In this document: positions 1 to 31,469 of the stretch, piece by piece
Layout: the number at the start of each line of letters is the position of its first letter
Position numbering within the stretch: the stretch's first letter is position 1
The notes under the pieces: model-generated
Seen by the model: the letters and a program-made list of their open reading frames with translations, nothing else
The model's database searches: none
Told to the model about the DNA's origin: nothing
NCBI GenBank assembly: GCA_026997215.1
Contig: JALWJP010000184.1
Span: forward strand, 340-31,808
Length of the DNA: 31,469 bases
From: Nanobdellati archaeon
GTDB taxonomy: Archaea; EX4484-52; JAADEF01
Reading direction: 5' to 3'
Program-made: the position numbers and the translations under genes

Positions 1-255
1 ATCAATAATTATATCATAGAAAGGACCATCTACTTCTTGTATGCCTAATTTCTTTAAGAATTCTTTTTCTTTATCTTCTAAATAGTATTTACCATCTCCC
101 CATTCTATTTCTAACCTATCTTCATCTTTATAATGAAGGAAATCTTTTATTTCTTTAAATAATTCCTTTTCTTCTTCATCAAATTCATTTTCATCTACTT
201 TGTTAAAATCTACGTCCATTCCTACTAAAACTGATAAAATTCTATTTTTATTCAT
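1..255 (-). CDS. Acidic hypothetical protein, 3'-partial (runs off window)
   Basis: Hand-translated MNKNRILSVLVGMDVDFNKVDENEF...GPFYDIIID, open to position 1; SD GGAGGTGA upstream; not in ORF track. Confidence 0.75.
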   Translation of the reverse strand, partial: MNKNRILSVLVGMDVDFNKVDENEFDEEEKELFKEIKDFLHYKDEDRLEIEWGDGKYYLEDKEKEFLKKLGIQEVDGPFYDIIID

Positions 256-270
256 TCCACTCACCTCCTT

Positions 271-1338
271 CTAATCTAATTTATAATATTTGCTAAAATC
301 ATTAACTATCTTTGAAAATATGTTAAATAATTCATCATCATTTATTATCTCGTCTTTATTATCTACTCTATTAACTATATTCCTTACCAAGAGTATTTTC
401 ACCTCATCGTTTAATTCCTTAAAATTCTTTTTATAGAATTTCTTGAATCCTTTTAAATCTTTAATACAAAAGTCTGATAATGCTGGAAGAATTGAATATT
501 GTTCGTCCATTTTTTCTGGAACATTTTCCTCATTCTTAAATATCTTCTCCACATTAAATTTCTTTGATAATTCTATAAATGCTATAAACTCCCTTGCTAT
601 ACCATCTGGGAGCATAAATTCTATTGTTTCTATTCCTTCTTCTATTATCACTTGTGATATCTGCTCCCATCTACGAGGAGTAGTTAAATCATAGCCATCT
701 TCACTCTTAATATTTAAGTATTGATTAAAGTTATTAAGAAATGCTATTATTCTGTTATCTACTCCATTATTTATCGCCCACTCTGTCCATTCCTTCACTG
801 TGGGCATAGCAACTTCTACTCTGAATAGAAACCTATCAAATAGAGGGTTCATAATGTCAAAAACATTAGCATCATCTGACCTATTTCCTGCGGCTACTAC
901 TATCCAGCCGTCAGGTAATCTATAAGAACTTCCTATCCTTCTATCAAGAATTAGTTGATAATAAAGCCTCTGCATCATCTCAGGAGCAAGGTTAAACTCA
1001 TCTAAGAATATAATTCCTTGCCCCTCTCTTGGAAGAAACTCTGCGAATGCCTCTATAATTCTATCTCCTTGAGGCATACCTAATTTAATATCTCCAACAT
1101 CATAAAGAATTGAGCGAATATCTAAAAGAACAAAAGAATTAGTATCAATTTTATCAAAATCTTCGGAATATTTCAATTTCTTTTCTGTAGCAATTTCATT
1201 TGCTGCCTCCCTTACACTTCTACTTTTACCAACTCCTACAGGACCTAAAATCAATAATGGCTTCTTGGTCCTGTAAGATATTTTTACCAAATCCTTTAAC
1301 TTACTTATACTTACTAAACTCATCTTCATTTTTAACAC
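271..1338 (-). CDS. MoxR-like AAA+ ATPase (AAA_5 type, usually partnered with DUF2201/vWA proteins)
   Basis: Walker A LILGPVGVGKS, Walker B IIFLDEFN, WIVVAAGN sensor region, PLFDRF arginine-finger region, TTPRRWE. Confidence 0.9.
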   Translation of the reverse strand: MLKMKMSLVSISKLKDLVKISYRTKKPLLILGPVGVGKSRSVREAANEIATEKKLKYSEDFDKIDTNSFVLLDIRSILYDVGDIKLGMPQGDRIIEAFAEFLPREGQGIIFLDEFNLAPEMMQRLYYQLILDRRIGSSYRLPDGWIVVAAGNRSDDANVFDIMNPLFDRFLFRVEVAMPTVKEWTEWAINNGVDNRIIAFLNNFNQYLNIKSEDGYDLTTPRRWEQISQVIIEEGIETIEFMLPDGIAREFIAFIELSKKFNVEKIFKNEENVPEKMDEQYSILPALSDFCIKDLKGFKKFYKKNFKELNDEVKILLVRNIVNRVDNKDEIINDDELFNIFSKIVNDFSKYYKLD

Positions 1339-1345
1339 CTCCTTC

Positions 1346-1675
1346 TTATTTTTCTAATTTCCTAAGAATTGCATTTGCTTTTTGATATATTATTTCATCA
1401 CTATTAGCAAGTTCAAGAATTTTGTCATATAAAATATTCCGTGCCATTTTTTCAATATCTATATATTTAGGCTCTACTACAAAAGAGAAATAGTCCCCTT
1501 CATAAGGGTCATTTTCATATTTAAATATATAGATTTCTTCTTCTTTTTCAACGAGAACACGTCTGAAAATGTACTCCTCTTTTTCGCCATCTTCATACTT
1601 AATTTCAACTACGACTTCCACTATTCTTACATCTTCCGCTTCATCTACAATCCTATATTTAATCTCTACACCCAT
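1346..1675 (-). CDS. Hypothetical protein
   Basis: ORF track 1346..1684; ATG at 1675 follows GAGAGGTGAGGAG SD; K/E/I-rich composition. Confidence 0.75.
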   Translation of the reverse strand: MGVEIKYRIVDEAEDVRIVEVVVEIKYEDGEKEEYIFRRVLVEKEEEIYIFKYENDPYEGDYFSFVVEPKYIDIEKMARNILYDKILELANSDEIIYQKANAILRKLEK

Positions 1676-1676
1676 T

Positions 1677-1720
1677 CTCCTCACCTCTCTATATAATATA
1701 TATATTTACTTGTTTAAATA
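1677..1720 (-). promoter_or_regulatory. TATA box plus strong SD upstream of ORF 1675
   Basis: Minus strand TATTTAAA (1720-1713) then GAGAGGTGAGGAG (1689-1677); same architecture as upstream of 6362. Confidence 0.55.
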
Positions 1721-1884
1721 CATTTATGGTTCGTCATTTTATATATTTAATAATATATAATAAGGTATATAATTCAAAAGAACAAATAATTTAAAAATTA
1801 CTAATTTTATATTATATAGCAAGGAGAGGTCTATTTCTGTGCAACCCACCTCCTCACCTCTCCTCACCCTCTTACACCTACTAA

Positions 1885-2100
1885 TCACCTCTCGCTATAC
1901 TTAACCATAACACGATATAATGGTTTATAATAATCGCAATCTAAAATTAAACCCTTCTCCATATACTGACCATAACCATAACAAGAATACTTACACCTTA
2001 ATAGTTCATGATTTTTACTTCTATCTACATCCTTAAAGGTAGTACTTTCCTTTTGCAAAGACATATATTTCCAGATACAAAGATTGTTGTATTTCATCAT
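1885..2100 (-). CDS. Small Cys/Tyr-rich hypothetical protein
   Basis: 71-aa ORF, GAGGTGA SD upstream. Confidence 0.6.
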   Translation of the reverse strand: MMKYNNLCIWKYMSLQKESTTFKDVDRSKNHELLRCKYSCYGYGQYMEKGLILDCDYYKPLYRVMVKYSER

Positions 2101-2103
2101 GTA

Positions 2104-2271
2104 TCACCTCTCTAAATCATCTAAATACATATCTATAATTTCTACAATTTCTTTCAACGCTTTTCTTATATTCTTTAACCTCACCTTCAACAAACCATTT
2201 TCAAATTCTAGATGTTTTTTCTCTATTAACAATTCCTTAAATCTATCCATGCTTACTCTTTCATTACTCAT
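2104..2271 (-). CDS. Small coiled-coil-like protein (55 aa)
   Basis: Hand-translated MSNERVSMDRFKELLIEKKHLEF...DMYLDDLER; ATGA overlap with the methyltransferase stop. Confidence 0.7.
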   Translation of the reverse strand: MSNERVSMDRFKELLIEKKHLEFENGLLKVRLKNIRKALKEIVEIIDMYLDDLER

Positions 2272-2714
2272 TCACTTACCACCCTTCTAAATATTATAAT
2301 CGCTGATGGAAACGGTGCAGAATTATTGGCACCTTCAAATTTTAATCTACTACGAATAAATCTTATTTCATCTGCTTTCATTACATAATCATGCCACCAT
2401 TTAGTATCCGTTCTTGAAGGGATTAAACATACAACCAAATCGGCATTCTTACAAACTTTAGTTTCTTCATATGCTTTTTTTATCCATTTCCCAATTTCTT
2501 TACCGTAAGGCGGATTTAAGAAAACTTTACCAAACCATTTCTGCCTTAAACCATTATCTTTTTTAGTAAAATAATATGGAGTACCTAAAGGGTTATCTTT
2601 ATCCGTTGCAGGATCTAAATCAAACCCTCCAAACTCTTTTTCAAGTCTCTTAAACAATTTTTTTGGAGTTCTCCACTCCAAATTCATGGATGAAAACATT
2701 ATTTTGGTGTTCAT
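2268..2714 (-). CDS. Phage-type DNA N6-adenine methyltransferase (small Dam/PF05869-like)
   Basis: EWRTP, FDLDPA and NPPY motif IV, LIPSRTDTKWWH, RLKF...APFPSA typical of this family. Confidence 0.92.
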   Translation of the reverse strand: MNTKIMFSSMNLEWRTPKKLFKRLEKEFGGFDLDPATDKDNPLGTPYYFTKKDNGLRQKWFGKVFLNPPYGKEIGKWIKKAYEETKVCKNADLVVCLIPSRTDTKWWHDYVMKADEIRFIRSRLKFEGANNSAPFPSAIIIFRRVVSE

Positions 2715-2726
2715 TCACGCATCACC
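2712..2726 (-). repeat. 15-bp gene-junction repeat GGTGATGCGTGAATG, copy 1 of 3
   Basis: Plus strand CATTCACGCATCACC, exact at 2712-2726, 3298-3312, 3491-3505. Confidence 0.9.
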
Positions 2727-2727
2727 T

Positions 2728-3099
2728 TTAATTGCAATATTCAAAAACGTTCATTATGTCTTCTAATTCTAAAACTGCTTTTCTTATGTTTTCTTCTACG
2801 TTTTCGTTTTCTTCAATATGTTTAATTATAACAGGAACGCTAAATTTATCTAAAAAATAAGGATCCTCTCTAATTACACCCTTGTCTAAAACAATAACTC
2901 CTTCTATTCTTTTTTCCTTATTTTCCATTATTTGTTCGTAATGTCTTCCAAAATTTTTAGCTTCTTTACTATAACCACACGCTATAAATTCGTCAACCCA
3001 CATACCATAATGCTCAATATCTTTGTTTAACTTCTCTGCTACATTTACACTTCTGAACGTTCCATCTTTACATATTACCAGAATAACAAAACGGTCCAT
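2728..3099 (-). CDS. Hypothetical protein
   Basis: 123-aa ORF, GGTGA SD upstream, stop adjoins junction repeat. Confidence 0.75.
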   Translation of the reverse strand: MDRFVILVICKDGTFRSVNVAEKLNKDIEHYGMWVDEFIACGYSKEAKNFGRHYEQIMENKEKRIEGVIVLDKGVIREDPYFLDKFSVPVIIKHIEENENVEENIRKAVLELEDIMNVFEYCN

Positions 3100-3300
3100 T
3101 CACTTATCACCTTTTTCGTTTTTATTTATCTTTACTTTTGAAGGTAAACTCCATGCCAATACTAACGAAAGTAATATTTCTTCAATAACTATTAACTTAT
3201 TTCCCAAATACGCTCCATCAATTATATGAATCCCAATAAACATCAAAACAATATCCAACAAAATTATTGCGATCATTAACACTATTAAGATTAATAACAT
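3100..3300 (-). CDS. Small membrane protein (2 predicted TM)
   Basis: Two long hydrophobic stretches; start ATG is the end of the 15-bp repeat. Confidence 0.7.
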   Translation of the reverse strand: MLLILIVLMIAIILLDIVLMFIGIHIIDGAYLGNKLIVIEEILLSLVLAWSLPSKVKINKNEKGDK

Positions 3301-3312
3301 TCACGCATCACC
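3298..3312 (-). repeat. 15-bp gene-junction repeat, copy 2 of 3
   Basis: Exact CATTCACGCATCACC. Confidence 0.9.
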
Positions 3313-3493
3313 TCTCAACATTTAACATAAAAAACAAAGCAATCATTCCAAATATAAAAAGTAGAGGAGTTAAACTACATATTGTTGTAGGCATATTACA
3401 TATGTACTTCATACATTTATTATGTATTTCATAACCGCTCATAATTAAAATAACGCTAAACGTTCCCCAAAATAATATTTTTGCTATACTCAT
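3308..3493 (-). CDS. Small membrane protein (2 predicted TM)
   Basis: Two hydrophobic segments around a Cys-containing loop; stop TGA and start ATG both lie in repeat copies. Confidence 0.7.
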   Translation of the reverse strand: MSIAKILFWGTFSVILIMSGYEIHNKCMKYICNMPTTICSLTPLLFIFGMIALFFMLNVER

Positions 3494-3505
3494 TCACGCA
3501 TCACC
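3491..3505 (-). repeat. 15-bp gene-junction repeat, copy 3 of 3
   Basis: Exact CATTCACGCATCACC. Confidence 0.9.
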
Positions 3506-3653
3506 CAAAAACACACATATAACCATCAAAAATTATGTCTGTTAATATTGCATTAAACACAAGAAATAACACTATTACAACAAACAAAGCAATACCTAAT
3601 CCAATTGCATAAAAAACTAATTCTAAAAACGACTTAACTGTTTCTTTTGACAT
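3501..3653 (-). CDS. Small membrane protein (50 aa)
   Basis: Hand-translated MSKETVKSFLELVFYAIGLGIALFVVIVLFLVFNAILTDIIFDGYMCVFG; GAGGTGA SD; stop within repeat copy 3. Confidence 0.7.
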   Translation of the reverse strand: MSKETVKSFLELVFYAIGLGIALFVVIVLFLVFNAILTDIIFDGYMCVFG

Positions 3654-3688
3654 TCTAAATCACCTCTTGTTATCTAATTTTATATTTA

Positions 3689-4063
3689 CTATCTTATTAA
3701 TTCTTTTTCTATATCACTCTCAATACCTGATGACTCTATATGCCATATTCTCCACTTCTTTCCTTTTATTTTTAGTGCTACAACAAACCAATTATTTTTA
3801 TTGTTGATGTTCTTTATAAACTCTCTGATTTGTTTTCTTGCTTTGTAAAAGTCTGATTTATTTGTCTTTACCTGTACAAATAATGTTGATGGTGATTCAT
3901 CTTCATATATTCCTTTTTTTGGTAGTGCTATTATATCTGCTATGTTGAATATGTCCTTTTGTCCATATTTGCTCCATGTTGGACGCCATACATAATATTC
4001 TTTTGATAGATATTCCACGAATTCCTTCTCAGCTCTCTTTCCTTTTGCTACTTTGTTTACCAT
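3689..4063 (-). CDS. hjc: Archaeal Hjc-like Holliday junction resolvase (PD-(D/E)XK)
   Basis: KGKRAEKEFVEYL (G..xE), DIIAL catalytic Asp, FVQVKT (Q/ExK) pattern; size matches Hjc. Confidence 0.8.
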   Translation of the reverse strand: MVNKVAKGKRAEKEFVEYLSKEYYVWRPTWSKYGQKDIFNIADIIALPKKGIYEDESPSTLFVQVKTNKSDFYKARKQIREFIKNINNKNNWFVVALKIKGKKWRIWHIESSGIESDIEKELIR

Positions 4064-4065
4064 AT

Positions 4066-4422
4066 TTATCTCCTCTTTAGAAATGATTGCTTCTTGCCTC
4101 TGTTTGATTTTTGTTTTTGTTTTATCTTTTCTACCTTATTCAGCCAGTTGTAAGTTTTTATGTCTCCTCTTTGCATAGCTGTTATCTTCCACTGTTTCAT
4201 CACATCTTCCTCTACTTCTTCTTTTATGTTGAATATTCTTGTTCTGTTTAAATGGTCTTGATATACTTTCTTCTCATTATTTGTCATACATTGATCACAT
4301 GTTGAGTATGATATGCCTTCCTCTTCGTAATAAAATAGACATATCTCACCATAATCATATTCATTACCACATCTATCGCATGTGCCTGTCCACATCCAGC
4401 CATAGAATTCTATCTTTACCAT
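4066..4422 (-). CDS. Zinc-finger protein
   Basis: CDRC...CDQC pair, basic C-terminus. Confidence 0.7.
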   Translation of the reverse strand: MVKIEFYGWMWTGTCDRCGNEYDYGEICLFYYEEEGISYSTCDQCMTNNEKKVYQDHLNRTRIFNIKEEVEEDVMKQWKITAMQRGDIKTYNWLNKVEKIKQKQKSNRGKKQSFLKRR

Positions 4423-4553
4423 GTTTATCTACCTCTTTTTTTAATATTGTATTTTGTTACTTTATTATCTACTGACTTCAATATACTAACTTCTACACTA
4501 AATATAACACTCAATGACCCGAAAATAATATTTTTACTATATTCATATACTAA

Positions 4554-4709
4554 TCACCTTTCTTCAAATACGACTCTCACCGTTGTTTTATTTCCTTCAA
4601 AAACAATCACACTTCTTATTTCCCAATTTAAAAACAATGGCAAATCTTTATACATCTGCTTTGATATTTTCCAATCATCTTCAAACTTATTGACCATACG
4701 CCTCGCCAT
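4554..4709 (-). CDS. Small hypothetical protein (51 aa)
   Basis: Hand-translated MARRMVNKFEDDWKISKQMYKDLPLFLNWEIRSVIVFEGNKTTVRVVFEER; TAATG overlap with ligase stop. Confidence 0.6.
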   Translation of the reverse strand: MARRMVNKFEDDWKISKQMYKDLPLFLNWEIRSVIVFEGNKTTVRVVFEER

Positions 4710-5710
4710 TATATGCTCTTTTCTAACCTCTCTAAATATTTTTTAACCACGAACCTTTGTGCTTTTAACCTGAATTCTCTTTCAAATACCTTCCATAACT
4801 GCTTCTCTATCCACTGCCTTTCTTCATCAATAATGTCTTCTATAAATTCAGGTATTAGGTGTGCTAAATCCCTTTTCTCATTTTGTATTTTTCCTTCCTC
4901 TTTTAGGTGCTGTATTGCTTTGTTTAGTCGTGCTTCGGTTAATAGTGCTTCTATTATACCTTGCATACTCTCCATTTTCTTCTTTACATTCCATTCTTTG
5001 TTTAACTTCTCCTTAAAATCCTCTCTAACCCACTTTCCAACTAAATGAAATCCGAAATAAGATTTTGTTGAAAGCATGTCAACTGGATATGTCTTATTAT
5101 AATTCTTTATTATAATACCCTCAACTTTCTCCTTACCTAATGAACTTTCTTTATTTAAGAATTCCTTTAACATTCCTTCTTTCCATTCCCCTTCATACAT
5201 AATCCATTCCTTCTCAATACCTATCTCATCTGCTACTTTATGCTTATACCACACTCCATCATCATCTTTCTCAACTTTCCTTACCATTCCATTACTAACT
5301 AATATAATATCAAACAACACTAAATTATTTTTTGGAACTCTACCATATACCAGAACATTATGTTTTTGCCTTTCTAAATATTCTGCAAATAAATACACTT
5401 CTGTTAATAGTGGTTCTTTATTGAAGAAGTATTTATTTAACGTCTTTCTTATATTCTCCCTTAACTCGTATACTCTTTGTATTGCTGTTAAAAACATTTT
5501 TTGTTCTTTTAATATTGTTAACTCATCTCCTTCTATTATTGCTAACTCATCAACTTTTTTAGATCCTACTCTAATAGTTCCTTCTCTATCAACTTCTATT
5601 CTAAATTGACTTCCATCGTACTTCTCTGAAACTACTATCTTTCCTTCCAATAATCCACAATTCTGCATGATATTACTCATCGCATCATATACTTTTGGAT
5701 ACTTTAACAC
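4709..5710 (-). CDS. ATP-dependent RNA ligase, Rnl2-like nucleotidyltransferase
   Basis: Motif I SEKYDGSQF, motif III LFAEY, IIIa LVLFDI, IV EGIIIK, V KWVREDFKE; C-terminal TEARLNKAI segment reminiscent of the Rnl2 C domain; no OB/DNA-binding domain of DNA ligases seen. Confidence 0.8.
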   Translation of the reverse strand: MLKYPKVYDAMSNIMQNCGLLEGKIVVSEKYDGSQFRIEVDREGTIRVGSKKVDELAIIEGDELTILKEQKMFLTAIQRVYELRENIRKTLNKYFFNKEPLLTEVYLFAEYLERQKHNVLVYGRVPKNNLVLFDIILVSNGMVRKVEKDDDGVWYKHKVADEIGIEKEWIMYEGEWKEGMLKEFLNKESSLGKEKVEGIIIKNYNKTYPVDMLSTKSYFGFHLVGKWVREDFKEKLNKEWNVKKKMESMQGIIEALLTEARLNKAIQHLKEEGKIQNEKRDLAHLIPEFIEDIIDEERQWIEKQLWKVFEREFRLKAQRFVVKKYLERLEKSI

Positions 5711-5740
5711 GTTATCACCTCACTTTTCATAAATTTCCCC

Positions 5741-5816
5741 CACCTGCCGAATATGTCATCAATATGTCATCAAAAGCCTTCGAACCCTAATATTCCTATA
5801 GTTATTTCGGCAGGTG
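5741..5816. repeat. GC-rich 11-bp inverted repeat enclosing an 11-bp tandem direct repeat
   Basis: CACCTGCCGAA (5741-5751) / TTCGGCAGGTG (5806-5816); AATATGTCATC x2 (5750-5771). Confidence 0.85.
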
Positions 5817-6362
5817 TTTAGGGCTTATCTTTTTATCAATTTCCATAATCATTTTCTTTATCATATACTTAACAACATGTTTATTCTTAATCATCTTACC
5901 CTTATCAATCATATACTCCTCAAATCTTTCATAAATATGGTCTATCATTAATTTTAAAGGTGGTGCATCTTCTTTTAATGTACCGTCCGGATTATATCTG
6001 TTCCTAACAATCTTCTCAATTTTTCTATCTTTAAAGAATTCAATTAAATTATCATCTATTTTTATATCAGAATATATCTCTATGAAAGAATTCTTATTCA
6101 TTATTTGTGAGAAGTATTCTTCATATCTCTTATTAACTTTTAACAACTCTCTAACTTGTTCTTTTAATTCTTTGAAATTCTTGGCTAATAAGACTGCTTC
6201 TTCCCAATCACCCTGTATTATTAAGGAATGTATTAATTCTGTACGTGATATATCCCTCTCATATGCAATCTCGTCCAATTTATTAACCACAACTTCTGGA
6301 AGGTATAAATTAATTGGAACCCTCTTCTCAGTATAAACTTTTGGCCTACCTGGTCTTCCCAT
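5802..6362 (-). CDS. Ribbon-helix-helix (CopG-like) DNA-binding protein with coiled-coil C-terminal extension
   Basis: GRPK then VPINLYLPEVVVNKLDEIAYERDISRTELIHSLI (RHH pattern); ATG at 6362 follows the SD (ORF track starts 6377). Confidence 0.8.
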   Translation of the reverse strand: MGRPGRPKVYTEKRVPINLYLPEVVVNKLDEIAYERDISRTELIHSLIIQGDWEEAVLLAKNFKELKEQVRELLKVNKRYEEYFSQIMNKNSFIEIYSDIKIDDNLIEFFKDRKIEKIVRNRYNPDGTLKEDAPPLKLMIDHIYERFEEYMIDKGKMIKNKHVVKYMIKKMIMEIDKKISPKHLPK

Positions 6363-6394
6363 CTCCTCACCTCTCAATAAAGGTTATTATATTA

Positions 6395-6422
6395 AATTAT
6401 TTAAATATTTATTTAAATAATT
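6395..6422. promoter_or_regulatory. 28-bp AT-only palindrome overlapping the TATA box of the RHH gene
   Basis: AATTATTTAAATA-TT-TATTTAAATAATT, 13-bp arms, two TATTTAAATA units. Confidence 0.6.
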
Positions 6423-6614
6423 CGTTATATATTTTATACTTTATTAAGCGTATCATTTATTATAAAGTTTAAACGCTTTAGAAGTGGTTTTGGAATTATG
6501 ATTTCTATATCATCATCAAATAAAATAGAATAGGTGTTGTGATGTTGTTTTATTTTTATATAAGTATGTTTAGTTAAGTATATACATCTATACCTTAAAG
6601 GCATCGGCACACTA

Positions 6615-6833
6615 TCACTCTTTTATATATGCACCTACTTCTGGGAAGTCTATTTTTATTATATCTATAACTCTCTTCTTCATATTCTTTGGAACCTTTA
6701 ATATTATCTTATCCACTTCTCTTGCTATACTTGCCTTTATGCCTCTGCTATTTAACTCTTCTATCAATGCCAGAATTGGCATCATATTTGTTGTTTCTAT
6801 GATATATATCTTATCCCTCTTCATACTTATCAC
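6615..6833 (-). CDS. Small hypothetical protein, paralog of 12462..12746
   Basis: ILKVPKNMKKRVIDIIKIDFPEV aligns to ILYLPKGFKRKVISFIRINFPDL. Confidence 0.75.
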   Translation of the reverse strand: MISMKRDKIYIIETTNMMPILALIEELNSRGIKASIAREVDKIILKVPKNMKKRVIDIIKIDFPEVGAYIKE

Positions 6834-7005
6834 CTATCTTCTTTATTATTTTTATAATATTCCTCTTATTTATGAAATACTCATTATTTAATGTTTTTAA
6901 TCTAATGAAATCAAAATCCTTATCTATATATTCCACGTCTCCTCTTATCTTTCTAACATTACCACCTTCAATAAAAACAACATCAACCAACACATCTATC
7001 ACCAT
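6811..7005 (-). CDS. Small beta-rich protein, possibly Sm/Hfq-like fold
   Basis: IRGDVEYIDKDFDFIRLKT...YFINKRNIIKI strand pattern; fold call is inference. Confidence 0.55.
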   Translation of the reverse strand: MVIDVLVDVVFIEGGNVRKIRGDVEYIDKDFDFIRLKTLNNEYFINKRNIIKIIKKIGDKYEEG

Positions 7006-7229
7006 TCAAAATCGAATATACTTTTCTTTTTCTTCCTATTACCATCATATATCCTTATAATTAAATAAGGTGACACAAACATGACCTTTGACAACATTCT
7101 AGTATATTCTACAAATGAAACATCTATATCATAATGTTTTTTTAAATAGTTCCGTGTTTTCTCATACCCTTCTTTTAAAATTTTTTCGAATTCATCATCT
7201 ACTCTTATATTCTTACTACCCATAATCAT
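6999..7229 (-). CDS. Small DNA-binding protein, RHH/antitoxin-like
   Basis: SKNIRVDDEFEKILK beta-then-helix start and SFVEYTRML second helix. Confidence 0.55.
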   Translation of the reverse strand: MIMGSKNIRVDDEFEKILKEGYEKTRNYLKKHYDIDVSFVEYTRMLSKVMFVSPYLIIRIYDGNRKKKKSIFDFEW

Positions 7230-7633
7230 TAAATATCTTCATTAAGTAGTTTTGCTTCGTCTCTTCTCCATCTTCCTTTTAACATAACCATAAGGTATTG
7301 TTTAATAACCTTTAAGATAAATATTGCTGTCAACATAAAGAATACCATTGCTAATACATATGCTAATTTTGAATATACATTAACTACGTCATTAACACCG
7401 CTACCTGTATACTCAACCAATTCTATTGTTGTTGTGTTGTTGATAACTGTTATCAATTTCTGCTGTTGTATTGCAGGTAGGTATGATACTGATAATAACA
7501 TTACTATGATGTGTGATATTACTAATGTTAGAAATAGATATTTCAACCATTCACCTTCACTCTCATAATACAACATGGCATAAAGCAATATCAACATAAC
7601 CAAAGGCAATATAAACTCCATCACAATCATCAC
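7229..7633 (-). CDS. Membrane protein (about 3 TM), putative virion/envelope protein
   Basis: Three hydrophobic segments; NNT/NTT sequons in the loop. Confidence 0.75.
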   Translation of the reverse strand: MMIVMEFILPLVMLILLYAMLYYESEGEWLKYLFLTLVISHIIVMLLSVSYLPAIQQQKLITVINNTTTIELVEYTGSGVNDVVNVYSKLAYVLAMVFFMLTAIFILKVIKQYLMVMLKGRWRRDEAKLLNEDI

Positions 7634-7660
7634 CTATCATTAAGATAATCATGTAAATTT

Positions 7661-7673
7661 AAAAAAGAAAAAA
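7661..7673 (-). terminator. Oligo-T archaeal terminator candidate downstream of the putative capsid gene
   Basis: Minus strand TTTTTTCTTTTTT about 27 nt after the stop of 7700..7984. Confidence 0.5.
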
Positions 7674-7699
7674 GCAATGTAAGGGGCAAGCCGTATGGC

Positions 7700-7984
7700 T
7701 TAGACTCCTGCCACATTACCTCTTCCTATATATCTATATATTGCATATAGAGCTGCTCCACCAACTGCAACTACAATTATCACTTTTGCCATGGACACAA
7801 TCAAAGAGTATAGTCCTATAATGTTTGTCATCAATTCCTGTATCACAGTGTTGTTAGTTGTATCAGACAAAGTAGTTATAATAAATGGTCCTAAGAATGT
7901 TGCAACACCGAATACCAGCAACCCAAGACCTATAGACACTAATAGTGCCATGTTTCCTCGTCTCATCTTTCTGCTTAGTCTCAT
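7700..7984 (-). CDS. Putative major capsid protein of spindle-shaped-virus type (hydrophobic helical hairpin)
   Basis: 94 aa; basic leader ending RRG, two long hydrophobic helices linked by polar loop SDTTNNT with an N-glycosylation sequon; own TATA box, strong SD and terminator suggest high expression. Confidence 0.6.
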   Translation of the reverse strand: MRLSRKMRRGNMALLVSIGLGLLVFGVATFLGPFIITTLSDTTNNTVIQELMTNIIGLYSLIVSMAKVIIVVAVGGAALYAIYRYIGRGNVAGV

Positions 7985-7991
7985 TTTATCA

Positions 7992-8025
7992 CCTCATATA
8001 TGAGGAGTATTTAACCATTTTTAAA
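7992..8025 (-). promoter_or_regulatory. Capsid-gene promoter with a perfect 14-bp palindrome over the predicted TSS/SD
   Basis: TTTAAAAA (8025-8018); CCTCATATATGAGG (7992-8005) includes the start of the GAGGTGA SD. Confidence 0.6.
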
Positions 8026-8042
8026 GTTTTGCTAACAATTCA

Positions 8043-8336
8043 TTACTGCTTATATGCTAATGCCACACTAATCGCAAGTAAGATACTATACATTCCTACA
8101 AAATACCAGTTTATTATCCCTATTGCGTATAATATCACAGATACAACACTCATGATAAATAATGATGCCATTGCCGATTGTGAAAAATCATATCTACTTC
8201 TAAATATTGAGAATGTAATTATTGTTAATATAACTACTAATGATTCGCCAAACAATGTCAAACTATCTATATACTTTATAAATCCTATTATTCCATCTAT
8301 TTTTGTTATATCATACAATAATTCAACCATACTCAC
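8043..8336 (-). CDS. Membrane protein (about 3 TM), virion module
   Basis: 97 aa, three hydrophobic segments. Confidence 0.75.
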   Translation of the reverse strand: MSMVELLYDITKIDGIIGFIKYIDSLTLFGESLVVILTIITFSIFRSRYDFSQSAMASLFIMSVVSVILYAIGIINWYFVGMYSILLAISVALAYKQ

Positions 8337-8758
8337 ACCTCTCTATTTAAGAATAATTTTATCATTGCGAACACTACATTAACTATAATTATTGCTATTA
8401 TTATGCTTGTTAGTTCTTCTGGAATCCTCAATATTCCTGATATTTCTGATACAAATATCTCATACATACCCATTAAAGTCGTGAATATTAATTTTGAAGT
8501 CTCATAAAATGTAACTAATGTCACTACAGGCATATTCAATAACTCTATATCACTGATCCTTGCACTTTTTATTGATTCGGCCATATCATATGCCATATTT
8601 TTTATTTCTGAAACATAAGAAGTTACTGCATAATTCTCTATTTGTACTCCATAAGACTCACTAATATCACTAAAAAACATTCCTAATGATGTCATTACTA
8701 ATGAAAATACTAACATTAATACAACGTAATCTTTTAAGTTCATTATCTCATCCTCCAT
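8333..8758 (-). CDS. Membrane protein, virion module
   Basis: 141 aa, N- and C-terminal hydrophobic helices with an amphipathic middle. Confidence 0.75.
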   Translation of the reverse strand: MEDEIMNLKDYVVLMLVFSLVMTSLGMFFSDISESYGVQIENYAVTSYVSEIKNMAYDMAESIKSARISDIELLNMPVVTLVTFYETSKLIFTTLMGMYEIFVSEISGILRIPEELTSIIIAIIIVNVVFAMIKLFLNREV

Positions 8759-11700
8759 AATATATATACTCCTAATACTACCATGGCTATTATTGATGAT
8801 ATTGTTACCATTAAGAATCCCATCACCATTGAAAATATTAATGTTCCTAAAACCAATGTGACACTAATTGCAGGATTATAATACCCAACTCCTATTGCTA
8901 ATAATATCATTAATAATGTTAGGAATAAACCGTCCAAACCAATATTAAACACATATGATTTTTTGCCTATTGTTTTTTCTTCCAATAATATCTCCTTACC
9001 TTCTCCATCAATTGCATATAAGTAATATATATAAGATGAACTTGATAAATTTAAATCATTGCATATCAATTCCAAACTACTGCCTGTTCCTTCATTCTTA
9101 CATGCTATAGTGTAGTTCAATAATGGTAATTCCTCATAAACTATTAACTTTGCACTCTTCATTAAACCTGTTATGTCGGATATTGTGCATGATACTTTTG
9201 TATCACTATAACTGCAATCATATAAGATGTTCTTCCTTTGTAAATACTCGTATTGTATATCTTGAGATACTTTTATGTTAACCGTGAATGGTGGGCATGT
9301 GCTATCTATTCCACAACCTATTATAAATCCATCAGTATCTGCAACAACTTTGTTATTATGTTCTACTATTATCCTATATGTTGCTGTATATGGCTCTATA
9401 AATGTAGATATTTTACCTTCAAAATCAGTATAACCTACATATATAGATATGTATTTATCTTCTGTTGGATAATACCTCATTACTTTAACTAAGTATCCTT
9501 GTAATGGATTACCTATTTCATCAACCACCCTAACAATACCTACATAACTAACTAAATACCTCAATAAGTATAGCACTATATTGTTAACACCTAAAACATT
9601 ATCTCCTGATATGTTAAGTATATACCTTCTTTTCACATAATTGTCAGGATCTAAATCATCATAATAATGATCACCGTATATATTAAATGGTAAGTTTTCA
9701 GAACTAACTAAACATAATTCTTTTGTTGTGTTGTTAAACCTAAAAGTATAATGTCTACTAGCTTTTTCTGTACTTACATCATATATGGCATCTATAATGA
9801 AATCATTTATTACTGTATTATTCTCCTCATCTCTAACCTCGTATATGAACTTATTAGGATATGTGACTCCTTCACATAACCTAAGGTATAGTCCATATAC
9901 TCTTGTTGTTATACTACTTCCTAATGGTCTAACTGAGCCAGATATAATTAATTCTCCTGTTATCTCTCTATCCTGATACTTATCTCCATCTGTTTCTATG
10001 CTTGCATCAGTTATATTTATCATATCAACATCATATGATACTTTTAATGAATTATTTACTTCTATTGTTCTCTGTGTATTTTGTCCTGTTACATTTGTTA
10101 TATATGTTTTAATTGTCCATAGATGCTTATTACAATCATTTATACAAAACATAGTGTAAGTTATGTTCTTTACATTACCCTCTAATATTTTACTATCAAA
10201 ACTTACTCCTTCTAAATAATACCCATACATTAATGTTGTAGTGTTGCTAAATACTGTTTCATTAACTCCTTTATCATACAACCATTCAAAGTTTATGTTT
10301 GTTGCGTTTGTGATGATTAATGGATTTGTTACATTTGCAATGAAACCACCATCATACTTTTTTGCTATAAATGTTGCACTAACAACGTTAATACCTTTAG
10401 ATTTAAATTCAATAGTATCGTATTTCTCTTTTATAACCCATCCATCATATACTGTATTGCTATATACTACATTACCATTCAAATATAATATTACATCAAC
10501 ACCGCCATAACAAATGGTATTTGGTATACAACTATCAACTATATTAACTTCTAACTCATCCATAGATGTATTAAAGTAATAAGTGTAAGGTAAGGTAGTT
10601 AAAGGTATTATTATTTTTGAATCGCTGTACTCATAACTAACAACACTACCATTATGGATGAAATACATATTGGATTTATTAAACAAATATTCGTTAATCA
10701 ATAATTCCAATTTATAATTATATACTTCATCTTCATATTGATAAGGTGTGAAACTGTAATTTATTAATACATAATCATCAACAGTAAATAATATTTCCTC
10801 ATAATTTCTGTTGTAAGAACTATCTATTGCATAAACTGTAAAGTTATGCTGTCCTTCTTCTAATAAATTAGTATTATATTGTAAAATTGTTGCGTTTAAA
10901 TATGTTTCATTATTGTAAATCAAAACATCATCAAACCATGCTTTTAATGTGAAATTGCTATCTTTATCATCTATTGCGTAGTATGTGATATTAAAGTATG
11001 AAGTGTAATACGTTTTATTTTCCACTCCTGTTACGGTTATTGTTTGTGGGTTATCTGTTTGCTCAACTCCGACACTTGTTATTGGTTCAGGTGTAACATA
11101 TTGTCTTAATATTATATTGTCCCAATTTGTCTCCGCAGTACCTGAAGCCGATCCGTCTATATGTGAAATTTCTAAATAAGTAAACCCTAATAATGAACTG
11201 TCATCTACGCTATAGATATTTCCGTAAATGTTTGCAGTAATAGTACTTCCATTATAGCAAAAAGTTGTATGGTATGTTCCTACACTTCTTAATGTAGTAT
11301 CACTTAATAATGTTGTATCAGTACCCGCAACCTTTTTAATAATATATGGTCCATCTCCATTTCCTGTTGTCATATGCATTCTATACTCATTACTAGCGTC
11401 AACCATTACGTGTATTATTCCTCCTGATGCACCTACTCCTTTAGTCCAATCAAAATCTACACAAAATGTATTAAAAGTTGTTAATGTATTAGTATCTGAC
11501 GAAAACCAACCACCTGAAGCTGCGTCTGTTATACATGTTAAATTTAAACTTGTAGAGTTAATAACACAATTAGGGTCTACACTACTCCACTTGCTTAAAT
11601 CACTACTAAAATCTTCATAAAATATAAAAACTGCTGTTGCATTACTTTCACTTGTTGCTAGTGAGTTACCATACCACATCTGTATTGTGTATGTGCTTGA

Positions 11701-12027
11701 CGCAGGAATAGAAGGAACTTTAACCCAAATTCTTGTATTGGCACTATTACAACTTCCATCTTCTATCCAATAACTTAGCTCAGTAACTCCATCGCTTTCA
11801 GTAAATCTAATATCGGAACAATCACTATTCATCTTTCCTTCACTAATTATTGTTGCTGTATCAACCGTTACTAGAACTTGGTAATCTGTTAGTACGTTGC
11901 TGTTTCCTGTATTGTCGATAGTAATATCTCTATAATAACTCCAACCTGATAAGGCATATACGCTACTCATACTCATAAATACTGTTAATAGGATCATACT
12001 TATTAATATCCTATTGTTCATGCCCAT
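8743..12027 (-). CDS. Large secreted, membrane-anchored adhesin/receptor-binding protein with N-terminal DUF2341-like domain
   Basis: Signal peptide; WSYYRDITI...DYQV...SDCSDIRFT...LSYWIE...IWVKVP (DUF2341 pattern); beta-rich repeats; at least 25 N-x-S/T sequons by hand count; 2-3 C-terminal TM helices. Confidence 0.8.
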   Translation of the reverse strand: MGMNNRILISMILLTVFMSMSSVYALSGWSYYRDITIDNTGNSNVLTDYQVLVTVDTATIISEGKMNSDCSDIRFTESDGVTELSYWIEDGSCNSANTRIWVKVPSIPASSTYTIQMWYGNSLATSESNATAVFIFYEDFSSDLSKWSSVDPNCVINSTSLNLTCITDAASGGWFSSDTNTLTTFNTFCVDFDWTKGVGASGGIIHVMVDASNEYRMHMTTGNGDGPYIIKKVAGTDTTLLSDTTLRSVGTYHTTFCYNGSTITANIYGNIYSVDDSSLLGFTYLEISHIDGSASGTAETNWDNIILRQYVTPEPITSVGVEQTDNPQTITVTGVENKTYYTSYFNITYYAIDDKDSNFTLKAWFDDVLIYNNETYLNATILQYNTNLLEEGQHNFTVYAIDSSYNRNYEEILFTVDDYVLINYSFTPYQYEDEVYNYKLELLINEYLFNKSNMYFIHNGSVVSYEYSDSKIIIPLTTLPYTYYFNTSMDELEVNIVDSCIPNTICYGGVDVILYLNGNVVYSNTVYDGWVIKEKYDTIEFKSKGINVVSATFIAKKYDGGFIANVTNPLIITNATNINFEWLYDKGVNETVFSNTTTLMYGYYLEGVSFDSKILEGNVKNITYTMFCINDCNKHLWTIKTYITNVTGQNTQRTIEVNNSLKVSYDVDMINITDASIETDGDKYQDREITGELIISGSVRPLGSSITTRVYGLYLRLCEGVTYPNKFIYEVRDEENNTVINDFIIDAIYDVSTEKASRHYTFRFNNTTKELCLVSSENLPFNIYGDHYYDDLDPDNYVKRRYILNISGDNVLGVNNIVLYLLRYLVSYVGIVRVVDEIGNPLQGYLVKVMRYYPTEDKYISIYVGYTDFEGKISTFIEPYTATYRIIVEHNNKVVADTDGFIIGCGIDSTCPPFTVNIKVSQDIQYEYLQRKNILYDCSYSDTKVSCTISDITGLMKSAKLIVYEELPLLNYTIACKNEGTGSSLELICNDLNLSSSSYIYYLYAIDGEGKEILLEEKTIGKKSYVFNIGLDGLFLTLLMILLAIGVGYYNPAISVTLVLGTLIFSMVMGFLMVTISSIIAMVVLGVYILWRMR

Positions 12028-12029
12028 GA

Positions 12030-12296
12030 TTACAACACCTTCATCATGCTTCTTATTATCTTCCTTATCTCACTAGCTGTTTTTCTTGATATTCTTAAAT
12101 TACTATTATTTTTCTTATAAGTTAGATGATAAAGCAATAATAGTCTACCTTTTGCTATCTTCTTTGTTATTTTGCCTTTATTATAATCACTCAATATAGC
12201 CTTTATAATTTCTTCAAATTCTTTCTTGTTGCTTAATCCTTTTTTTCCTATGTCACTAACATTTACACCTAAATATACGTTTCCCATGTTATTCAC
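12030..12296 (-). CDS. Small basic protein, putative nucleic-acid binding
   Basis: 88 aa, K/R-rich. Confidence 0.7.
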   Translation of the reverse strand: MNNMGNVYLGVNVSDIGKKGLSNKKEFEEIIKAILSDYNKGKITKKIAKGRLLLLYHLTYKKNNSNLRISRKTASEIRKIIRSMMKVL

Positions 12297-12436
12297 CTTA
12301 CAAAATTCTTCATTACTTTCATATATTCTTTCAACTTCTTCTTTATCTCCTTATCATTAATTTCCTTCTCATTCAAAACAACACTCATATCTATTGTTGC
12401 AATATCTATTATATCTTTTTTATTTACACTCTTCAT
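12293..12436 (-). CDS. Small hypothetical protein (47 aa)
   Basis: Hand-translated MKSVNKKDIIDIATIDMSVVLNEKEINDKEIKKKLKEYMKVMKNFVR; AGGTGA SD. Confidence 0.55.
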   Translation of the reverse strand: MKSVNKKDIIDIATIDMSVVLNEKEINDKEIKKKLKEYMKVMKNFVR

Positions 12437-12461
12437 ATTGATATCACCTTCTATTCAATAG

Positions 12462-12746
12462 TCAAGGTTCTAAACGTGCATAATATAAGTCTGGGAAGTT
12501 TATTCTTATGAAACTAATAACCTTCCTTTTAAATCCTTTTGGCAGGTACAATATCCCAGGAACCTCGTCATATCCTTTGACATATCCTGGCTTAATTTCA
12601 ACCTTTATATCATACTTCATTTCCAATGCTTTCTTCAATTCATATAGATCCTCATAAGGAATGTGTGGTAGAAAGGTTATTTCTTCCTTACCTGCTGCCC
12701 ACTTAAAACTACTCTTAGATGCCTTCTTGCTTTTGCTCTTACTCAT
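12462..12746 (-). CDS. Small protein with K/S-rich N-tail, paralog of 6615..6833
   Basis: MSKSKSKKASKSS tail; C-terminal motif shared with 6615..6833. Confidence 0.75.
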   Translation of the reverse strand: MSKSKSKKASKSSFKWAAGKEEITFLPHIPYEDLYELKKALEMKYDIKVEIKPGYVKGYDEVPGILYLPKGFKRKVISFIRINFPDLYYARLEP

Positions 12747-12750
12747 ATTC

Positions 12751-12933
12751 TCACCTCTTTTTCCTTTTTTTGGTTATCATCTTCTTTCTTGTCTTGTACT
12801 TGCCTTCGCTTTTTGCTTTCTTTGCCCCATCTATTGCTCCAGCCAACATATCTCTCTCTTTCTTGTTTAACTTCTTACCTTTACTAACCTTCGACATAAC
12901 CTTTCCTAACTTATCTAATCTTTTCTTACCCAT
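12751..12933 (-). CDS. Very basic 60-aa protein, putative genome-condensing virion protein
   Basis: Extremely K/R-rich (ends KMITKKRKKR); sits in the structural module; role analogous to fusellovirus VP2 is inference. Confidence 0.65.
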   Translation of the reverse strand: MGKKRLDKLGKVMSKVSKGKKLNKKERDMLAGAIDGAKKAKSEGKYKTRKKMITKKRKKR

Positions 12934-12937
12934 TATC

Positions 12938-13408
12938 TCACCTTCTTAAATACATTATTATTATTAATGCAACTCCTATTAAATTAACAACTAATGGTAA
13001 GTATTTAACCAATGAAAGCAATAAAGGATATGAATTAAATATTGATGCAAATATCTCATCTGTTATAAATATATAAATCACATCTGAAAATATTATTGCT
13101 AAAAAGTCAAACAATAAAAGTGATACAACTGCTCCTATCAGGAATATTGGATGCACCGGTATTAATACTGCTGCAACCAATGATGACATGGCTAAAAGGA
13201 ACACTAATGTCACCAATAATTTTGCAAAATAATCATACAACCCTGTTGTCCCACTATACATACTCATTGTTATTGTTGAGTTGTCAACATCATTAACCCA
13301 CACATCTGCAAATGTGCTGTATAGGTAAAATGATACTCCAAAAATGAACACTCCAACCAAAACATATACTGGAACCATAATCAAATCTTGCATACTCACT
13401 ACCATCAC
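12938..13408 (-). CDS. Polytopic membrane protein (about 4 TM), virion module
   Basis: Four hydrophobic segments; NST sequon in the first loop. Confidence 0.8.
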   Translation of the reverse strand: MMVVSMQDLIMVPVYVLVGVFIFGVSFYLYSTFADVWVNDVDNSTITMSMYSGTTGLYDYFAKLLVTLVFLLAMSSLVAAVLIPVHPIFLIGAVVSLLLFDFLAIIFSDVIYIFITDEIFASIFNSYPLLLSLVKYLPLVVNLIGVALIIIMYLRR

Positions 13409-16356
13409 CTTCTTCTCTTCCTTCTTCCTCTCTTTGTTCTTCTTGTTGGTGAAATTATTGGTCTTATCTCCAAACCAGAGAATACTTCTTTGCTAACTCT
13501 TGGTGCTTTTATTCCGAACTCTATTGCAACTAATGAAGGTGCATAACTATATTTAAATCTTCCTCTACCATATTTTGGTTTAGGTTTGCTAGGCAAACTA
13601 AAACCGCCAATATCTTTTATTCTTGGAGGTAATGCTGTTGTTATAAGCGGTGGTGTAATCTCTACTTTTGGTGCTGTTATCTCTATCTTCGGTACACTTA
13701 CCTCTTGTGGAATTGGTTCACTAACTACTCTCGTCATAGGTTGTTCTATTGGTGGTTGTTTAAGCTGATAAGTCTGTATACTCTCCAATTTTGGCATCTG
13801 TGGTTCTTGTATTGGTTTGGTAGGCATCTTTATTACGTCTTTTATACCAGTGGAAGGTATTGTTATCATCTCTCCCTTTCCTACTTTAATAGGCATTATT
13901 CCGAATCCTTTGATTGTTGGTTTACCTATTGGAACTTTAAGCCCTCTAAAATCATAAGATACCTTACTAATATCGAATTTAACCTCAGGAAGTTTAACCT
14001 TTAAACCTGCCTCTGGTTTTAATATCTTTGCCATATCTTCTTGTATTGCTTCTGCTTTAATCTTTGTTCCTGTTAATGATAATCCACCTTTTAACTTTCT
14101 TCCAAATAATGGTTTCTTGCCTTCTATCACAACTTTAAACTCCTTATCAGGTATTGCATACTTTTCAACAACATCCATACCTCTTATCTCCTTTAAACGT
14201 GTTGTTCTAACTAATTTCCCTTGCTTCCATACTGCGTCTCCTATCTCAACTATATCTCTTATATTCCCTTCTGTTGCATATGATATTTTTTTGACTTGGT
14301 GAACATTTAGTTGTTTCATTCTCGCCAATCCTTCATTAACTGATTGCATTTCCTTCTCTATAACTATTGGTAATTTCTCTCTCCTAAAAACTCTAACCTC
14401 TTCTGCTTTTGCTGGTTCTTTGGTTATTGGCAATCCTCTCAATTTACCTTCTCCTTCAAATAGGATTCTGTTCTTGCCAATATCAACTATTCTATAATGA
14501 TATTTATCTCCTGTGATATACTCAACCATTCTTCTGTTGCCCTTAACAACTTTACTATATACTTTTAACTTGTCAAAAGAAGTGCTGAACTTCATCTTAT
14601 AATCAGGTGTATTAACATTAACAATTGCTGATTCTGGTTTCTCATACATAACCTTATACCTACCTATTGTTGGTTTCTGTTCTAATAGTATATTCTTCTC
14701 TCCTTTAATCAACATTGTACCTTCTCCTTTGATTGCTTTGCTTATCTCTTTCGGTCTTGTTATTATCCTACCTCTTCCCTCAACACGTGTCTTAGGTGTC
14801 TTTATCGAAGTCATGTATCCTTCAAATGTTTTTTGATATATTCCTGCTCCTGCTTTACCTAAAAAGTAGAACATTGGTATTGCTGCTATATCTCCTATTG
14901 CTTTTGATAAGTCTTTCTCTTTAATACCTTCATAAACATCATATCCTGTCATTCCTGCATAAGTGATGCCCATTCCAATACCTATTCCTTTTGGTGCTGT
15001 TCTAACTGCTGTAACTGCCAACTCTGCCGCTTTTGTTCCTGGCCTAAGTAATGGAACCCACCTAACATTAGATAATGCCACACTACCATATCCTGCTATC
15101 TCTGTTAATGCAACTGTTGATAATGTTCCTGCAACTTGTTTCTTTTTATATGTTTCATATGCTTCTATACCTCCTGTATTCAAAATGTACAATCTTTTTG
15201 CCAATCTCTCTTTTGCTATATCGCTTGGTGTTGGCAACCATTCTTTTGCTTTCTTCTCTAATAAAACATCGTACTTTTCAGGTAAGAATATCTCTGCTGT
15301 TTTAATTGCTCCCCATCCTACTGCACTACCTATATACCTTAAACTCCCTCCTCTAAACATATTAATATCTTCAAATAATGCTGCTCCATGTGCCTTAATC
15401 TTTGTCTTATATGATGTTTCGTATATGCTTTTGGCAACTTCCTGTGCTGATTCCCATTCTTTTTGAATATCATAACCAATTTGTGGCTCGTATTTTGATA
15501 CTCCATATATGTATAATTTTGGCTTATGATATGCTGCATAAGTATCTAGATATTGGTTATATCTAATCTTATTCTCTTCTACTTTTTTTAGACCTTCATC
15601 TATATCCTTTGTGTCTATTGCCTCAACTTCACTTTTTGCTTTTAGTAATCTCTCCTTCTCAGATTCTAAATAAGAAATTGCTTCGTTACCATATAATTTT
15701 CTACCTTCTACTATTAAATATAATCTATCATCTTTTTTAAGTGCTCCTATTTTTTCATCTAAATCTTTAAGATTCTCCTTTATTCTTCTTTCATAAGCCT
15801 TCTTTAAAAACATTCTATACTCTCTCTCTTTCCTTAATGCTTCTTTTTGTCCTTCGAAATCTGTTGAAGATGAACTGAACGTGCTTATATTCCTTAGATA
15901 TTGTGCAGTACTTGTTGGTTCTGTTTCTTTAAATCTACCTTCCTTCTCATCATAATAATAAGTTTTCCCTTCTTCGTCAACAAACCTTCCTCCAACATAA
16001 TGTATTCTACCCCCACCCTTCTTTTTAACTAATTCCTTGGCCTTTTCTTCATACTCCTTTCTTGCTCTCCTTCCTTTCTCATACAATTTTCTTGCCTTGC
16101 TTATTGCTTCTGTATCACCTCTTTTTATCTTCTCTATCCATTTCTCCCTTTCTTCACGTGTATAAACTGATAAATTTTTAACATAATTGACTAATGTTCC
16201 CTTATCAACTGAAGAGTTTGAACTTCTTCTCGAACTTGATTTCCTTTTATTAGAAGATGAAGATTTAGACTTTTTCTTAGGTTCATCTAAATAAACAACT
16301 GTTCCATCTGCTCTTACTGAGAACGGCCTTCCCAATTGTACTCTAACTTTAACCAT
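13405..16356 (-). CDS. Large 983-aa protein: basic termini, coiled coil, central Gly/Ala hydrophobic helices, Pro-rich linker; putative virion/DNA-delivery protein
   Basis: K/S/R-rich N-terminus, helical K/E region, GIGIGMGITYAGMTG-type segments, P/Q/E-rich region, C-terminal YAPSLVAIEFGI...GLEIRP then poly-Arg. Confidence 0.75.
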   Translation of the reverse strand: MVKVRVQLGRPFSVRADGTVVYLDEPKKKSKSSSSNKRKSSSRRSSNSSVDKGTLVNYVKNLSVYTREEREKWIEKIKRGDTEAISKARKLYEKGRRARKEYEEKAKELVKKKGGGRIHYVGGRFVDEEGKTYYYDEKEGRFKETEPTSTAQYLRNISTFSSSSTDFEGQKEALRKEREYRMFLKKAYERRIKENLKDLDEKIGALKKDDRLYLIVEGRKLYGNEAISYLESEKERLLKAKSEVEAIDTKDIDEGLKKVEENKIRYNQYLDTYAAYHKPKLYIYGVSKYEPQIGYDIQKEWESAQEVAKSIYETSYKTKIKAHGAALFEDINMFRGGSLRYIGSAVGWGAIKTAEIFLPEKYDVLLEKKAKEWLPTPSDIAKERLAKRLYILNTGGIEAYETYKKKQVAGTLSTVALTEIAGYGSVALSNVRWVPLLRPGTKAAELAVTAVRTAPKGIGIGMGITYAGMTGYDVYEGIKEKDLSKAIGDIAAIPMFYFLGKAGAGIYQKTFEGYMTSIKTPKTRVEGRGRIITRPKEISKAIKGEGTMLIKGEKNILLEQKPTIGRYKVMYEKPESAIVNVNTPDYKMKFSTSFDKLKVYSKVVKGNRRMVEYITGDKYHYRIVDIGKNRILFEGEGKLRGLPITKEPAKAEEVRVFRREKLPIVIEKEMQSVNEGLARMKQLNVHQVKKISYATEGNIRDIVEIGDAVWKQGKLVRTTRLKEIRGMDVVEKYAIPDKEFKVVIEGKKPLFGRKLKGGLSLTGTKIKAEAIQEDMAKILKPEAGLKVKLPEVKFDISKVSYDFRGLKVPIGKPTIKGFGIMPIKVGKGEMITIPSTGIKDVIKMPTKPIQEPQMPKLESIQTYQLKQPPIEQPMTRVVSEPIPQEVSVPKIEITAPKVEITPPLITTALPPRIKDIGGFSLPSKPKPKYGRGRFKYSYAPSLVAIEFGIKAPRVSKEVFSGLEIRPIISPTRRTKRGRRKRRR

Positions 16357-16404
16357 GATTAATTAGTTTTCGTCCATATTTTAAAAATATGTAAAAATGA
16401 AAAA

Positions 16405-17256
16405 TTATCTTGTTGTGTTTATGTTATTGACCACATTATATAGCCTATTAACCGCTACATCTAATTTATTCGCTGTATCCTGCATATTATCAGTACTTTC
16501 TTTTATCATTTGTGCAACATACACATTTTGATTTGATTGTTGTTTCATTGATTGCGTGATAGTATATGACACGTTTCTTAATTCATTTATTGTTTGGTAT
16601 GTAAGTTTCTTTTGCATGTCCATTGTATTTTTAAATGTGTCTGCAAACTTATTATGCATCTCTGATATTTTCATACTACCATATACGAATATTACTGACG
16701 TCATCAATATTGCCACTAATGCTAATATCTGTACGCCATATTTTGACCAGAAATCCATTTTACTTCTGTACATCTCATAACTATCGTGGTATTGTTGAAC
16801 TAACCAACTATCCTTATCATATGTTTTTTGTGCTATCATATGTGGAATTGGTACTATCTCTCCATTATCTAATTCTATGTCTCCTCTGAATATTGGCACA
16901 TCATCATAACCAATTAAATTCCCATCATCGTCGTATTTAGGAACCTTCATGATTAAATTTGTATCATCTGATAATATAGGATAAAACAATTCATTTGACA
17001 TTTGATATAAGTATATCGTTGCAACATCATTTATATTGTAGAACTTGCTAATATCTTGTAATGGTATTTTATAATTGTATTTTTTCCTGCCAACCTTAAT
17101 GAAGAAATCAAAAAACTTATATGCTACTTCTCCATTATTTTCTATGTTCCTTCTCTTCTCCCTTAACACCCTACCTCTACCATCATATATTGCAATCCCA
17201 TTTCCATATTTCCTAAACACAAACACTTTTATAGGATACTTTGTAGCCTCAAACAT
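16405..17256 (-). CDS. Single-TM membrane protein with C-terminal coiled coil, morphogenesis module
   Basis: Start reassigned to ATG at 17256 (MFEATK) after GAGGTGA; TM ILALVAILMTSVIFVY; heptad Q/N/M-rich tail. Confidence 0.8.
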   Translation of the reverse strand: MFEATKYPIKVFVFRKYGNGIAIYDGRGRVLREKRRNIENNGEVAYKFFDFFIKVGRKKYNYKIPLQDISKFYNINDVATIYLYQMSNELFYPILSDDTNLIMKVPKYDDDGNLIGYDDVPIFRGDIELDNGEIVPIPHMIAQKTYDKDSWLVQQYHDSYEMYRSKMDFWSKYGVQILALVAILMTSVIFVYGSMKISEMHNKFADTFKNTMDMQKKLTYQTINELRNVSYTITQSMKQQSNQNVYVAQMIKESTDNMQDTANKLDVAVNRLYNVVNNINTTR

Positions 17257-17260
17257 TTTC

Positions 17261-17785
17261 TCACCTCTTAAATGGAAGTATTGACCTCTTCTCCTTATCA
17301 TCTCCTTCCTTTACTATTACCCTCTCTGAACTTCCTATAACTCTCATTCCCATTCCTGCTAATGATTTCCTAAGGTTACTTTCAAATAGGTTAAGTATTA
17401 TGCTTATGACTATTGTTGCTTTATCAGGTGTTAAATCAAACTTCTCCATATTGACATAATAGAAGTCACTCAACTTCCTCATAAGATACCTGCATATTAT
17501 CATCACTCTATCTTCATCGTAAATAGATAATCCATAGATCCTACCATCTATAAATGCTGATATTAATGCTATTGTTTGCTCTATCCCTTCCTCATTCATT
17601 AATGGCTTTGCACCTTTTGGAACTTTTATCTTTATTGCACCTGTTTTCTTATCCTCTTCTACATACCCACCTTTAAGTTTTGCTTTTAACTCATATACTA
17701 ATAATCTGTAATCAAACATCCATCTTACTTCCTTCTCTTCTGGTGGATTATAACTCTCTTCCTCAACACGTCCTTCTGTTTCCAT
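17261..17785 (-). CDS. Hypothetical helical protein, morphogenesis module
   Basis: 174-aa ORF with GGTGA SD; PLMNEEGI motif. Confidence 0.75.
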   Translation of the reverse strand: METEGRVEEESYNPPEEKEVRWMFDYRLLVYELKAKLKGGYVEEDKKTGAIKIKVPKGAKPLMNEEGIEQTIALISAFIDGRIYGLSIYDEDRVMIICRYLMRKLSDFYYVNMEKFDLTPDKATIVISIILNLFESNLRKSLAGMGMRVIGSSERVIVKEGDDKEKRSILPFKR

Positions 17786-17795
17786 TTAATCACCC

Positions 17796-18122
17796 TTACA
17801 ACTCGCCTATCGTCATTCTTGGTATACTTCTCTTTATTCTTTTTAATAATTCTATAAATTTGAATTCTGATATTGCAGTACTATACATCTCCATATCTTT
17901 TGTTCCTATTTCTTCTTCTAATCTTCTACTTTCTTCTTCTATCTTATTGAAATAATCTTGATCCAATTCATCCATCATTAAACTCTCTAATGCTGATACA
18001 TATACAACAAAATCTCTTGTACCATATCTATCTATTATTTTAAGTATTGTGAATTTTATTATATCATTTATATCCAAATCCTTTATCACTGATGCAACCT
18101 TTACTACGTCTCCTTCGCTCAT
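17796..18122 (-). CDS. Hypothetical protein
   Basis: 108-aa ORF directly downstream of the ATPase. Confidence 0.75.
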   Translation of the reverse strand: MSEGDVVKVASVIKDLDINDIIKFTILKIIDRYGTRDFVVYVSALESLMMDELDQDYFNKIEEESRRLEEEIGTKDMEMYSTAISEFKFIELLKRIKRSIPRMTIGEL

Positions 18123-18123
18123 A

Positions 18124-19131
18124 TCAACCCCCCTTCCACATCTTCTCTATTATTCTTTTTAACCTTCTTGCTTGAGAATATGTTAGTCCAAACTCATCTC
18201 TTAAATCATCTAAATACACTCTACCGTTATTCATTAACCTGTCTCTTAATTCGGGTGTATCTAAAACTTTCTTTGCTAACTCATCCAATTGATTCTTCTT
18301 ATCTTCCTCAGAACCAAATTCTGATTCTTCAAACTTTTCTATCTCCTTTAATAAATCTTTACCTAATTTATCCTTAAACTTCCTTGCTCTCTCTTCATAT
18401 GCTCTTGCCAAATCTTCTGAAGGCAAACCAACTTTTACTGATGATAACTTCTCAATTGTTCCTGTTGCTACATTGTATATCCTTGGTGCTTTATAGTATA
18501 TGTTACCAGTATAATAATCTTTTATCAGTATTCTTGGATTAGTATATACCGTCTGCATACTATTCTCCAATACTTTGTTGTTGAATAGAACATACTCCAT
18601 TAACTTCCTAACTCCTACATCAACAAAACTTATGTGTGGTGTGATAACCATTGCCATTCCTCTCTTGTATCTAAATGTTGATAAGATATAAAGTATTGCT
18701 CGGTTAATGAATGAATAGAATGTTCTGTTGTTTATCAATAATTCTGCCTCGTCTAATATCACAACTTGCCCCGGCAATGTCTCTCCTGTATGCCTTTGTC
18801 TTCTATTATCCCAATAGTTTATTGCTTCTATGAATGCCTTAGGTGTCCACACAACCTTCTTATCTATATCTTCTAAAAGATACTTATCCATTTGTTCTCC
18901 TATCTTTAACCCCGTATAGGATTTACCAACTCCAACCAACCTTCTATTATTCCCTGTTATAGAAATAACAAACCCTCTTCTATTATCATATATCTCTTTC
19001 TCAAATAGTTTTATCAACGCTTTATCTCCTTTCCTTGGATCATATTGCATATAAACACGAACATAATCACTGCTACCTTGCATAAAACTTTCATTAACGT
19101 CATACTTTAAAAAGATTCTACATATTTCCAA
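18124..19131 (-). CDS. P-loop ATPase of morphogenesis (Zot/fusellovirus B251-like) type with C-terminal HTH
   Basis: ITGNNRRLVGVGKS (expanded Walker A), VVILDEAE Walker B, STFRYKR; C-terminal LDDLRDEFGLTYSQARRL HTH; ATG at 19083 is a likely leaderless start about 25 nt from a TTTAAA box. Confidence 0.75.
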   Translation of the reverse strand: MEICRIFLKYDVNESFMQGSSDYVRVYMQYDPRKGDKALIKLFEKEIYDNRRGFVISITGNNRRLVGVGKSYTGLKIGEQMDKYLLEDIDKKVVWTPKAFIEAINYWDNRRQRHTGETLPGQVVILDEAELLINNRTFYSFINRAILYILSTFRYKRGMAMVITPHISFVDVGVRKLMEYVLFNNKVLENSMQTVYTNPRILIKDYYTGNIYYKAPRIYNVATGTIEKLSSVKVGLPSEDLARAYEERARKFKDKLGKDLLKEIEKFEESEFGSEEDKKNQLDELAKKVLDTPELRDRLMNNGRVYLDDLRDEFGLTYSQARRLKRIIEKMWKGG

Positions 19132-19176
19132 AATATATATATAATATTTATTATATATACATTATACTACATAATA

Positions 19177-19821
19177 GTGAAAATAGTGCAATATTCAAAA
19201 AAAAGCTATTTTTTGAATAACTATTTAAATTCTACTGATAAATACTATTATATGCCCCGATACTCTTACAATTTAGATGATTTTATAATAAAACTACTTT
19301 TAATGTCACCGGAAAAAAGATTAAAGATAATCAGAAGAATGTATAACATACTCCCTAATGCTGAACAAAAAGCTGCTTTTGCCTTACTTTATATCTATGG
19401 ATTAAGACCAGCAGAATTACTTGAATTAAAACAATCAAACTTCCAACAATTAAATGATAACACCCTTCGTGTGTTCTTACCTACTAAGAAAGGTGGTAAG
19501 ACACGTATAATAGATTTAAATATAAATGAAACACCTTTCTTAAAAGAAACATGGGAATTCATAAAATCTCGTCCTTGGAAGATATTTCCACGTTGGAATC
19601 ATGTATCTATACTCAACAACACTATATTTAAAACCATCTATGAAGTGTTAGGTATAAATATAAGTCCTTATGCCTTCCGTCATTATAGGTTATCCTTTAT
19701 AATGTATAATGGTGGAGATGTACATGAAGTTGCTGCATGGAAAGGAGCATCAGACATTAGAAGTGTAATGCCTTATCTAAGATTTAAACCTGTAAGTAAA
19801 TTTAAAAGAAAAATAAGTTAA
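19177..19821 (+). CDS. Minimal tyrosine recombinase/integrase (catalytic domain only)
   Basis: LLYIYGLRPAEL (Arg I), KKGGKTR (Lys), PYAFRHY (Arg II), SVMPYL (Tyr); likely start ATG 19252, about 25 nt after TTTAAAT; only plus-strand gene. Confidence 0.85.
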   Translation: MKIVQYSKKSYFLNNYLNSTDKYYYMPRYSYNLDDFIIKLLLMSPEKRLKIIRRMYNILPNAEQKAAFALLYIYGLRPAELLELKQSNFQQLNDNTLRVFLPTKKGGKTRIIDLNINETPFLKETWEFIKSRPWKIFPRWNHVSILNNTIFKTIYEVLGINISPYAFRHYRLSFIMYNGGDVHEVAAWKGASDIRSVMPYLRFKPVSKFKRKIS

Positions 19822-20285
19822 GGTCTTGTTATGTATGCCGCTATGGTTAATGCCGTATGGTATAACCCATCATTTGCCCTAACTTCTTTTGTTATTATCT
19901 TCATTTCATCTATCTCCCATCCTCTCATCTCAAATGCTTCTTTAAGCATATTCTCTAATTTCTCTCTAACAACTTTCTCCTCAACTTTGTCATGGTATTC
20001 ATAAAATAACCCCCCTCTTCTCCCTTTTATTGTTGCATATCCAATTCCACAACTTGCTACTCCTTCTTTTATAGTTATATGAGAATATACTGCTGGTATT
20101 ACCTCTCCTATTTCTAAGGTAGGTAGTTTGTCTATAAATTTGGCTGTCTCAGGTATAACACTACTCAACTTAACCAAATTCACATTACCTACTCCCGCCT
20201 TCAACAATGCGTTATCAAAAGAAGATAGTTCCTCTTTACCAACACCCTCACTACTATCTATATATATCCACACTTCTTCCATCAC
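19818..20285 (-). CDS. pdaD: Pyruvoyl-dependent arginine decarboxylase (makes agmatine)
   Basis: SSFDNALLKAGVGNVNLVKLSSVIP signature including the Ser-Ser autocleavage site; GLFYEY conserved Glu; 155 aa. Confidence 0.9.
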   Translation of the reverse strand: MMEEVWIYIDSSEGVGKEELSSFDNALLKAGVGNVNLVKLSSVIPETAKFIDKLPTLEIGEVIPAVYSHITIKEGVASCGIGYATIKGRRGGLFYEYHDKVEEKVVREKLENMLKEAFEMRGWEIDEMKIITKEVRANDGLYHTALTIAAYITRP

Positions 20286-20292
20286 ACATCAC

Positions 20293-21642
20293 CTATGATA
20301 TATCATTTTCATTAAGATTTAATAAATTTTTGAACCCATACAATGCTATTAACAAACTATCAAAATAATCAGGTGATTTATCCTCTCTATCTATCACCCT
20401 ATATTGTCCATATTTATTATAGTCATATCTTATGTTTATCAAATCATCAATTAATGCAGAATCCTTAGGTATTAATATCTTACCATCATCTAACAACTTC
20501 TTTAATATAAATGCCATCTCTGTTTTTATGTTCTCATACTTCTCCTTATTAAAAGGTTTAGCCATGGCATAAAACTCCTCTACATTATCATACCCTCTCT
20601 CCCTTAACATATCCACAACTCCTGCTCCAACGCCATTTGCATCAACAACTATCTTATACATATTCTCCTTGCTATAATTTGTATAGATATAACTCACATT
20701 ACTCACTACCGATGATAATTCCTTCTTCGTTAATTGTTTTATACGCCTGATATAATATTTATCCTTATGTGGTGAATATGCCAATACTGTTATCACGGTA
20801 GAATCATCACCAAACCTCGCAACATCAACCCCTATCACCATCTTTACACTCTCTTTATAAGGTACTTTGAAGTTATTGTAATCTTTATATGCCTTTTTAA
20901 TGCTTTCGTGAGAATATAATGCATCTTCATCATCAACAAACTTAACTTCATACATCTTAACAAATTCTGTATTGCTCAATAAACTCTTCATTTTCTCCAC
21001 ATCTTTTAATGATAGTCTGCCTTCTTGTACTGCCAATTTATAATCTATCTCATATACTTTGTAATCCTCATCATTATAAGTATTGAAAAAGTGGTTCTTC
21101 ATTATTGGTGTTCCGTTCTCTAATATGATGCCATCTTTCTTAACGGTTCTCATAACATAATTCCGGTATTTGTAATCGTCTATAATCACACTCTCATCAA
21201 CTATCAATAAGTCTGCATTATATAATACATTCTTCCATAACTTATCATGTATATGTGCTGCTATTATCTTGCTATTATTTTTAAAAACAATTTTATCGTC
21301 AGAAAATTCCGGTCTTGGTACACTAAAATGTTCCTTTATATATTGTTGGCTTATTAATGGGCTTCTCTCTATTAAGTTCTTTATATATCCCATAACCATC
21401 TTAGATTGTTTACTATTGTTTGACATTATCACAACTTCAACATTATCATTCAATATAGCAAATAGTAATCCCGATATTGCAGATATATAAGATTTTCCCC
21501 ATTTCGGTGGTGCTAATATCAGTAACCTTTTAGTATGGGCTAAAACATCCTCTAATATATTTAATTGTGTGTTTGTTAATTCAACTTCTGGTAACAATGT
21601 TTTCACAATCATCTTCACAAAAAAATCCACTATTATCACCAA
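20293..21642 (-). CDS. terL: Terminase large subunit (ATPase + RNase H-like nuclease)
   Basis: LTNTQ Q-motif, APPKWGKS Walker A, LLIVDES Walker B, GTP coupling motif; nuclease GVDVARFGDDST, VVDANGVG, SPDYFDS. Confidence 0.88.
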   Translation of the reverse strand: MVIIVDFFVKMIVKTLLPEVELTNTQLNILEDVLAHTKRLLILAPPKWGKSYISAISGLLFAILNDNVEVVIMSNNSKQSKMVMGYIKNLIERSPLISQQYIKEHFSVPRPEFSDDKIVFKNNSKIIAAHIHDKLWKNVLYNADLLIVDESVIIDDYKYRNYVMRTVKKDGIILENGTPIMKNHFFNTYNDEDYKVYEIDYKLAVQEGRLSLKDVEKMKSLLSNTEFVKMYEVKFVDDEDALYSHESIKKAYKDYNNFKVPYKESVKMVIGVDVARFGDDSTVITVLAYSPHKDKYYIRRIKQLTKKELSSVVSNVSYIYTNYSKENMYKIVVDANGVGAGVVDMLRERGYDNVEEFYAMAKPFNKEKYENIKTEMAFILKKLLDDGKILIPKDSALIDDLINIRYDYNKYGQYRVIDREDKSPDYFDSLLIALYGFKNLLNLNENDIS

Positions 21643-22098
21643 TTATATACTTGCTGTTTGTATCTTCTTATTAGATAACCATTCTTTATATAAATTCTTT
21701 ATCATCTCTATATTGTCTGTATGTATCTTTGTGATATTTGTTTGTTCCTCAATATCATCATCTTTCAACCTAAATGCACTTAATACCTTTCCATATTCTT
21801 TACCAATATCAACTATTGCTTTGATGGCATCTAACTTCTCCTTCGCGTTTGAGGAATAAAACAATATCTTCTGTGCTTCTTTTAAGCTTTTGGCAAATGC
21901 AAAATGTAAAGCAACGCCAACCTCTTTGACTTCCTTGGTTGACGCTGCTTTTAGGATCCATTTTATATCCCTATTTATTGTCTCATATCTAACTCCATAT
22001 TTCTCTGCTAATGCTGTTCTGTTTATATTGAATAATCCTATCTCTTCTATTAATTTCTTTATCTCTAACCTTCTCTCCATTGTTTTTAATGGTGGCAT
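21643..22098 (-). CDS. HTH protein, putative terminase small subunit
   Basis: NRTALAEKYGVRYETINRDI HTH; immediately upstream of terL. Confidence 0.6.
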   Translation of the reverse strand: MPPLKTMERRLEIKKLIEEIGLFNINRTALAEKYGVRYETINRDIKWILKAASTKEVKEVGVALHFAFAKSLKEAQKILFYSSNAKEKLDAIKAIVDIGKEYGKVLSAFRLKDDDIEEQTNITKIHTDNIEMIKNLYKEWLSNKKIQTASI

Positions 22099-22110
22099 AT
22101 CTCACACCAT

Positions 22111-22695
22111 TTATAATCCATACTCTTTAATTAAATCGTCTAATGAAATCTCAAATTCCTTCAAACAATGTGGGCATGTTATTGTGACTAATTTCTTCAT
22201 CTTCTTCTCAACTGCTTTCTCAAACTTCTCCTCTATTTCTTTTTTCTCCTTCTCTATATCTTTCTGTGTTATGGAAGTATCCTCTTTTATTATATCTAAT
22301 ATCTTCTCCAATTCCTTGCTATCGAATCCAACAACAACCTCATCTAATATTGTTAACTCTTCTCTCAATAGATCATAATCCCATGTTGAATATTCAGAGA
22401 TCTTATTGTCTGCTATTCTATATGCCCTTGCTGTTTTCTCATCCATATCCTTCACAATAACTGGTATCTTCTTATATCCTAACTCCTTTAATGCTTTGTA
22501 TCTTGCATGACCGGTTATTATCACATAATTCTTATCAACTAAAATAGGTACATTATAGCCATATTTCTGTATAGATTCTTTCAACAATTTTATTGCCTCT
22601 TTATGTACTCTTGGATTCCTCTCATATGGCTTTATCTTCTCAACATCTACCATCTTTATCTCCATATCCTTCTTGTTTGCCTTCTTTCCCATCAT
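22111..22695 (-). CDS. ParB/Srx-like N-terminal domain protein with C-terminal CPHC zinc knuckle
   Basis: IKPYERNPR, SIQKYGYNVPILVD, ITGHARYKAL, IADNK; CPHC. Confidence 0.88.
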   Translation of the reverse strand: MMGKKANKKDMEIKMVDVEKIKPYERNPRVHKEAIKLLKESIQKYGYNVPILVDKNYVIITGHARYKALKELGYKKIPVIVKDMDEKTARAYRIADNKISEYSTWDYDLLREELTILDEVVVGFDSKELEKILDIIKEDTSITQKDIEKEKKEIEEKFEKAVEKKMKKLVTITCPHCLKEFEISLDDLIKEYGL

Positions 22696-23063
22696 TTATC
22701 ACCTCTTTTATTATAATCCATGTAAAAATCTAAACTTGTTTTGTTTGGTATATCCCTGTTAATTAAATCAACTTGGTAAACAAAATCATCCATAACCCAA
22801 TATTTGTATTTTCCAAACTTAACATACTTGTAAGTCCAATTATTAAACTTCTTAGTATAACCGCATACCTTAATGAACTTCACAAAAAGTATAAAAGTGT
22901 CTAGGTCTTTGTCATCAACATCTTTTTTTAATAAATACCAATGTGGTGCTTTTTTGGCATATGTTTTCGCCCATCTCCATTTACCTAAAACCTCATACTT
23001 CCTTATAAAATTGTTTAACCTCTGTATAACATGCTCATCAGTACAAATATACATAACTATCAC
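22692..23063 (-). CDS. Aromatic-rich hypothetical protein within the ParB/IbrAB cluster
   Basis: WRWAKTYAKKAPHWY...YKYVKFGKYKYWVM; overlaps both neighbours by 4 nt. Confidence 0.75.
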   Translation of the reverse strand: MIVMYICTDEHVIQRLNNFIRKYEVLGKWRWAKTYAKKAPHWYLLKKDVDDKDLDTFILFVKFIKVCGYTKKFNNWTYKYVKFGKYKYWVMDDFVYQVDLINRDIPNKTSLDFYMDYNKRGDK

Positions 23064-23770
23064 TCATATTCAAATCCTTTCTCATTCTTATGTTTCTCCT
23101 TCCACTCCTTCTCCAACTTAACCATATTTGTTGTTTTCCATGCTTTGTTATATGGAACTTTCTCGAATAATTTGCTAAATCCTGATATATGTTTCAATCT
23201 TATTAACTCCTCTGGCTCCATACCTAACCTATTACATATCTCCTCATCACTCCAACCATTTTTCAACATATCAAACACTATCTTTGCCATTGACACAACT
23301 TGGTGTTTACCTCTTGCTCTGTTATGTCTTATTGTTGATGCCATCCTCTCATTTATATCCTTCTCTATAACTACTACAGGTAGGAATCCTTTGTTCCTAT
23401 TGTATATATCCTTGTACAACCTCATTAAAGAATATCTATGGAACCCATCAACTATTGTATATTCATCTTTATCATCATCATAAAATGCAACAACTGGTTG
23501 TGTATATCCATCTTCATATACACTTTTATATAGCAATTCCATTTCAGTATTGGCAACAATATTAGGATTATAATCGTTTGGTTTAACTTTCTCATATCTT
23601 ATCCATCTGACAAAATCAACTGGATTAACTGAAAATGGTGAGAGTCTATGCAACTTATCCCTTATTGTATTTATGACTTCTGCCTTACTATCTAAATCAT
23701 CAACACTATCCATTAACTCCTCTATCTCCTTCACTATCTTATCTAATTTATTCTTATATTTCTTCTCCAT
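23060..23770 (-). CDS. IbrB-like ParB/Srx domain protein
   Basis: PVDFVRW, NDYNPN, SVYEDGYTQPVV, IVDGFHRY, ASTIRHNRARGKH; start moved to ATG 23770 after AGGTGA. Confidence 0.88.
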   Translation of the reverse strand: MEKKYKNKLDKIVKEIEELMDSVDDLDSKAEVINTIRDKLHRLSPFSVNPVDFVRWIRYEKVKPNDYNPNIVANTEMELLYKSVYEDGYTQPVVAFYDDDKDEYTIVDGFHRYSLMRLYKDIYNRNKGFLPVVVIEKDINERMASTIRHNRARGKHQVVSMAKIVFDMLKNGWSDEEICNRLGMEPEELIRLKHISGFSKLFEKVPYNKAWKTTNMVKLEKEWKEKHKNEKGFEYE

Positions 23771-24887
23771 ACCCTTCACCTTCTTTCTGTTTTTTCTTAG
23801 TATAACGATGATATTCCCAATCAATCACTCTCCTAACCTTCTTTAATAATGCAAACTCATCAAAATCTCCCTTGATAACTGCCATAACTTGTTTCTTAAT
23901 GAAGTGGTCATAATTGGGCATATCTCCATACTTAACATCCATCTTATGTACAAAATTAAGCATATCCTTTGCTTTCTCTTTTGGTATCAACTTTTCTATC
24001 AAATAATCTCGGTATTCTTTCCAATTCTCAAACATATAGGGCAACTCAATCTCACCCAACATATCCATAAATTTAGTATAAGAATGTATGCCATGCAATC
24101 TCTTAACTAATTTATTATATAATTCAGCATCAACTTCTTGTAAATATTCTAATGAATATAACGCACCTTCATGGTGTAGGCTACTAACTCTCATATTCTT
24201 TATTGGCACTCCTTTCTGGTATTGTAAATCATAAATCTTATTATAAGGAAGGTTATTATCATGTATGTATTTCCAAACATCAGTGTAACTCCAATCATAA
24301 ATTATTGCGAAGTTATAATGTAATTGATTCTTGTTTCCTCTTCCCCACGTTATGTTCTTGTAAGATAATCTTGCTGTTAATGCTGAAAATCTTGTTGGGC
24401 TCTCTTCTGCTCTTAAACCATATATAACTGCTGTCTTTGTGTTCTTCCAATAATAATCTCTTATTCCATCAAACAAATCATAGAAATCTATAACATTGAA
24501 TTTATTCTCCTTTATTGCAATATCGTCTTTCTCCCTCAACCACTCCTCACCTTCTCTCCAACACCATAAATACTTATCCCTTGTTATTGCTGTTGCATTC
24601 ACTAATCTAAATTCTCCTTGGAACCAATAAGGATCCACATTTTTGTCATACATCACCTTTCTGACCAACTCTATTGTTTGTGGCCACTCTGCTTCTTGGT
24701 CTATAAATATAACTGGTAGTGGCAATACTCCTCTTCTTTTTGCTTCTTTCAATGTTATGTCTAATATAACCGTACTATCCTTTCCTCCTGAAAAATTAAC
24801 AACAACATTATCAAACTCATCAAAAATATATTTAATCCTTTCCTTAGCTGCTTCTACAACATTTTTATTTAAATACACTTTCATCAA
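23754..24887 (-). CDS. IbrA-like PAPS-reductase-family PP-loop protein
   Basis: VNFSGGKDS PP-loop, FIDQEAE, GLRAEES, IYDWSYTDVW, YNKIYD; only one Cys, so no APS-reductase Fe-S motif. Confidence 0.88.
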   Translation of the reverse strand: MMKVYLNKNVVEAAKERIKYIFDEFDNVVVNFSGGKDSTVILDITLKEAKRRGVLPLPVIFIDQEAEWPQTIELVRKVMYDKNVDPYWFQGEFRLVNATAITRDKYLWCWREGEEWLREKDDIAIKENKFNVIDFYDLFDGIRDYYWKNTKTAVIYGLRAEESPTRFSALTARLSYKNITWGRGNKNQLHYNFAIIYDWSYTDVWKYIHDNNLPYNKIYDLQYQKGVPIKNMRVSSLHHEGALYSLEYLQEVDAELYNKLVKRLHGIHSYTKFMDMLGEIELPYMFENWKEYRDYLIEKLIPKEKAKDMLNFVHKMDVKYGDMPNYDHFIKKQVMAVIKGDFDEFALLKKVRRVIDWEYHRYTKKKQKEGEGYGEEI

Positions 24888-25186
24888 TCAACACCTCTGT
24901 AATTAACATAATACTTCTTATTCTCCCTTCTTATAATATTGTTCTCATTAAGGAATTGAACATGTTTTTGTACCTTATTATAACTTGCTCCACATTCTTT
25001 TGTTAAATTGTATACATTTCTTATAACTTTATTACTAATTTTATCTAATATACACATCATCAATTCAGGATCATATCCTTTATATTCTGCATATAAGTAT
25101 ATAAGAAATAATGTATAATGTTCATTACAAAAACACGTTCCTGCTAATCTCTTGTCTCCACCTCTACCACATATACTACATTTCAT
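24884..25186 (-). CDS. Zinc finger + winged-HTH protein
   Basis: CSIC...CNEH; LTKECGASYNKVQKHVQFL...IIRR HTH-wing. Confidence 0.65.
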   Translation of the reverse strand: MKCSICGRGGDKRLAGTCFCNEHYTLFLIYLYAEYKGYDPELMMCILDKISNKVIRNVYNLTKECGASYNKVQKHVQFLNENNIIRRENKKYYVNYRGVD

Positions 25187-25464
25187 TATGATTTTAAATT
25201 ATAAATATATGAATAATAATCCATCCATAACTTATTTAATTCAAATTCATTTCCATGTAATGACTCTAAACATTCACATTTCAAATTTGGAGAACCGTAC
25301 ATCACTTTATTACAACCTTGTGACAACATAAACCCATAACAAAATTTAGATACTTCATGATTTAAAGTATAATAGAAGAATCCTATTAATATCAGCATAA
25401 TAGATAAAAACCATAATGCCCAATATTCACAACTCATACCCAAAGCACAACTACTATCACTCAT
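25186..25464 (-). CDS. Small Cys-rich membrane protein
   Basis: One TM (WALWFLSIMLILIGFFYY) flanked by multiple Cys. Confidence 0.65.
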   Translation of the reverse strand: MSDSSCALGMSCEYWALWFLSIMLILIGFFYYTLNHEVSKFCYGFMLSQGCNKVMYGSPNLKCECLESLHGNEFELNKLWMDYYSYIYNLKS

Positions 25465-25472
25465 ATGATTTT

Positions 25473-26039
25473 TTATTTCATCATTATTTTTAAAATTTTC
25501 TTAAAGTGTTCGTAATTGTCAACCCACTCAACATCATAATAAAATTTCTTCCTTTTTCTTCCATTCTTTTGCAATCTTATAATATCATCTTTATCTTTTA
25601 TAATCCCTGATAAATTTCTAGTTGCAATAACTTTCATTTTCTTATATTTTGACATGAAAGATAATTGTCCATGAAATATTGACAATAAAAAGTCTATACG
25701 TGGTAAGTAGGATCCATACTCTCCTCTCATAAGTTCTCTTAGAAAAGAATTAGTGTATCTTATAGGATATTTATCAATATCTGCATAAATCCTCTTTATC
25801 TTCCCACCCTTATTACATGAAGTGTAGATATGTTTATCACCATAATAAATAGTGTACCCAATAATATCGCCAACTTTATAACAATATAATATAGTGTTGC
25901 TCAATTTCATCTTTATCTTCTTGTATAGTTTTAAAGGTAAAATAAAATTCCTCTCTACTGAAAATGCCCAATCTTCTTTTGTTCTTATGTTTTTTAAGTA
26001 ATCATATACAATCTTATCAAAATGATTCTCTATTCCCAT
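25473..26039 (-). CDS. Hypothetical basic protein
   Basis: 188-aa ORF overlapping its upstream neighbour. Confidence 0.7.
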   Translation of the reverse strand: MGIENHFDKIVYDYLKNIRTKEDWAFSVERNFILPLKLYKKIKMKLSNTILYCYKVGDIIGYTIYYGDKHIYTSCNKGGKIKRIYADIDKYPIRYTNSFLRELMRGEYGSYLPRIDFLLSIFHGQLSFMSKYKKMKVIATRNLSGIIKDKDDIIRLQKNGRKRKKFYYDVEWVDNYEHFKKILKIMMK

Positions 26040-26328
26040 GATCCCACCCCCTCATTAATAATCCTTCTATCTCATCTTTGGAATATCCCATCTTCATCAT
26101 AAGTCCTATAAATGCTCTAAAAATTACCGCTAAATCCTCTGGTCTATCTGTCCTAAATGATATTGGTTTACCATATTTATCATCTATTATCTTTCCTATC
26201 TCTATACTTGCTTTTGGTGTATATTTCTCATCTCCTTTCAAATAGGTTATTCTCAAATATTGTTCCATGTTCTCTTTTCCTAAATTTCCTTTTCTTCTCA
26301 ATTCTATTATATTTTCTCTCCAACTCAT
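26017..26328 (-). CDS. Hypothetical protein, possibly PC4-like ssDNA-binding
   Basis: YLRITY...SIEIGK...GKPISF beta-rich core followed by a helix; fold call is weak inference. Confidence 0.55.
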   Translation of the reverse strand: MSWRENIIELRRKGNLGKENMEQYLRITYLKGDEKYTPKASIEIGKIIDDKYGKPISFRTDRPEDLAVIFRAFIGLMMKMGYSKDEIEGLLMRGWDHGNRESF

Positions 26329-26672
26329 ATTTTCTCACCCATATCATTCAATATATCTAATTTTATTTCTCTCTCTATATCGTTTATTAATTTGTTTATT
26401 ATTCTTCTGTTTTTTAGAAGTATGTTTAACATTTCATTATTTTCATATACTATTTTATGATTGTTCTTATATATATAGATCTCAATAAGTTTAACATGCC
26501 TATACCATATAGCTATTATAACATAATCACCATATAATTTGATTATATCCATTGTATGTCTTGTATTGTATTCTCCTGAATATACAAAAAAACCATTTAA
26601 TTCAATTAGATTATATTTTTTCACTAAATTAATTAATTTATTTATTAATTCCTTCTTATTCATTTCTTCCAC
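26325..26672 (-). CDS. Hypothetical protein
   Basis: 115-aa ORF. Confidence 0.65.
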   Translation of the reverse strand: MEEMNKKELINKLINLVKKYNLIELNGFFVYSGEYNTRHTMDIIKLYGDYVIIAIWYRHVKLIEIYIYKNNHKIVYENNEMLNILLKNRRIINKLINDIEREIKLDILNDMGEKI

Positions 26673-26838
26673 CTCTTATTAGTTTTTTTAGAAAGTCATT
26701 TACTTCTTCCCATTCTTCTTCTATTTCTACTGGTATCACATGTATGTCAATTTTCTTATTTATTAAATCCTCTACCTTTACAAATACTGATCCTAATTCT
26801 CTATTGGCTTCTATCTCCACTCTATACATCCTCCTCAC
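26656..26838 (-). CDS. Small hypothetical protein
   Basis: 60-aa ORF, GAGGTGAGGAG SD. Confidence 0.65.
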   Translation of the reverse strand: MRRMYRVEIEANRELGSVFVKVEDLINKKIDIHVIPVEIEEEWEEVNDFLKKLIRGGRNE

Positions 26839-26844
26839 CTCTAG

Positions 26845-27312
26845 CTATAAGTTTTTTGCTTTTACTATTACTTTCCTCTTTTCTGCTATGTCTAAGTATT
26901 TATCCAACATCTCAATAATTATGTTAAATATTCTTTCTTTATGTTCGTAAATGAAATCCAAATGCTTTGCTTTTATGAATAATGTTACTGGGTAATCTAA
27001 ATAACTAACCGATTCTTTTGTGGTAATCCTAATTACACTGTTTTCTGATATAGATATGTTATGTATCCTAATCGCTATATCTAATGACTTGTATATCGGG
27101 AATAAAAATATTTTTATCTCTATTGTATTATTATTTATAACTTCTTCCTTTATTAACTCAAAATACATATCTCTTACCTCAAACATACTAACATCACTAA
27201 CCAAATTCTCAAATCTTTTTCTTATATCTTTTTTGTATTTTTTGTTAAATAACTTCTTCATCTCCTTTACATATTTTACATGTTTTGGTTTTTTGAATAT
27301 CATACCACTCAC
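26845..27312 (-). CDS. Hypothetical protein
   Basis: 155-aa K/I-rich ORF. Confidence 0.7.
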   Translation of the reverse strand: MSGMIFKKPKHVKYVKEMKKLFNKKYKKDIRKRFENLVSDVSMFEVRDMYFELIKEEVINNNTIEIKIFLFPIYKSLDIAIRIHNISISENSVIRITTKESVSYLDYPVTLFIKAKHLDFIYEHKERIFNIIIEMLDKYLDIAEKRKVIVKAKNL

Positions 27313-27511
27313 TAATATCCATTTAAATCATTTTCTAATAATTCAACTAATTCTTTTACTTGTTTTTTATTTAAGTATATATTTACTATTCTTCCTTTAT
27401 TCCAAACAGCCACTTCTAATATGTATTCTTTTAAATTAAGTTTATTTATCAACATTCCTTCATTTCCATCTCCTATTACTTTTTTCATTACATCACCTCA
27501 TACTGCCACTA

Positions 27512-28126
27512 TCATTCTAACAAATCACCAACTCTATCCAAATACTCATATCTTACAGCTTCTAGAACCTTTTTCCAATAATTTTTAGAAAACAAAATCC
27601 TAAATTCTCTAAATTCTAAATTGTTTTTATTAATATAAATTATATATCCCGTATTAACTTTTGTTGCAAACATGTAGAAATGCAATTGTGCTAAATGTGT
27701 CTCATTCGGAAATGAAGGTAATTCTGATACTGTCTTTAACTCAATCACTTCATTTGAATACTTATCAAATATATCCATCCTACCTCTTATCCTTACCTTC
27801 TCAGGTAGTTTTATTGTTTTCTCTATTCTCTTCTCTATCTCATAATCCTCCGTATTAAACAATTCCTTCTGTATAAACTCATGCAATATGTTCCCTATTT
27901 CAAATATCCTTGCTGTCTCTAAATCTATATCACTTATAAACCTTTTTGCTCTAATAACTTTCCATGATATAGATAATTGAGATGCGAAATATTCATTATG
28001 CTTTAAAACATGTTCCTCCTTATCATTCATCTTATCCATTAAATACTTATCCAAAAAGGTTTTGTATTTACTAACTTCTGCTATTGCACCTATACCACTA
28101 GCATTTCCTTCCATTATATCACCCAC
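27512..28126 (-). CDS. Cas4-like/RecB-family PD-(D/E)XK exonuclease lacking Fe-S cysteines
   Basis: GNILHEFIQ, IRGRMD, VIELKT, HLAQLHFYM; no Cys in the protein. Confidence 0.85.
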   Translation of the reverse strand: MGDIMEGNASGIGAIAEVSKYKTFLDKYLMDKMNDKEEHVLKHNEYFASQLSISWKVIRAKRFISDIDLETARIFEIGNILHEFIQKELFNTEDYEIEKRIEKTIKLPEKVRIRGRMDIFDKYSNEVIELKTVSELPSFPNETHLAQLHFYMFATKVNTGYIIYINKNNLEFREFRILFSKNYWKKVLEAVRYEYLDRVGDLLE

Positions 28127-28145
28127 TTATATAAAATTAATAATA

Positions 28146-28412
28146 TCACTCTCCTTCGTATATAAAGTGTTCTAACCTCTTTGCCACAAACACAACAACT
28201 TCTGCCAACTTATCAGCTGTTAGTTCCTTCTTTTTCATATTGTCTGCAGTACTTAACTCAGGTGTCTTATTCAATTGCACTATCTCCACAATCTTTGTTG
28301 CAGTAGATAGTGCATTCATTCTTGCTATTCTCCTATCTTTCTTCTCCCACACATTTTCCTCCTTCCTATCTGTCTCTATCTTAAAGTCACTTTCATACCC
28401 CACATTCCTCAC
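28146..28412 (-). CDS. Small helical protein in the recombination module
   Basis: KKDRRIARMNALSTA...VAKRLEHFI; lies between exonuclease and Sak4-like genes. Confidence 0.7.
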   Translation of the reverse strand: MRNVGYESDFKIETDRKEENVWEKKDRRIARMNALSTATKIVEIVQLNKTPELSTADNMKKKELTADKLAEVVVFVAKRLEHFIYEGE

Positions 28413-28567
28413 CTCACTATTCTGCTTATTAATTTTCCATCTTTCTCAACATATAGTTTAAATCTGTGTCCACAATAAAAACATAAAGCAGTACTATTCT
28501 TTAAGTGTTTTTTCTTATGGATATATTTTCGTGTTCTACCACATTTAGGACATTTAACTTTTAACAT
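28409..28567 (-). CDS. Zinc-ribbon protein (52 aa)
   Basis: Hand-translated MLKVKCPKCGRTRKYIHKKKHLKNSTALCFYCGHRFKLYVEKDGKLISRIVR; two CxxC; not in ORF track. Confidence 0.8.
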   Translation of the reverse strand: MLKVKCPKCGRTRKYIHKKKHLKNSTALCFYCGHRFKLYVEKDGKLISRIVR

Positions 28568-28784
28568 AATAATCGACCCATTTCTCTAATTTGGATTTCT
28601 TTCCTTTCTTGGTTTTTTTATTCAACCTAAATTCTATCATCTTACTTATCCTTGCAACTTCCTTCCAATTTCCTCTTAATATCATCTGTCTTTTCATTCT
28701 CTCTAATGTTTTTATATCCATATCATCACTCTTCCTCCGGAATAACTTAAAAAAATTAAATTTCGATAAAAAACTTAGGATCAT
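28554..28784 (-). CDS. Small basic hypothetical protein
   Basis: 76 aa, K/R-rich. Confidence 0.6.
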   Translation of the reverse strand: MILSFLSKFNFFKLFRRKSDDMDIKTLERMKRQMILRGNWKEVARISKMIEFRLNKKTKKGKKSKLEKWVDYYVKS

Positions 28785-29373
28785 TTACAACCACCCTTTC
28801 TTTCCATTTCTTTATGGCTCTTGCTCCATTTTCCTTCTTATATACTCTATACACCTTATCAATATGCCTTAATACAGTAACATTCATCTTTGGGCCAATC
28901 TCATAAGGTTGGAATGATTTTACTGCTTCATGTGCTATAATGATTATTGTTGCTCCTTTCTCTTTCAGTAATGATAACCTTCTAAATACCACATCATAAA
29001 AGTTTGATAATTCTATGTTCTTTCTTGGGCTCATAAGTTTATCAGATAGAAAATCTGATGATAATGAAGTTATACTATCCACTACTATCCATCTACCTTT
29101 CATATCATAATTATTCAACTCTGATAACTTAGAAAGTAGTATTGTGTAATGTTTAACATCTATTATATTAAATTTGTTAGGTAGATCACTCGTTTTATAA
29201 TTTGTATCTACTTTAAACCATATCACTTTGTCTTTATTTTCTAATATCTTCCTTACAAATGTTGTTTTACCTATCAATGGCTCTCCGAAGATAACAACTA
29301 TCTTATTCTTATTTTCATCTACCCATTTTTTGTAATAGTCCTCTGTCCTATCACTCACATCTTTTAAAGTCAT
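28756..29373 (-). CDS. RecA-fold ATPase, Sak4/RadB-like (AAA_24-type)
   Basis: VIFGEPLIGKTT Walker A, WIVVDSITSL Walker B, IIIAHE motif; about 205 aa core only. Confidence 0.8.
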   Translation of the reverse strand: MTLKDVSDRTEDYYKKWVDENKNKIVVIFGEPLIGKTTFVRKILENKDKVIWFKVDTNYKTSDLPNKFNIIDVKHYTILLSKLSELNNYDMKGRWIVVDSITSLSSDFLSDKLMSPRKNIELSNFYDVVFRRLSLLKEKGATIIIIAHEAVKSFQPYEIGPKMNVTVLRHIDKVYRVYKKENGARAIKKWKERVVVNDPKFFIEI

Positions 29374-29410
29374 CTTATCACCTCTTTTTTACTTAACATA
29401 TCACACATAT

Positions 29411-30091
29411 TTAAAATATTCTATAAGCAACTATTCCGTCTCTTAATTCTATTTCTTCTCCATCGTATGATGCTAATACATGTGCTACTCTATCTATATT
29501 TATCACATCATCTATATATGCATCTATATCTATATAATTTAATAATACGTCTTCATCAATATAATGTGTTATGTTATTCATTATTTCGTCTAATCTATCT
29601 TCTACTTCTATTTCTGCTAATTCGTATCCATATTCGTTTACTAAATCATCTATATCTATTTCTCCTTCTTTAACTTTTTCTTTTAATTCTTCTGCTTCTT
29701 CTTCTGTAATTATACCATTACGAACTAAATCATCTATGAAGTCTGGTTCTAATAGTTCTTTGTATGTGTCTATTAAAGCATCTATCTCATCACTACTGAT
29801 ATCATTTCTTAGTTTGTCTTCATCTATGTAATCAGTTATATCTTTTATGAACATTTTAGGTTCACCTTCAACCATTTCATATAATTGTTCTCTTGTGTAT
29901 GCTTCTGCATCTTCATAACTATAAAATACTAAATATTCTGTATCGTCTGAGAATAACACATCATATACATTGTTTCCTATATATTCGTATCTTACTAACT
30001 CTGCTTCATCCTCTATTAACTTCCTTGTTGCTAATTCCTTTACTGCTTCTGGTAAATCTTCTATTTCAATATCTTCTGGCATTTTCATCAC
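29411..30091 (-). CDS. Highly acidic protein, putative DNA mimic (ArdA-like)
   Basis: About 70 D+E vs about 19 K+R in 226 aa (hand count); repeated YIDED/YIDID motifs; C-terminal LASYDGEE. Confidence 0.55.
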   Translation of the reverse strand: MMKMPEDIEIEDLPEAVKELATRKLIEDEAELVRYEYIGNNVYDVLFSDDTEYLVFYSYEDAEAYTREQLYEMVEGEPKMFIKDITDYIDEDKLRNDISSDEIDALIDTYKELLEPDFIDDLVRNGIITEEEAEELKEKVKEGEIDIDDLVNEYGYELAEIEVEDRLDEIMNNITHYIDEDVLLNYIDIDAYIDDVINIDRVAHVLASYDGEEIELRDGIVAYRIF

Positions 30092-30405
30092 TTTTTTTGT
30101 TTTTTTAATCCAAAAATCTTGGCTTTATATCTTCTTGTTCTTTTTATTGCCTCTCTATGCTTTTCTTTTGTATAATTATTGTCTCTATATCTCTTTAATC
30201 TCTCTATTTGTTTCTTTCTATATTCTTCATCGCAATAATATCTGATGACATTCTTATGGACTTTAAACTTACTTGCTATCCTTTTATATCCCAAACCTTT
30301 TTTTCTTAATTCTTTTATCTCTTTTATCTGTTCTTCTGTTAATTTTGTGTTTCTCTTTTGCTCTCTTGTTAATTTCACTTTTTCTATCTCAAACCAATAA
30401 GGCAT
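30088..30405 (-). CDS. HTH DNA-binding protein
   Basis: KLTEEQIKEIKELRKKGLGYKRIASKFKVHKNVIRYY. Confidence 0.8.
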   Translation of the reverse strand: MPYWFEIEKVKLTREQKRNTKLTEEQIKEIKELRKKGLGYKRIASKFKVHKNVIRYYCDEEYRKKQIERLKRYRDNNYTKEKHREAIKRTRRYKAKIFGLKKQKK

Positions 30406-30415
30406 ATTACCACCC

Positions 30416-30679
30416 TTATATATTTTTTACCTCTAAAATAATGAACTCCTTTAATATACTCAACAAATTATCAAATGATTGTTGTTTGAAGTGATATTCC
30501 ATACTTTTAATATCTTCCTCATTATCTGATTTAAATTCAAAATTATTATTATACCACCTTACATGATGATCTGAGATTTCTAAAACAAACCATACTAGGC
30601 TAAGTCCATCGTAATAAATAATTGTTGTTATATCATAACTATCCATTAATGCTTTTATTTTCTTTTTTATATCCATCAC
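30416..30679 (-). CDS. Hypothetical protein
   Basis: 87-aa ORF overlapping the vWA stop by 4 nt. Confidence 0.65.
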   Translation of the reverse strand: MMDIKKKIKALMDSYDITTIIYYDGLSLVWFVLEISDHHVRWYNNNFEFKSDNEEDIKSMEYHFKQQSFDNLLSILKEFIILEVKNI

Positions 30680-31469
30680 CTCTCTATTTTTATTATTTTA
30701 TCATGATATTCTTTAATATACTCATCTGTTCCTTGTGATGTTATTATCCAAATAAGATTATTTATTTTATTTCTGTATTTCTCATAATTATATGTATCCG
30801 TCCATCCATCTGTTAATATCGCTAATTGCTTTATATTATTATCTACTGCCCATTTCATTCCTTTAATCATATCTGTTCCTCCACCTCCTTTTGCTTTTTT
30901 GAATATTTTCTTTAACTTCTTTATGTCGTTTTGATAGAGTTCTGTTTCTTCTTCGTGTTTTACTTCTGTATCTATGAATGCTATTTTTAATTTAACATTT
31001 TGATATTGCCTTATTAAATCTGATAATACTGATAAGAACTCACCTAACTCATCTTCACTTATTGATCCTGATGTATCTATCACTGCTCCTAATCTAATTT
31101 CCTCTCCATAAGTTGACGGTAGCGGTGCATTTATTATCCATGTTTTTCTGTGATATCTTTTCCAAGAATAATCTTTCTTTATACTTTTATTTAATGAAGA
31201 TTTTAGAATGTTTTTCCAATTGATTTTTTTAGTTAATACTTCATTTAGTATTCTATCTATATCTTGTGATAATTTACCTCCTTGTTTAGCATGTTGTATC
31301 CCTTTTTCTAAATCTGTTTCTATTTCTTTTCTTTCTTCTACTGATAGTTCGTCATAATCATCAATATCTTCAAATTCGTTGAAAGAATCTAATACACTTT
31401 CATCAATCTCTCCATCTTTTAAATTATCATTATTTTTCCATCGTGGATCATAAGAATTATCATTTTTTC
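30676..31469 (-). CDS. DUF2201-like vWA-domain protein, 5'-partial
   Basis: VIDTSGSIS MIDAS, GGGGTD, ILTDG; the frame stays open to the window end (...INWKNILK...YSWKRYHRK...LPST..., typical DUF2201 linker), so the track start at 31083 is internal. Confidence 0.88.
   Translation of the reverse strand, partial: KNDNSYDPRWKNNDNLKDGEIDESVLDSFNEFEDIDDYDELSVEERKEIETDLEKGIQHAKQGGKLSQDIDRILNEVLTKKINWKNILKSSLNKSIKKDYSWKRYHRKTWIINAPLPSTYGEEIRLGAVIDTSGSISEDELGEFLSVLSDLIRQYQNVKLKIAFIDTEVKHEEETELYQNDIKKLKKIFKKAKGGGGTDMIKGMKWAVDNNIKQLAILTDGWTDTYNYEKYRNKINNLIWIITSQGTDEYIKEYHDKIIKIER

Follow-up and report, generated by a model that had tools for sequence, protein, structure and literature searches.

Spindle-shaped viruses share a signature that consists of a hairpin major capsid protein (MCP) and an AAA+ ATPase, often accompanied by paralogous MCPs and a tyrosine integrase (bioRxiv 10.1101/2025.02.15.638363). 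PAV1, a spindle-shaped virus of vent Thermococcales for which the family 'Osirisviridae' has been proposed (Res Sq preprint PMC12934983), has a circular 18 kb genome encoding a P-loop ATPase, the giant basic protein ORF898, membrane proteins, large lectin-type adhesins, and small hydrophobic proteins; its annotation includes no TerS/TerL, ParB, or AAA_24. His1 (Halspiviridae) is linear, 14.5 kb in length, and encodes a protein-primed DNA polymerase, an ATPase with an expanded P-loop and a C-terminal HTH (ORF16), the two-helix hydrophobic protein VP21, and TM-anchored spike-like proteins. In the head-tailed Caudoviricetes considered here (L009-L012, L074-L076), a portal gene follows TerL, and MuF, S78 protease, HK97/SU10 capsid, and tail-tube genes come next in most contigs.

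The window, the whole stretch of DNA that was analyzed (31,469 nucleotides), corresponds to C184:340-31808, where C184 is a 31,808 bp contig and the longest of a 0.9-Mb bin. C184 is probably the complete genome of a virus that encodes an integrase and whose host is a hydrothermal-vent DPANN archaeon with affinity to Aenigmatarchaeota. The EF-2 of the bin is DPANN, and the host link comes from the PdaD and DUF2341 genes of C184, which resemble genes of the bin. All genes but one lie on the same strand, GC skew is strong and continuous, and no polymerase is encoded. A minus-strand ORF is open and in frame across the end-to-start junction of the contig, which suggests that C184 probably closes into a circle of ~31.8 kb, frame continuity being the sole basis for this closure. 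The end fragment of this ORF starts at position 150 of its own VWA family profile, so an upstream part is needed; the start fragment lies after a gene for MoxR, which VWA proteins of this kind usually accompany. The upstream fragment brought zero score gain on the family profile, no terminal overlap of the contig ends was found, and the scaffold contains a 10-N gap, 329 bases from its start. Since C184 is probably circular, its gene set looks complete.

C184 resembles PAV1 in its vent origin, probable circularity, and layout, but differs in its DPANN host, its 30% GC content, its length of 31.8 kb, and its possession of TerS/TerL, ParB, and AAA_24 genes. Unlike His1, it is probably circular, lacks a polymerase, and carries a terminase pair. 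In contrast to head-tailed viruses, it has a spindle-type module in place of the portal-to-tail genes. All features that a first-pass annotation of this DNA had noted were recovered at their coordinates on the minus strand. The features on which the comparison draws are the following (coordinates of the window).

7229..7633, minus strand: 134-aa membrane protein with three hydrophobic segments, at the low-coordinate end
7700..7984, minus strand: 94-aa alpha-helical hairpin with two hydrophobic segments, a tentative candidate for the major capsid protein
8043..8758, minus strand: adjacent pair of 141-aa and 97-aa membrane proteins with TM segments
8743..12027, minus strand: 1094-aa surface adhesin (Pfam DUF2341, lectin-type, 4.7e-26)
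12030..12296, minus strand: 88-aa basic protein, charge +14, homologue of PAV1 ORF89
13405..16356, minus strand: 983-aa basic protein, net charge +73, with PAV1 ORF898-like architecture
16405..17301, minus strand: 298-aa protein (283 aa in the first-pass annotation) with a TM segment at residues 186-213
17261..17785, minus strand: 174-aa module protein with a homologue in G042
18124..19131, minus strand: AAA+/Zot-like morphogenesis ATPase with a C-terminal HTH-like tail
19177..19821, plus strand: tyrosine integrase, 214 aa (Pfam Phage_integrase, 6.9e-12)
19818..20285, minus strand: pyruvoyl-dependent arginine decarboxylase (PdaD), auxiliary (Pfam PvlArgDC, 5.6e-31)
20293..21642, minus strand: full-length TerL, 449 aa (Pfam Terminase_6N and Terminase_6C over cut-off)
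21643..22098, minus strand: TerS-like small DNA-binding protein, 151 aa, directly upstream of TerL
22111..23824, minus strand: two ParB_N-domain proteins (194 and 254 aa; Pfam ParB_N) flanking a 123-aa protein of unknown function
28756..29373, minus strand: RecA-like ATPase (Pfam AAA_24)

The structural block, ~13 kb encoding membrane, basic, and adhesin proteins with the P-loop ATPase at its head, agrees in composition with its initial description, and seven of its proteins, encoded between 16405-17301 and 7229-7633 inclusive, have TM-like segments. Its ATPase is homologous to His1 ORF16: the family alignment matched with an hhalign probability of 90.9% (E 1e-6, 134 columns) and the single sequence with 85.9%, and both proteins have the expanded P-loop ITG-x7-GK[ST]. 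Homologues of the ATPase match phrog_5484, the His1 ORF16 family; C184's own ATPase has no direct PHROG match. PAV1 ORF375 is more distant than ORF16 and matches at the P-loop alone. A weak match was also obtained to PDB 2r2a, labeled 'Uncharacterized protein' in the table of matches and presumably the Zot N-terminal domain. Homology to PAV1 is direct in the 88-aa protein, which is 36% identical to ORF89 over its full length (BLASTP E 4e-13; hhalign 96.7%), and the 983-aa protein and ORF898 both have a C-terminal basic tail and an aromatic motif (hhalign E 0.065); the 1094-aa adhesin has its parallel in the lectin adhesins of PAV1. The block includes a further small basic protein of 60 aa (charge +21). 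No function is annotated for the 108-, 174-, and 298-aa proteins.

The 94-aa protein had been put forward as a possible helical-hairpin capsid protein. An AF2 model based on a 6-sequence alignment predicts helices at residues 3-42 and 46-92 (pLDDT 68), and an 86-aa homologue lies ~0.6 kb downstream of the ATPase in G009:C41, with one 96-aa ORF between them (E 1.4e-5). Among 45 comparison proteins, the best match was His1 VP21, a weak one (hhalign score 22, probability 21%); PAV1 ORF121 showed no detectable similarity, and Foldseek on the model returned non-specific matches alone, the hairpin being a non-specific fold. The 94-aa protein is a predicted helical hairpin with a faint match to His1 VP21, and its assignment as a capsid protein is weak.

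The same module occurs in G000:C121, from the same bin as C184, in G012:C35 and G009:C41, and in the complete IMG/VR genomes G042 and G043 (IMG/VR identifiers among the module-bearing elements are IMGVR_UViG_3300022693_001820 and IMGVR_UViG_3300028883_000537). These DPANN-associated elements resemble C184 in their ATPase, a basic protein of 850-1000 aa, hairpin proteins, and a TM-anchored lectin adhesin of ~950-1650 aa, but their ATPases are 23-27% identical to that of C184. Counterparts of the 983-aa protein (836-917 aa) are found at the corresponding place in C121, G012:C35, and G042. The 174-aa protein resembles a 198-aa gene of G042 two upstream of the ATPase, with a 185-aa ORF between (E 1-2e-4), and G042 likewise carries an integrase, a homologue of C184's near its ATPase (E 1e-4). 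Homologues of the 141- and 97-aa membrane proteins are consecutive in IMG/VR contig L077 (E 6e-6 and 8e-5). The 1094-aa adhesin, with its signal-like hydrophobic N-terminus, C-terminal TM segments, and 28 N-x-S/T sequons that suggest glycosylation, is 42% identical to the C121 adhesin over 431 aa and, via C121, homologous to a 951-aa protein of G012:C35; G042 has a 1003-aa Laminin_G_3 protein at this position. An adhesin segment was recently exchanged between C184 and C121: the two genes have a 290-nt patch of 86% nucleotide identity. The 134-aa gene region contains a 29-nt near-identical match to C121. Replication genes differ among the relatives, with a DUF927 helicase in G009:C41 and a D5-like helicase in G042.

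TerL does not accompany the module in these relatives. With the C184 TerL protein as query, none was found in the G012 MAG or, besides C184 itself, in the bin of C121, and a TerL profile (A3) found none in the complete G042 and G043 records, so that the complete relatives, of 28.6 and 35.4 kb, are without TerL. A distant TerL-like match in G009 lies on C29, a contig other than the module contig C41. No second TerL-bearing spindle element was found among the searched sequences; the coupling of terminase and spindle module is known from C184 alone and may not be a lineage trait.

The terminase pair itself adjoins the structural block as first described. TerL matches PHROG phrog_2 (2.4e-24), and the TerS-like protein matches phrog_15023 weakly and has a homologue in the 169-aa gene that immediately precedes TerL in the head-tailed relative L012 (phmmer E 4.6e-15; 32% identity by tblastn). 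The nearest TerL relatives are 25-36% identical to C184 TerL, which lies on a long branch nested within a clade of portal-linked TerLs that includes those of the head-tailed contigs named above. Among the seven nearest relatives with gene context read, six have a portal gene beside TerL; it comes after TerL in each of P0003, P0004, P0007, P0008, P0011, and P0015. All six have MuF and a small unannotated gene directly before TerL, and most have an S78 protease and an HK97 or SU10 capsid match; a capsid gene was recognized by Pfam family in five (the L011 match is faint). The seventh, P0006, has no portal and lies beside GmrSD-like genes. ParB_N is found upstream of TerL in the P0003 and P0004 contigs, and the C184 ParB_N genes are homologous to those found ahead of TerS/TerL in head-tailed L009 and L011 (E about 1e-12). 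The AAA_24 ATPase is 40% identical to its L009 homologue (E 1.7e-40), and a PD-(D/E)XK gene also lies in the TerL-bearing arm. By sequence homology, AAA_24 and the ParB-TerS-TerL gene string have their ancestry in head-tailed archaeal viruses.

The first-pass annotation had reported no portal, HK97 capsid, protease, or tail gene. Consistent with this, none was matched by Pfam among 49 of the 58 listed ORFs or by PHROGs among the 20 ORFs scanned, nine ORFs of 50-88 aa lying outside both scans. Portal and capsid genes elsewhere on the contig, raised at the same time as evidence to look for, were seen neither on C184 nor in the whole 0.9-Mb bin, where profiles derived from the TerL kin together with PF04860 and PF05065 gave no portal or MCP at E<=1. 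It might be argued that C184 is a head-tailed virus whose portal, capsid, and tail proteins have diverged beyond recognition, in view of the three proteins without annotated function and the poor model of the 298-aa protein (pLDDT 45; beta-rich N-terminal part and helical C-terminus in AF2 secondary structure). This is very improbable. Pfam did recognize a portal in each of the six relatives with a portal-linked TerL and the capsid family in five of them, and yet no C184 protein of at least 90 aa, the 298-aa protein included, resembles the kin portal or MCP profiles (hhalign probability at most 2.5%). Moreover, the only large C184 proteins have counterparts in TerL-less spindle-type genomes, and homology to His1 and PAV1 proteins is positive.

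Since C184 is known from a single assembly of a single metagenome run, as a scaffold with a 10-N gap and with no independent contig found, a tailed-virus fragment and a spindle virus could have been joined in silico. Such an artefact is improbable: tetranucleotide correlation between the arms is 0.93-0.97 (0.90-0.96 for the short TerS-TerL-PdaD segment), the one-strand gene order and GC skew run through, junction genes overlap or stand 45 bases apart, and no repeat likely to mislead an assembler was found, nor one common to other contigs at the junctions. Homologues of both arms also occur together in C121, another contig of the bin, and a tailed-virus fragment would be expected to keep its portal right after TerL. 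PdaD, which has a 46% identical counterpart on contig C48 of the bin, and the integrase sit between TerL and the ATPase, a detail missing from the initial description.

The state of TerL bears on whether the pair has a role. All columns invariant against 11 relatives are kept (G49, K50, D149, E150, R165, D273, D280, D334, D425, and D428), and because every motif invariant in the relatives is retained, TerL is probably functional. The ATPase domain departs at three near-invariant positions (T46P, R47K, and loss of the Gly before Walker B); together with the long branch, these deviations suggest that the motor may be altered. They would also fit an unlikely scenario in which TerS/TerL are recombination passengers with no role in the cycle, decaying or used outside packaging, as would the failure to find TerL in the other module-family members searched and the similarly portal-less P0006. 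However, both genes are full length, and the 449-codon TerL frame is open despite the 30% GC of the genome, where unselected frames close fast. In composition, TerS/TerL have fully ameliorated to the 30% GC level, which speaks for genes long resident here and held by purifying selection.

A functional pair could also serve another virus. Phage satellites divert helper procapsids with their own TerS, and C184 might be satellite-like, forming its own spindle particles or none while TerS/TerL redirect procapsids made by a head-tailed virus that co-infects the same host. The pair is intact, its relatives work with portals, and TerL-bearing head-tailed relatives occur in the same archaeal order (G008, G009). 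For archaea, satellites of both spindle and tailed viruses have been suggested (bioRxiv 10.1101/2025.02.15.638363, 10.64898/2026.08.12.739948). Nevertheless, a satellite seems an unlikely explanation: no helper was found, the bin having no portal or MCP, no known relative of TerL exceeds 36% identity, and known satellites do not resemble an element of 31.8 kb that carries its own full morphogenesis module.

The observations establish two ancestries, undetectable portal, HK97 capsid, and tail genes, and an intact TerL. Because the kin of the module lack TerL and the kin of TerL stand beside portals, C184 appears as a chimera of two virus realms, in line with the chimeric origin raised in the first-pass annotation; spindle particle genes and an intact terminase pair are combined in C184 alone among the sequences searched. 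The reading we favor, with somewhat better than even confidence, is a natural chimera of a spindle module and a head-tailed terminase arm in which TerS/TerL are kept for genome maturation. The portal-to-tail block of a head-tailed ancestor would have been replaced by the spindle-virus morphogenesis module, the arm at ~6.4-19.8 kb including the tyrosine integrase. The particle made by this arm would most likely be lemon-shaped, though a pleomorphic form is possible, and it would be assembled at the membrane without a portal or an icosahedral head. TerS/TerL, presumably maintained by selection, would most likely recognize replicative concatemers and cut them into unit genomes through the TerL nuclease, perhaps with the ATPase as well, and the spindle ATPase machinery would then encapsidate these unit genomes.

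The terminase pair that the first-pass annotation read in contig C184, a large subunit with a TerS-like gene upstream, proved real by Pfam and phrog_2 matches, conserved motifs and a homologue that precedes TerL in a relative.

Terminase genes of C184 (window coordinates)
20293-21642: TerL; Pfam Terminase_6N and Terminase_6C above cut-offs; phrog_2 at 2.4e-24
21643-22098: TerS-like gene; homologous to the gene preceding TerL in a head-tailed relative, E 5e-15

The nearest TerLs among 5.8 billion proteins are 25-36% identical, and genomic context was read for seven of them. In six of these, a Pfam-recognised portal and MuF come after TerL; most of the six also have an S78 protease and a capsid match (HK97 or SU10) downstream, and two a tail tube. 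A small unannotated gene lies immediately 5' of TerL in all, and ParB_N lies upstream of TerL on two of the contigs; the genes that C184 has in common with its head-tailed relatives are ParB_N, TerS, TerL, and AAA_24. In a maximum-likelihood tree, the C184 TerL falls inside the clade of portal-linked relatives on a branch of 1.74 (median 0.46), and two portal-linked members have branches of comparable length. Only two of the clade members inspected are portal-less, C184 being one. At the other, a TerS-like and TerL pair (P0006; TerL at 5716-7071 of L013, a Logan SRR6240789 contig), no portal lies downstream and the neighbors are GmrSD_N and AAA_23 genes and a host-like PPDK gene; that locus may be a provirus in decay or a further case of a terminase outside a head module. 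IMG/VR yielded nothing to pattern searches with the single sequences of TerL or the structural-block ATPase, or to one with alignment A1.

All TerL columns that are invariant among 11 relatives are kept, both in the ATPase domain (Walker A G49/K50, Walker B D149/E150, and R165) and in the nuclease (D273, D280, D334, D425, and D428). Three near-invariant positions of the ATPase domain deviate (T46P, R47K, and loss of the Gly before Walker B), but erosion of this domain is not established, because two relatives also lack that Arg. The pair would appear to be kept by selection, since a frame of 449 codons would otherwise be lost in DNA of 30% GC and every invariant motif residue is retained. That TerS and TerL instead persist as an idle relic is accordingly rated improbable.

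The same annotation had noted the lack of a portal, HK97 capsid, protease, and tail, which was borne out by Pfam and PHROG scans, by profiles built from the TerL relatives' own proteins, and by hhalign. The Pfam scan covered 49 of the 58 listed ORFs and the PHROG scan 20, with nine short ORFs (50-88 aa) in neither set; among the ORFs scanned, no portal, capsid, protease (S78 or other), tail tube, tape measure, baseplate, or other tail family was matched. The search for portal and capsid genes was extended to the full contig and the whole bin, where neither the relatives' portal profile (A4) and PF04860 nor their capsid profile (A5) and PF05065 matched anything at E<=1. Alignment of A4 and A5 by hhalign with every C184 protein of >=90 aa gave probabilities of at most 2.5%, and of at most 1.2% for the portal. 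tblastn of all ORFs from four relatives against the window recovered just the shared arm genes and one small domain, and none of the relatives' maturation protease or tail genes. For the 283/298-aa protein, the single-sequence AF2 model (pLDDT 45) is too poor for a judgement of fold, and its lack of resemblance to head proteins is stated at the sequence level. Head genes that have escaped recognition are considered highly unlikely. C184 thus appears to lack three of the four defining features of Caudoviricetes, TerL being the one present, and for this reason its TerL should not place it in that class.

The small domain is an observation of its own. A 72-aa ORF (window 6615-6833 (-)) is 46% identical (E 1e-17) to residues 188-256 of a 646-aa protein (L011:7315-9255) located between the portal and capsid genes of a head-tailed relative, and a 94-aa ORF of the spindle block, 12462-12746 (-), is its paralogue (E 3e-7). 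The two ORFs probably represent a small mobile domain common to both virus types.

C184 has 31,808 bp, of which the window takes up bases 340-31808. It is the longest contig of its bin (0.9 Mb, 200 contigs, 82% complete, 32% GC), and its sequence is present in a single public run, a hydrothermal-vent metagenome. A DPANN archaeon is the presumed host, because the EF-2 of the bin shares 99% identity with that of a 'Nanobdellati archaeon' MAG and 62-69% with those of Aenigmatarchaeota MAGs; the CRISPR spacers of the bin do not match C184. Nearly all genes lie on the minus strand, and GC skew is strong and even. The minus-strand ORF cut at the high end of the contig encodes a DUF2201/VWA protein, and its frame stays open into the first 328 bases of C184. 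The high-end fragment begins at position 150 of the 382-position family profile and hence needs an upstream part, and the fragment at the contig start comes after a MoxR-type AAA gene (271-1338). MoxR-type AAA genes are the usual partners of such VWA proteins. The upstream piece contributes no score to the family profile, so that closure is supported by continuity of the frame, and no overlap between the contig termini was found; the same gene contains a scaffold gap of 10 N. Closure of C184 into a circle is therefore considered probable, if not proven, and would place every gene of the element in view. The MoxR-type AAA and DUF2201/VWA genes occupy window 1-1338 and 30676-31469 and C184 1-339, the VWA gene spanning the contig ends and the gap, and the first ~200 aa of its product do not resemble the metallopeptidase-like region (DUF2201_N) that is usual there.

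On the 3' side of TerL follow an arginine decarboxylase, a plus-strand integrase, and then a structural block, found as the first-pass annotation had described it: membrane, basic, adhesin-type, and two-helix proteins together with an ATPase.

Structural block of C184
P-loop ATPase
proteins of 108, 174, and 298 aa
several multi-TM proteins
983-aa protein, net charge +73
very basic proteins of 60 and 88 aa
1094-aa DUF2341 protein: N-terminal hydrophobic segment, C-terminal TM segments, 28 sequons
7700-7984: 94-aa two-helix protein

A word-indexed protein search with the ATPase found only the query itself. By exhaustive profile search, its family is very large (4,363 representatives at E<=1e-3). 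Homologues are encoded on C121, another contig of the same bin, and on contigs of three related MAGs (G012:C35, G035:C250, and G009:C41). The eight top-ranked family members scanned and the C121 ATPase all match phrog_5484, the family to which His1 ORF16 belongs; ORF16 itself scores 2.8e-62. Direct comparison of the C184 ATPase with His1 ORF16 by hhalign gave a probability of 90.9% over 134 columns with the family profile and of 85.9% with the single sequence, and both proteins combine an unusual ITG-x7-GK[ST] P-loop with a C-terminal HTH. This motif corresponds to a seven-residue insertion in the Walker A loop (window 18124-19131 (-); L028:5081-6007 (-)); an ordinary GxTGSGKS loop is present in the ATPases of C121 and C35 and in the eight best-scoring database matches inspected. 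ATPases of spindle viruses have been noted as annotated 'filamentous-phage assembly proteins' (bioRxiv 10.64898/2026.08.12.739948), an annotation that Zot-like hints for the C184 protein fit. A sphaerolipovirus-like arrangement, in which the ATPase is followed by ~174-aa and ~298-aa single-jelly-roll capsid proteins, was also considered and dropped: the ATPase is of the His1 family, the 298-aa protein combines a TM segment with a long helical tail, and jelly rolls are unsupported. ESM Atlas feature searches with the 298-aa and 983-aa proteins reached scores of <=0.84, with faint leads to SSV1 B277 and PT-TG.

The AF2 model of the 94-aa protein consists of two long helices (pLDDT 68). Foldseek of this model against BFVD and PDB returned generic helical hairpins only, the fold being too simple to discriminate, and among 45 PAV1, His1, and control proteins the best match was a weak one to His1 VP21 (21% probability). 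A homologue (E 1.4e-5) lies in G009:C41, ~0.6 kb downstream of the ATPase with one ORF between. GenBank phages gave no tblastn match to the ATPase or the hairpin proteins, the low-complexity filter probably masking hydrophobic queries. With regard to PAV1, ORF89 is a full-length homologue of the 88-aa protein (12030-12296; 36% identity, E 4e-13). PAV1 ORF898 and the 983-aa protein share a common build, with a basic N-terminus, a Gly-rich hydrophobic center, and a basic C-tail with a terminal aromatic motif, a likeness at the level of architecture that lacks statistical support (E 0.065). The PAV1 adhesins cannot be aligned with that of C184, and ORF121 and ORF375 were not matched in C184.

An ATPase of this class also occurs in pleomorphic viruses, so that the particle of C184 may be spindle-shaped or pleomorphic. 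With Pleolipoviridae-like viruses, C184 has only the ATPase class in common; the PHROG scans of 20 ORFs gave no match to a VP4-type fusion spike or a VP3 matrix protein. The signature of spindle-shaped viruses is a hydrophobic alpha-helical MCP with an AAA+ ATPase, to which those of DPANN and Asgard archaea add paralogous MCPs and a tyrosine integrase (bioRxiv 10.1101/2025.02.15.638363). Read from its genes alone, C184 would work like a spindle-type archaeal virus, and it carries the ATPase of that group.

Further members of the spindle-type module bear on what is unusual in C184. C121 and C35 are syntenic with each other and, as C184, encode a basic protein (840-890 aa) and an adhesin of ~950 aa with C-terminal TM helices, 42% identical to that of C184 over 431 aa. 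Both encode pairs of two-helix hydrophobic proteins of 62-74 aa. One of these hairpin paralogues (L007:3162-3386 (-), L008:14041-14259 (+)) has an N-terminal K/R-G-Q motif before its hydrophobic stretch, a start that resembles an archaeal class III (pilin-type) signal peptide and hints that a capsid-like protein may be processed by a prepilin peptidase. Two complete IMG/VR genomes also have the module.

Complete genomes with the spindle-type module
G042, 28.6 kb, terminal repeats: D5-like helicase, MT-A70 methylase, integrase like that of C184; 198-aa homologue of the 174-aa protein; 917-aa protein paired with a 1003-aa Laminin_G_3 protein
G043, 35.4 kb

In G009:C41 the module is paired with a DUF927 helicase; since G042 and G009:C41 differ in their helicases, the replication genes that accompany the module vary. 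Searches for TerL in G012, G042, G043, and the 12.9-kb IMG/VR contig L077 were negative, and C184 is the only module member found with TerS and TerL.

Tetranucleotide correlation between the terminase arm (AAA_24, PD-(D/E)XK, ParB_N, TerS, and TerL) and the spindle-type module is 0.93-0.97, and 0.90-0.96 for the short segment from TerS to the decarboxylase. The junction is tightly packed, with a 4-base overlap of decarboxylase and integrase genes and 45 bases between the integrase and ATPase start codons, and no repeat shared with other contigs occurs there. Misassembly is rated very unlikely, even with C184 known from a single assembly. A recent integrase-mediated co-integrate was rejected, as att-like direct repeats at the module borders are not above chance. 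C121 has homologues from both arms (PD-(D/E)XK, ATPase, and adhesin). The data demonstrate two ancestries in one replicon, in which head-tail structural genes are undetectable and the terminase pair is intact and of genome-like composition. Within the N-terminal DUF2341 part of the adhesin genes, a 290-nt stretch is 86% identical between window 11666-11958 and G000:C121 2584-2876; the two elements are otherwise distant, and the stretch may be a sign of recent exchange in one host population, by recombination of receptor-binding parts.

The decarboxylase, pyruvoyl-dependent (window 19818-20285 (-)), is 46% identical to the bin's own copy on G000:C48 and is probably an auxiliary metabolic gene that links a DPANN virus to its host. 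The C184 genome has no recognisable DNA polymerase, primase, or replicative helicase. It encodes further accessory proteins, the first of them next to the ParB pair.

Accessory genes of C184
23754-24887 (-): PAPS-reductase/DUF3440 protein
4709-5710 (-): RNA ligase
3689-4063 (-): Hjc-type Holliday junction resolvase
2268-2714 (-): Dam-type methyltransferase

In a simple model, the spindle-type module would make the particle: its ATPase and hairpin protein would assemble with the adhesin and the membrane proteins at the membrane. In the simplest portal-free role, TerS and TerL would recognise a sequence and cut replicative concatemers into unit genomes. Alternatively, the pair might hijack the procapsids of a helper. 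This is regarded as unlikely: the bin searches for portal and MCP identified no helper, and C184 differs from a PICI- or pSSVx-like satellite in having a full spindle-type module, comparable with the complete viruses G042 and G043. A bolder and rather unlikely reading is that TerS and TerL take part in building a spindle or pleomorphic virion that has neither portal nor HK97 capsid, recognising and cutting concatemers and perhaps driving DNA into the growing particle.

TerL, portal, and HK97 capsid count as hallmarks of head-tailed viruses and herpesviruses, a trio regarded as inseparable. Spindle-shaped viruses are a separate, archaea-only group whose DNA packaging, to our knowledge, is not understood. 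Spindle-type viruses of DPANN archaea have been described before; what is new in C184 is the terminase pair. C184 extends the little-known virome of DPANN archaea at hydrothermal vents, cautions that a TerL match alone is insufficient to label metagenomic contigs 'Caudoviricetes', and gives a concrete example of virus realms exchanging gene modules. Should the terminase be in use, it would give a handle on DNA maturation or packaging in spindle viruses; if it also takes part in building the virion, C184 would be the first terminase-dependent virus outside Duplodnaviria, with a terminase uncoupled from portal and capsid.

Follow-up and report, generated by a model that had tools for sequence, protein, structure and literature searches.

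The Haloferax virus LSV-48N, which together with Tebi-SV1 has been proposed to form the family Almyrocitroviridae, makes lemon-shaped virions, and 13 proteins were found in its particle preparations (PMC12714723). Its circular genome of 24.9 kb, similar in size to the one described here, carries an integrase gene next to an ATPase gene, and a temperate lifestyle is implied for it; it has neither TerS nor TerL, and its only phage-type recombination gene encodes a Dam-like methylase. The Fuselloviridae (SSV1) and Halspiviridae (His1) have an ATPase of the same family, small proteins with two transmembrane (TM) helices in clusters, and a large gene for a TM-anchored terminal fibre or adhesin. The archaeal Caudoviricetes of DPANN and related hosts encode portal (or portal-MuF), protease and HK97 major capsid protein (MCP) just downstream of TerL, as in loci L005, L008, L009, L012, L056, L059 and L060. 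To our knowledge, an enzyme pair of the TerS-TerL type occurs, outside the genome described here, in head-tail viruses only.

We analysed a window of 31,469 nucleotides (the whole stretch of DNA studied), which comes from a single virus-like metagenomic scaffold of about 32 kb, binned with a tiny DPANN archaeon whose metagenome-assembled genome (MAG) measures 0.9 Mb. Nearly all its genes lie on the minus strand. A preliminary description had noticed a terminase pair beside a membrane-rich block devoid of portal, HK97 and tail features, and this observation is confirmed. We consider, with moderate confidence, that the contig holds almost the entire genome of a temperate, DPANN-associated virus of spindle type (lemon-shaped, budding or extruded), built as a two-part mosaic with a head-tail-derived TerS-TerL pair.

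The membrane-rich block spans 12 kb (7229-19131) and contains the gene of a 335-aa ATPase (18124..19131, minus strand), in which a Zot-like P-loop NTPase precedes a helical C-terminal part. Its family profile assigns it to the ATPases conserved in spindle-shaped viruses (B251 / His1 ORF16 / LSV-48N type), and this link is specific. The profile of a family alignment of 13 sequences (A2) scored the LSV-48N ATPase at 1.4e-57, His1 ORF16 at 44.4 bits and SSV1 B251 at 39.5 bits, while the best unrelated ATPase among about 1,800 control ORFs reached 19.6 bits. In direct BLASTP, the window ATPase is 23% identical to that of LSV-48N over 268 aa (E 3e-16), and a tblastn search of 50,697 phage records with one A2 member returned LSV-48N as the sole match. 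Pfam Zot is detected in 7 of the 13 A2 members, and a few others match Pfam families of HTH type; the window copy shows neither. A PDB profile match was obtained with 2r2a (1.6e-5), and fold matches in BFVD include inovirus Zot proteins as well as ATV ORF286 and a protein from a Nitrosopumilus spindle-shaped virus. The similarity to pI (Zot) of the Inoviridae/Tubulavirales is remote, at the level of P-loop sequence and fold; the window ATPase lacks the TM segment and the periplasmic domain of pI, and the genome differs from those of inoviruses in its size of about 32 kb, its dsDNA-virus-type genes and the presumed particle type. Non-lytic particle release is a plausible common theme.

A short tyrosine integrase gene (19177..19821, plus strand; 214 aa; Phage_integrase 6.9e-12, phrog_1 1.5e-16) diverges from the ATPase gene at the TerL-side junction of the block. 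The ATPase likewise has a short integrase as its neighbour in L017, L032, L034, LSV-48N and SSV1. Next to it we found an auxiliary metabolic gene, a pyruvoyl-dependent arginine decarboxylase (19818..20285, minus strand; PvlArgDC 5.6e-31), which is 45% identical in amino acids to the copy that the MAG carries on its contig C48. These two genes between TerL and the block were absent from the preliminary description.

The order and sizes of the block genes mirror those of LSV-48N, the nearest isolated relative: 298-983-156-60-94-88-1094-141-97-94-134 aa in the window and 290-824-86-92-904-122-99-74-116 aa in LSV-48N, with ATPase and integrase adjacent. Both maps show two proteins of about 800-1100 aa, small hydrophobic proteins between them and several small TM proteins after them. 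Sequence similarity to LSV-48N, SSV1 or His1 proteins is detectable for the ATPase but for no other block protein. The hosts also differ, apparently a low-GC DPANN archaeon for the window and a haloarchaeon for LSV-48N. Compared with SSV1 and His1, the genome is twice as large, has an additional 983-aa protein and TerS-TerL, and lacks the protein-primed polymerase of His1. Membership of the ATPase family, with its specificity control, and synteny with LSV-48N support the block as a spindle-virus-type morphogenetic module, as read from its genes, in line with the virion module proposed in the preliminary description. The components listed there, namely the ATPase, large proteins, membrane proteins, small basic proteins and an adhesin, are all present.

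The remaining block genes are all on the minus strand. Below the ATPase gene are those of a 108-aa acidic helical protein (17796..18122), with no family match over threshold in Pfam or PHROGs, and of a conserved 174-aa module protein (17261..17785), which has a 181-aa homolog in module locus L028 (phmmer E 5e-9). The next protein (16405..17301), previously given as 283 aa, actually has 298 aa; in it, a single TM helix joins a soluble N-terminal domain to an Asn/Gln-rich C-terminal part. It occupies the position of the LSV-48N 290-aa ORF with no detectable sequence similarity to it. The 983-aa protein (13405..16356) has a helical, highly charged N-terminus, a Gly/Ala-rich hydrophobic centre and a poly-basic C-terminal tail. 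Its counterparts of 702-966 aa hold the same position in other module loci and repeat this layout where inspected (L017, L018, L028, L032); the L028 counterpart has the same C-terminal motif, and the LSV-48N 824-aa ORF is the positional counterpart. Its AF2 model was unusable (pLDDT 38). The 156-aa multi-TM protein (12938..13408) is a candidate capsid or membrane protein, with a 185-aa homolog in L028 and L040 (E 2e-8); its size and TM profile recall VP35, the proposed MCP of Tebi-SV1 (PMC13612827).

Then come three short ORFs (12030..12933) of 60, 94 and 88 aa, the last encoding a basic protein; the 94-aa ORF at 12462-12746 is a paralog of a 72-aa ORF at 6615-6833 (E 1e-4). The secreted, TM-anchored adhesin of 1094 aa (8743..12027), a terminal-fibre candidate, has an N-terminal hydrophobic leader, a DUF2341 domain (4.7e-26) and C-terminal TM helices. 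It contains 28 N-x-S/T sequons for about 16 expected and is probably glycosylated. Its positional counterpart is the LSV-48N 904-aa ORF, similar adhesin-like ORFs exist in L018, L028 and G031:C41, and, on the head-tail side, the DUF2341 N-terminal domain is 50% identical to the final ORF of L006. The block closes with four small multi-TM membrane proteins of 141, 97, 94 and 134 aa (7229..8758). Among them is the 94-aa two-helix capsid candidate of the preliminary description (7700-7984), weakly similar to the 156-aa protein (E 2e-4). With a VP1/VP3/VP21 profile it reached -2.8 bits, a score equalled or exceeded by 87 of 116 background two-TM ORFs, from which it is therefore not separable; no match of the window's capsid protein to VP1, VP3 or VP21 was obtained. 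Small two-TM proteins of the module loci L018 and L017 scored above background with the VP1/VP21 profile.

That no capsid protein is identified in the window, and that some members of the module family carry MCM or other plasmid-like replication genes, would also suit a conjugation-like or vesicle-type apparatus transferring DNA or protein for an integrative plasmid. The pT26-2 plasmids of Thermococcales and Methanococcales offer the analogy: their module comprises 12 conserved genes, 9 of them with TM helices in their products, including an ATPase and a carbohydrate-binding protein, plus an integrase (PMC6972569). They share with the window an integrase, a membrane-rich module with one ATPase, a carbohydrate-binding protein and a variable replication region, a likeness by analogy only. 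However, the pT26-2 ATPase is reported to be HerA/VirB4-like, unlike the B251-like type, and no virions are known for these plasmids (PMC6972569), whereas the window ATPase belongs specifically to the spindle-virus family and its nearest characterised relative is encoded by a virus whose lemon-shaped virions have been imaged and whose particle proteome has been determined (PMC12714723). With relatives that encode small VP1/VP21-like-scoring proteins, we judge a transfer apparatus very unlikely.

TerL (20293..21642, minus strand) appears intact. Pfam Terminase_6N and Terminase_6C both exceed their curated cut-offs, phrog_2 matches at 2.4e-24 (PHROGs), and the protein retains all 22 columns invariant among 11 clade members; among these columns are Walker A G49-K50, Walker B D149-E150 and the nuclease residues D273, D334, D425 and D428. 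In the TerL tree it is nested in a clade with 100/99 support that includes TerLs from head-tail contexts, those of the archaeal Caudoviricetes being 25-36% identical to it. On its motifs and phylogeny, TerL is a genuine terminase of head-tail virus descent, as the preliminary description had it. Its branch is long and its amino-acid composition unusual, which could reflect either relaxed constraint or a new role.

The 151-aa ORF directly upstream (21643..22098, minus strand) has an N-terminal HTH-like region, no Pfam match and a weak match to phrog_15023. In the head-tail locus L009, the 169-aa ORF that immediately precedes TerL is its homolog (32% identity over 112 aa; E 6e-14, in a small database), and we call the window ORF TerS-like because of its position and this homology, which agrees with the earlier reading of the gene. 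Further upstream, two ParB-like genes surround a 123-aa ORF (22111..23824, minus strand; ParB_N, phrog_620 at 9e-54 and phrog_2159 at 8e-76). The ParB-TerS-TerL order is also found in the archaeal Caudoviricetes loci L005 and L008, and ParB, TerS and AAA_24 of the window (the latter with a 40% identical homolog) are homologous to genes of the TerL-related head-tail viruses.

A TerS-TerL pair with an integrase and without capsid genes recalls some phage satellites. The pair could redirect helper head-tail procapsids to the element's DNA, besides or instead of its own particles; a lone TerS-TerL pair of the same clade exists in a cellular island (L010), and the host group is also that of head-tail viruses with a related TerL. 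Yet this role is quite unlikely: known satellites are far smaller and less self-sufficient than this element, which measures about 32 kb and has a full morphogenetic block, no helper was identified and no capsid-size remodelling genes are recognisable.

Pfam and PHROGs searches of every block ORF revealed no gene for a portal, HK97, S78 protease or MuF. The search of the whole contig suggested in the preliminary description gave no portal, HK97 capsid, protease or MuF gene either. Across the whole 0.9-Mb MAG, tblastn with proteins of the nearest TerL-bearing viruses yielded none of these genes, and Pfam PF04860, PF05065 and PF25209 gave no portal or HK97 capsid gene. The lack of recognisable portal, HK97 capsid and protease features noted earlier is thus borne out.

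The head genes might nevertheless lie in an unassembled part of a head-tail virus or provirus, the spindle-type block being an inserted second element or remnant downstream of TerL. The contig is indeed cut within a VWA/DUF2201 gene, whose N-terminal part of about 170 residues is missing and found nowhere in the MAG. The integrase sits exactly at the TerL-side junction, and near the block's other end a possibly att-like 29-nt sequence (7517..7545, plus strand) matches the interior of the integrase gene of C121, a sister spindle-type element of the same bin, at 28 of 29 bases (blastn-short E 2.4e-5; just these two copies in the MAG, and 0 matches in 100 shuffles). Against this, in 7 of 7 distinct related portal-bearing loci the portal lies a few genes downstream of TerL, where the window holds the block, and beyond the block come regulators and DNA-metabolism genes instead of head genes. 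MoxR lies at the contig end opposite to VWA. In the two phages checked the two genes are adjacent or one gene apart, leaving little room for a structural module of at least 15 kb; their placement agrees with a genome that is circular or permuted and has only a small gap. No portal or MCP turned up in the other contigs of the bin, no att-type direct repeats bracket the block, and genes abut or overlap across both junctions, as their coordinates indicate. We therefore hold the head-tail explanation to be unlikely.

Block and flanks are likely one replicon, given these abutting genes, the absence of bracketing att-type repeats and the likeness in tetranucleotides (correlation of 0.958 between module and rest, 0.973 between flanks). 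A single metagenomic scaffold with an N gap could conceivably be chimeric, joined during assembly or scaffolding from a head-tail and a spindle-type virus that co-occur and share a host, as both virus types occur separately in related MAGs and C121 is 86% identical in nucleotides to the window contig over 293 nt. But the gap (10 N at contig 330-339) is far from both junctions, the composition is uniform, and two joins would be needed, each with operon-like spacing or overlapping ORFs. The 293-nt segment lies inside the adhesin gene (the C121 952-aa protein being 42% identical to the adhesin over 431 aa), away from the junctions. C121 also carries a homolog of the flank PD-(D/E)XK nuclease (39% identity), showing that flank and block genes travel together elsewhere. 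An artefact of this kind is highly improbable.

Among the loci and data searched, one genome only combines the spindle-type module with TerS-TerL, and we found no literature report of spindle-virus morphogenetic genes combined with an intact TerS-TerL pair. The module occurs without TerL in seven other loci (carriers L017, L018, L028/L040, L032, L042 and G031:C41, several with an integrase; L042 has only the ATPase and integrase), and related TerLs adjoin portals. The data thus show one mosaic genome and do not establish a lineage. The earlier interpretation is supported for the spindle-type module, the genuine TerL and the negative search for portal and HK97 genes in contig and MAG; the lineage it suggested finds no support, and the chimera it had offered as an alternative fits better.

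In this mosaic, the integrase and the 12-kb block would derive from a family of spindle-virus-like integrative elements. The remaining 19 kb or so, which includes AAA_24, PD-(D/E)XK nuclease, Hjc, RNA ligase, Dam, MoxR-VWA and the contiguous ParB-TerS-TerL, would correspond to what head-tail viruses infecting this host group carry. A spindle-type virus may have recombined with a head-tail virus just downstream of TerL, gaining the ParB-TerS-TerL block and retaining TerS-TerL. Particle assembly would take place at the membrane and use small hydrophobic proteins; the Zot-like ATPase would serve in assembly or egress, and the 1094-aa adhesin would form the terminal fibre. TerS-TerL may be a still-undecayed passenger; its most likely role, however, would be that of a site-specific nuclease which, with no portal-driven DNA pumping, cuts unit genomes from concatemers supplied by the phage-type recombination-dependent replication module.

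The terminase large subunit gene of the window (TerL, 20293-21642), a Caudoviricetes feature, scored above the Pfam cut-offs for both Terminase_6N and Terminase_6C and matched phrog_2 at 2.4e-24. Among the 5.8 billion proteins searched, its closest relatives are only 25-36% identical to it. The genomic context of nine TerL relatives was inspected, and seven distinct loci (L005, L008, L009, L012, L056, L059 and L060) show the classical head-tail order: ParB, a small ORF, TerL, portal (or portal-MuF), S78 protease, HK97 capsid and tail tube. Maximum-likelihood phylogeny places the window TerL within a 22-member clade (100/99 support) that contains these head-tail TerLs, on a long branch (1.68 versus a median of 0.57). 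The 22 alignment columns without variation across 11 clade members, among them Walker A, Walker B and the nuclease aspartates, are all preserved in it, and it therefore looks catalytically intact. The 151-aa TerS-like ORF upstream of TerL (21643-22098) has a homolog in L009, again immediately before TerL, and the two ParB genes and the AAA_24 gene of the window have homologs in related head-tail viruses.

Several neighbouring genes were recorded. Directly after TerL lies a pyruvoyl arginine decarboxylase gene (19818-20285), whose product is 45% identical to the copy on contig C48 of the metagenome-assembled genome (MAG). This virus-borne enzyme is likely an auxiliary metabolic gene for polyamine synthesis, the host genome being reduced. 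At 23754-24887, a PAPS-reductase/DUF3440 protein adjoins ParB-like genes, a combination that is common in phage DNA-modification or anti-restriction loci. Elsewhere in the TerL clade, a lone TerS-like and TerL pair without a portal was found in a cellular island (L010, a Logan SRR6240789 contig, 5214-7071), where it adjoins GmrSD_N (GmrSD-type) and AAA_23 genes, with a PEP-utilising enzyme gene nearby. This pair may belong to an archaeal satellite, or its terminase may have been co-opted for a different purpose.

We searched the window and the MAG for the head and tail genes that accompany such terminases. No window ORF gave a Pfam or PHROG match to portal, capsid, protease or tail proteins. 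The portal family PF04860 and the HK97 major capsid families PF05065 and PF25209 each had zero matches in the MAG, whose copy of the window contig is not full-length; tblastn across the whole MAG with the portals and major capsid proteins of the related head-tail viruses also gave zero matches. When every ORF of these viruses was used as a query, the MAG returned only TerL, TerS, ParB, AAA_24, one adhesin domain and a 70-aa domain. The 983-aa protein of the window is portal-negative by sequence only, its AF2 model from a 6-sequence alignment having a pLDDT of 38. These Pfam, PHROG and tblastn searches over window and MAG confirm the preliminary description, which had reported a terminase beside a membrane-rich block lacking portal and HK97 genes.

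Two candidates for head-tail remnants were considered and rejected. The 72-aa ORF at 6615-6833 aligns with residues 192-260 of an S78-like protein of L008 (646 aa) and could have been the remnant of a prohead protease; this was discarded because the ORF forms a small but complete domain, of which the block contains a paralog (12462-12746). This domain of about 70 aa thus occurs twice in the window, once inside and once outside the block, and forms an insert (46% identity) in the S78-like head protein of the related head-tail virus (L008, 7315-9255). A reading of the 983-aa protein as a tape measure and of the block as a tail module was ruled out by the TM proteins, the ATPase and the synteny with the Haloferax virus LSV-48N described below.

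An assembly artefact joining unrelated sequences was weighed against the structure of the contig. The window comprises all of contig C184 (31,808 nt) except the first 339 bases. C184 is the longest contig of a 0.9-Mb archaeal MAG (200 contigs, 82% complete), and contigs from sister genomes of this MAG bear the title "Nanobdellati archaeon", which places it among the DPANN archaea. The window has a GC content of about 30% and carries almost all its genes on the minus strand; no obvious cellular housekeeping gene was seen among the contig genes, and no tRNA gene that could serve as an integration target lies within the window. Genes abut or overlap at both junctions (20285/20293, 19818/19821 and 7229/7229), and composition is uniform, the tetranucleotide correlation being 0.958 between the block and the rest and 0.973 between the two flanks. 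The sole run of N stands at contig positions 330-339. No convincing att-type direct repeats of 18 nt or longer bracket the block. A second contig of the same MAG, C121, shares with the window both block genes and a flank gene, that of a PD-(D/E)XK nuclease (39% identity). At the opposite contig ends lie a MoxR-type AAA+ ATPase gene (phrog_1297, 271-1338) and the C-terminal two-thirds of a VWA/DUF2201 gene (phrog_1314, 30676-31467). VWA/DUF2201 is the usual partner of MoxR: many large phages carry such a pair, as does the two-tailed spindle virus ATV, and in phages phiTE and S-TIM5 the partners are either direct neighbours or separated by a single gene. The VWA N-terminus is absent from the whole assembly, and a PHROG search with ORF X at the contig start, as a possible N-terminus, gave no match. 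The splitting of these partners between the contig ends fits a circular or permuted genome from which a short piece is missing.

To characterize the block (7229-19131), we examined its 335-aa ATPase (18124-19131), which has Walker A and B motifs. C121 carries a paralog of it, and homologs were found on 14 metagenome contigs and in two sister MAGs. A 13-sequence profile of the family, including the window protein, scored 1.4e-57 with the ATPase of LSV-48N, 44.4 bits with His1 ORF16 and 39.5 bits with SSV1 B251, and matched no other ORF of these three genomes; in a control set of about 1,800 ORFs, drawn from the host MAG and the head-tail loci, the best unrelated ATPase reached 19.6 bits. An ATPase of the SSV1 B251/His1 ORF16 type, a spindle-virus signature feature, is thus present in the window. 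Together with a hydrophobic helical capsid protein, this ATPase type is regarded as the signature of spindle-shaped viruses (10.1101/2025.02.15.638363). The family profile also matches the Zot N-terminal domain structure 2r2a (E 1.6e-5); Pfam Zot is found in 7 of the 13 members and HTH-type Pfam families in a few, the window copy not being among these few. With an AF2 model of the ATPase (pLDDT 74), Foldseek against viral models retrieved Acidianus two-tailed virus ORF286, a Nitrosopumilus spindle-shaped virus protein and inovirus Zot proteins, and a distant resemblance to the assembly proteins of filamentous phages had already been pointed out (10.64898/2026.08.12.739948). Foldseek and VIA comparisons with the PDB returned generic RecA/ASCE ATPases only (TM-score 0.2-0.3, Z up to 8.5) and were not discriminating. 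A word-indexed homolog search with the ATPase found only itself, and no close relative was found in IMG/VR through TerL, the ATPase, the 983-aa protein or the ATPase alignment. An exhaustive HMM search with the 13-sequence profile yielded 8,320 cluster representatives at E<=1e-3, 1,782 of them at E<=1e-30 and most 250-340 aa long, showing that this spindle-virus-type family is very large; it is almost entirely uncharacterised.

Among loci with enough context, the same module was found in L017 (C121), L018, L028/L040, L032 and contig C41 of another genome (G031). In it, the ATPase is accompanied by proteins of about 150-180 aa, a TM protein, a large protein of 700-980 aa, a small protein with several TM segments, an adhesin-like protein and more small TM proteins, and a short tyrosine integrase often adjoins the ATPase. 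The large protein has a Gly-rich hydrophobic centre in L017, L018, L028 and L032, with a basic tail at its end in three of the four. The adhesin-like protein measures 940-1660 aa and resembles that of the window by a DUF2341-type similarity in all except L032. None of these loci carries a TerL.

A tblastn search of 50,697 phage records with one ATPase family member gave a single match, LSV-48N (30% identity, E 4e-21). This virus is a temperate isolate whose circular genome measures 24.9 kb; imaging showed lemon-shaped particles, and particle preparations contained 13 of its proteins (PMC12714723). The family Almyrocitroviridae has been proposed for it and Tebi-SV1 (PMC13612827). In LSV-48N, as often in the module loci, the ATPase adjoins a short integrase, and the block encodes proteins of 290, 824, 86, 92, 904, 122, 99, 74 and 116 aa, the window having 298, 983, 156, 60, 94, 88, 1094, 141, 97, 94 and 134 aa. 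The relatedness consists of the ATPase and gene order, whereas the other block proteins show no sequence similarity: phmmer comparison with Almyrocitroviridae gene content gave no matches other than the ATPase and a Dam-like methylase, the 983-aa family aligned to the 824-aa protein with an hhalign probability of 0.5%, and the 298-aa and 290-aa proteins compared at E 0.03. The 983-aa and 1094-aa proteins had no phmmer match among PDB sequences. For the 983-aa and 298-aa proteins, the leads from the ESM Atlas scored 0.84 or lower and were uninformative, an SSV1 B277 cluster at 0.76 being a hint only. The pT26-2 plasmid family has seven core genes (t26-5p, 6p, 7p, 11p, 13p, 14p and 15p), and the likeness of the block to its module is taken from the description alone (PMC6972569). 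On the basis of the ATPase-family profile scores, the fold matches and the LSV-48N synteny, the 12-kb block is a predicted spindle-virus-type morphogenetic module. The spindle-type reading put forward earlier is thereby supported.

Several window ORFs with two to five TM segments are candidate capsid proteins. We built a profile from SSV1 VP1, SSV1 VP3 and His1 VP21, with a null made up of 116 small ORFs from the host MAG that have two TM segments. The 94-aa ORF at 7700-7984 scored -2.8 bits, a value equalled or exceeded by 87 of the 116 background ORFs. In contrast to this background, small ORFs of L018 and L017 reached 14.6 bits (0/116 as high) and 8.7 bits (1/116), respectively. With these two added to give a 5-sequence profile, the best window ORF was the 61-aa two-TM ORF at 3308-3493 (11.6 bits versus 8.3 for the best background), a weak lead as a VP1/VP21-like candidate. 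It is the middle one of three consecutive small two-TM ORFs (66, 61 and 50 aa; 3100-3653) located far from the block amid DNA-metabolism genes. The gene that immediately follows that of the 983-aa protein encodes the 156-aa multi-TM protein, of which L028 has a homolog. This protein bears a weak resemblance to the 94-aa ORF and, in size and TM pattern, is reminiscent of the capsid protein proposed for Tebi-SV1.

The 1094-aa protein (8743-12027), with a leader, a DUF2341 domain, excess sequons and C-terminal TM helices, has a terminal-fibre/adhesin-type architecture and no sequence match to solved structures. Its N-terminal 150 aa (DUF2341) are 34-48% identical to host proteins on C86, which carries four tandem copies, C185, C131 and C92, and the last ORF of head-tail virus L006 matches the domain at 50% identity. 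It seems common to host surface proteins and both virus types. The 13-kb contig C121 is a second spindle-type element in the same MAG. Besides an ATPase (25% identical) and an integrase, it encodes proteins of 836 aa and 67 aa, the latter VP1/VP21-like, and an adhesin of 952 aa. Over the first 293 nt of the conserved region, the adhesin genes of C121 and the window share 86% nucleotide identity, which suggests that a host-recognition domain was recently exchanged between them. The two contigs also share a 29-nt stretch (28/29 bases; window 7517-7545, + strand, and C121 9934-9962), present in only two copies in the MAG and with dissimilar flanks. The window copy lies in the gene for the 134-aa TM protein, on the opposite strand, and the C121 copy in the 5' part of the integrase gene. 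SSV-type integrases have attP inside the int gene, and the stretch could be an att-type core.

The preliminary description had proposed either a terminase-bearing lineage or a chimera. We favour a single recombinant genome, which retains the chimera and sets the lineage aside; the other module loci examined lack TerL. A temperate spindle-type DPANN virus would have acquired its ParB-TerS-TerL block by recombination with a head-tail virus of this host group, the break lying right after TerL. Much of the remaining replication/recombination module is of the head-tail-virus kind, AAA_24 having its homolog in one head-tail virus. TerL would then cut unit genomes from concatemers made by phage-type recombination genes (AAA_24, PD-(D/E)XK nuclease and Hjc), and this role is our preferred guess as to why it has stayed intact. 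Alternatively, TerS-TerL may be a recent passenger, or may serve a satellite-like use of helper capsids. The combination of an integrase and TerS-TerL without capsid genes recalls PICI-like satellites, but the element contains a complete alternative morphogenetic block and measures about 32 kb. A functional cross-realm hybrid, in which a spindle virion without portal or HK97 capsid needs a Caudoviricetes-type TerS-TerL for genome maturation or encapsidation, appears to us rather unlikely.

Current views treat TerL, portal and HK97 capsid as hallmarks of head-tail viruses that are never separated, and spindle-shaped viruses as a group without relation to these and confined to archaea. We found no literature report of a terminase in a spindle-shaped virus and, to our knowledge, how these viruses load their DNA is not understood. 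An intact TerS-TerL pair joined to a spindle-type module represents concrete gene flow across the head-tail/spindle divide, and the ends of the packaged genome, which can be examined, offer a handle on spindle-virus DNA maturation or loading. If the hybrid is real, its terminase would be able to work outside the portal-procapsid context. LSV-48N-like and fusello-like elements are thereby extended to low-GC DPANN archaea and, since the ATPase profile retrieves thousands of uncharacterised relatives, such elements may far outnumber what the few isolates suggest.

Follow-up and report, generated by a model that had tools for sequence, protein, structure and literature searches.

A packaging-proximal IbrA/IbrB cassette joined to a predicted arginine decarboxylase in a virus-like element assigned to a DPANN archaeon: a possible route to amine attachment

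The Locus and Its Element

The window, by which the whole analysed stretch of 31,469 nucleotides is meant, carries a PdaD gene and represents a virus-like element assigned to a tiny hydrothermal-vent archaeon. A preliminary description had read from it a run of genes for an IbrA-like protein, an IbrB-like protein, a protein of no recognised kind (unkD), a ParB-like protein (ParB2), TerS, TerL and PdaD, and all seven ORFs were found where it had placed them, on the minus strand (Table 1). Neighbouring genes of the run overlap by at least 4 nt or are separated by gaps of 12 nt at most, which is consistent with a single operon converging on a tyrosine integrase gene. The integrase gene, which overlaps the convergent PdaD gene by 4 nt, is the operon boundary and lies outside the system. 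Directly upstream of IbrA, a small winged-helix protein is encoded by a gene whose stop overlaps the IbrA start by 4 nt in the ORF list; it may be the operon regulator, and its membership of the system is uncertain.

Table 1. Genes of the operon and its borders, in order of transcription of the minus strand
Feature	Position	Strand	Family evidence
Small winged-helix protein	24884..25186	-	HTH_45 2.3e-4, below cut-off
IbrA-like PP-loop ATP pyrophosphatase	23754..24887	-	PAPS_reduct, DUF3440, phrog_2302
IbrB-like putative ParB/Srx-type protein	23060..23824	-	phrog_2159 8e-76
unkD, 123-aa protein	22692..23063	-	cassette-specific domain of ~80 residues
ParB2, second ParB N-terminal-domain protein	22111..22695	-	ParB_N, phrog_620
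Putative TerS	21643..22098	-	position and size only
TerL	20293..21642	-	Terminase_6N, Terminase_6C, phrog_2
Predicted PdaD, pyruvoyl arginine decarboxylase, last operon gene	19818..20285	-	PvlArgDC
Tyrosine integrase	19177..19821	+	Phage_integrase 6.9e-12, phrog_1

The element is putatively tailed-virus-like and either infects, or is binned with, a DPANN archaeon. PHROG and Pfam scans of the window returned no portal, capsid or tail protein, and nothing in the contig, terminal repeats included, pointed to a circular molecule. When the window TerL and the window PdaD were scanned singly against IMG/VR, neither gave a match; the TerL likewise matched none of the metagenome contigs, where close relatives of the virus were not found, and IbrA was absent from 41 further genomes belonging to the host phylum. 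TerL itself is recognised by Terminase_6N (PF03237, 26.7 bits against 22), Terminase_6C (PF17289, 27.5 bits against 22.6) and phrog_2 (2.4e-24). For the gene before it the ORF stood and the name TerS did not find support in any recognised family or fold: Pfam and NCBIfam gave no match, and the only PHROG hit was to phrog_15023, a family of unknown function, at 1.8e-4. Related cassettes have in this slot, before TerL, a small gene encoding 119-150 aa.

The last gene of the operon encodes, as judged from its sequence, a predicted arginine decarboxylase that would make agmatine. It matches PvlArgDC (PF01862) at 5.6e-31 and 108 bits and scores 91.4 bits against the TIGR00286 equivalog, under the cut-off of 106.95; S41-S42, its self-cleavage site, falls on Ser52/Ser53 of the Methanocaldococcus jannaschii enzyme (1N2M) in the alignment, and the helper residues Asn36 and Glu96 are conserved. 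In the PdaD tree it groups with the PdaDs of the host genus (SH-aLRT 100), inside Thermococci, which places its predicted origin in the DPANN host lineage. The host genome has its own PdaD, an agmatinase and a deoxyhypusine synthase; scans of that genome and of the window gave no TiaS domain.

The IbrA/IbrB Cassette

IbrA consists of a PAPS-reductase-fold domain bearing the SGGKDS motif, followed by a helical DUF3440 domain. PAPS_reduct (PF01507; 1.7e-20, 74 bits) and DUF3440 (PF11922; 8e-07, 29.4 bits) are both above cut-off, phrog_2302 is matched at 1.6e-80, and both marks of the family are present, namely the layout of PP-loop and DUF3440 and an adjacent, overlapping IbrB gene. The preliminary description had remarked that SGGKDS is kept and that there is a single cysteine, and the protein indeed has the motif and exactly one Cys. 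Across an alignment of 45 diverged IbrA sequences SGGKDS is invariant together with about 30 other polar residues, which indicates that IbrA is an enzyme; no Cys is invariant, Cys109 being conserved in 56%. The want of a conserved Cys makes Dnd-type or CysH-type sulfur chemistry unlikely. Identification as DndC was rejected (TIGR03183 33 bits against a cut-off of 290, no invariant Cys and no Dnd partners in the window), as was identification as a CysH-type PAPS/APS reductase (TIGR02057 and TIGR00434 at 30-31 bits, far under their cut-offs, and no conserved Cys), and a sulfurtransferase was ruled out on the same absence of a conserved Cys. The earlier statement that cysteine desulfurase and Dnd genes are missing held for all 40 window ORFs scanned.

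The tRNA-modifying enzyme TilS had been offered as the PP-loop precedent, and here the structural comparison went the other way. The AlphaFold2 model of IbrA (pLDDT 90.6) finds its best Foldseek matches among PAPS/APS reductases, FAD synthase and CysD; TilS is a distant match (E 5.7e-4, TM 0.33, rank 36 and below), outranked by 35 PAPS-reductase, FMNAT and CysD chains, and profile scans of IbrA gave no match to a TilS family. The fold is thus nearer to PAPS reductase, FMN adenylyltransferase and CysD than to TilS.

The IbrB-like protein, whose true start is probably an internal ATG near 23770, has the invariant motifs DGFHRY and RHNRARGKH, and its homologues, at 50-63% identity, occur in more than 555 viral contigs. 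It scores 19.8 bits against Pfam ParB_N, under the cut-off of 26.3, and its PDB profile matches to Noc and 1VK1 are weak (E 0.04-0.4). ParB2 is recognised by ParB_N (2.5e-13, 50.3 bits against the same cut-off) and phrog_620 (9e-54), and SerK and SbnI are among its profile matches. The small protein unkD has no match in Pfam, PHROG or NCBIfam; its motifs are FAKT(M)P..PHxY and YKYWTM..LINR, and all 57 copies found by its HMM lie in IbrAB-bearing loci. Its model (pLDDT 89) matches uncharacterised proteins in AFDB and showed no fold match when searched against the PDB with Foldseek. In other loci unkD forms fusions with class-I SAM methyltransferases, SET domains and AdoMet_dc. IbrA, IbrB, unkD and ParB recur together as a conserved cassette, found in more than 555 contigs of IMG/VR and as a rule adjoining the terminase; among 80 IbrB-selected loci IbrA accompanies IbrB in 72-73 and a ParB2 homologue is present in 63-67. 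Cassette neighbours include frequent GNATs, methyltransferases and recurring N6_N4 DNA methylases.

Recruitment of Two Decarboxylase Families

Whether pdaD accompanies ibrAB in other viruses had been set beforehand as a test, and the two proved to be linked, with at least three independent captures of PdaD. In every small PdaD-bearing viral contig with enough flank PdaD and the cassette share an operon (L031, L033, L034/L035, L036, L037, L040, L123, L130 and L290), and in phage L290 the start and stop codons of PdaD and IbrA overlap. At least three donors are involved: the DPANN host lineage for the window, a Bacillota-type source for a group of phages and a separate one for L290. The PdaD tree nests the IMG/VR group inside Bacillota with support of 97-100 and places L290 in the long-type clade, its starred branches forcing at least three origins, and the IbrA tree requires at least three to four gains. 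A single origin of the IbrAB-linked PdaDs was ruled out by the trees and by an AU test (p 0.018) in which the tested clade had been named only after the tree was seen. The Bacillota-type phages have PdaD in a variable region, in company with GNAT, glycosyltransferase-like and radical SAM genes, and an alignment-based search of the genome collection found no cellular counterpart of their enzyme.

The link of PdaD to the cassette is not obligatory. PdaD occurs in none of the 80 IbrB-selected cassettes and in none of 224 GenBank phage records with IbrA; seven sibling phages have IbrAB without PdaD, and at least 14 other viral records have PdaD without IbrA, five of them large phages at least 95% complete. 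These scans were confined to chosen peptide patterns with 80 loci each, and viruses that are related do not count as independent samples; the alignment of 24 PdaD sequences was too diverse to yield search patterns, and a word-based protein search for PdaD gave three matches only.

A SpeD-like gene of the AdoMet_dc family lies inside the cassette in nine of the 80 IbrB-selected loci, spread over at least three IbrA clades, in the order ParB2-SpeD-unkD-IbrA-IbrB-TerS-TerL. None of 65 IbrAB-negative relatives carries such a gene (Fisher p 0.004), and SpeD-like genes are present in about 0.16% of GenBank phage records. In locus L116 the start and stop codons of SpeD and IbrA overlap, and L065 encodes a fusion of the SpeD-like enzyme with unkD. 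The enzymes of L065 and L109 share 51-52% identity with that of pelagiphage HTVC201P (52.6% for L065), which has been proven biochemically to be an arginine decarboxylase (PMC9992855). The proven pelagiphage enzyme is encoded among replication genes, with no IbrAB. These comparisons show that two non-homologous pyruvoyl decarboxylase families were recruited convergently to the cassette, 71 of the 80 IbrB-selected examples of which (about 89%) lack any decarboxylase.

Proposed Mechanism and Alternatives

The window is tentatively read, at a little short of an even chance, as a packaging-proximal cassette joined to a host-derived PdaD, in which the cassette would attach an amine to an acceptor that is most probably viral DNA. 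PdaD would boost the supply of agmatine late in infection; IbrA, as a PP-loop enzyme without conserved cysteine, would spend ATP on adenylating the acceptor, with IbrB and the ParB proteins assisting in substrate loading or positioning, and the amine would then displace AMP and become covalently attached. In this virus the amine would be agmatine; other viruses might use agmatine as well, or else decarboxylated SAM or some other amine. In sister cassettes that amine, either as donor or once appended, might be modified further by unkD-linked SAM methyltransferases, SET domains and GNATs. The viral DNA would be modified before or during packaging. The individual chemical steps are all inferred, and so is the acceptor, for which DNA is favoured by the two ParB-type proteins, the adjacency of TerS and TerL and the analogy with DndB/DndC and DpdA/DpdB. 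That amine supply is functionally coupled to the cassette is likely; that agmatine is attached to DNA is a plausible hypothesis. The agmatine-based modification first suggested for this locus has fared unevenly, strengthened by the pdaD linkage, the second decarboxylase family and the absence of a conserved cysteine in IbrA, and weakened in its likeness to TilS. A wider formulation, which we regard as rather unlikely, would make the cassette a modular system for ATP-driven attachment of amines to viral DNA at packaging, with interchangeable donors: agmatine from PdaD or SpeD-type enzymes, an aminopropyl donor from a genuine AdoMetDC, or, in viruses without a decarboxylase gene, amines of the host. 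The attachment site would be a base, or the backbone as a phosphoramidate, with methyl or acetyl tailoring by unkD-linked enzymes.

It may also be, though we think it somewhat improbable, that PdaD is an independent auxiliary metabolic gene that tops up the agmatine and polyamines of the infected cell, for translation (aIF5A hypusination, tRNA-Ile agmatidine) or as counter-ions for the condensation of DNA in the capsid, the adjacency to the cassette arising because packaging-time genes and morons gather up- and downstream of the terminase. This supply reading stays alive because most cassettes lack a decarboxylase, PdaD and SpeD-type enzymes stand alone in complete phages (the five large phages and the pelagiphages, respectively) and IbrA resembles TilS less than it does PAPS reductase, FMN adenylyltransferase and CysD. 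Virus-encoded polyamine enzymes are already established (PMC9992855), the host has enzymes that use agmatine, and PdaD lies either last and beside the integrase, a typical moron position that counts against the main reading, or, in the Bacillota-type group, in a variable stretch. The supply reading does not explain why IbrAB-negative relatives with the same terminase never carry a decarboxylase there, why SpeD-like genes sit between cassette genes or are fused to the cassette-specific unkD, or how two unrelated families reached the same place at least six times.

If the cassette does use an amine, the acceptor could be something other than DNA, an unlikely case in which the product would be a small nucleotide-amine conjugate (for example an anti-defence or regulatory molecule) or a modified virion, packaging or host protein. 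The nearest folds of IbrA belong to enzymes that act on small molecules, relatives of the ParB/Srx proteins include small-molecule and protein kinases such as SerK and SbnI, GNATs are frequent nearby, and the unkD-fused class-I and SET methyltransferases, which usually target proteins or small molecules, are not typical DNA methyltransferases and so count against DNA modification. The E. coli IbrAB proteins, moreover, are said to have been identified as activators of prophage gene expression, which was counted on the same side. Against this stand the two DNA-associated ParB-type proteins, the position of the cassette beside TerS and TerL, the recurrence of N6_N4 DNA methylases next to it and the part that ParB-like proteins play in DNA modification in the DndB/DndC and DpdA/DpdB systems (PMC10853773, PMC12839542). 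A purely regulatory role, with IbrA and IbrB as late-gene co-activators that perform no chemistry and with coincidental decarboxylases, would fit the name historically given to the family and the place of the cassette just ahead of the late packaging genes. Many phages encode late activators just before such genes. The invariance of the PP-loop and the polar residues in IbrA, which speaks for an enzyme, and the methyltransferases, decarboxylases and acetyltransferases around the cassette make that role highly improbable.

Pairs annotated as PAPS reductase and ParB are common in the genomes of phages and archaeal viruses and are often read as genes of sulfur metabolism or partition, and the repeated recruitment of amine-making decarboxylases gives a first concrete and testable lead to their substrate, an amine, which in this virus would be agmatine. 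If the acceptor is DNA, a new hypermodification chemistry would follow, with a bearing on restriction evasion, sequencing artefacts and enzyme tools; were the modular formulation true, DNA modification would gain a new class, and a pair that has for years been labelled 'PAPS reductase / ParB' or a sulfur-metabolism auxiliary gene in hundreds of phages would be explained. With an acceptor other than DNA, the finding still sets right how a frequent viral 'cysH' gene is annotated. The metabolic genes known from viruses gain PdaD-type arginine decarboxylases as well, the present one coming from a rare, putative DPANN-archaeal virus.

Comparison with Known Systems

A PP-loop enzyme of the PAPS-reductase family is paired with a DNA-acting protein of the ParB superfamily in DndB/DndC and in BREX type 4 BrxP (PMC10853773), and the window has the same pairing; unlike Dnd, it lacks the DndA desulfurase, DndD and DndE, and its IbrA lacks the cysteine dyad of DndC. 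In the DpdA/DpdB system a ParB-like ATPase and a modifying enzyme insert a 7-deazaguanine modification into DNA (PMC12839542), with a transglycosylase and a deazaguanine synthesis gene that the window does not have. Amines or polyamines are placed on viral DNA by the thymidine hypermodification of phages phiW-14, SP10 and ViI, as in putrescinyl-thymine (PMC5889632). The end product is of the kind proposed for the cassette. The phiW-14 type of pathway proceeds by way of 5-hydroxymethyl-dU, with a kinase and aGPT-Pplase enzymes, and is not known to use a PP-loop enzyme; none of its genes was found among the window ORFs scanned. The proposed order of events, in which ATP activates a base that an amine then attacks, is that of TilS and TiaS, which form lysidine and agmatidine at C34 of tRNA-Ile, TilS being a PP-loop enzyme and TiaS using agmatine; transferred to C2 of a DNA cytosine, this chemistry would alter base pairing. 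Searches of the literature turned up nothing on what phage IbrA/IbrB do biochemically, nor on agmatine in DNA or a link between speD and PAPS reductase.

Virus-encoded polyamine enzymes have been described from pelagiphage HTVC201P and from PBCV-1 (PMC9992855). Like HTVC201P, the window virus encodes a predicted agmatine-making pyruvoyl enzyme; unlike that of HTVC201P, it is a member of the PvlArgDC/PdaD family, which is unrelated and is unreported from viruses in that study, where gene context, PAPS reductase and ParB are not mentioned. Closest to the core are IbrA/IbrB of E. coli and the homologous phage pairs (PHROG 2302 and 2159), in which a PAPS_reduct and DUF3440 protein likewise lies beside a putative ParB/Srx-type protein. 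The phage homologues are annotated as 'PAPS reductase' and 'ParB-like' and adjoin the terminase and portal genes in phages of Flavobacterium, Mycobacterium, Arthrobacter and Streptococcus; unlike the IbrA-bearing GenBank phage records, the window joins this core to a predicted arginine decarboxylase.

Gene content of the element

The co-oriented gene run claimed in the preliminary description was confirmed as seven tightly packed ORFs on the minus strand, from 24887 to 19818, which overlap or lie at most 12 nt apart, with a tyrosine integrase converging on the 3' end of the run. The IbrA-like protein was said to keep its SGGKDS PP-loop and to have a single Cys, and this was borne out: the loop is present and the Cys count is exactly one. 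By alignment, the Ser-Ser self-cleavage site of the window PdaD (pyruvoyl arginine decarboxylase) corresponds to Ser52/Ser53 of the M. jannaschii proenzyme 1N2M. The TTG start listed for IbrB gives a 71-nt overlap with IbrA (window 23754-23824); homologues align from about residue 68 onward, and an internal ATG (residue 19) is the more probable start.

Features of the window and the matches on which they were named
Feature	Position	Strand	Match or remark
Dam N6-adenine methyltransferase, phage-type	2268-2714		PF05869, 6e-29
RusA-like resolvase, weak	3689-4063		
RNA ligase	4709-5710		
MoxR-type AAA ATPase and VWA-like protein with DUF2201	271-1338 and 30676-31467		Upstream side of the cassette
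IbrA-like	within 24887-19818	-	PAPS_reduct 1.7e-20; DUF3440; phrog_2302 1.6e-80
IbrB-like	within 24887-19818	-	phrog_2159 8e-76; Pfam ParB_N under cut-off
123-aa protein (core, unkD)	within 24887-19818	-	No family match
ParB2	within 24887-19818	-	ParB_N 2.5e-13
Putative TerS, 151 aa	within 24887-19818	-	Named from position alone
TerL	within 24887-19818	-	Terminase_6N and Terminase_6C, both over cut-off
PdaD	within 24887-19818	-	PvlArgDC 5.6e-31

The window makes up nearly all of contig C184, which at 31.8 kb is the longest of its genome bin (0.9 Mb, 82% complete, 32% GC); the host is a DPANN archaeon. C184 also encodes a PD-(D/E)XK nuclease, an AAA_24 ATPase and a pair of roughly 1000-aa proteins, one with DUF2341. 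Given the Dam methyltransferase, the element encodes one or more conventional DNA modifications outside the cassette. Pfam and PHROG scans of the window recognised no portal, capsid (including HK97) or tail family, a search of C184 for terminal repeats was negative, and no relative of the element was detected in IMG/VR or in a metagenome scan. C184 resembles an entire, or almost entire, mobile element of a hydrothermal-vent DPANN archaeon. The MoxR-type and VWA-like pair upstream of the cassette is common to the window, where the VWA gene is incomplete and extends past the contig end, and to unrelated Bacillota-type PdaD phages (L031:2072-4231), the VWA-like protein carrying DUF2201 in the former and DUF7192 in the latter. 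The host genome encodes its own PdaD (C48:2786-3226), an agmatinase and a deoxyhypusine synthase; neither TiaS nor spermidine synthase was detected in the bin, which is incomplete.

Spread and components of the cassette

Homologues of IbrB with 50-65% identity were found by alignment-based search in more than 555 IMG/VR contigs. Among the best 80 IbrB loci, IbrA is present in 72-73, ParB2 in 63-67 and unkD in 25-40, and every one of the 57 copies recovered with an unkD HMM lies in an IbrAB-bearing locus. The cassette usually sits immediately 5' of a small gene and TerL; in GenBank phages, 224 of whose 50,697 records have an IbrA-like gene, the IbrA/IbrB pair is placed between TerL and portal or at the genome end. 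Phages in culture that have the core cassette include Flavobacterium FCL-2/FCV-1, cluster B mycobacteriophages and Streptococcus phages. This core cassette is already known, its function being uncharacterised, and viral arginine decarboxylases are likewise known. When 148 ORFs that lie within the cassettes of the 80 IbrB loci, or immediately 5' of them, were screened against Pfam, about 20 class-I SAM methyltransferases, nine AdoMet_dc proteins, eight GNAT acetyltransferases, four N6_N4 DNA methylases and two SET proteins were identified. Seven of ten unkD fusion proteins scanned join the domain to a class-I methyltransferase, and fusion to SET also occurs. A radical SAM gene occurs between IbrA and IbrB or just past TerS in several Bacillota-type phages (L031:5682-6530, L136, L034:10129-10962). 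Two unannotated protein clusters of 180-280 aa, c20 and c9, occupy the ParB2-PdaD interval (L031:7847-9231, L037:8338-9965, L033:7552-8840 and relatives); one member has a weak Glyco_transf_25 match, and c20 was observed solely in PdaD-positive loci (7/12).

Aligned at 33-47% identity, 45 IbrA sequences share an invariant PP-loop and about 30 further invariant residues, among them R17, D63-Q64-E65, R159, E162, R166, D198, R233, H239-E240 and R263; none is a Cys, Cys109 being present in 56%. The AF2 model of IbrA (pLDDT 90.6) best matches PAPS/APS reductases, FAD synthase/FMN adenylyltransferase and CysD (E 1e-7 to 1e-5), with TilS, TtuA, NAD synthetase and LarE matching less well, and NCBIfam returned superfamily matches only, all sub-threshold. 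Thus IbrA is predicted to act as an ATP alpha-hydrolase or as an adenylyltransferase, with no thiol chemistry involved. Membership in CysH, DndC or TilS was rejected on the absence of a conserved Cys, the sub-threshold NCBIfam scores and the weaker TilS match. The unkD model is confident (pLDDT 89); its AFDB neighbours are uncharacterised proteins, the PDB yielded no fold match, and no description of the domain was found in the literature searched.

Pyruvoyl decarboxylases in the cassette

Two queries found no PdaD in the 50,697 GenBank phage records, and none occurs in the 80 IbrB-selected loci; viral PdaD is therefore not needed by the cassette. An alignment search of IMG/VR with PdaD matched 11 contigs, and the linkage of pdaD to ibrAB expected from the preliminary description held in all of them with enough upstream sequence: in these, unkD-IbrA-IbrB-ParB2 precedes PdaD by a few genes, and TerS-TerL-portal comes after it. 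A TerL search added two more contigs with PdaD and the cassette, and broader PdaD patterns added 19 further contigs. Among these, L290 is a genuine tailed phage with the order unkD-methyltransferase, methylase-like gene, PdaD, IbrA, IbrB, ParB2, TerS, TerL, portal, in which the PdaD stop overlaps the IbrA start.

A second, non-homologous family is found in the same place. The nine AdoMet_dc (SpeD-like) genes of the 80 IbrB loci lie within the cassette, ordered ParB2-SpeD-unkD-(X)-IbrA-IbrB-TerS-TerL; they are spread over at least three IbrA clades, all nine keep the pyruvoyl-forming serine motif, and in locus L065 the enzyme is fused to unkD. The L065 enzyme is 52.6% identical, and that of L109 51%, to the "AdoMetDC" of pelagiphage HTVC201P, which is an arginine decarboxylase with a Km of 0.87 mM that does not use ornithine or lysine (PMC9992855). 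The remaining seven are too distant for substrate assignment, and one clade, judged by its canonical ESH motif, may be a true AdoMetDC. Neither SpeD-like genes nor PdaD occur in 65 IbrAB-negative loci of related-terminase phages (0/65; Fisher p 0.004). SpeD-like genes are found in about 80 of the 50,697 GenBank phage records (cyanophages, pelagiphages, Sinorhizobium phages), none from genera that hold IbrA.

In the PdaD tree the window copy clusters with the host genus (SH-aLRT 100), nested in Thermococci, the first IMG/VR group forms a clade (97-100) nested in Bacillota PdaDs, and L290 falls in the long-type clade. An AU test rejects a single clade of linked PdaDs, a group defined post hoc from the tree (delta lnL 90, p 0.018), and in the IbrA tree PdaD-linked cassettes appear at no fewer than three places, interleaved with PdaD-free ones. 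The trees show that PdaD joined the cassettes in separate captures, at least three origins being forced by well-supported branches. The host-genus PdaDs (C48:2786-3226, L004, L005) form a long-branched clade inside the Thermococci PdaDs (Thermococcus loci L198-L229), which suggests that the DPANN lineage acquired PdaD from Thermococcales, possibly its own host, and the virus later from the DPANN lineage.

Functional interpretation

The cassette probably uses the product of the decarboxylase. Two analogous enzymes drawn to one neighbourhood, one via fusion, are what comparative genomics classically takes as a mark of a shared pathway. PdaD co-occurrence alone would lose significance if the local IbrAB frequency among the relevant phages were 10-20% instead of at most 1%; the weight of the argument lies in the second enzyme family, the fusion and the placement inside the cassette. 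For this window there is a serious rival reading, in which PdaD, the last gene of the run and adjoining the integrase, is an independent AMG. The remaining 17 viral loci with PdaD lie in large-phage surroundings with T4 gp19, Tad3, ribonucleotide reductase and thymidylate kinase, and PAPS_reduct exceeded the cut-off in none of 14 whole records of these viruses, five of which are 95-100% complete. The validated pelagiphage gene sits between an exonuclease and ribonucleotide reductase. PdaD or SpeD-type enzymes without IbrA imply that viral arginine decarboxylases also work alone. Seven sibling phages keep IbrAB and lack PdaD; since IbrAB often occurs without a decarboxylase, the cassette mostly runs on host-supplied substrates, of whatever kind. 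PdaD without IbrA was observed in large or jumbo phages (L276-L289, L291-L294), the five 95-100% complete genomes measuring 70-285 kb.

For a PP-loop enzyme that lacks cysteine, as IbrA does, the most economical proposal is adenylation of an acceptor followed by attack of the amine, which methyl, acetyl and SET enzymes would tailor in other cassette variants. In the literature searched, there was no report of PdaD-type enzymes in viruses, which are also missing from a 2023 survey of viral polyamine enzymes, nor of pyruvoyl decarboxylases being repeatedly coupled to IbrA/IbrB. There is a realistic chance that the finding will uncover a categorically new modification. An acceptor that is a protein or small molecule agrees at least as well as DNA with the fold neighbours of IbrA and with the methyltransferase types. 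DNA is favoured as the acceptor, because of the two ParB-type proteins, the constant terminase adjacency and the precedents of the DndB/DndC and DpdA/DpdB pairs (PMC10853773, PMC12839542).

Follow-up and report, generated by a model that had tools for sequence, protein, structure and literature searches.

The gene for a large terminase subunit (TerL) is located on the minus strand at 20293..21642 of the window, a term used here for the whole stretch of 31,469 nucleotides that was analyzed, corresponding to positions 340–31808 of a 31,808 nt contig (JALWJP010000184.1) of a Nanobdellati archaeon. The open reading frame comprises 449 codons from a TTG without internal stop; the database form is 441 aa long, its start being annotated 8 codons later. 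Translation more likely begins at a GTG (codon 5 or 9) or at the ATG of codon 11, and a Shine–Dalgarno-like GGTGA motif at 21636–21640 lies ahead of these GTG and ATG candidates. The protein was matched by the Pfam families Terminase_6N (26.7 bits at a gathering score of 22, residues 41–248) and Terminase_6C (27.5 bits at a gathering score of 22.6) and by PHROG 2, "terminase large subunit" (E = 2e-24). An AlphaFold2 (AF2) model, calculated with 136 homologs as input, reached a mean pLDDT of 92.8 and a pTM of 0.84, and was matched by Foldseek to the full-length TerLs Sf6 gp2, T4 gp17, D6E and HK97 at E = 1e-19 to 1e-15. The best TerL matches among deposited viruses were to Halogranum tailed virus 1 (26% identity) and T4-like cyanophages (25%). 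With the T4-type TerLs (T4 gp17, HGTV-1, cyanomyovirus) the protein has in common two domains, a Q motif, a Walker A GK[ST], a Walker B hhhhDE, a T/N-P coupling motif and an RNase H-like acidic nuclease site. Judged from its sequence and the modeled structure, the gene is predicted to encode a complete, intact T4-type large terminase with a two-domain fold.

The ATPase domain covers residues 1–255 (20878..21642, minus strand) and the RNase H-like nuclease domain residues 262–436 (20335..20859, minus strand). Walker A, A44-P-P-K-W-G-K-S51 (21490..21513, minus strand), conforms to the pattern G/A-x4-G-K-[ST] with A44-PPKW-G49-K50-S51, and the loop before Walker B together with the Walker B strand, residues 135–150 with the sequence LWKNVLYNADLLIVDE (21193..21240, minus strand), conforms to hhhhD-E with LLIV-D149-E150. 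An earlier note on this DNA, made from the letters alone, had described the ATPase motifs as eroded beside an intact nuclease, pointing to a Walker A without the arginines of GRRxGK and to a missing RG dipeptide before Walker B, and had suggested a relaxed motor in a terminase that works without a portal. All strings quoted there are present on the minus strand, namely APPKWGKS (residues 44–51), KNVLYNADLLIVDES (residues 137–151), GVDVARFGDD, VDANGVG and SPDYFDS.

For comparison, an exhaustive search for TerL relatives was performed, yielding 3375 sequences, 83 of them with E ≤ 1e-30, and a clade consensus was derived from the alignment of 136 full-length relatives. The closest relative, P0122 from a Thermoplasmata MAG (5.7-kb contig), is just 40% identical, and full-length identity to the uncultivated clade as a whole ranges from 26 to 40%. 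This clade spans archaea-labelled MAGs (Bathyarchaeota, Thermococci, Archaeoglobus, Methanofastidiosum) as well as bacteria-labelled ones (Levyibacteriota, Syntrophomonadaceae, Melioribacter; both sets on genome contigs L085–L113). Among 41 other genomes of the host's order no close TerL relative and one distant match were found, and in public data the element stands alone. About ten of the relatives are 750–870 aa long (P0166, P0168, P0182, P0196, P0209, P0217, P0221, P0230, P0232 and P0246), and most of these align to the query not end to end but in two or three separate segments, which suggests inteins or fusions within the clade.

The Walker A consensus of the clade is A-x-T-R-x-G-K-[ST]. 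At positions 3 and 4 the 136 homologs carry TR in 88 cases, TQ in 29 and RQ, the arrangement of T4, in 8; about 22% of the clade are without any Walker A arginine and have glutamine in its place. In TerLs generally, the Walker A arginine is described at position 3 or 4, with exceptions carrying Gln (PMC6379665). The P22- and lambda-like TerLs are such exceptions to the arginine toggle, with a conserved Gln (PMC6379665), whereas the window TerL has a Lys and belongs to a different family. Ahead of Walker B, the clade carries [L/M]-G and not R-G. The column of the finger residue R139 of P74-26 was placed by aligning the profile with ATPase structures of P74-26, among them 4ZNJ, the entry of the R139A mutant; it is occupied by V139 in the window TerL, by Met or Leu in 107/136 homologs and by Arg in 9/136, so that 127/136 are non-Arg. 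By this alignment, the clade as a whole is evidently without the P74-26-type finger arginine at "RG". In T4, by comparison, the Walker A Arg occupies position 3 (SRQLGKT) and R-G precedes Walker B, whereas the window TerL has Pro at 3, Lys at 4 and V-L. GRRxGK and RG, the yardsticks against which erosion had been read, are thus not the consensus of the TerL's own clade.

The relatives that share these features are found beside portal genes. Across 80 related-TerL loci from IMG/VR, the gene downstream of TerL is a portal gene, often MuF-fused, followed by an HK97-type major head protein, and a portal HMM built from these loci detects the portal in 61/80. A portal is present in 15 IMG/VR loci whose TerL reads A-x-T-Q-Y-G-K-S, and a "TQ" TerL with a portal also occurs in a Bathyarchaeota provirus (AVTQYGKT, QLMGFG) and in a Levyibacteriota locus; in these genome-contig loci, TerL immediately precedes the portal gene. 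The Arg of "RG" is also absent from nearly all Arg-less TerLs located next to portal and HK97 capsid genes. Portal-bearing relatives thus share both of the motif states pointed to, an outcome that the earlier note had named as refuting its reading.

Compared with the head-tail members of the clade (P0122, the Bathyarchaeota proviruses and IMG/VR loci L002–L056), the window TerL shares the non-Arg finger column, R165 and the motif KSPD[YF][AF]D[SA]. It differs in having P-K in place of T-R/T-Q, Leu140 in place of Gly140 and Thr166 in place of Met166, and in a neighborhood in which no portal was found, where the relatives carry a downstream portal (often MuF-fused) and an HK97 capsid gene. Three of its substitutions are unique among the 136 sequences: T46P in Walker A, P75N, and G140L, the last in a column with Gly in 132/136 homologs, a residue which also follows the finger column in T4 and P74-26. 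R47K in Walker A is rare (4/136, the window TerL counted), M166T nearly unique (2/136), and G142N is a further departure from the clade. The protein therefore has no Walker A arginine at either position, with Pro at 3 and Lys at 4. P0122 holds the full consensus at the changed sites (AMTRYGKT / EQLLGFG / RML / IGNP), so the changes are specific to the lineage of the window TerL. In the AF2 model, the loop of residues 131–140 has the lowest confidence within the ATPase core (mean pLDDT 72).

A candidate for a different arginine finger is R165 (21148..21150, minus strand), which is Arg in 124/136 homologs. It is positioned 15 residues after the catalytic Glu150, between a helix (156–163) and a strand (167–177) of the AF2 secondary structure. 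In D6E TerL, phi29 gp16 and HerA-FtsK ATPases, the finger lies between alpha3 and beta4, D6E R158 (phi29 R146) being located 15 residues past E143 (PMC5727402); Xu et al. reported a trans-acting finger for D6E TerL and phi29 gp16, and a Lys of Sf6 at the P74-26 position (PMC5727402). The pair E150/R165 of the window TerL thus has the same spacing as E143/R158 of D6E, whose structures were among the top fold matches of the window TerL at a sequence identity of ~12%. Unlike the window TerL, D6E has a cis P-loop Arg (R44). On the basis of spacing and secondary-structure position, R165 is considered a candidate trans-acting finger of the D6E/phi29/FtsK type.

The two domains were then compared for their rate of change. 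Of the columns conserved at ≥70%, 13/32 deviate in the ATPase half vs 1/26 in the nuclease half (Fisher p = 0.0014; asymmetry rank 2/136), and among the nuclease columns conserved at ≥80% none of 21 deviates. Corrected distances to the family average 1.87 in the ATPase half and 1.55 in the nuclease half, a ratio of 1.20 vs a family median of 0.93 (rank 2/136). Tip branches were estimated per partition on a fixed FastTree topology: the ATPase branch is 1.48 substitutions per site long (rank 3/136, median 0.57), the nuclease branch 0.88 (rank 53, median 0.78), and the normalized ATPase/nuclease tip ratio is 2.43 (rank 3/136). The ATPase half has changed ~2.4 times more than is the norm in the family, relative to the nuclease half, and is marked as the fast-evolving domain by both its conserved columns and its tip branch. 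The nuclease is canonical, as had been stated: the 136 homologs show no variation at D273 and D334 and ≥90% conservation at D425 and D428, and all four acidic residues are kept in the window TerL. The window TerL is also the most AT-biased of the 136 sequences (FYMINK residues 41%). Across the family, AT bias and the ATPase/nuclease ratio are uncorrelated (Spearman −0.12, p = 0.16), and other AT-rich members have ratios <1; AT bias as sole cause of the ATPase excess was therefore rejected.

Within this fast-changing half, the window TerL keeps Q26 of the adenine-binding Q motif, G49-K50-S51, D149-E150 and R165, together with the T178-P179 coupling motif and E207-G208-R209. Of the ATPase columns conserved at ≥90%, 8/10 are retained. 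By rough arithmetic, an unconstrained site would remain unchanged with a probability of ~0.23 at 1.48 substitutions per site, and the chance of at least 8 of 10 sites being kept under neutrality would be ~2e-4, an estimate which is conservative because the neutral rate would exceed the domain average. As 8/10 strongly conserved columns have been kept despite a long branch, the catalytic core appears to be still under selection. With all catalytic residues present in the sequence, the ATPase is best described as remodeled rather than decayed. Of the erosion described in the earlier note, what stands is that the ATPase half has indeed changed to excess, ranking 2–3 of 136 on three measures of its divergence relative to the nuclease; the term itself is overstated, the catalytic ATPase residues all being kept.

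Upstream of the TerL gene, a small-terminase (TerS) candidate of 151 aa with an N-terminal HTH is encoded at 21643..22098 (minus strand), its stop codon abutting the TerL ORF. It was weakly matched by a PHROG of unknown function (E = 1.8e-4), and in 5 related viral loci the gene immediately ahead of TerL encodes a weak BLAST relative; from this sequence evidence, an assignment as TerS is plausible. Beyond it is encoded a ParB-N domain protein (22111..22695, minus strand; PHROG 620, E = 9e-54), which is present in 21 related TerL loci. On the other side, a pyruvoyl-dependent arginine decarboxylase gene (19818..20285, minus strand; 108 bits) occupies the position of the relatives' portal gene. 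A second arginine decarboxylase copy is present on another contig of the probably archaeal bin (~0.9 Mb; G000:C48:2795–3217), and given this copy the viral gene would seem to be a host-type auxiliary metabolic gene. Convergent with the decarboxylase gene, with an overlap of 4 nt, lies the gene of a short tyrosine recombinase (19177..19821, plus strand), 214 aa or less and consisting of the catalytic domain alone. It is the sole convincing plus-strand gene and divides the packaging genes from a block of membrane-protein genes.

This 12-kb block (7229–19131) stands where tailed viruses carry their genes for head and tail. Three of its ORFs measure 108, 174 and 298 aa, and a TM helix and a coiled coil are predicted in the 298-aa product; the block also encodes a basic, Gly-rich protein of 983 aa, several multi-TM proteins, one of them 156 aa long, a secreted, sequon-rich protein of 1094 aa with a DUF2341 and a C-terminal membrane anchor, and small membrane proteins including a hydrophobic two-helix protein of 94 aa (7700–7984). 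At its end, an orphan P-loop protein of 335 aa (18124–19131) carries both Walker motifs, A as GKS and B as ILDEAE. For this protein, no homolog was detectable in 5.8 billion clusters, a word-indexed protein search returned just the protein itself, and tblastn against deposited phages returned nothing; its neighbors in the ESM Atlas are unnamed viral clusters, one with the Zot family in 14% of its members. The 983-aa protein gave nothing usable in the ESM Atlas. For both proteins, scans of IMG/VR found no relatives and PDB sequence searches gave noise. Its make-up, rather than any shown homology, is reminiscent of the virion modules found in spindle or pleomorphic viruses of archaea.

Head genes were searched for in several ways. 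Screening of essentially all ORFs ≥88 aa against PHROGs and Pfam gave no head or tail match besides TerL, custom portal and capsid (MCP) HMMs remained at noise level across the window, and hhalign of every ORF ≥90 aa against portal and capsid alignments gave probabilities ≤1.1%. The sole unannotated ORFs ≥290 aa are those of the 298-aa TM-helix protein and the 983-aa basic, Gly-rich protein. The remaining genes have the look of a tailed-virus replication and recombination set, comprising a Sak4-like ATPase, a Cas4-like nuclease, a RusA-like resolvase, Dam, an RNA ligase, two ParB-N proteins and a PAPS-reductase-like protein. The latter (377 aa) and an adjacent ParB-like protein (254 aa), encoded at 23060–24887, are 50% and 53% identical to the products of L023:723–2532, a portal-bearing IMG/VR head-tail virus whose TerL is merely 26% identical to the window TerL; the modification module and the terminase therefore differ in history.

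As to completeness, ten Ns are located at contig positions 330–339, immediately left of the window. The two contig ends are bridged in frame by a minus-strand ORF (window 30676–31467 and 1–264, and L082:2–328), which continues a DUF2201/vWA gene, and a MoxR-type AAA gene (271–1338), the usual partner of a vWA gene, sits at the opposite, left end. Neither Pfam nor phage searches returned a match for the N-terminal pieces of the vWA gene that spans the ends. From the in-frame junction and the gene pairing, it is considered fairly probable that the contig is a closed circle of ~31.8 kb, and in a circle that is probably complete there would be little space for a head-tail module to go unseen. Four contig segments correlate at 0.92–0.97 in their tetranucleotide profiles, with the TerL segment closest to the membrane block; given these uniform profiles, assembly chimerism was judged unlikely.

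Taken together, the reading favored here, which we regard as probable with some reserve, is that of an active, lineage-specifically remodeled T4-type terminase with an HTH-type TerS candidate. Such a TerL most likely still hydrolyzes ATP and cuts DNA, the ATPase activity being deduced from the retained residues, and the HTH protein encoded just upstream may pair with it as small terminase. Most of the apparent erosion is the normal design of the clade, with a Walker A Arg at position 4, no P74-26-type finger and, in the alpha3–beta4 link 15 residues past the catalytic Glu, an Arg at the position of the trans-finger of D6E and phi29 gp16. Atop this design, R47K, T46P, P75N, G140L and M166T have reshaped the periphery of the active site, at the P-loop entrance, in the loop before Walker B and at the residue after the candidate finger. 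We infer that this remodeling would have adapted the protein to a partner, or to a pathway of assembly, of an unusual kind, and would not be decay. The Lys in place of the Walker A toggle Arg and Leu140 in a near-invariant Gly column count against an active ATPase. The alternatives considered below are not mutually exclusive with this reading.

Rather unlikely, in our estimate, is an ordinary head-tail archaeal virus whose head genes are too divergent for detection or unassembled, the ATPase excess being long-branch noise in an extremely AT-rich orphan lineage. It would be in line with a TerL that is the most AT-biased of 136, with several AT-ward replacements (R to K, G to N, P to N, A to I), with the 10-N gap at contig positions 330–339, with the many window ORFs that are orphans without family matches, and with the tailed-type non-structural genes (Sak4-like, Cas4-like, RusA-like, ParB, Dam). 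However, the simple portal HMM that was positive in 61/80 related loci is silent in the window, there are few unannotated ORFs ≥290 aa to hold a head gene (the 298-aa TM-helix and the 983-aa basic, Gly-rich protein), and the end-spanning ORF with MoxR and vWA at opposite ends suggests a circle of ~31.8 kb without room for a head-tail module. The domain asymmetry, moreover, is absent from other AT-biased members of the family.

The reading closest to the earlier note, a motor that is relaxed or decaying in a TerL acting mainly as a TerS-guided nuclease which cuts replicated concatemers for a portal-less virion, is considered improbable. The ATPase is indeed an outlier by distance ratio (1.20), tip ratio (2.43) and deviating columns (13/32 vs 1/26), AT bias offers no explanation for this asymmetry (Spearman −0.12), and neither a portal nor an HK97 capsid was detected by PHROGs, Pfam, custom HMMs or hhalign, a membrane-protein block standing in the place of the head genes. 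These findings point toward the proposal, which is partly supported by them, and the motor may have a changed role or partner. On the other hand, the ORF is intact and confidently folded in the AF2 model, both cited motif losses are common to TerLs of portal-bearing viruses, and Q26, GKS, DE, R165 and the T-P coupling motif are all kept; with none of the catalytic ATPase residues lost, a relaxation of selection on ATP hydrolysis is disfavored. A satellite-like hijacker, that is, a capsid-less integrative element using its own TerS–TerL to load helper procapsids, with an ATPase surface diverged to dock a foreign portal, would suit an integrase, a TerS candidate and a TerL without detected capsid genes, and there are precedents among bacterial satellites for carrying or retargeting terminase components, archaeal satellites having been proposed as well, but it is very improbable for an element of 31.8 kb with a large replication/recombination set and a 12-kb membrane/secreted block unlike known satellites, for which no helper virus was identified and no related element found.

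TerL, the motor by which tailed and herpes-like viruses are recognized, is not known to function anywhere but on a portal vertex. The remodeled terminase described here combines a fast-evolving motor half with a neighborhood in which no portal or HK97 capsid gene was detectable, making it a candidate for terminase reuse in another assembly route or in a satellite. One tentative and on balance doubtful extension is a complete circular archaeal virus of ~32 kb without portal or HK97 capsid, with a spindle- or pleomorphic-like virion block made up of the 94-aa two-helix hydrophobic protein, several membrane proteins and an anchored glycoprotein of 1094 aa, and with a captured tailed-virus TerS–TerL, the ATPase having been re-tooled for portal-less maturation or packaging. 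If true, a terminase would be at work outside the head-tail and herpesvirus world; should the TerL prove to be a regular terminase from a tailed virus whose annotation is poor, its significance would be minor. For the TerL family, the comparison holds a lesson for motif-based annotation, in that a large uncultivated clade appears to be without the P74-26-type finger, and a fifth of it without a Walker A arginine.
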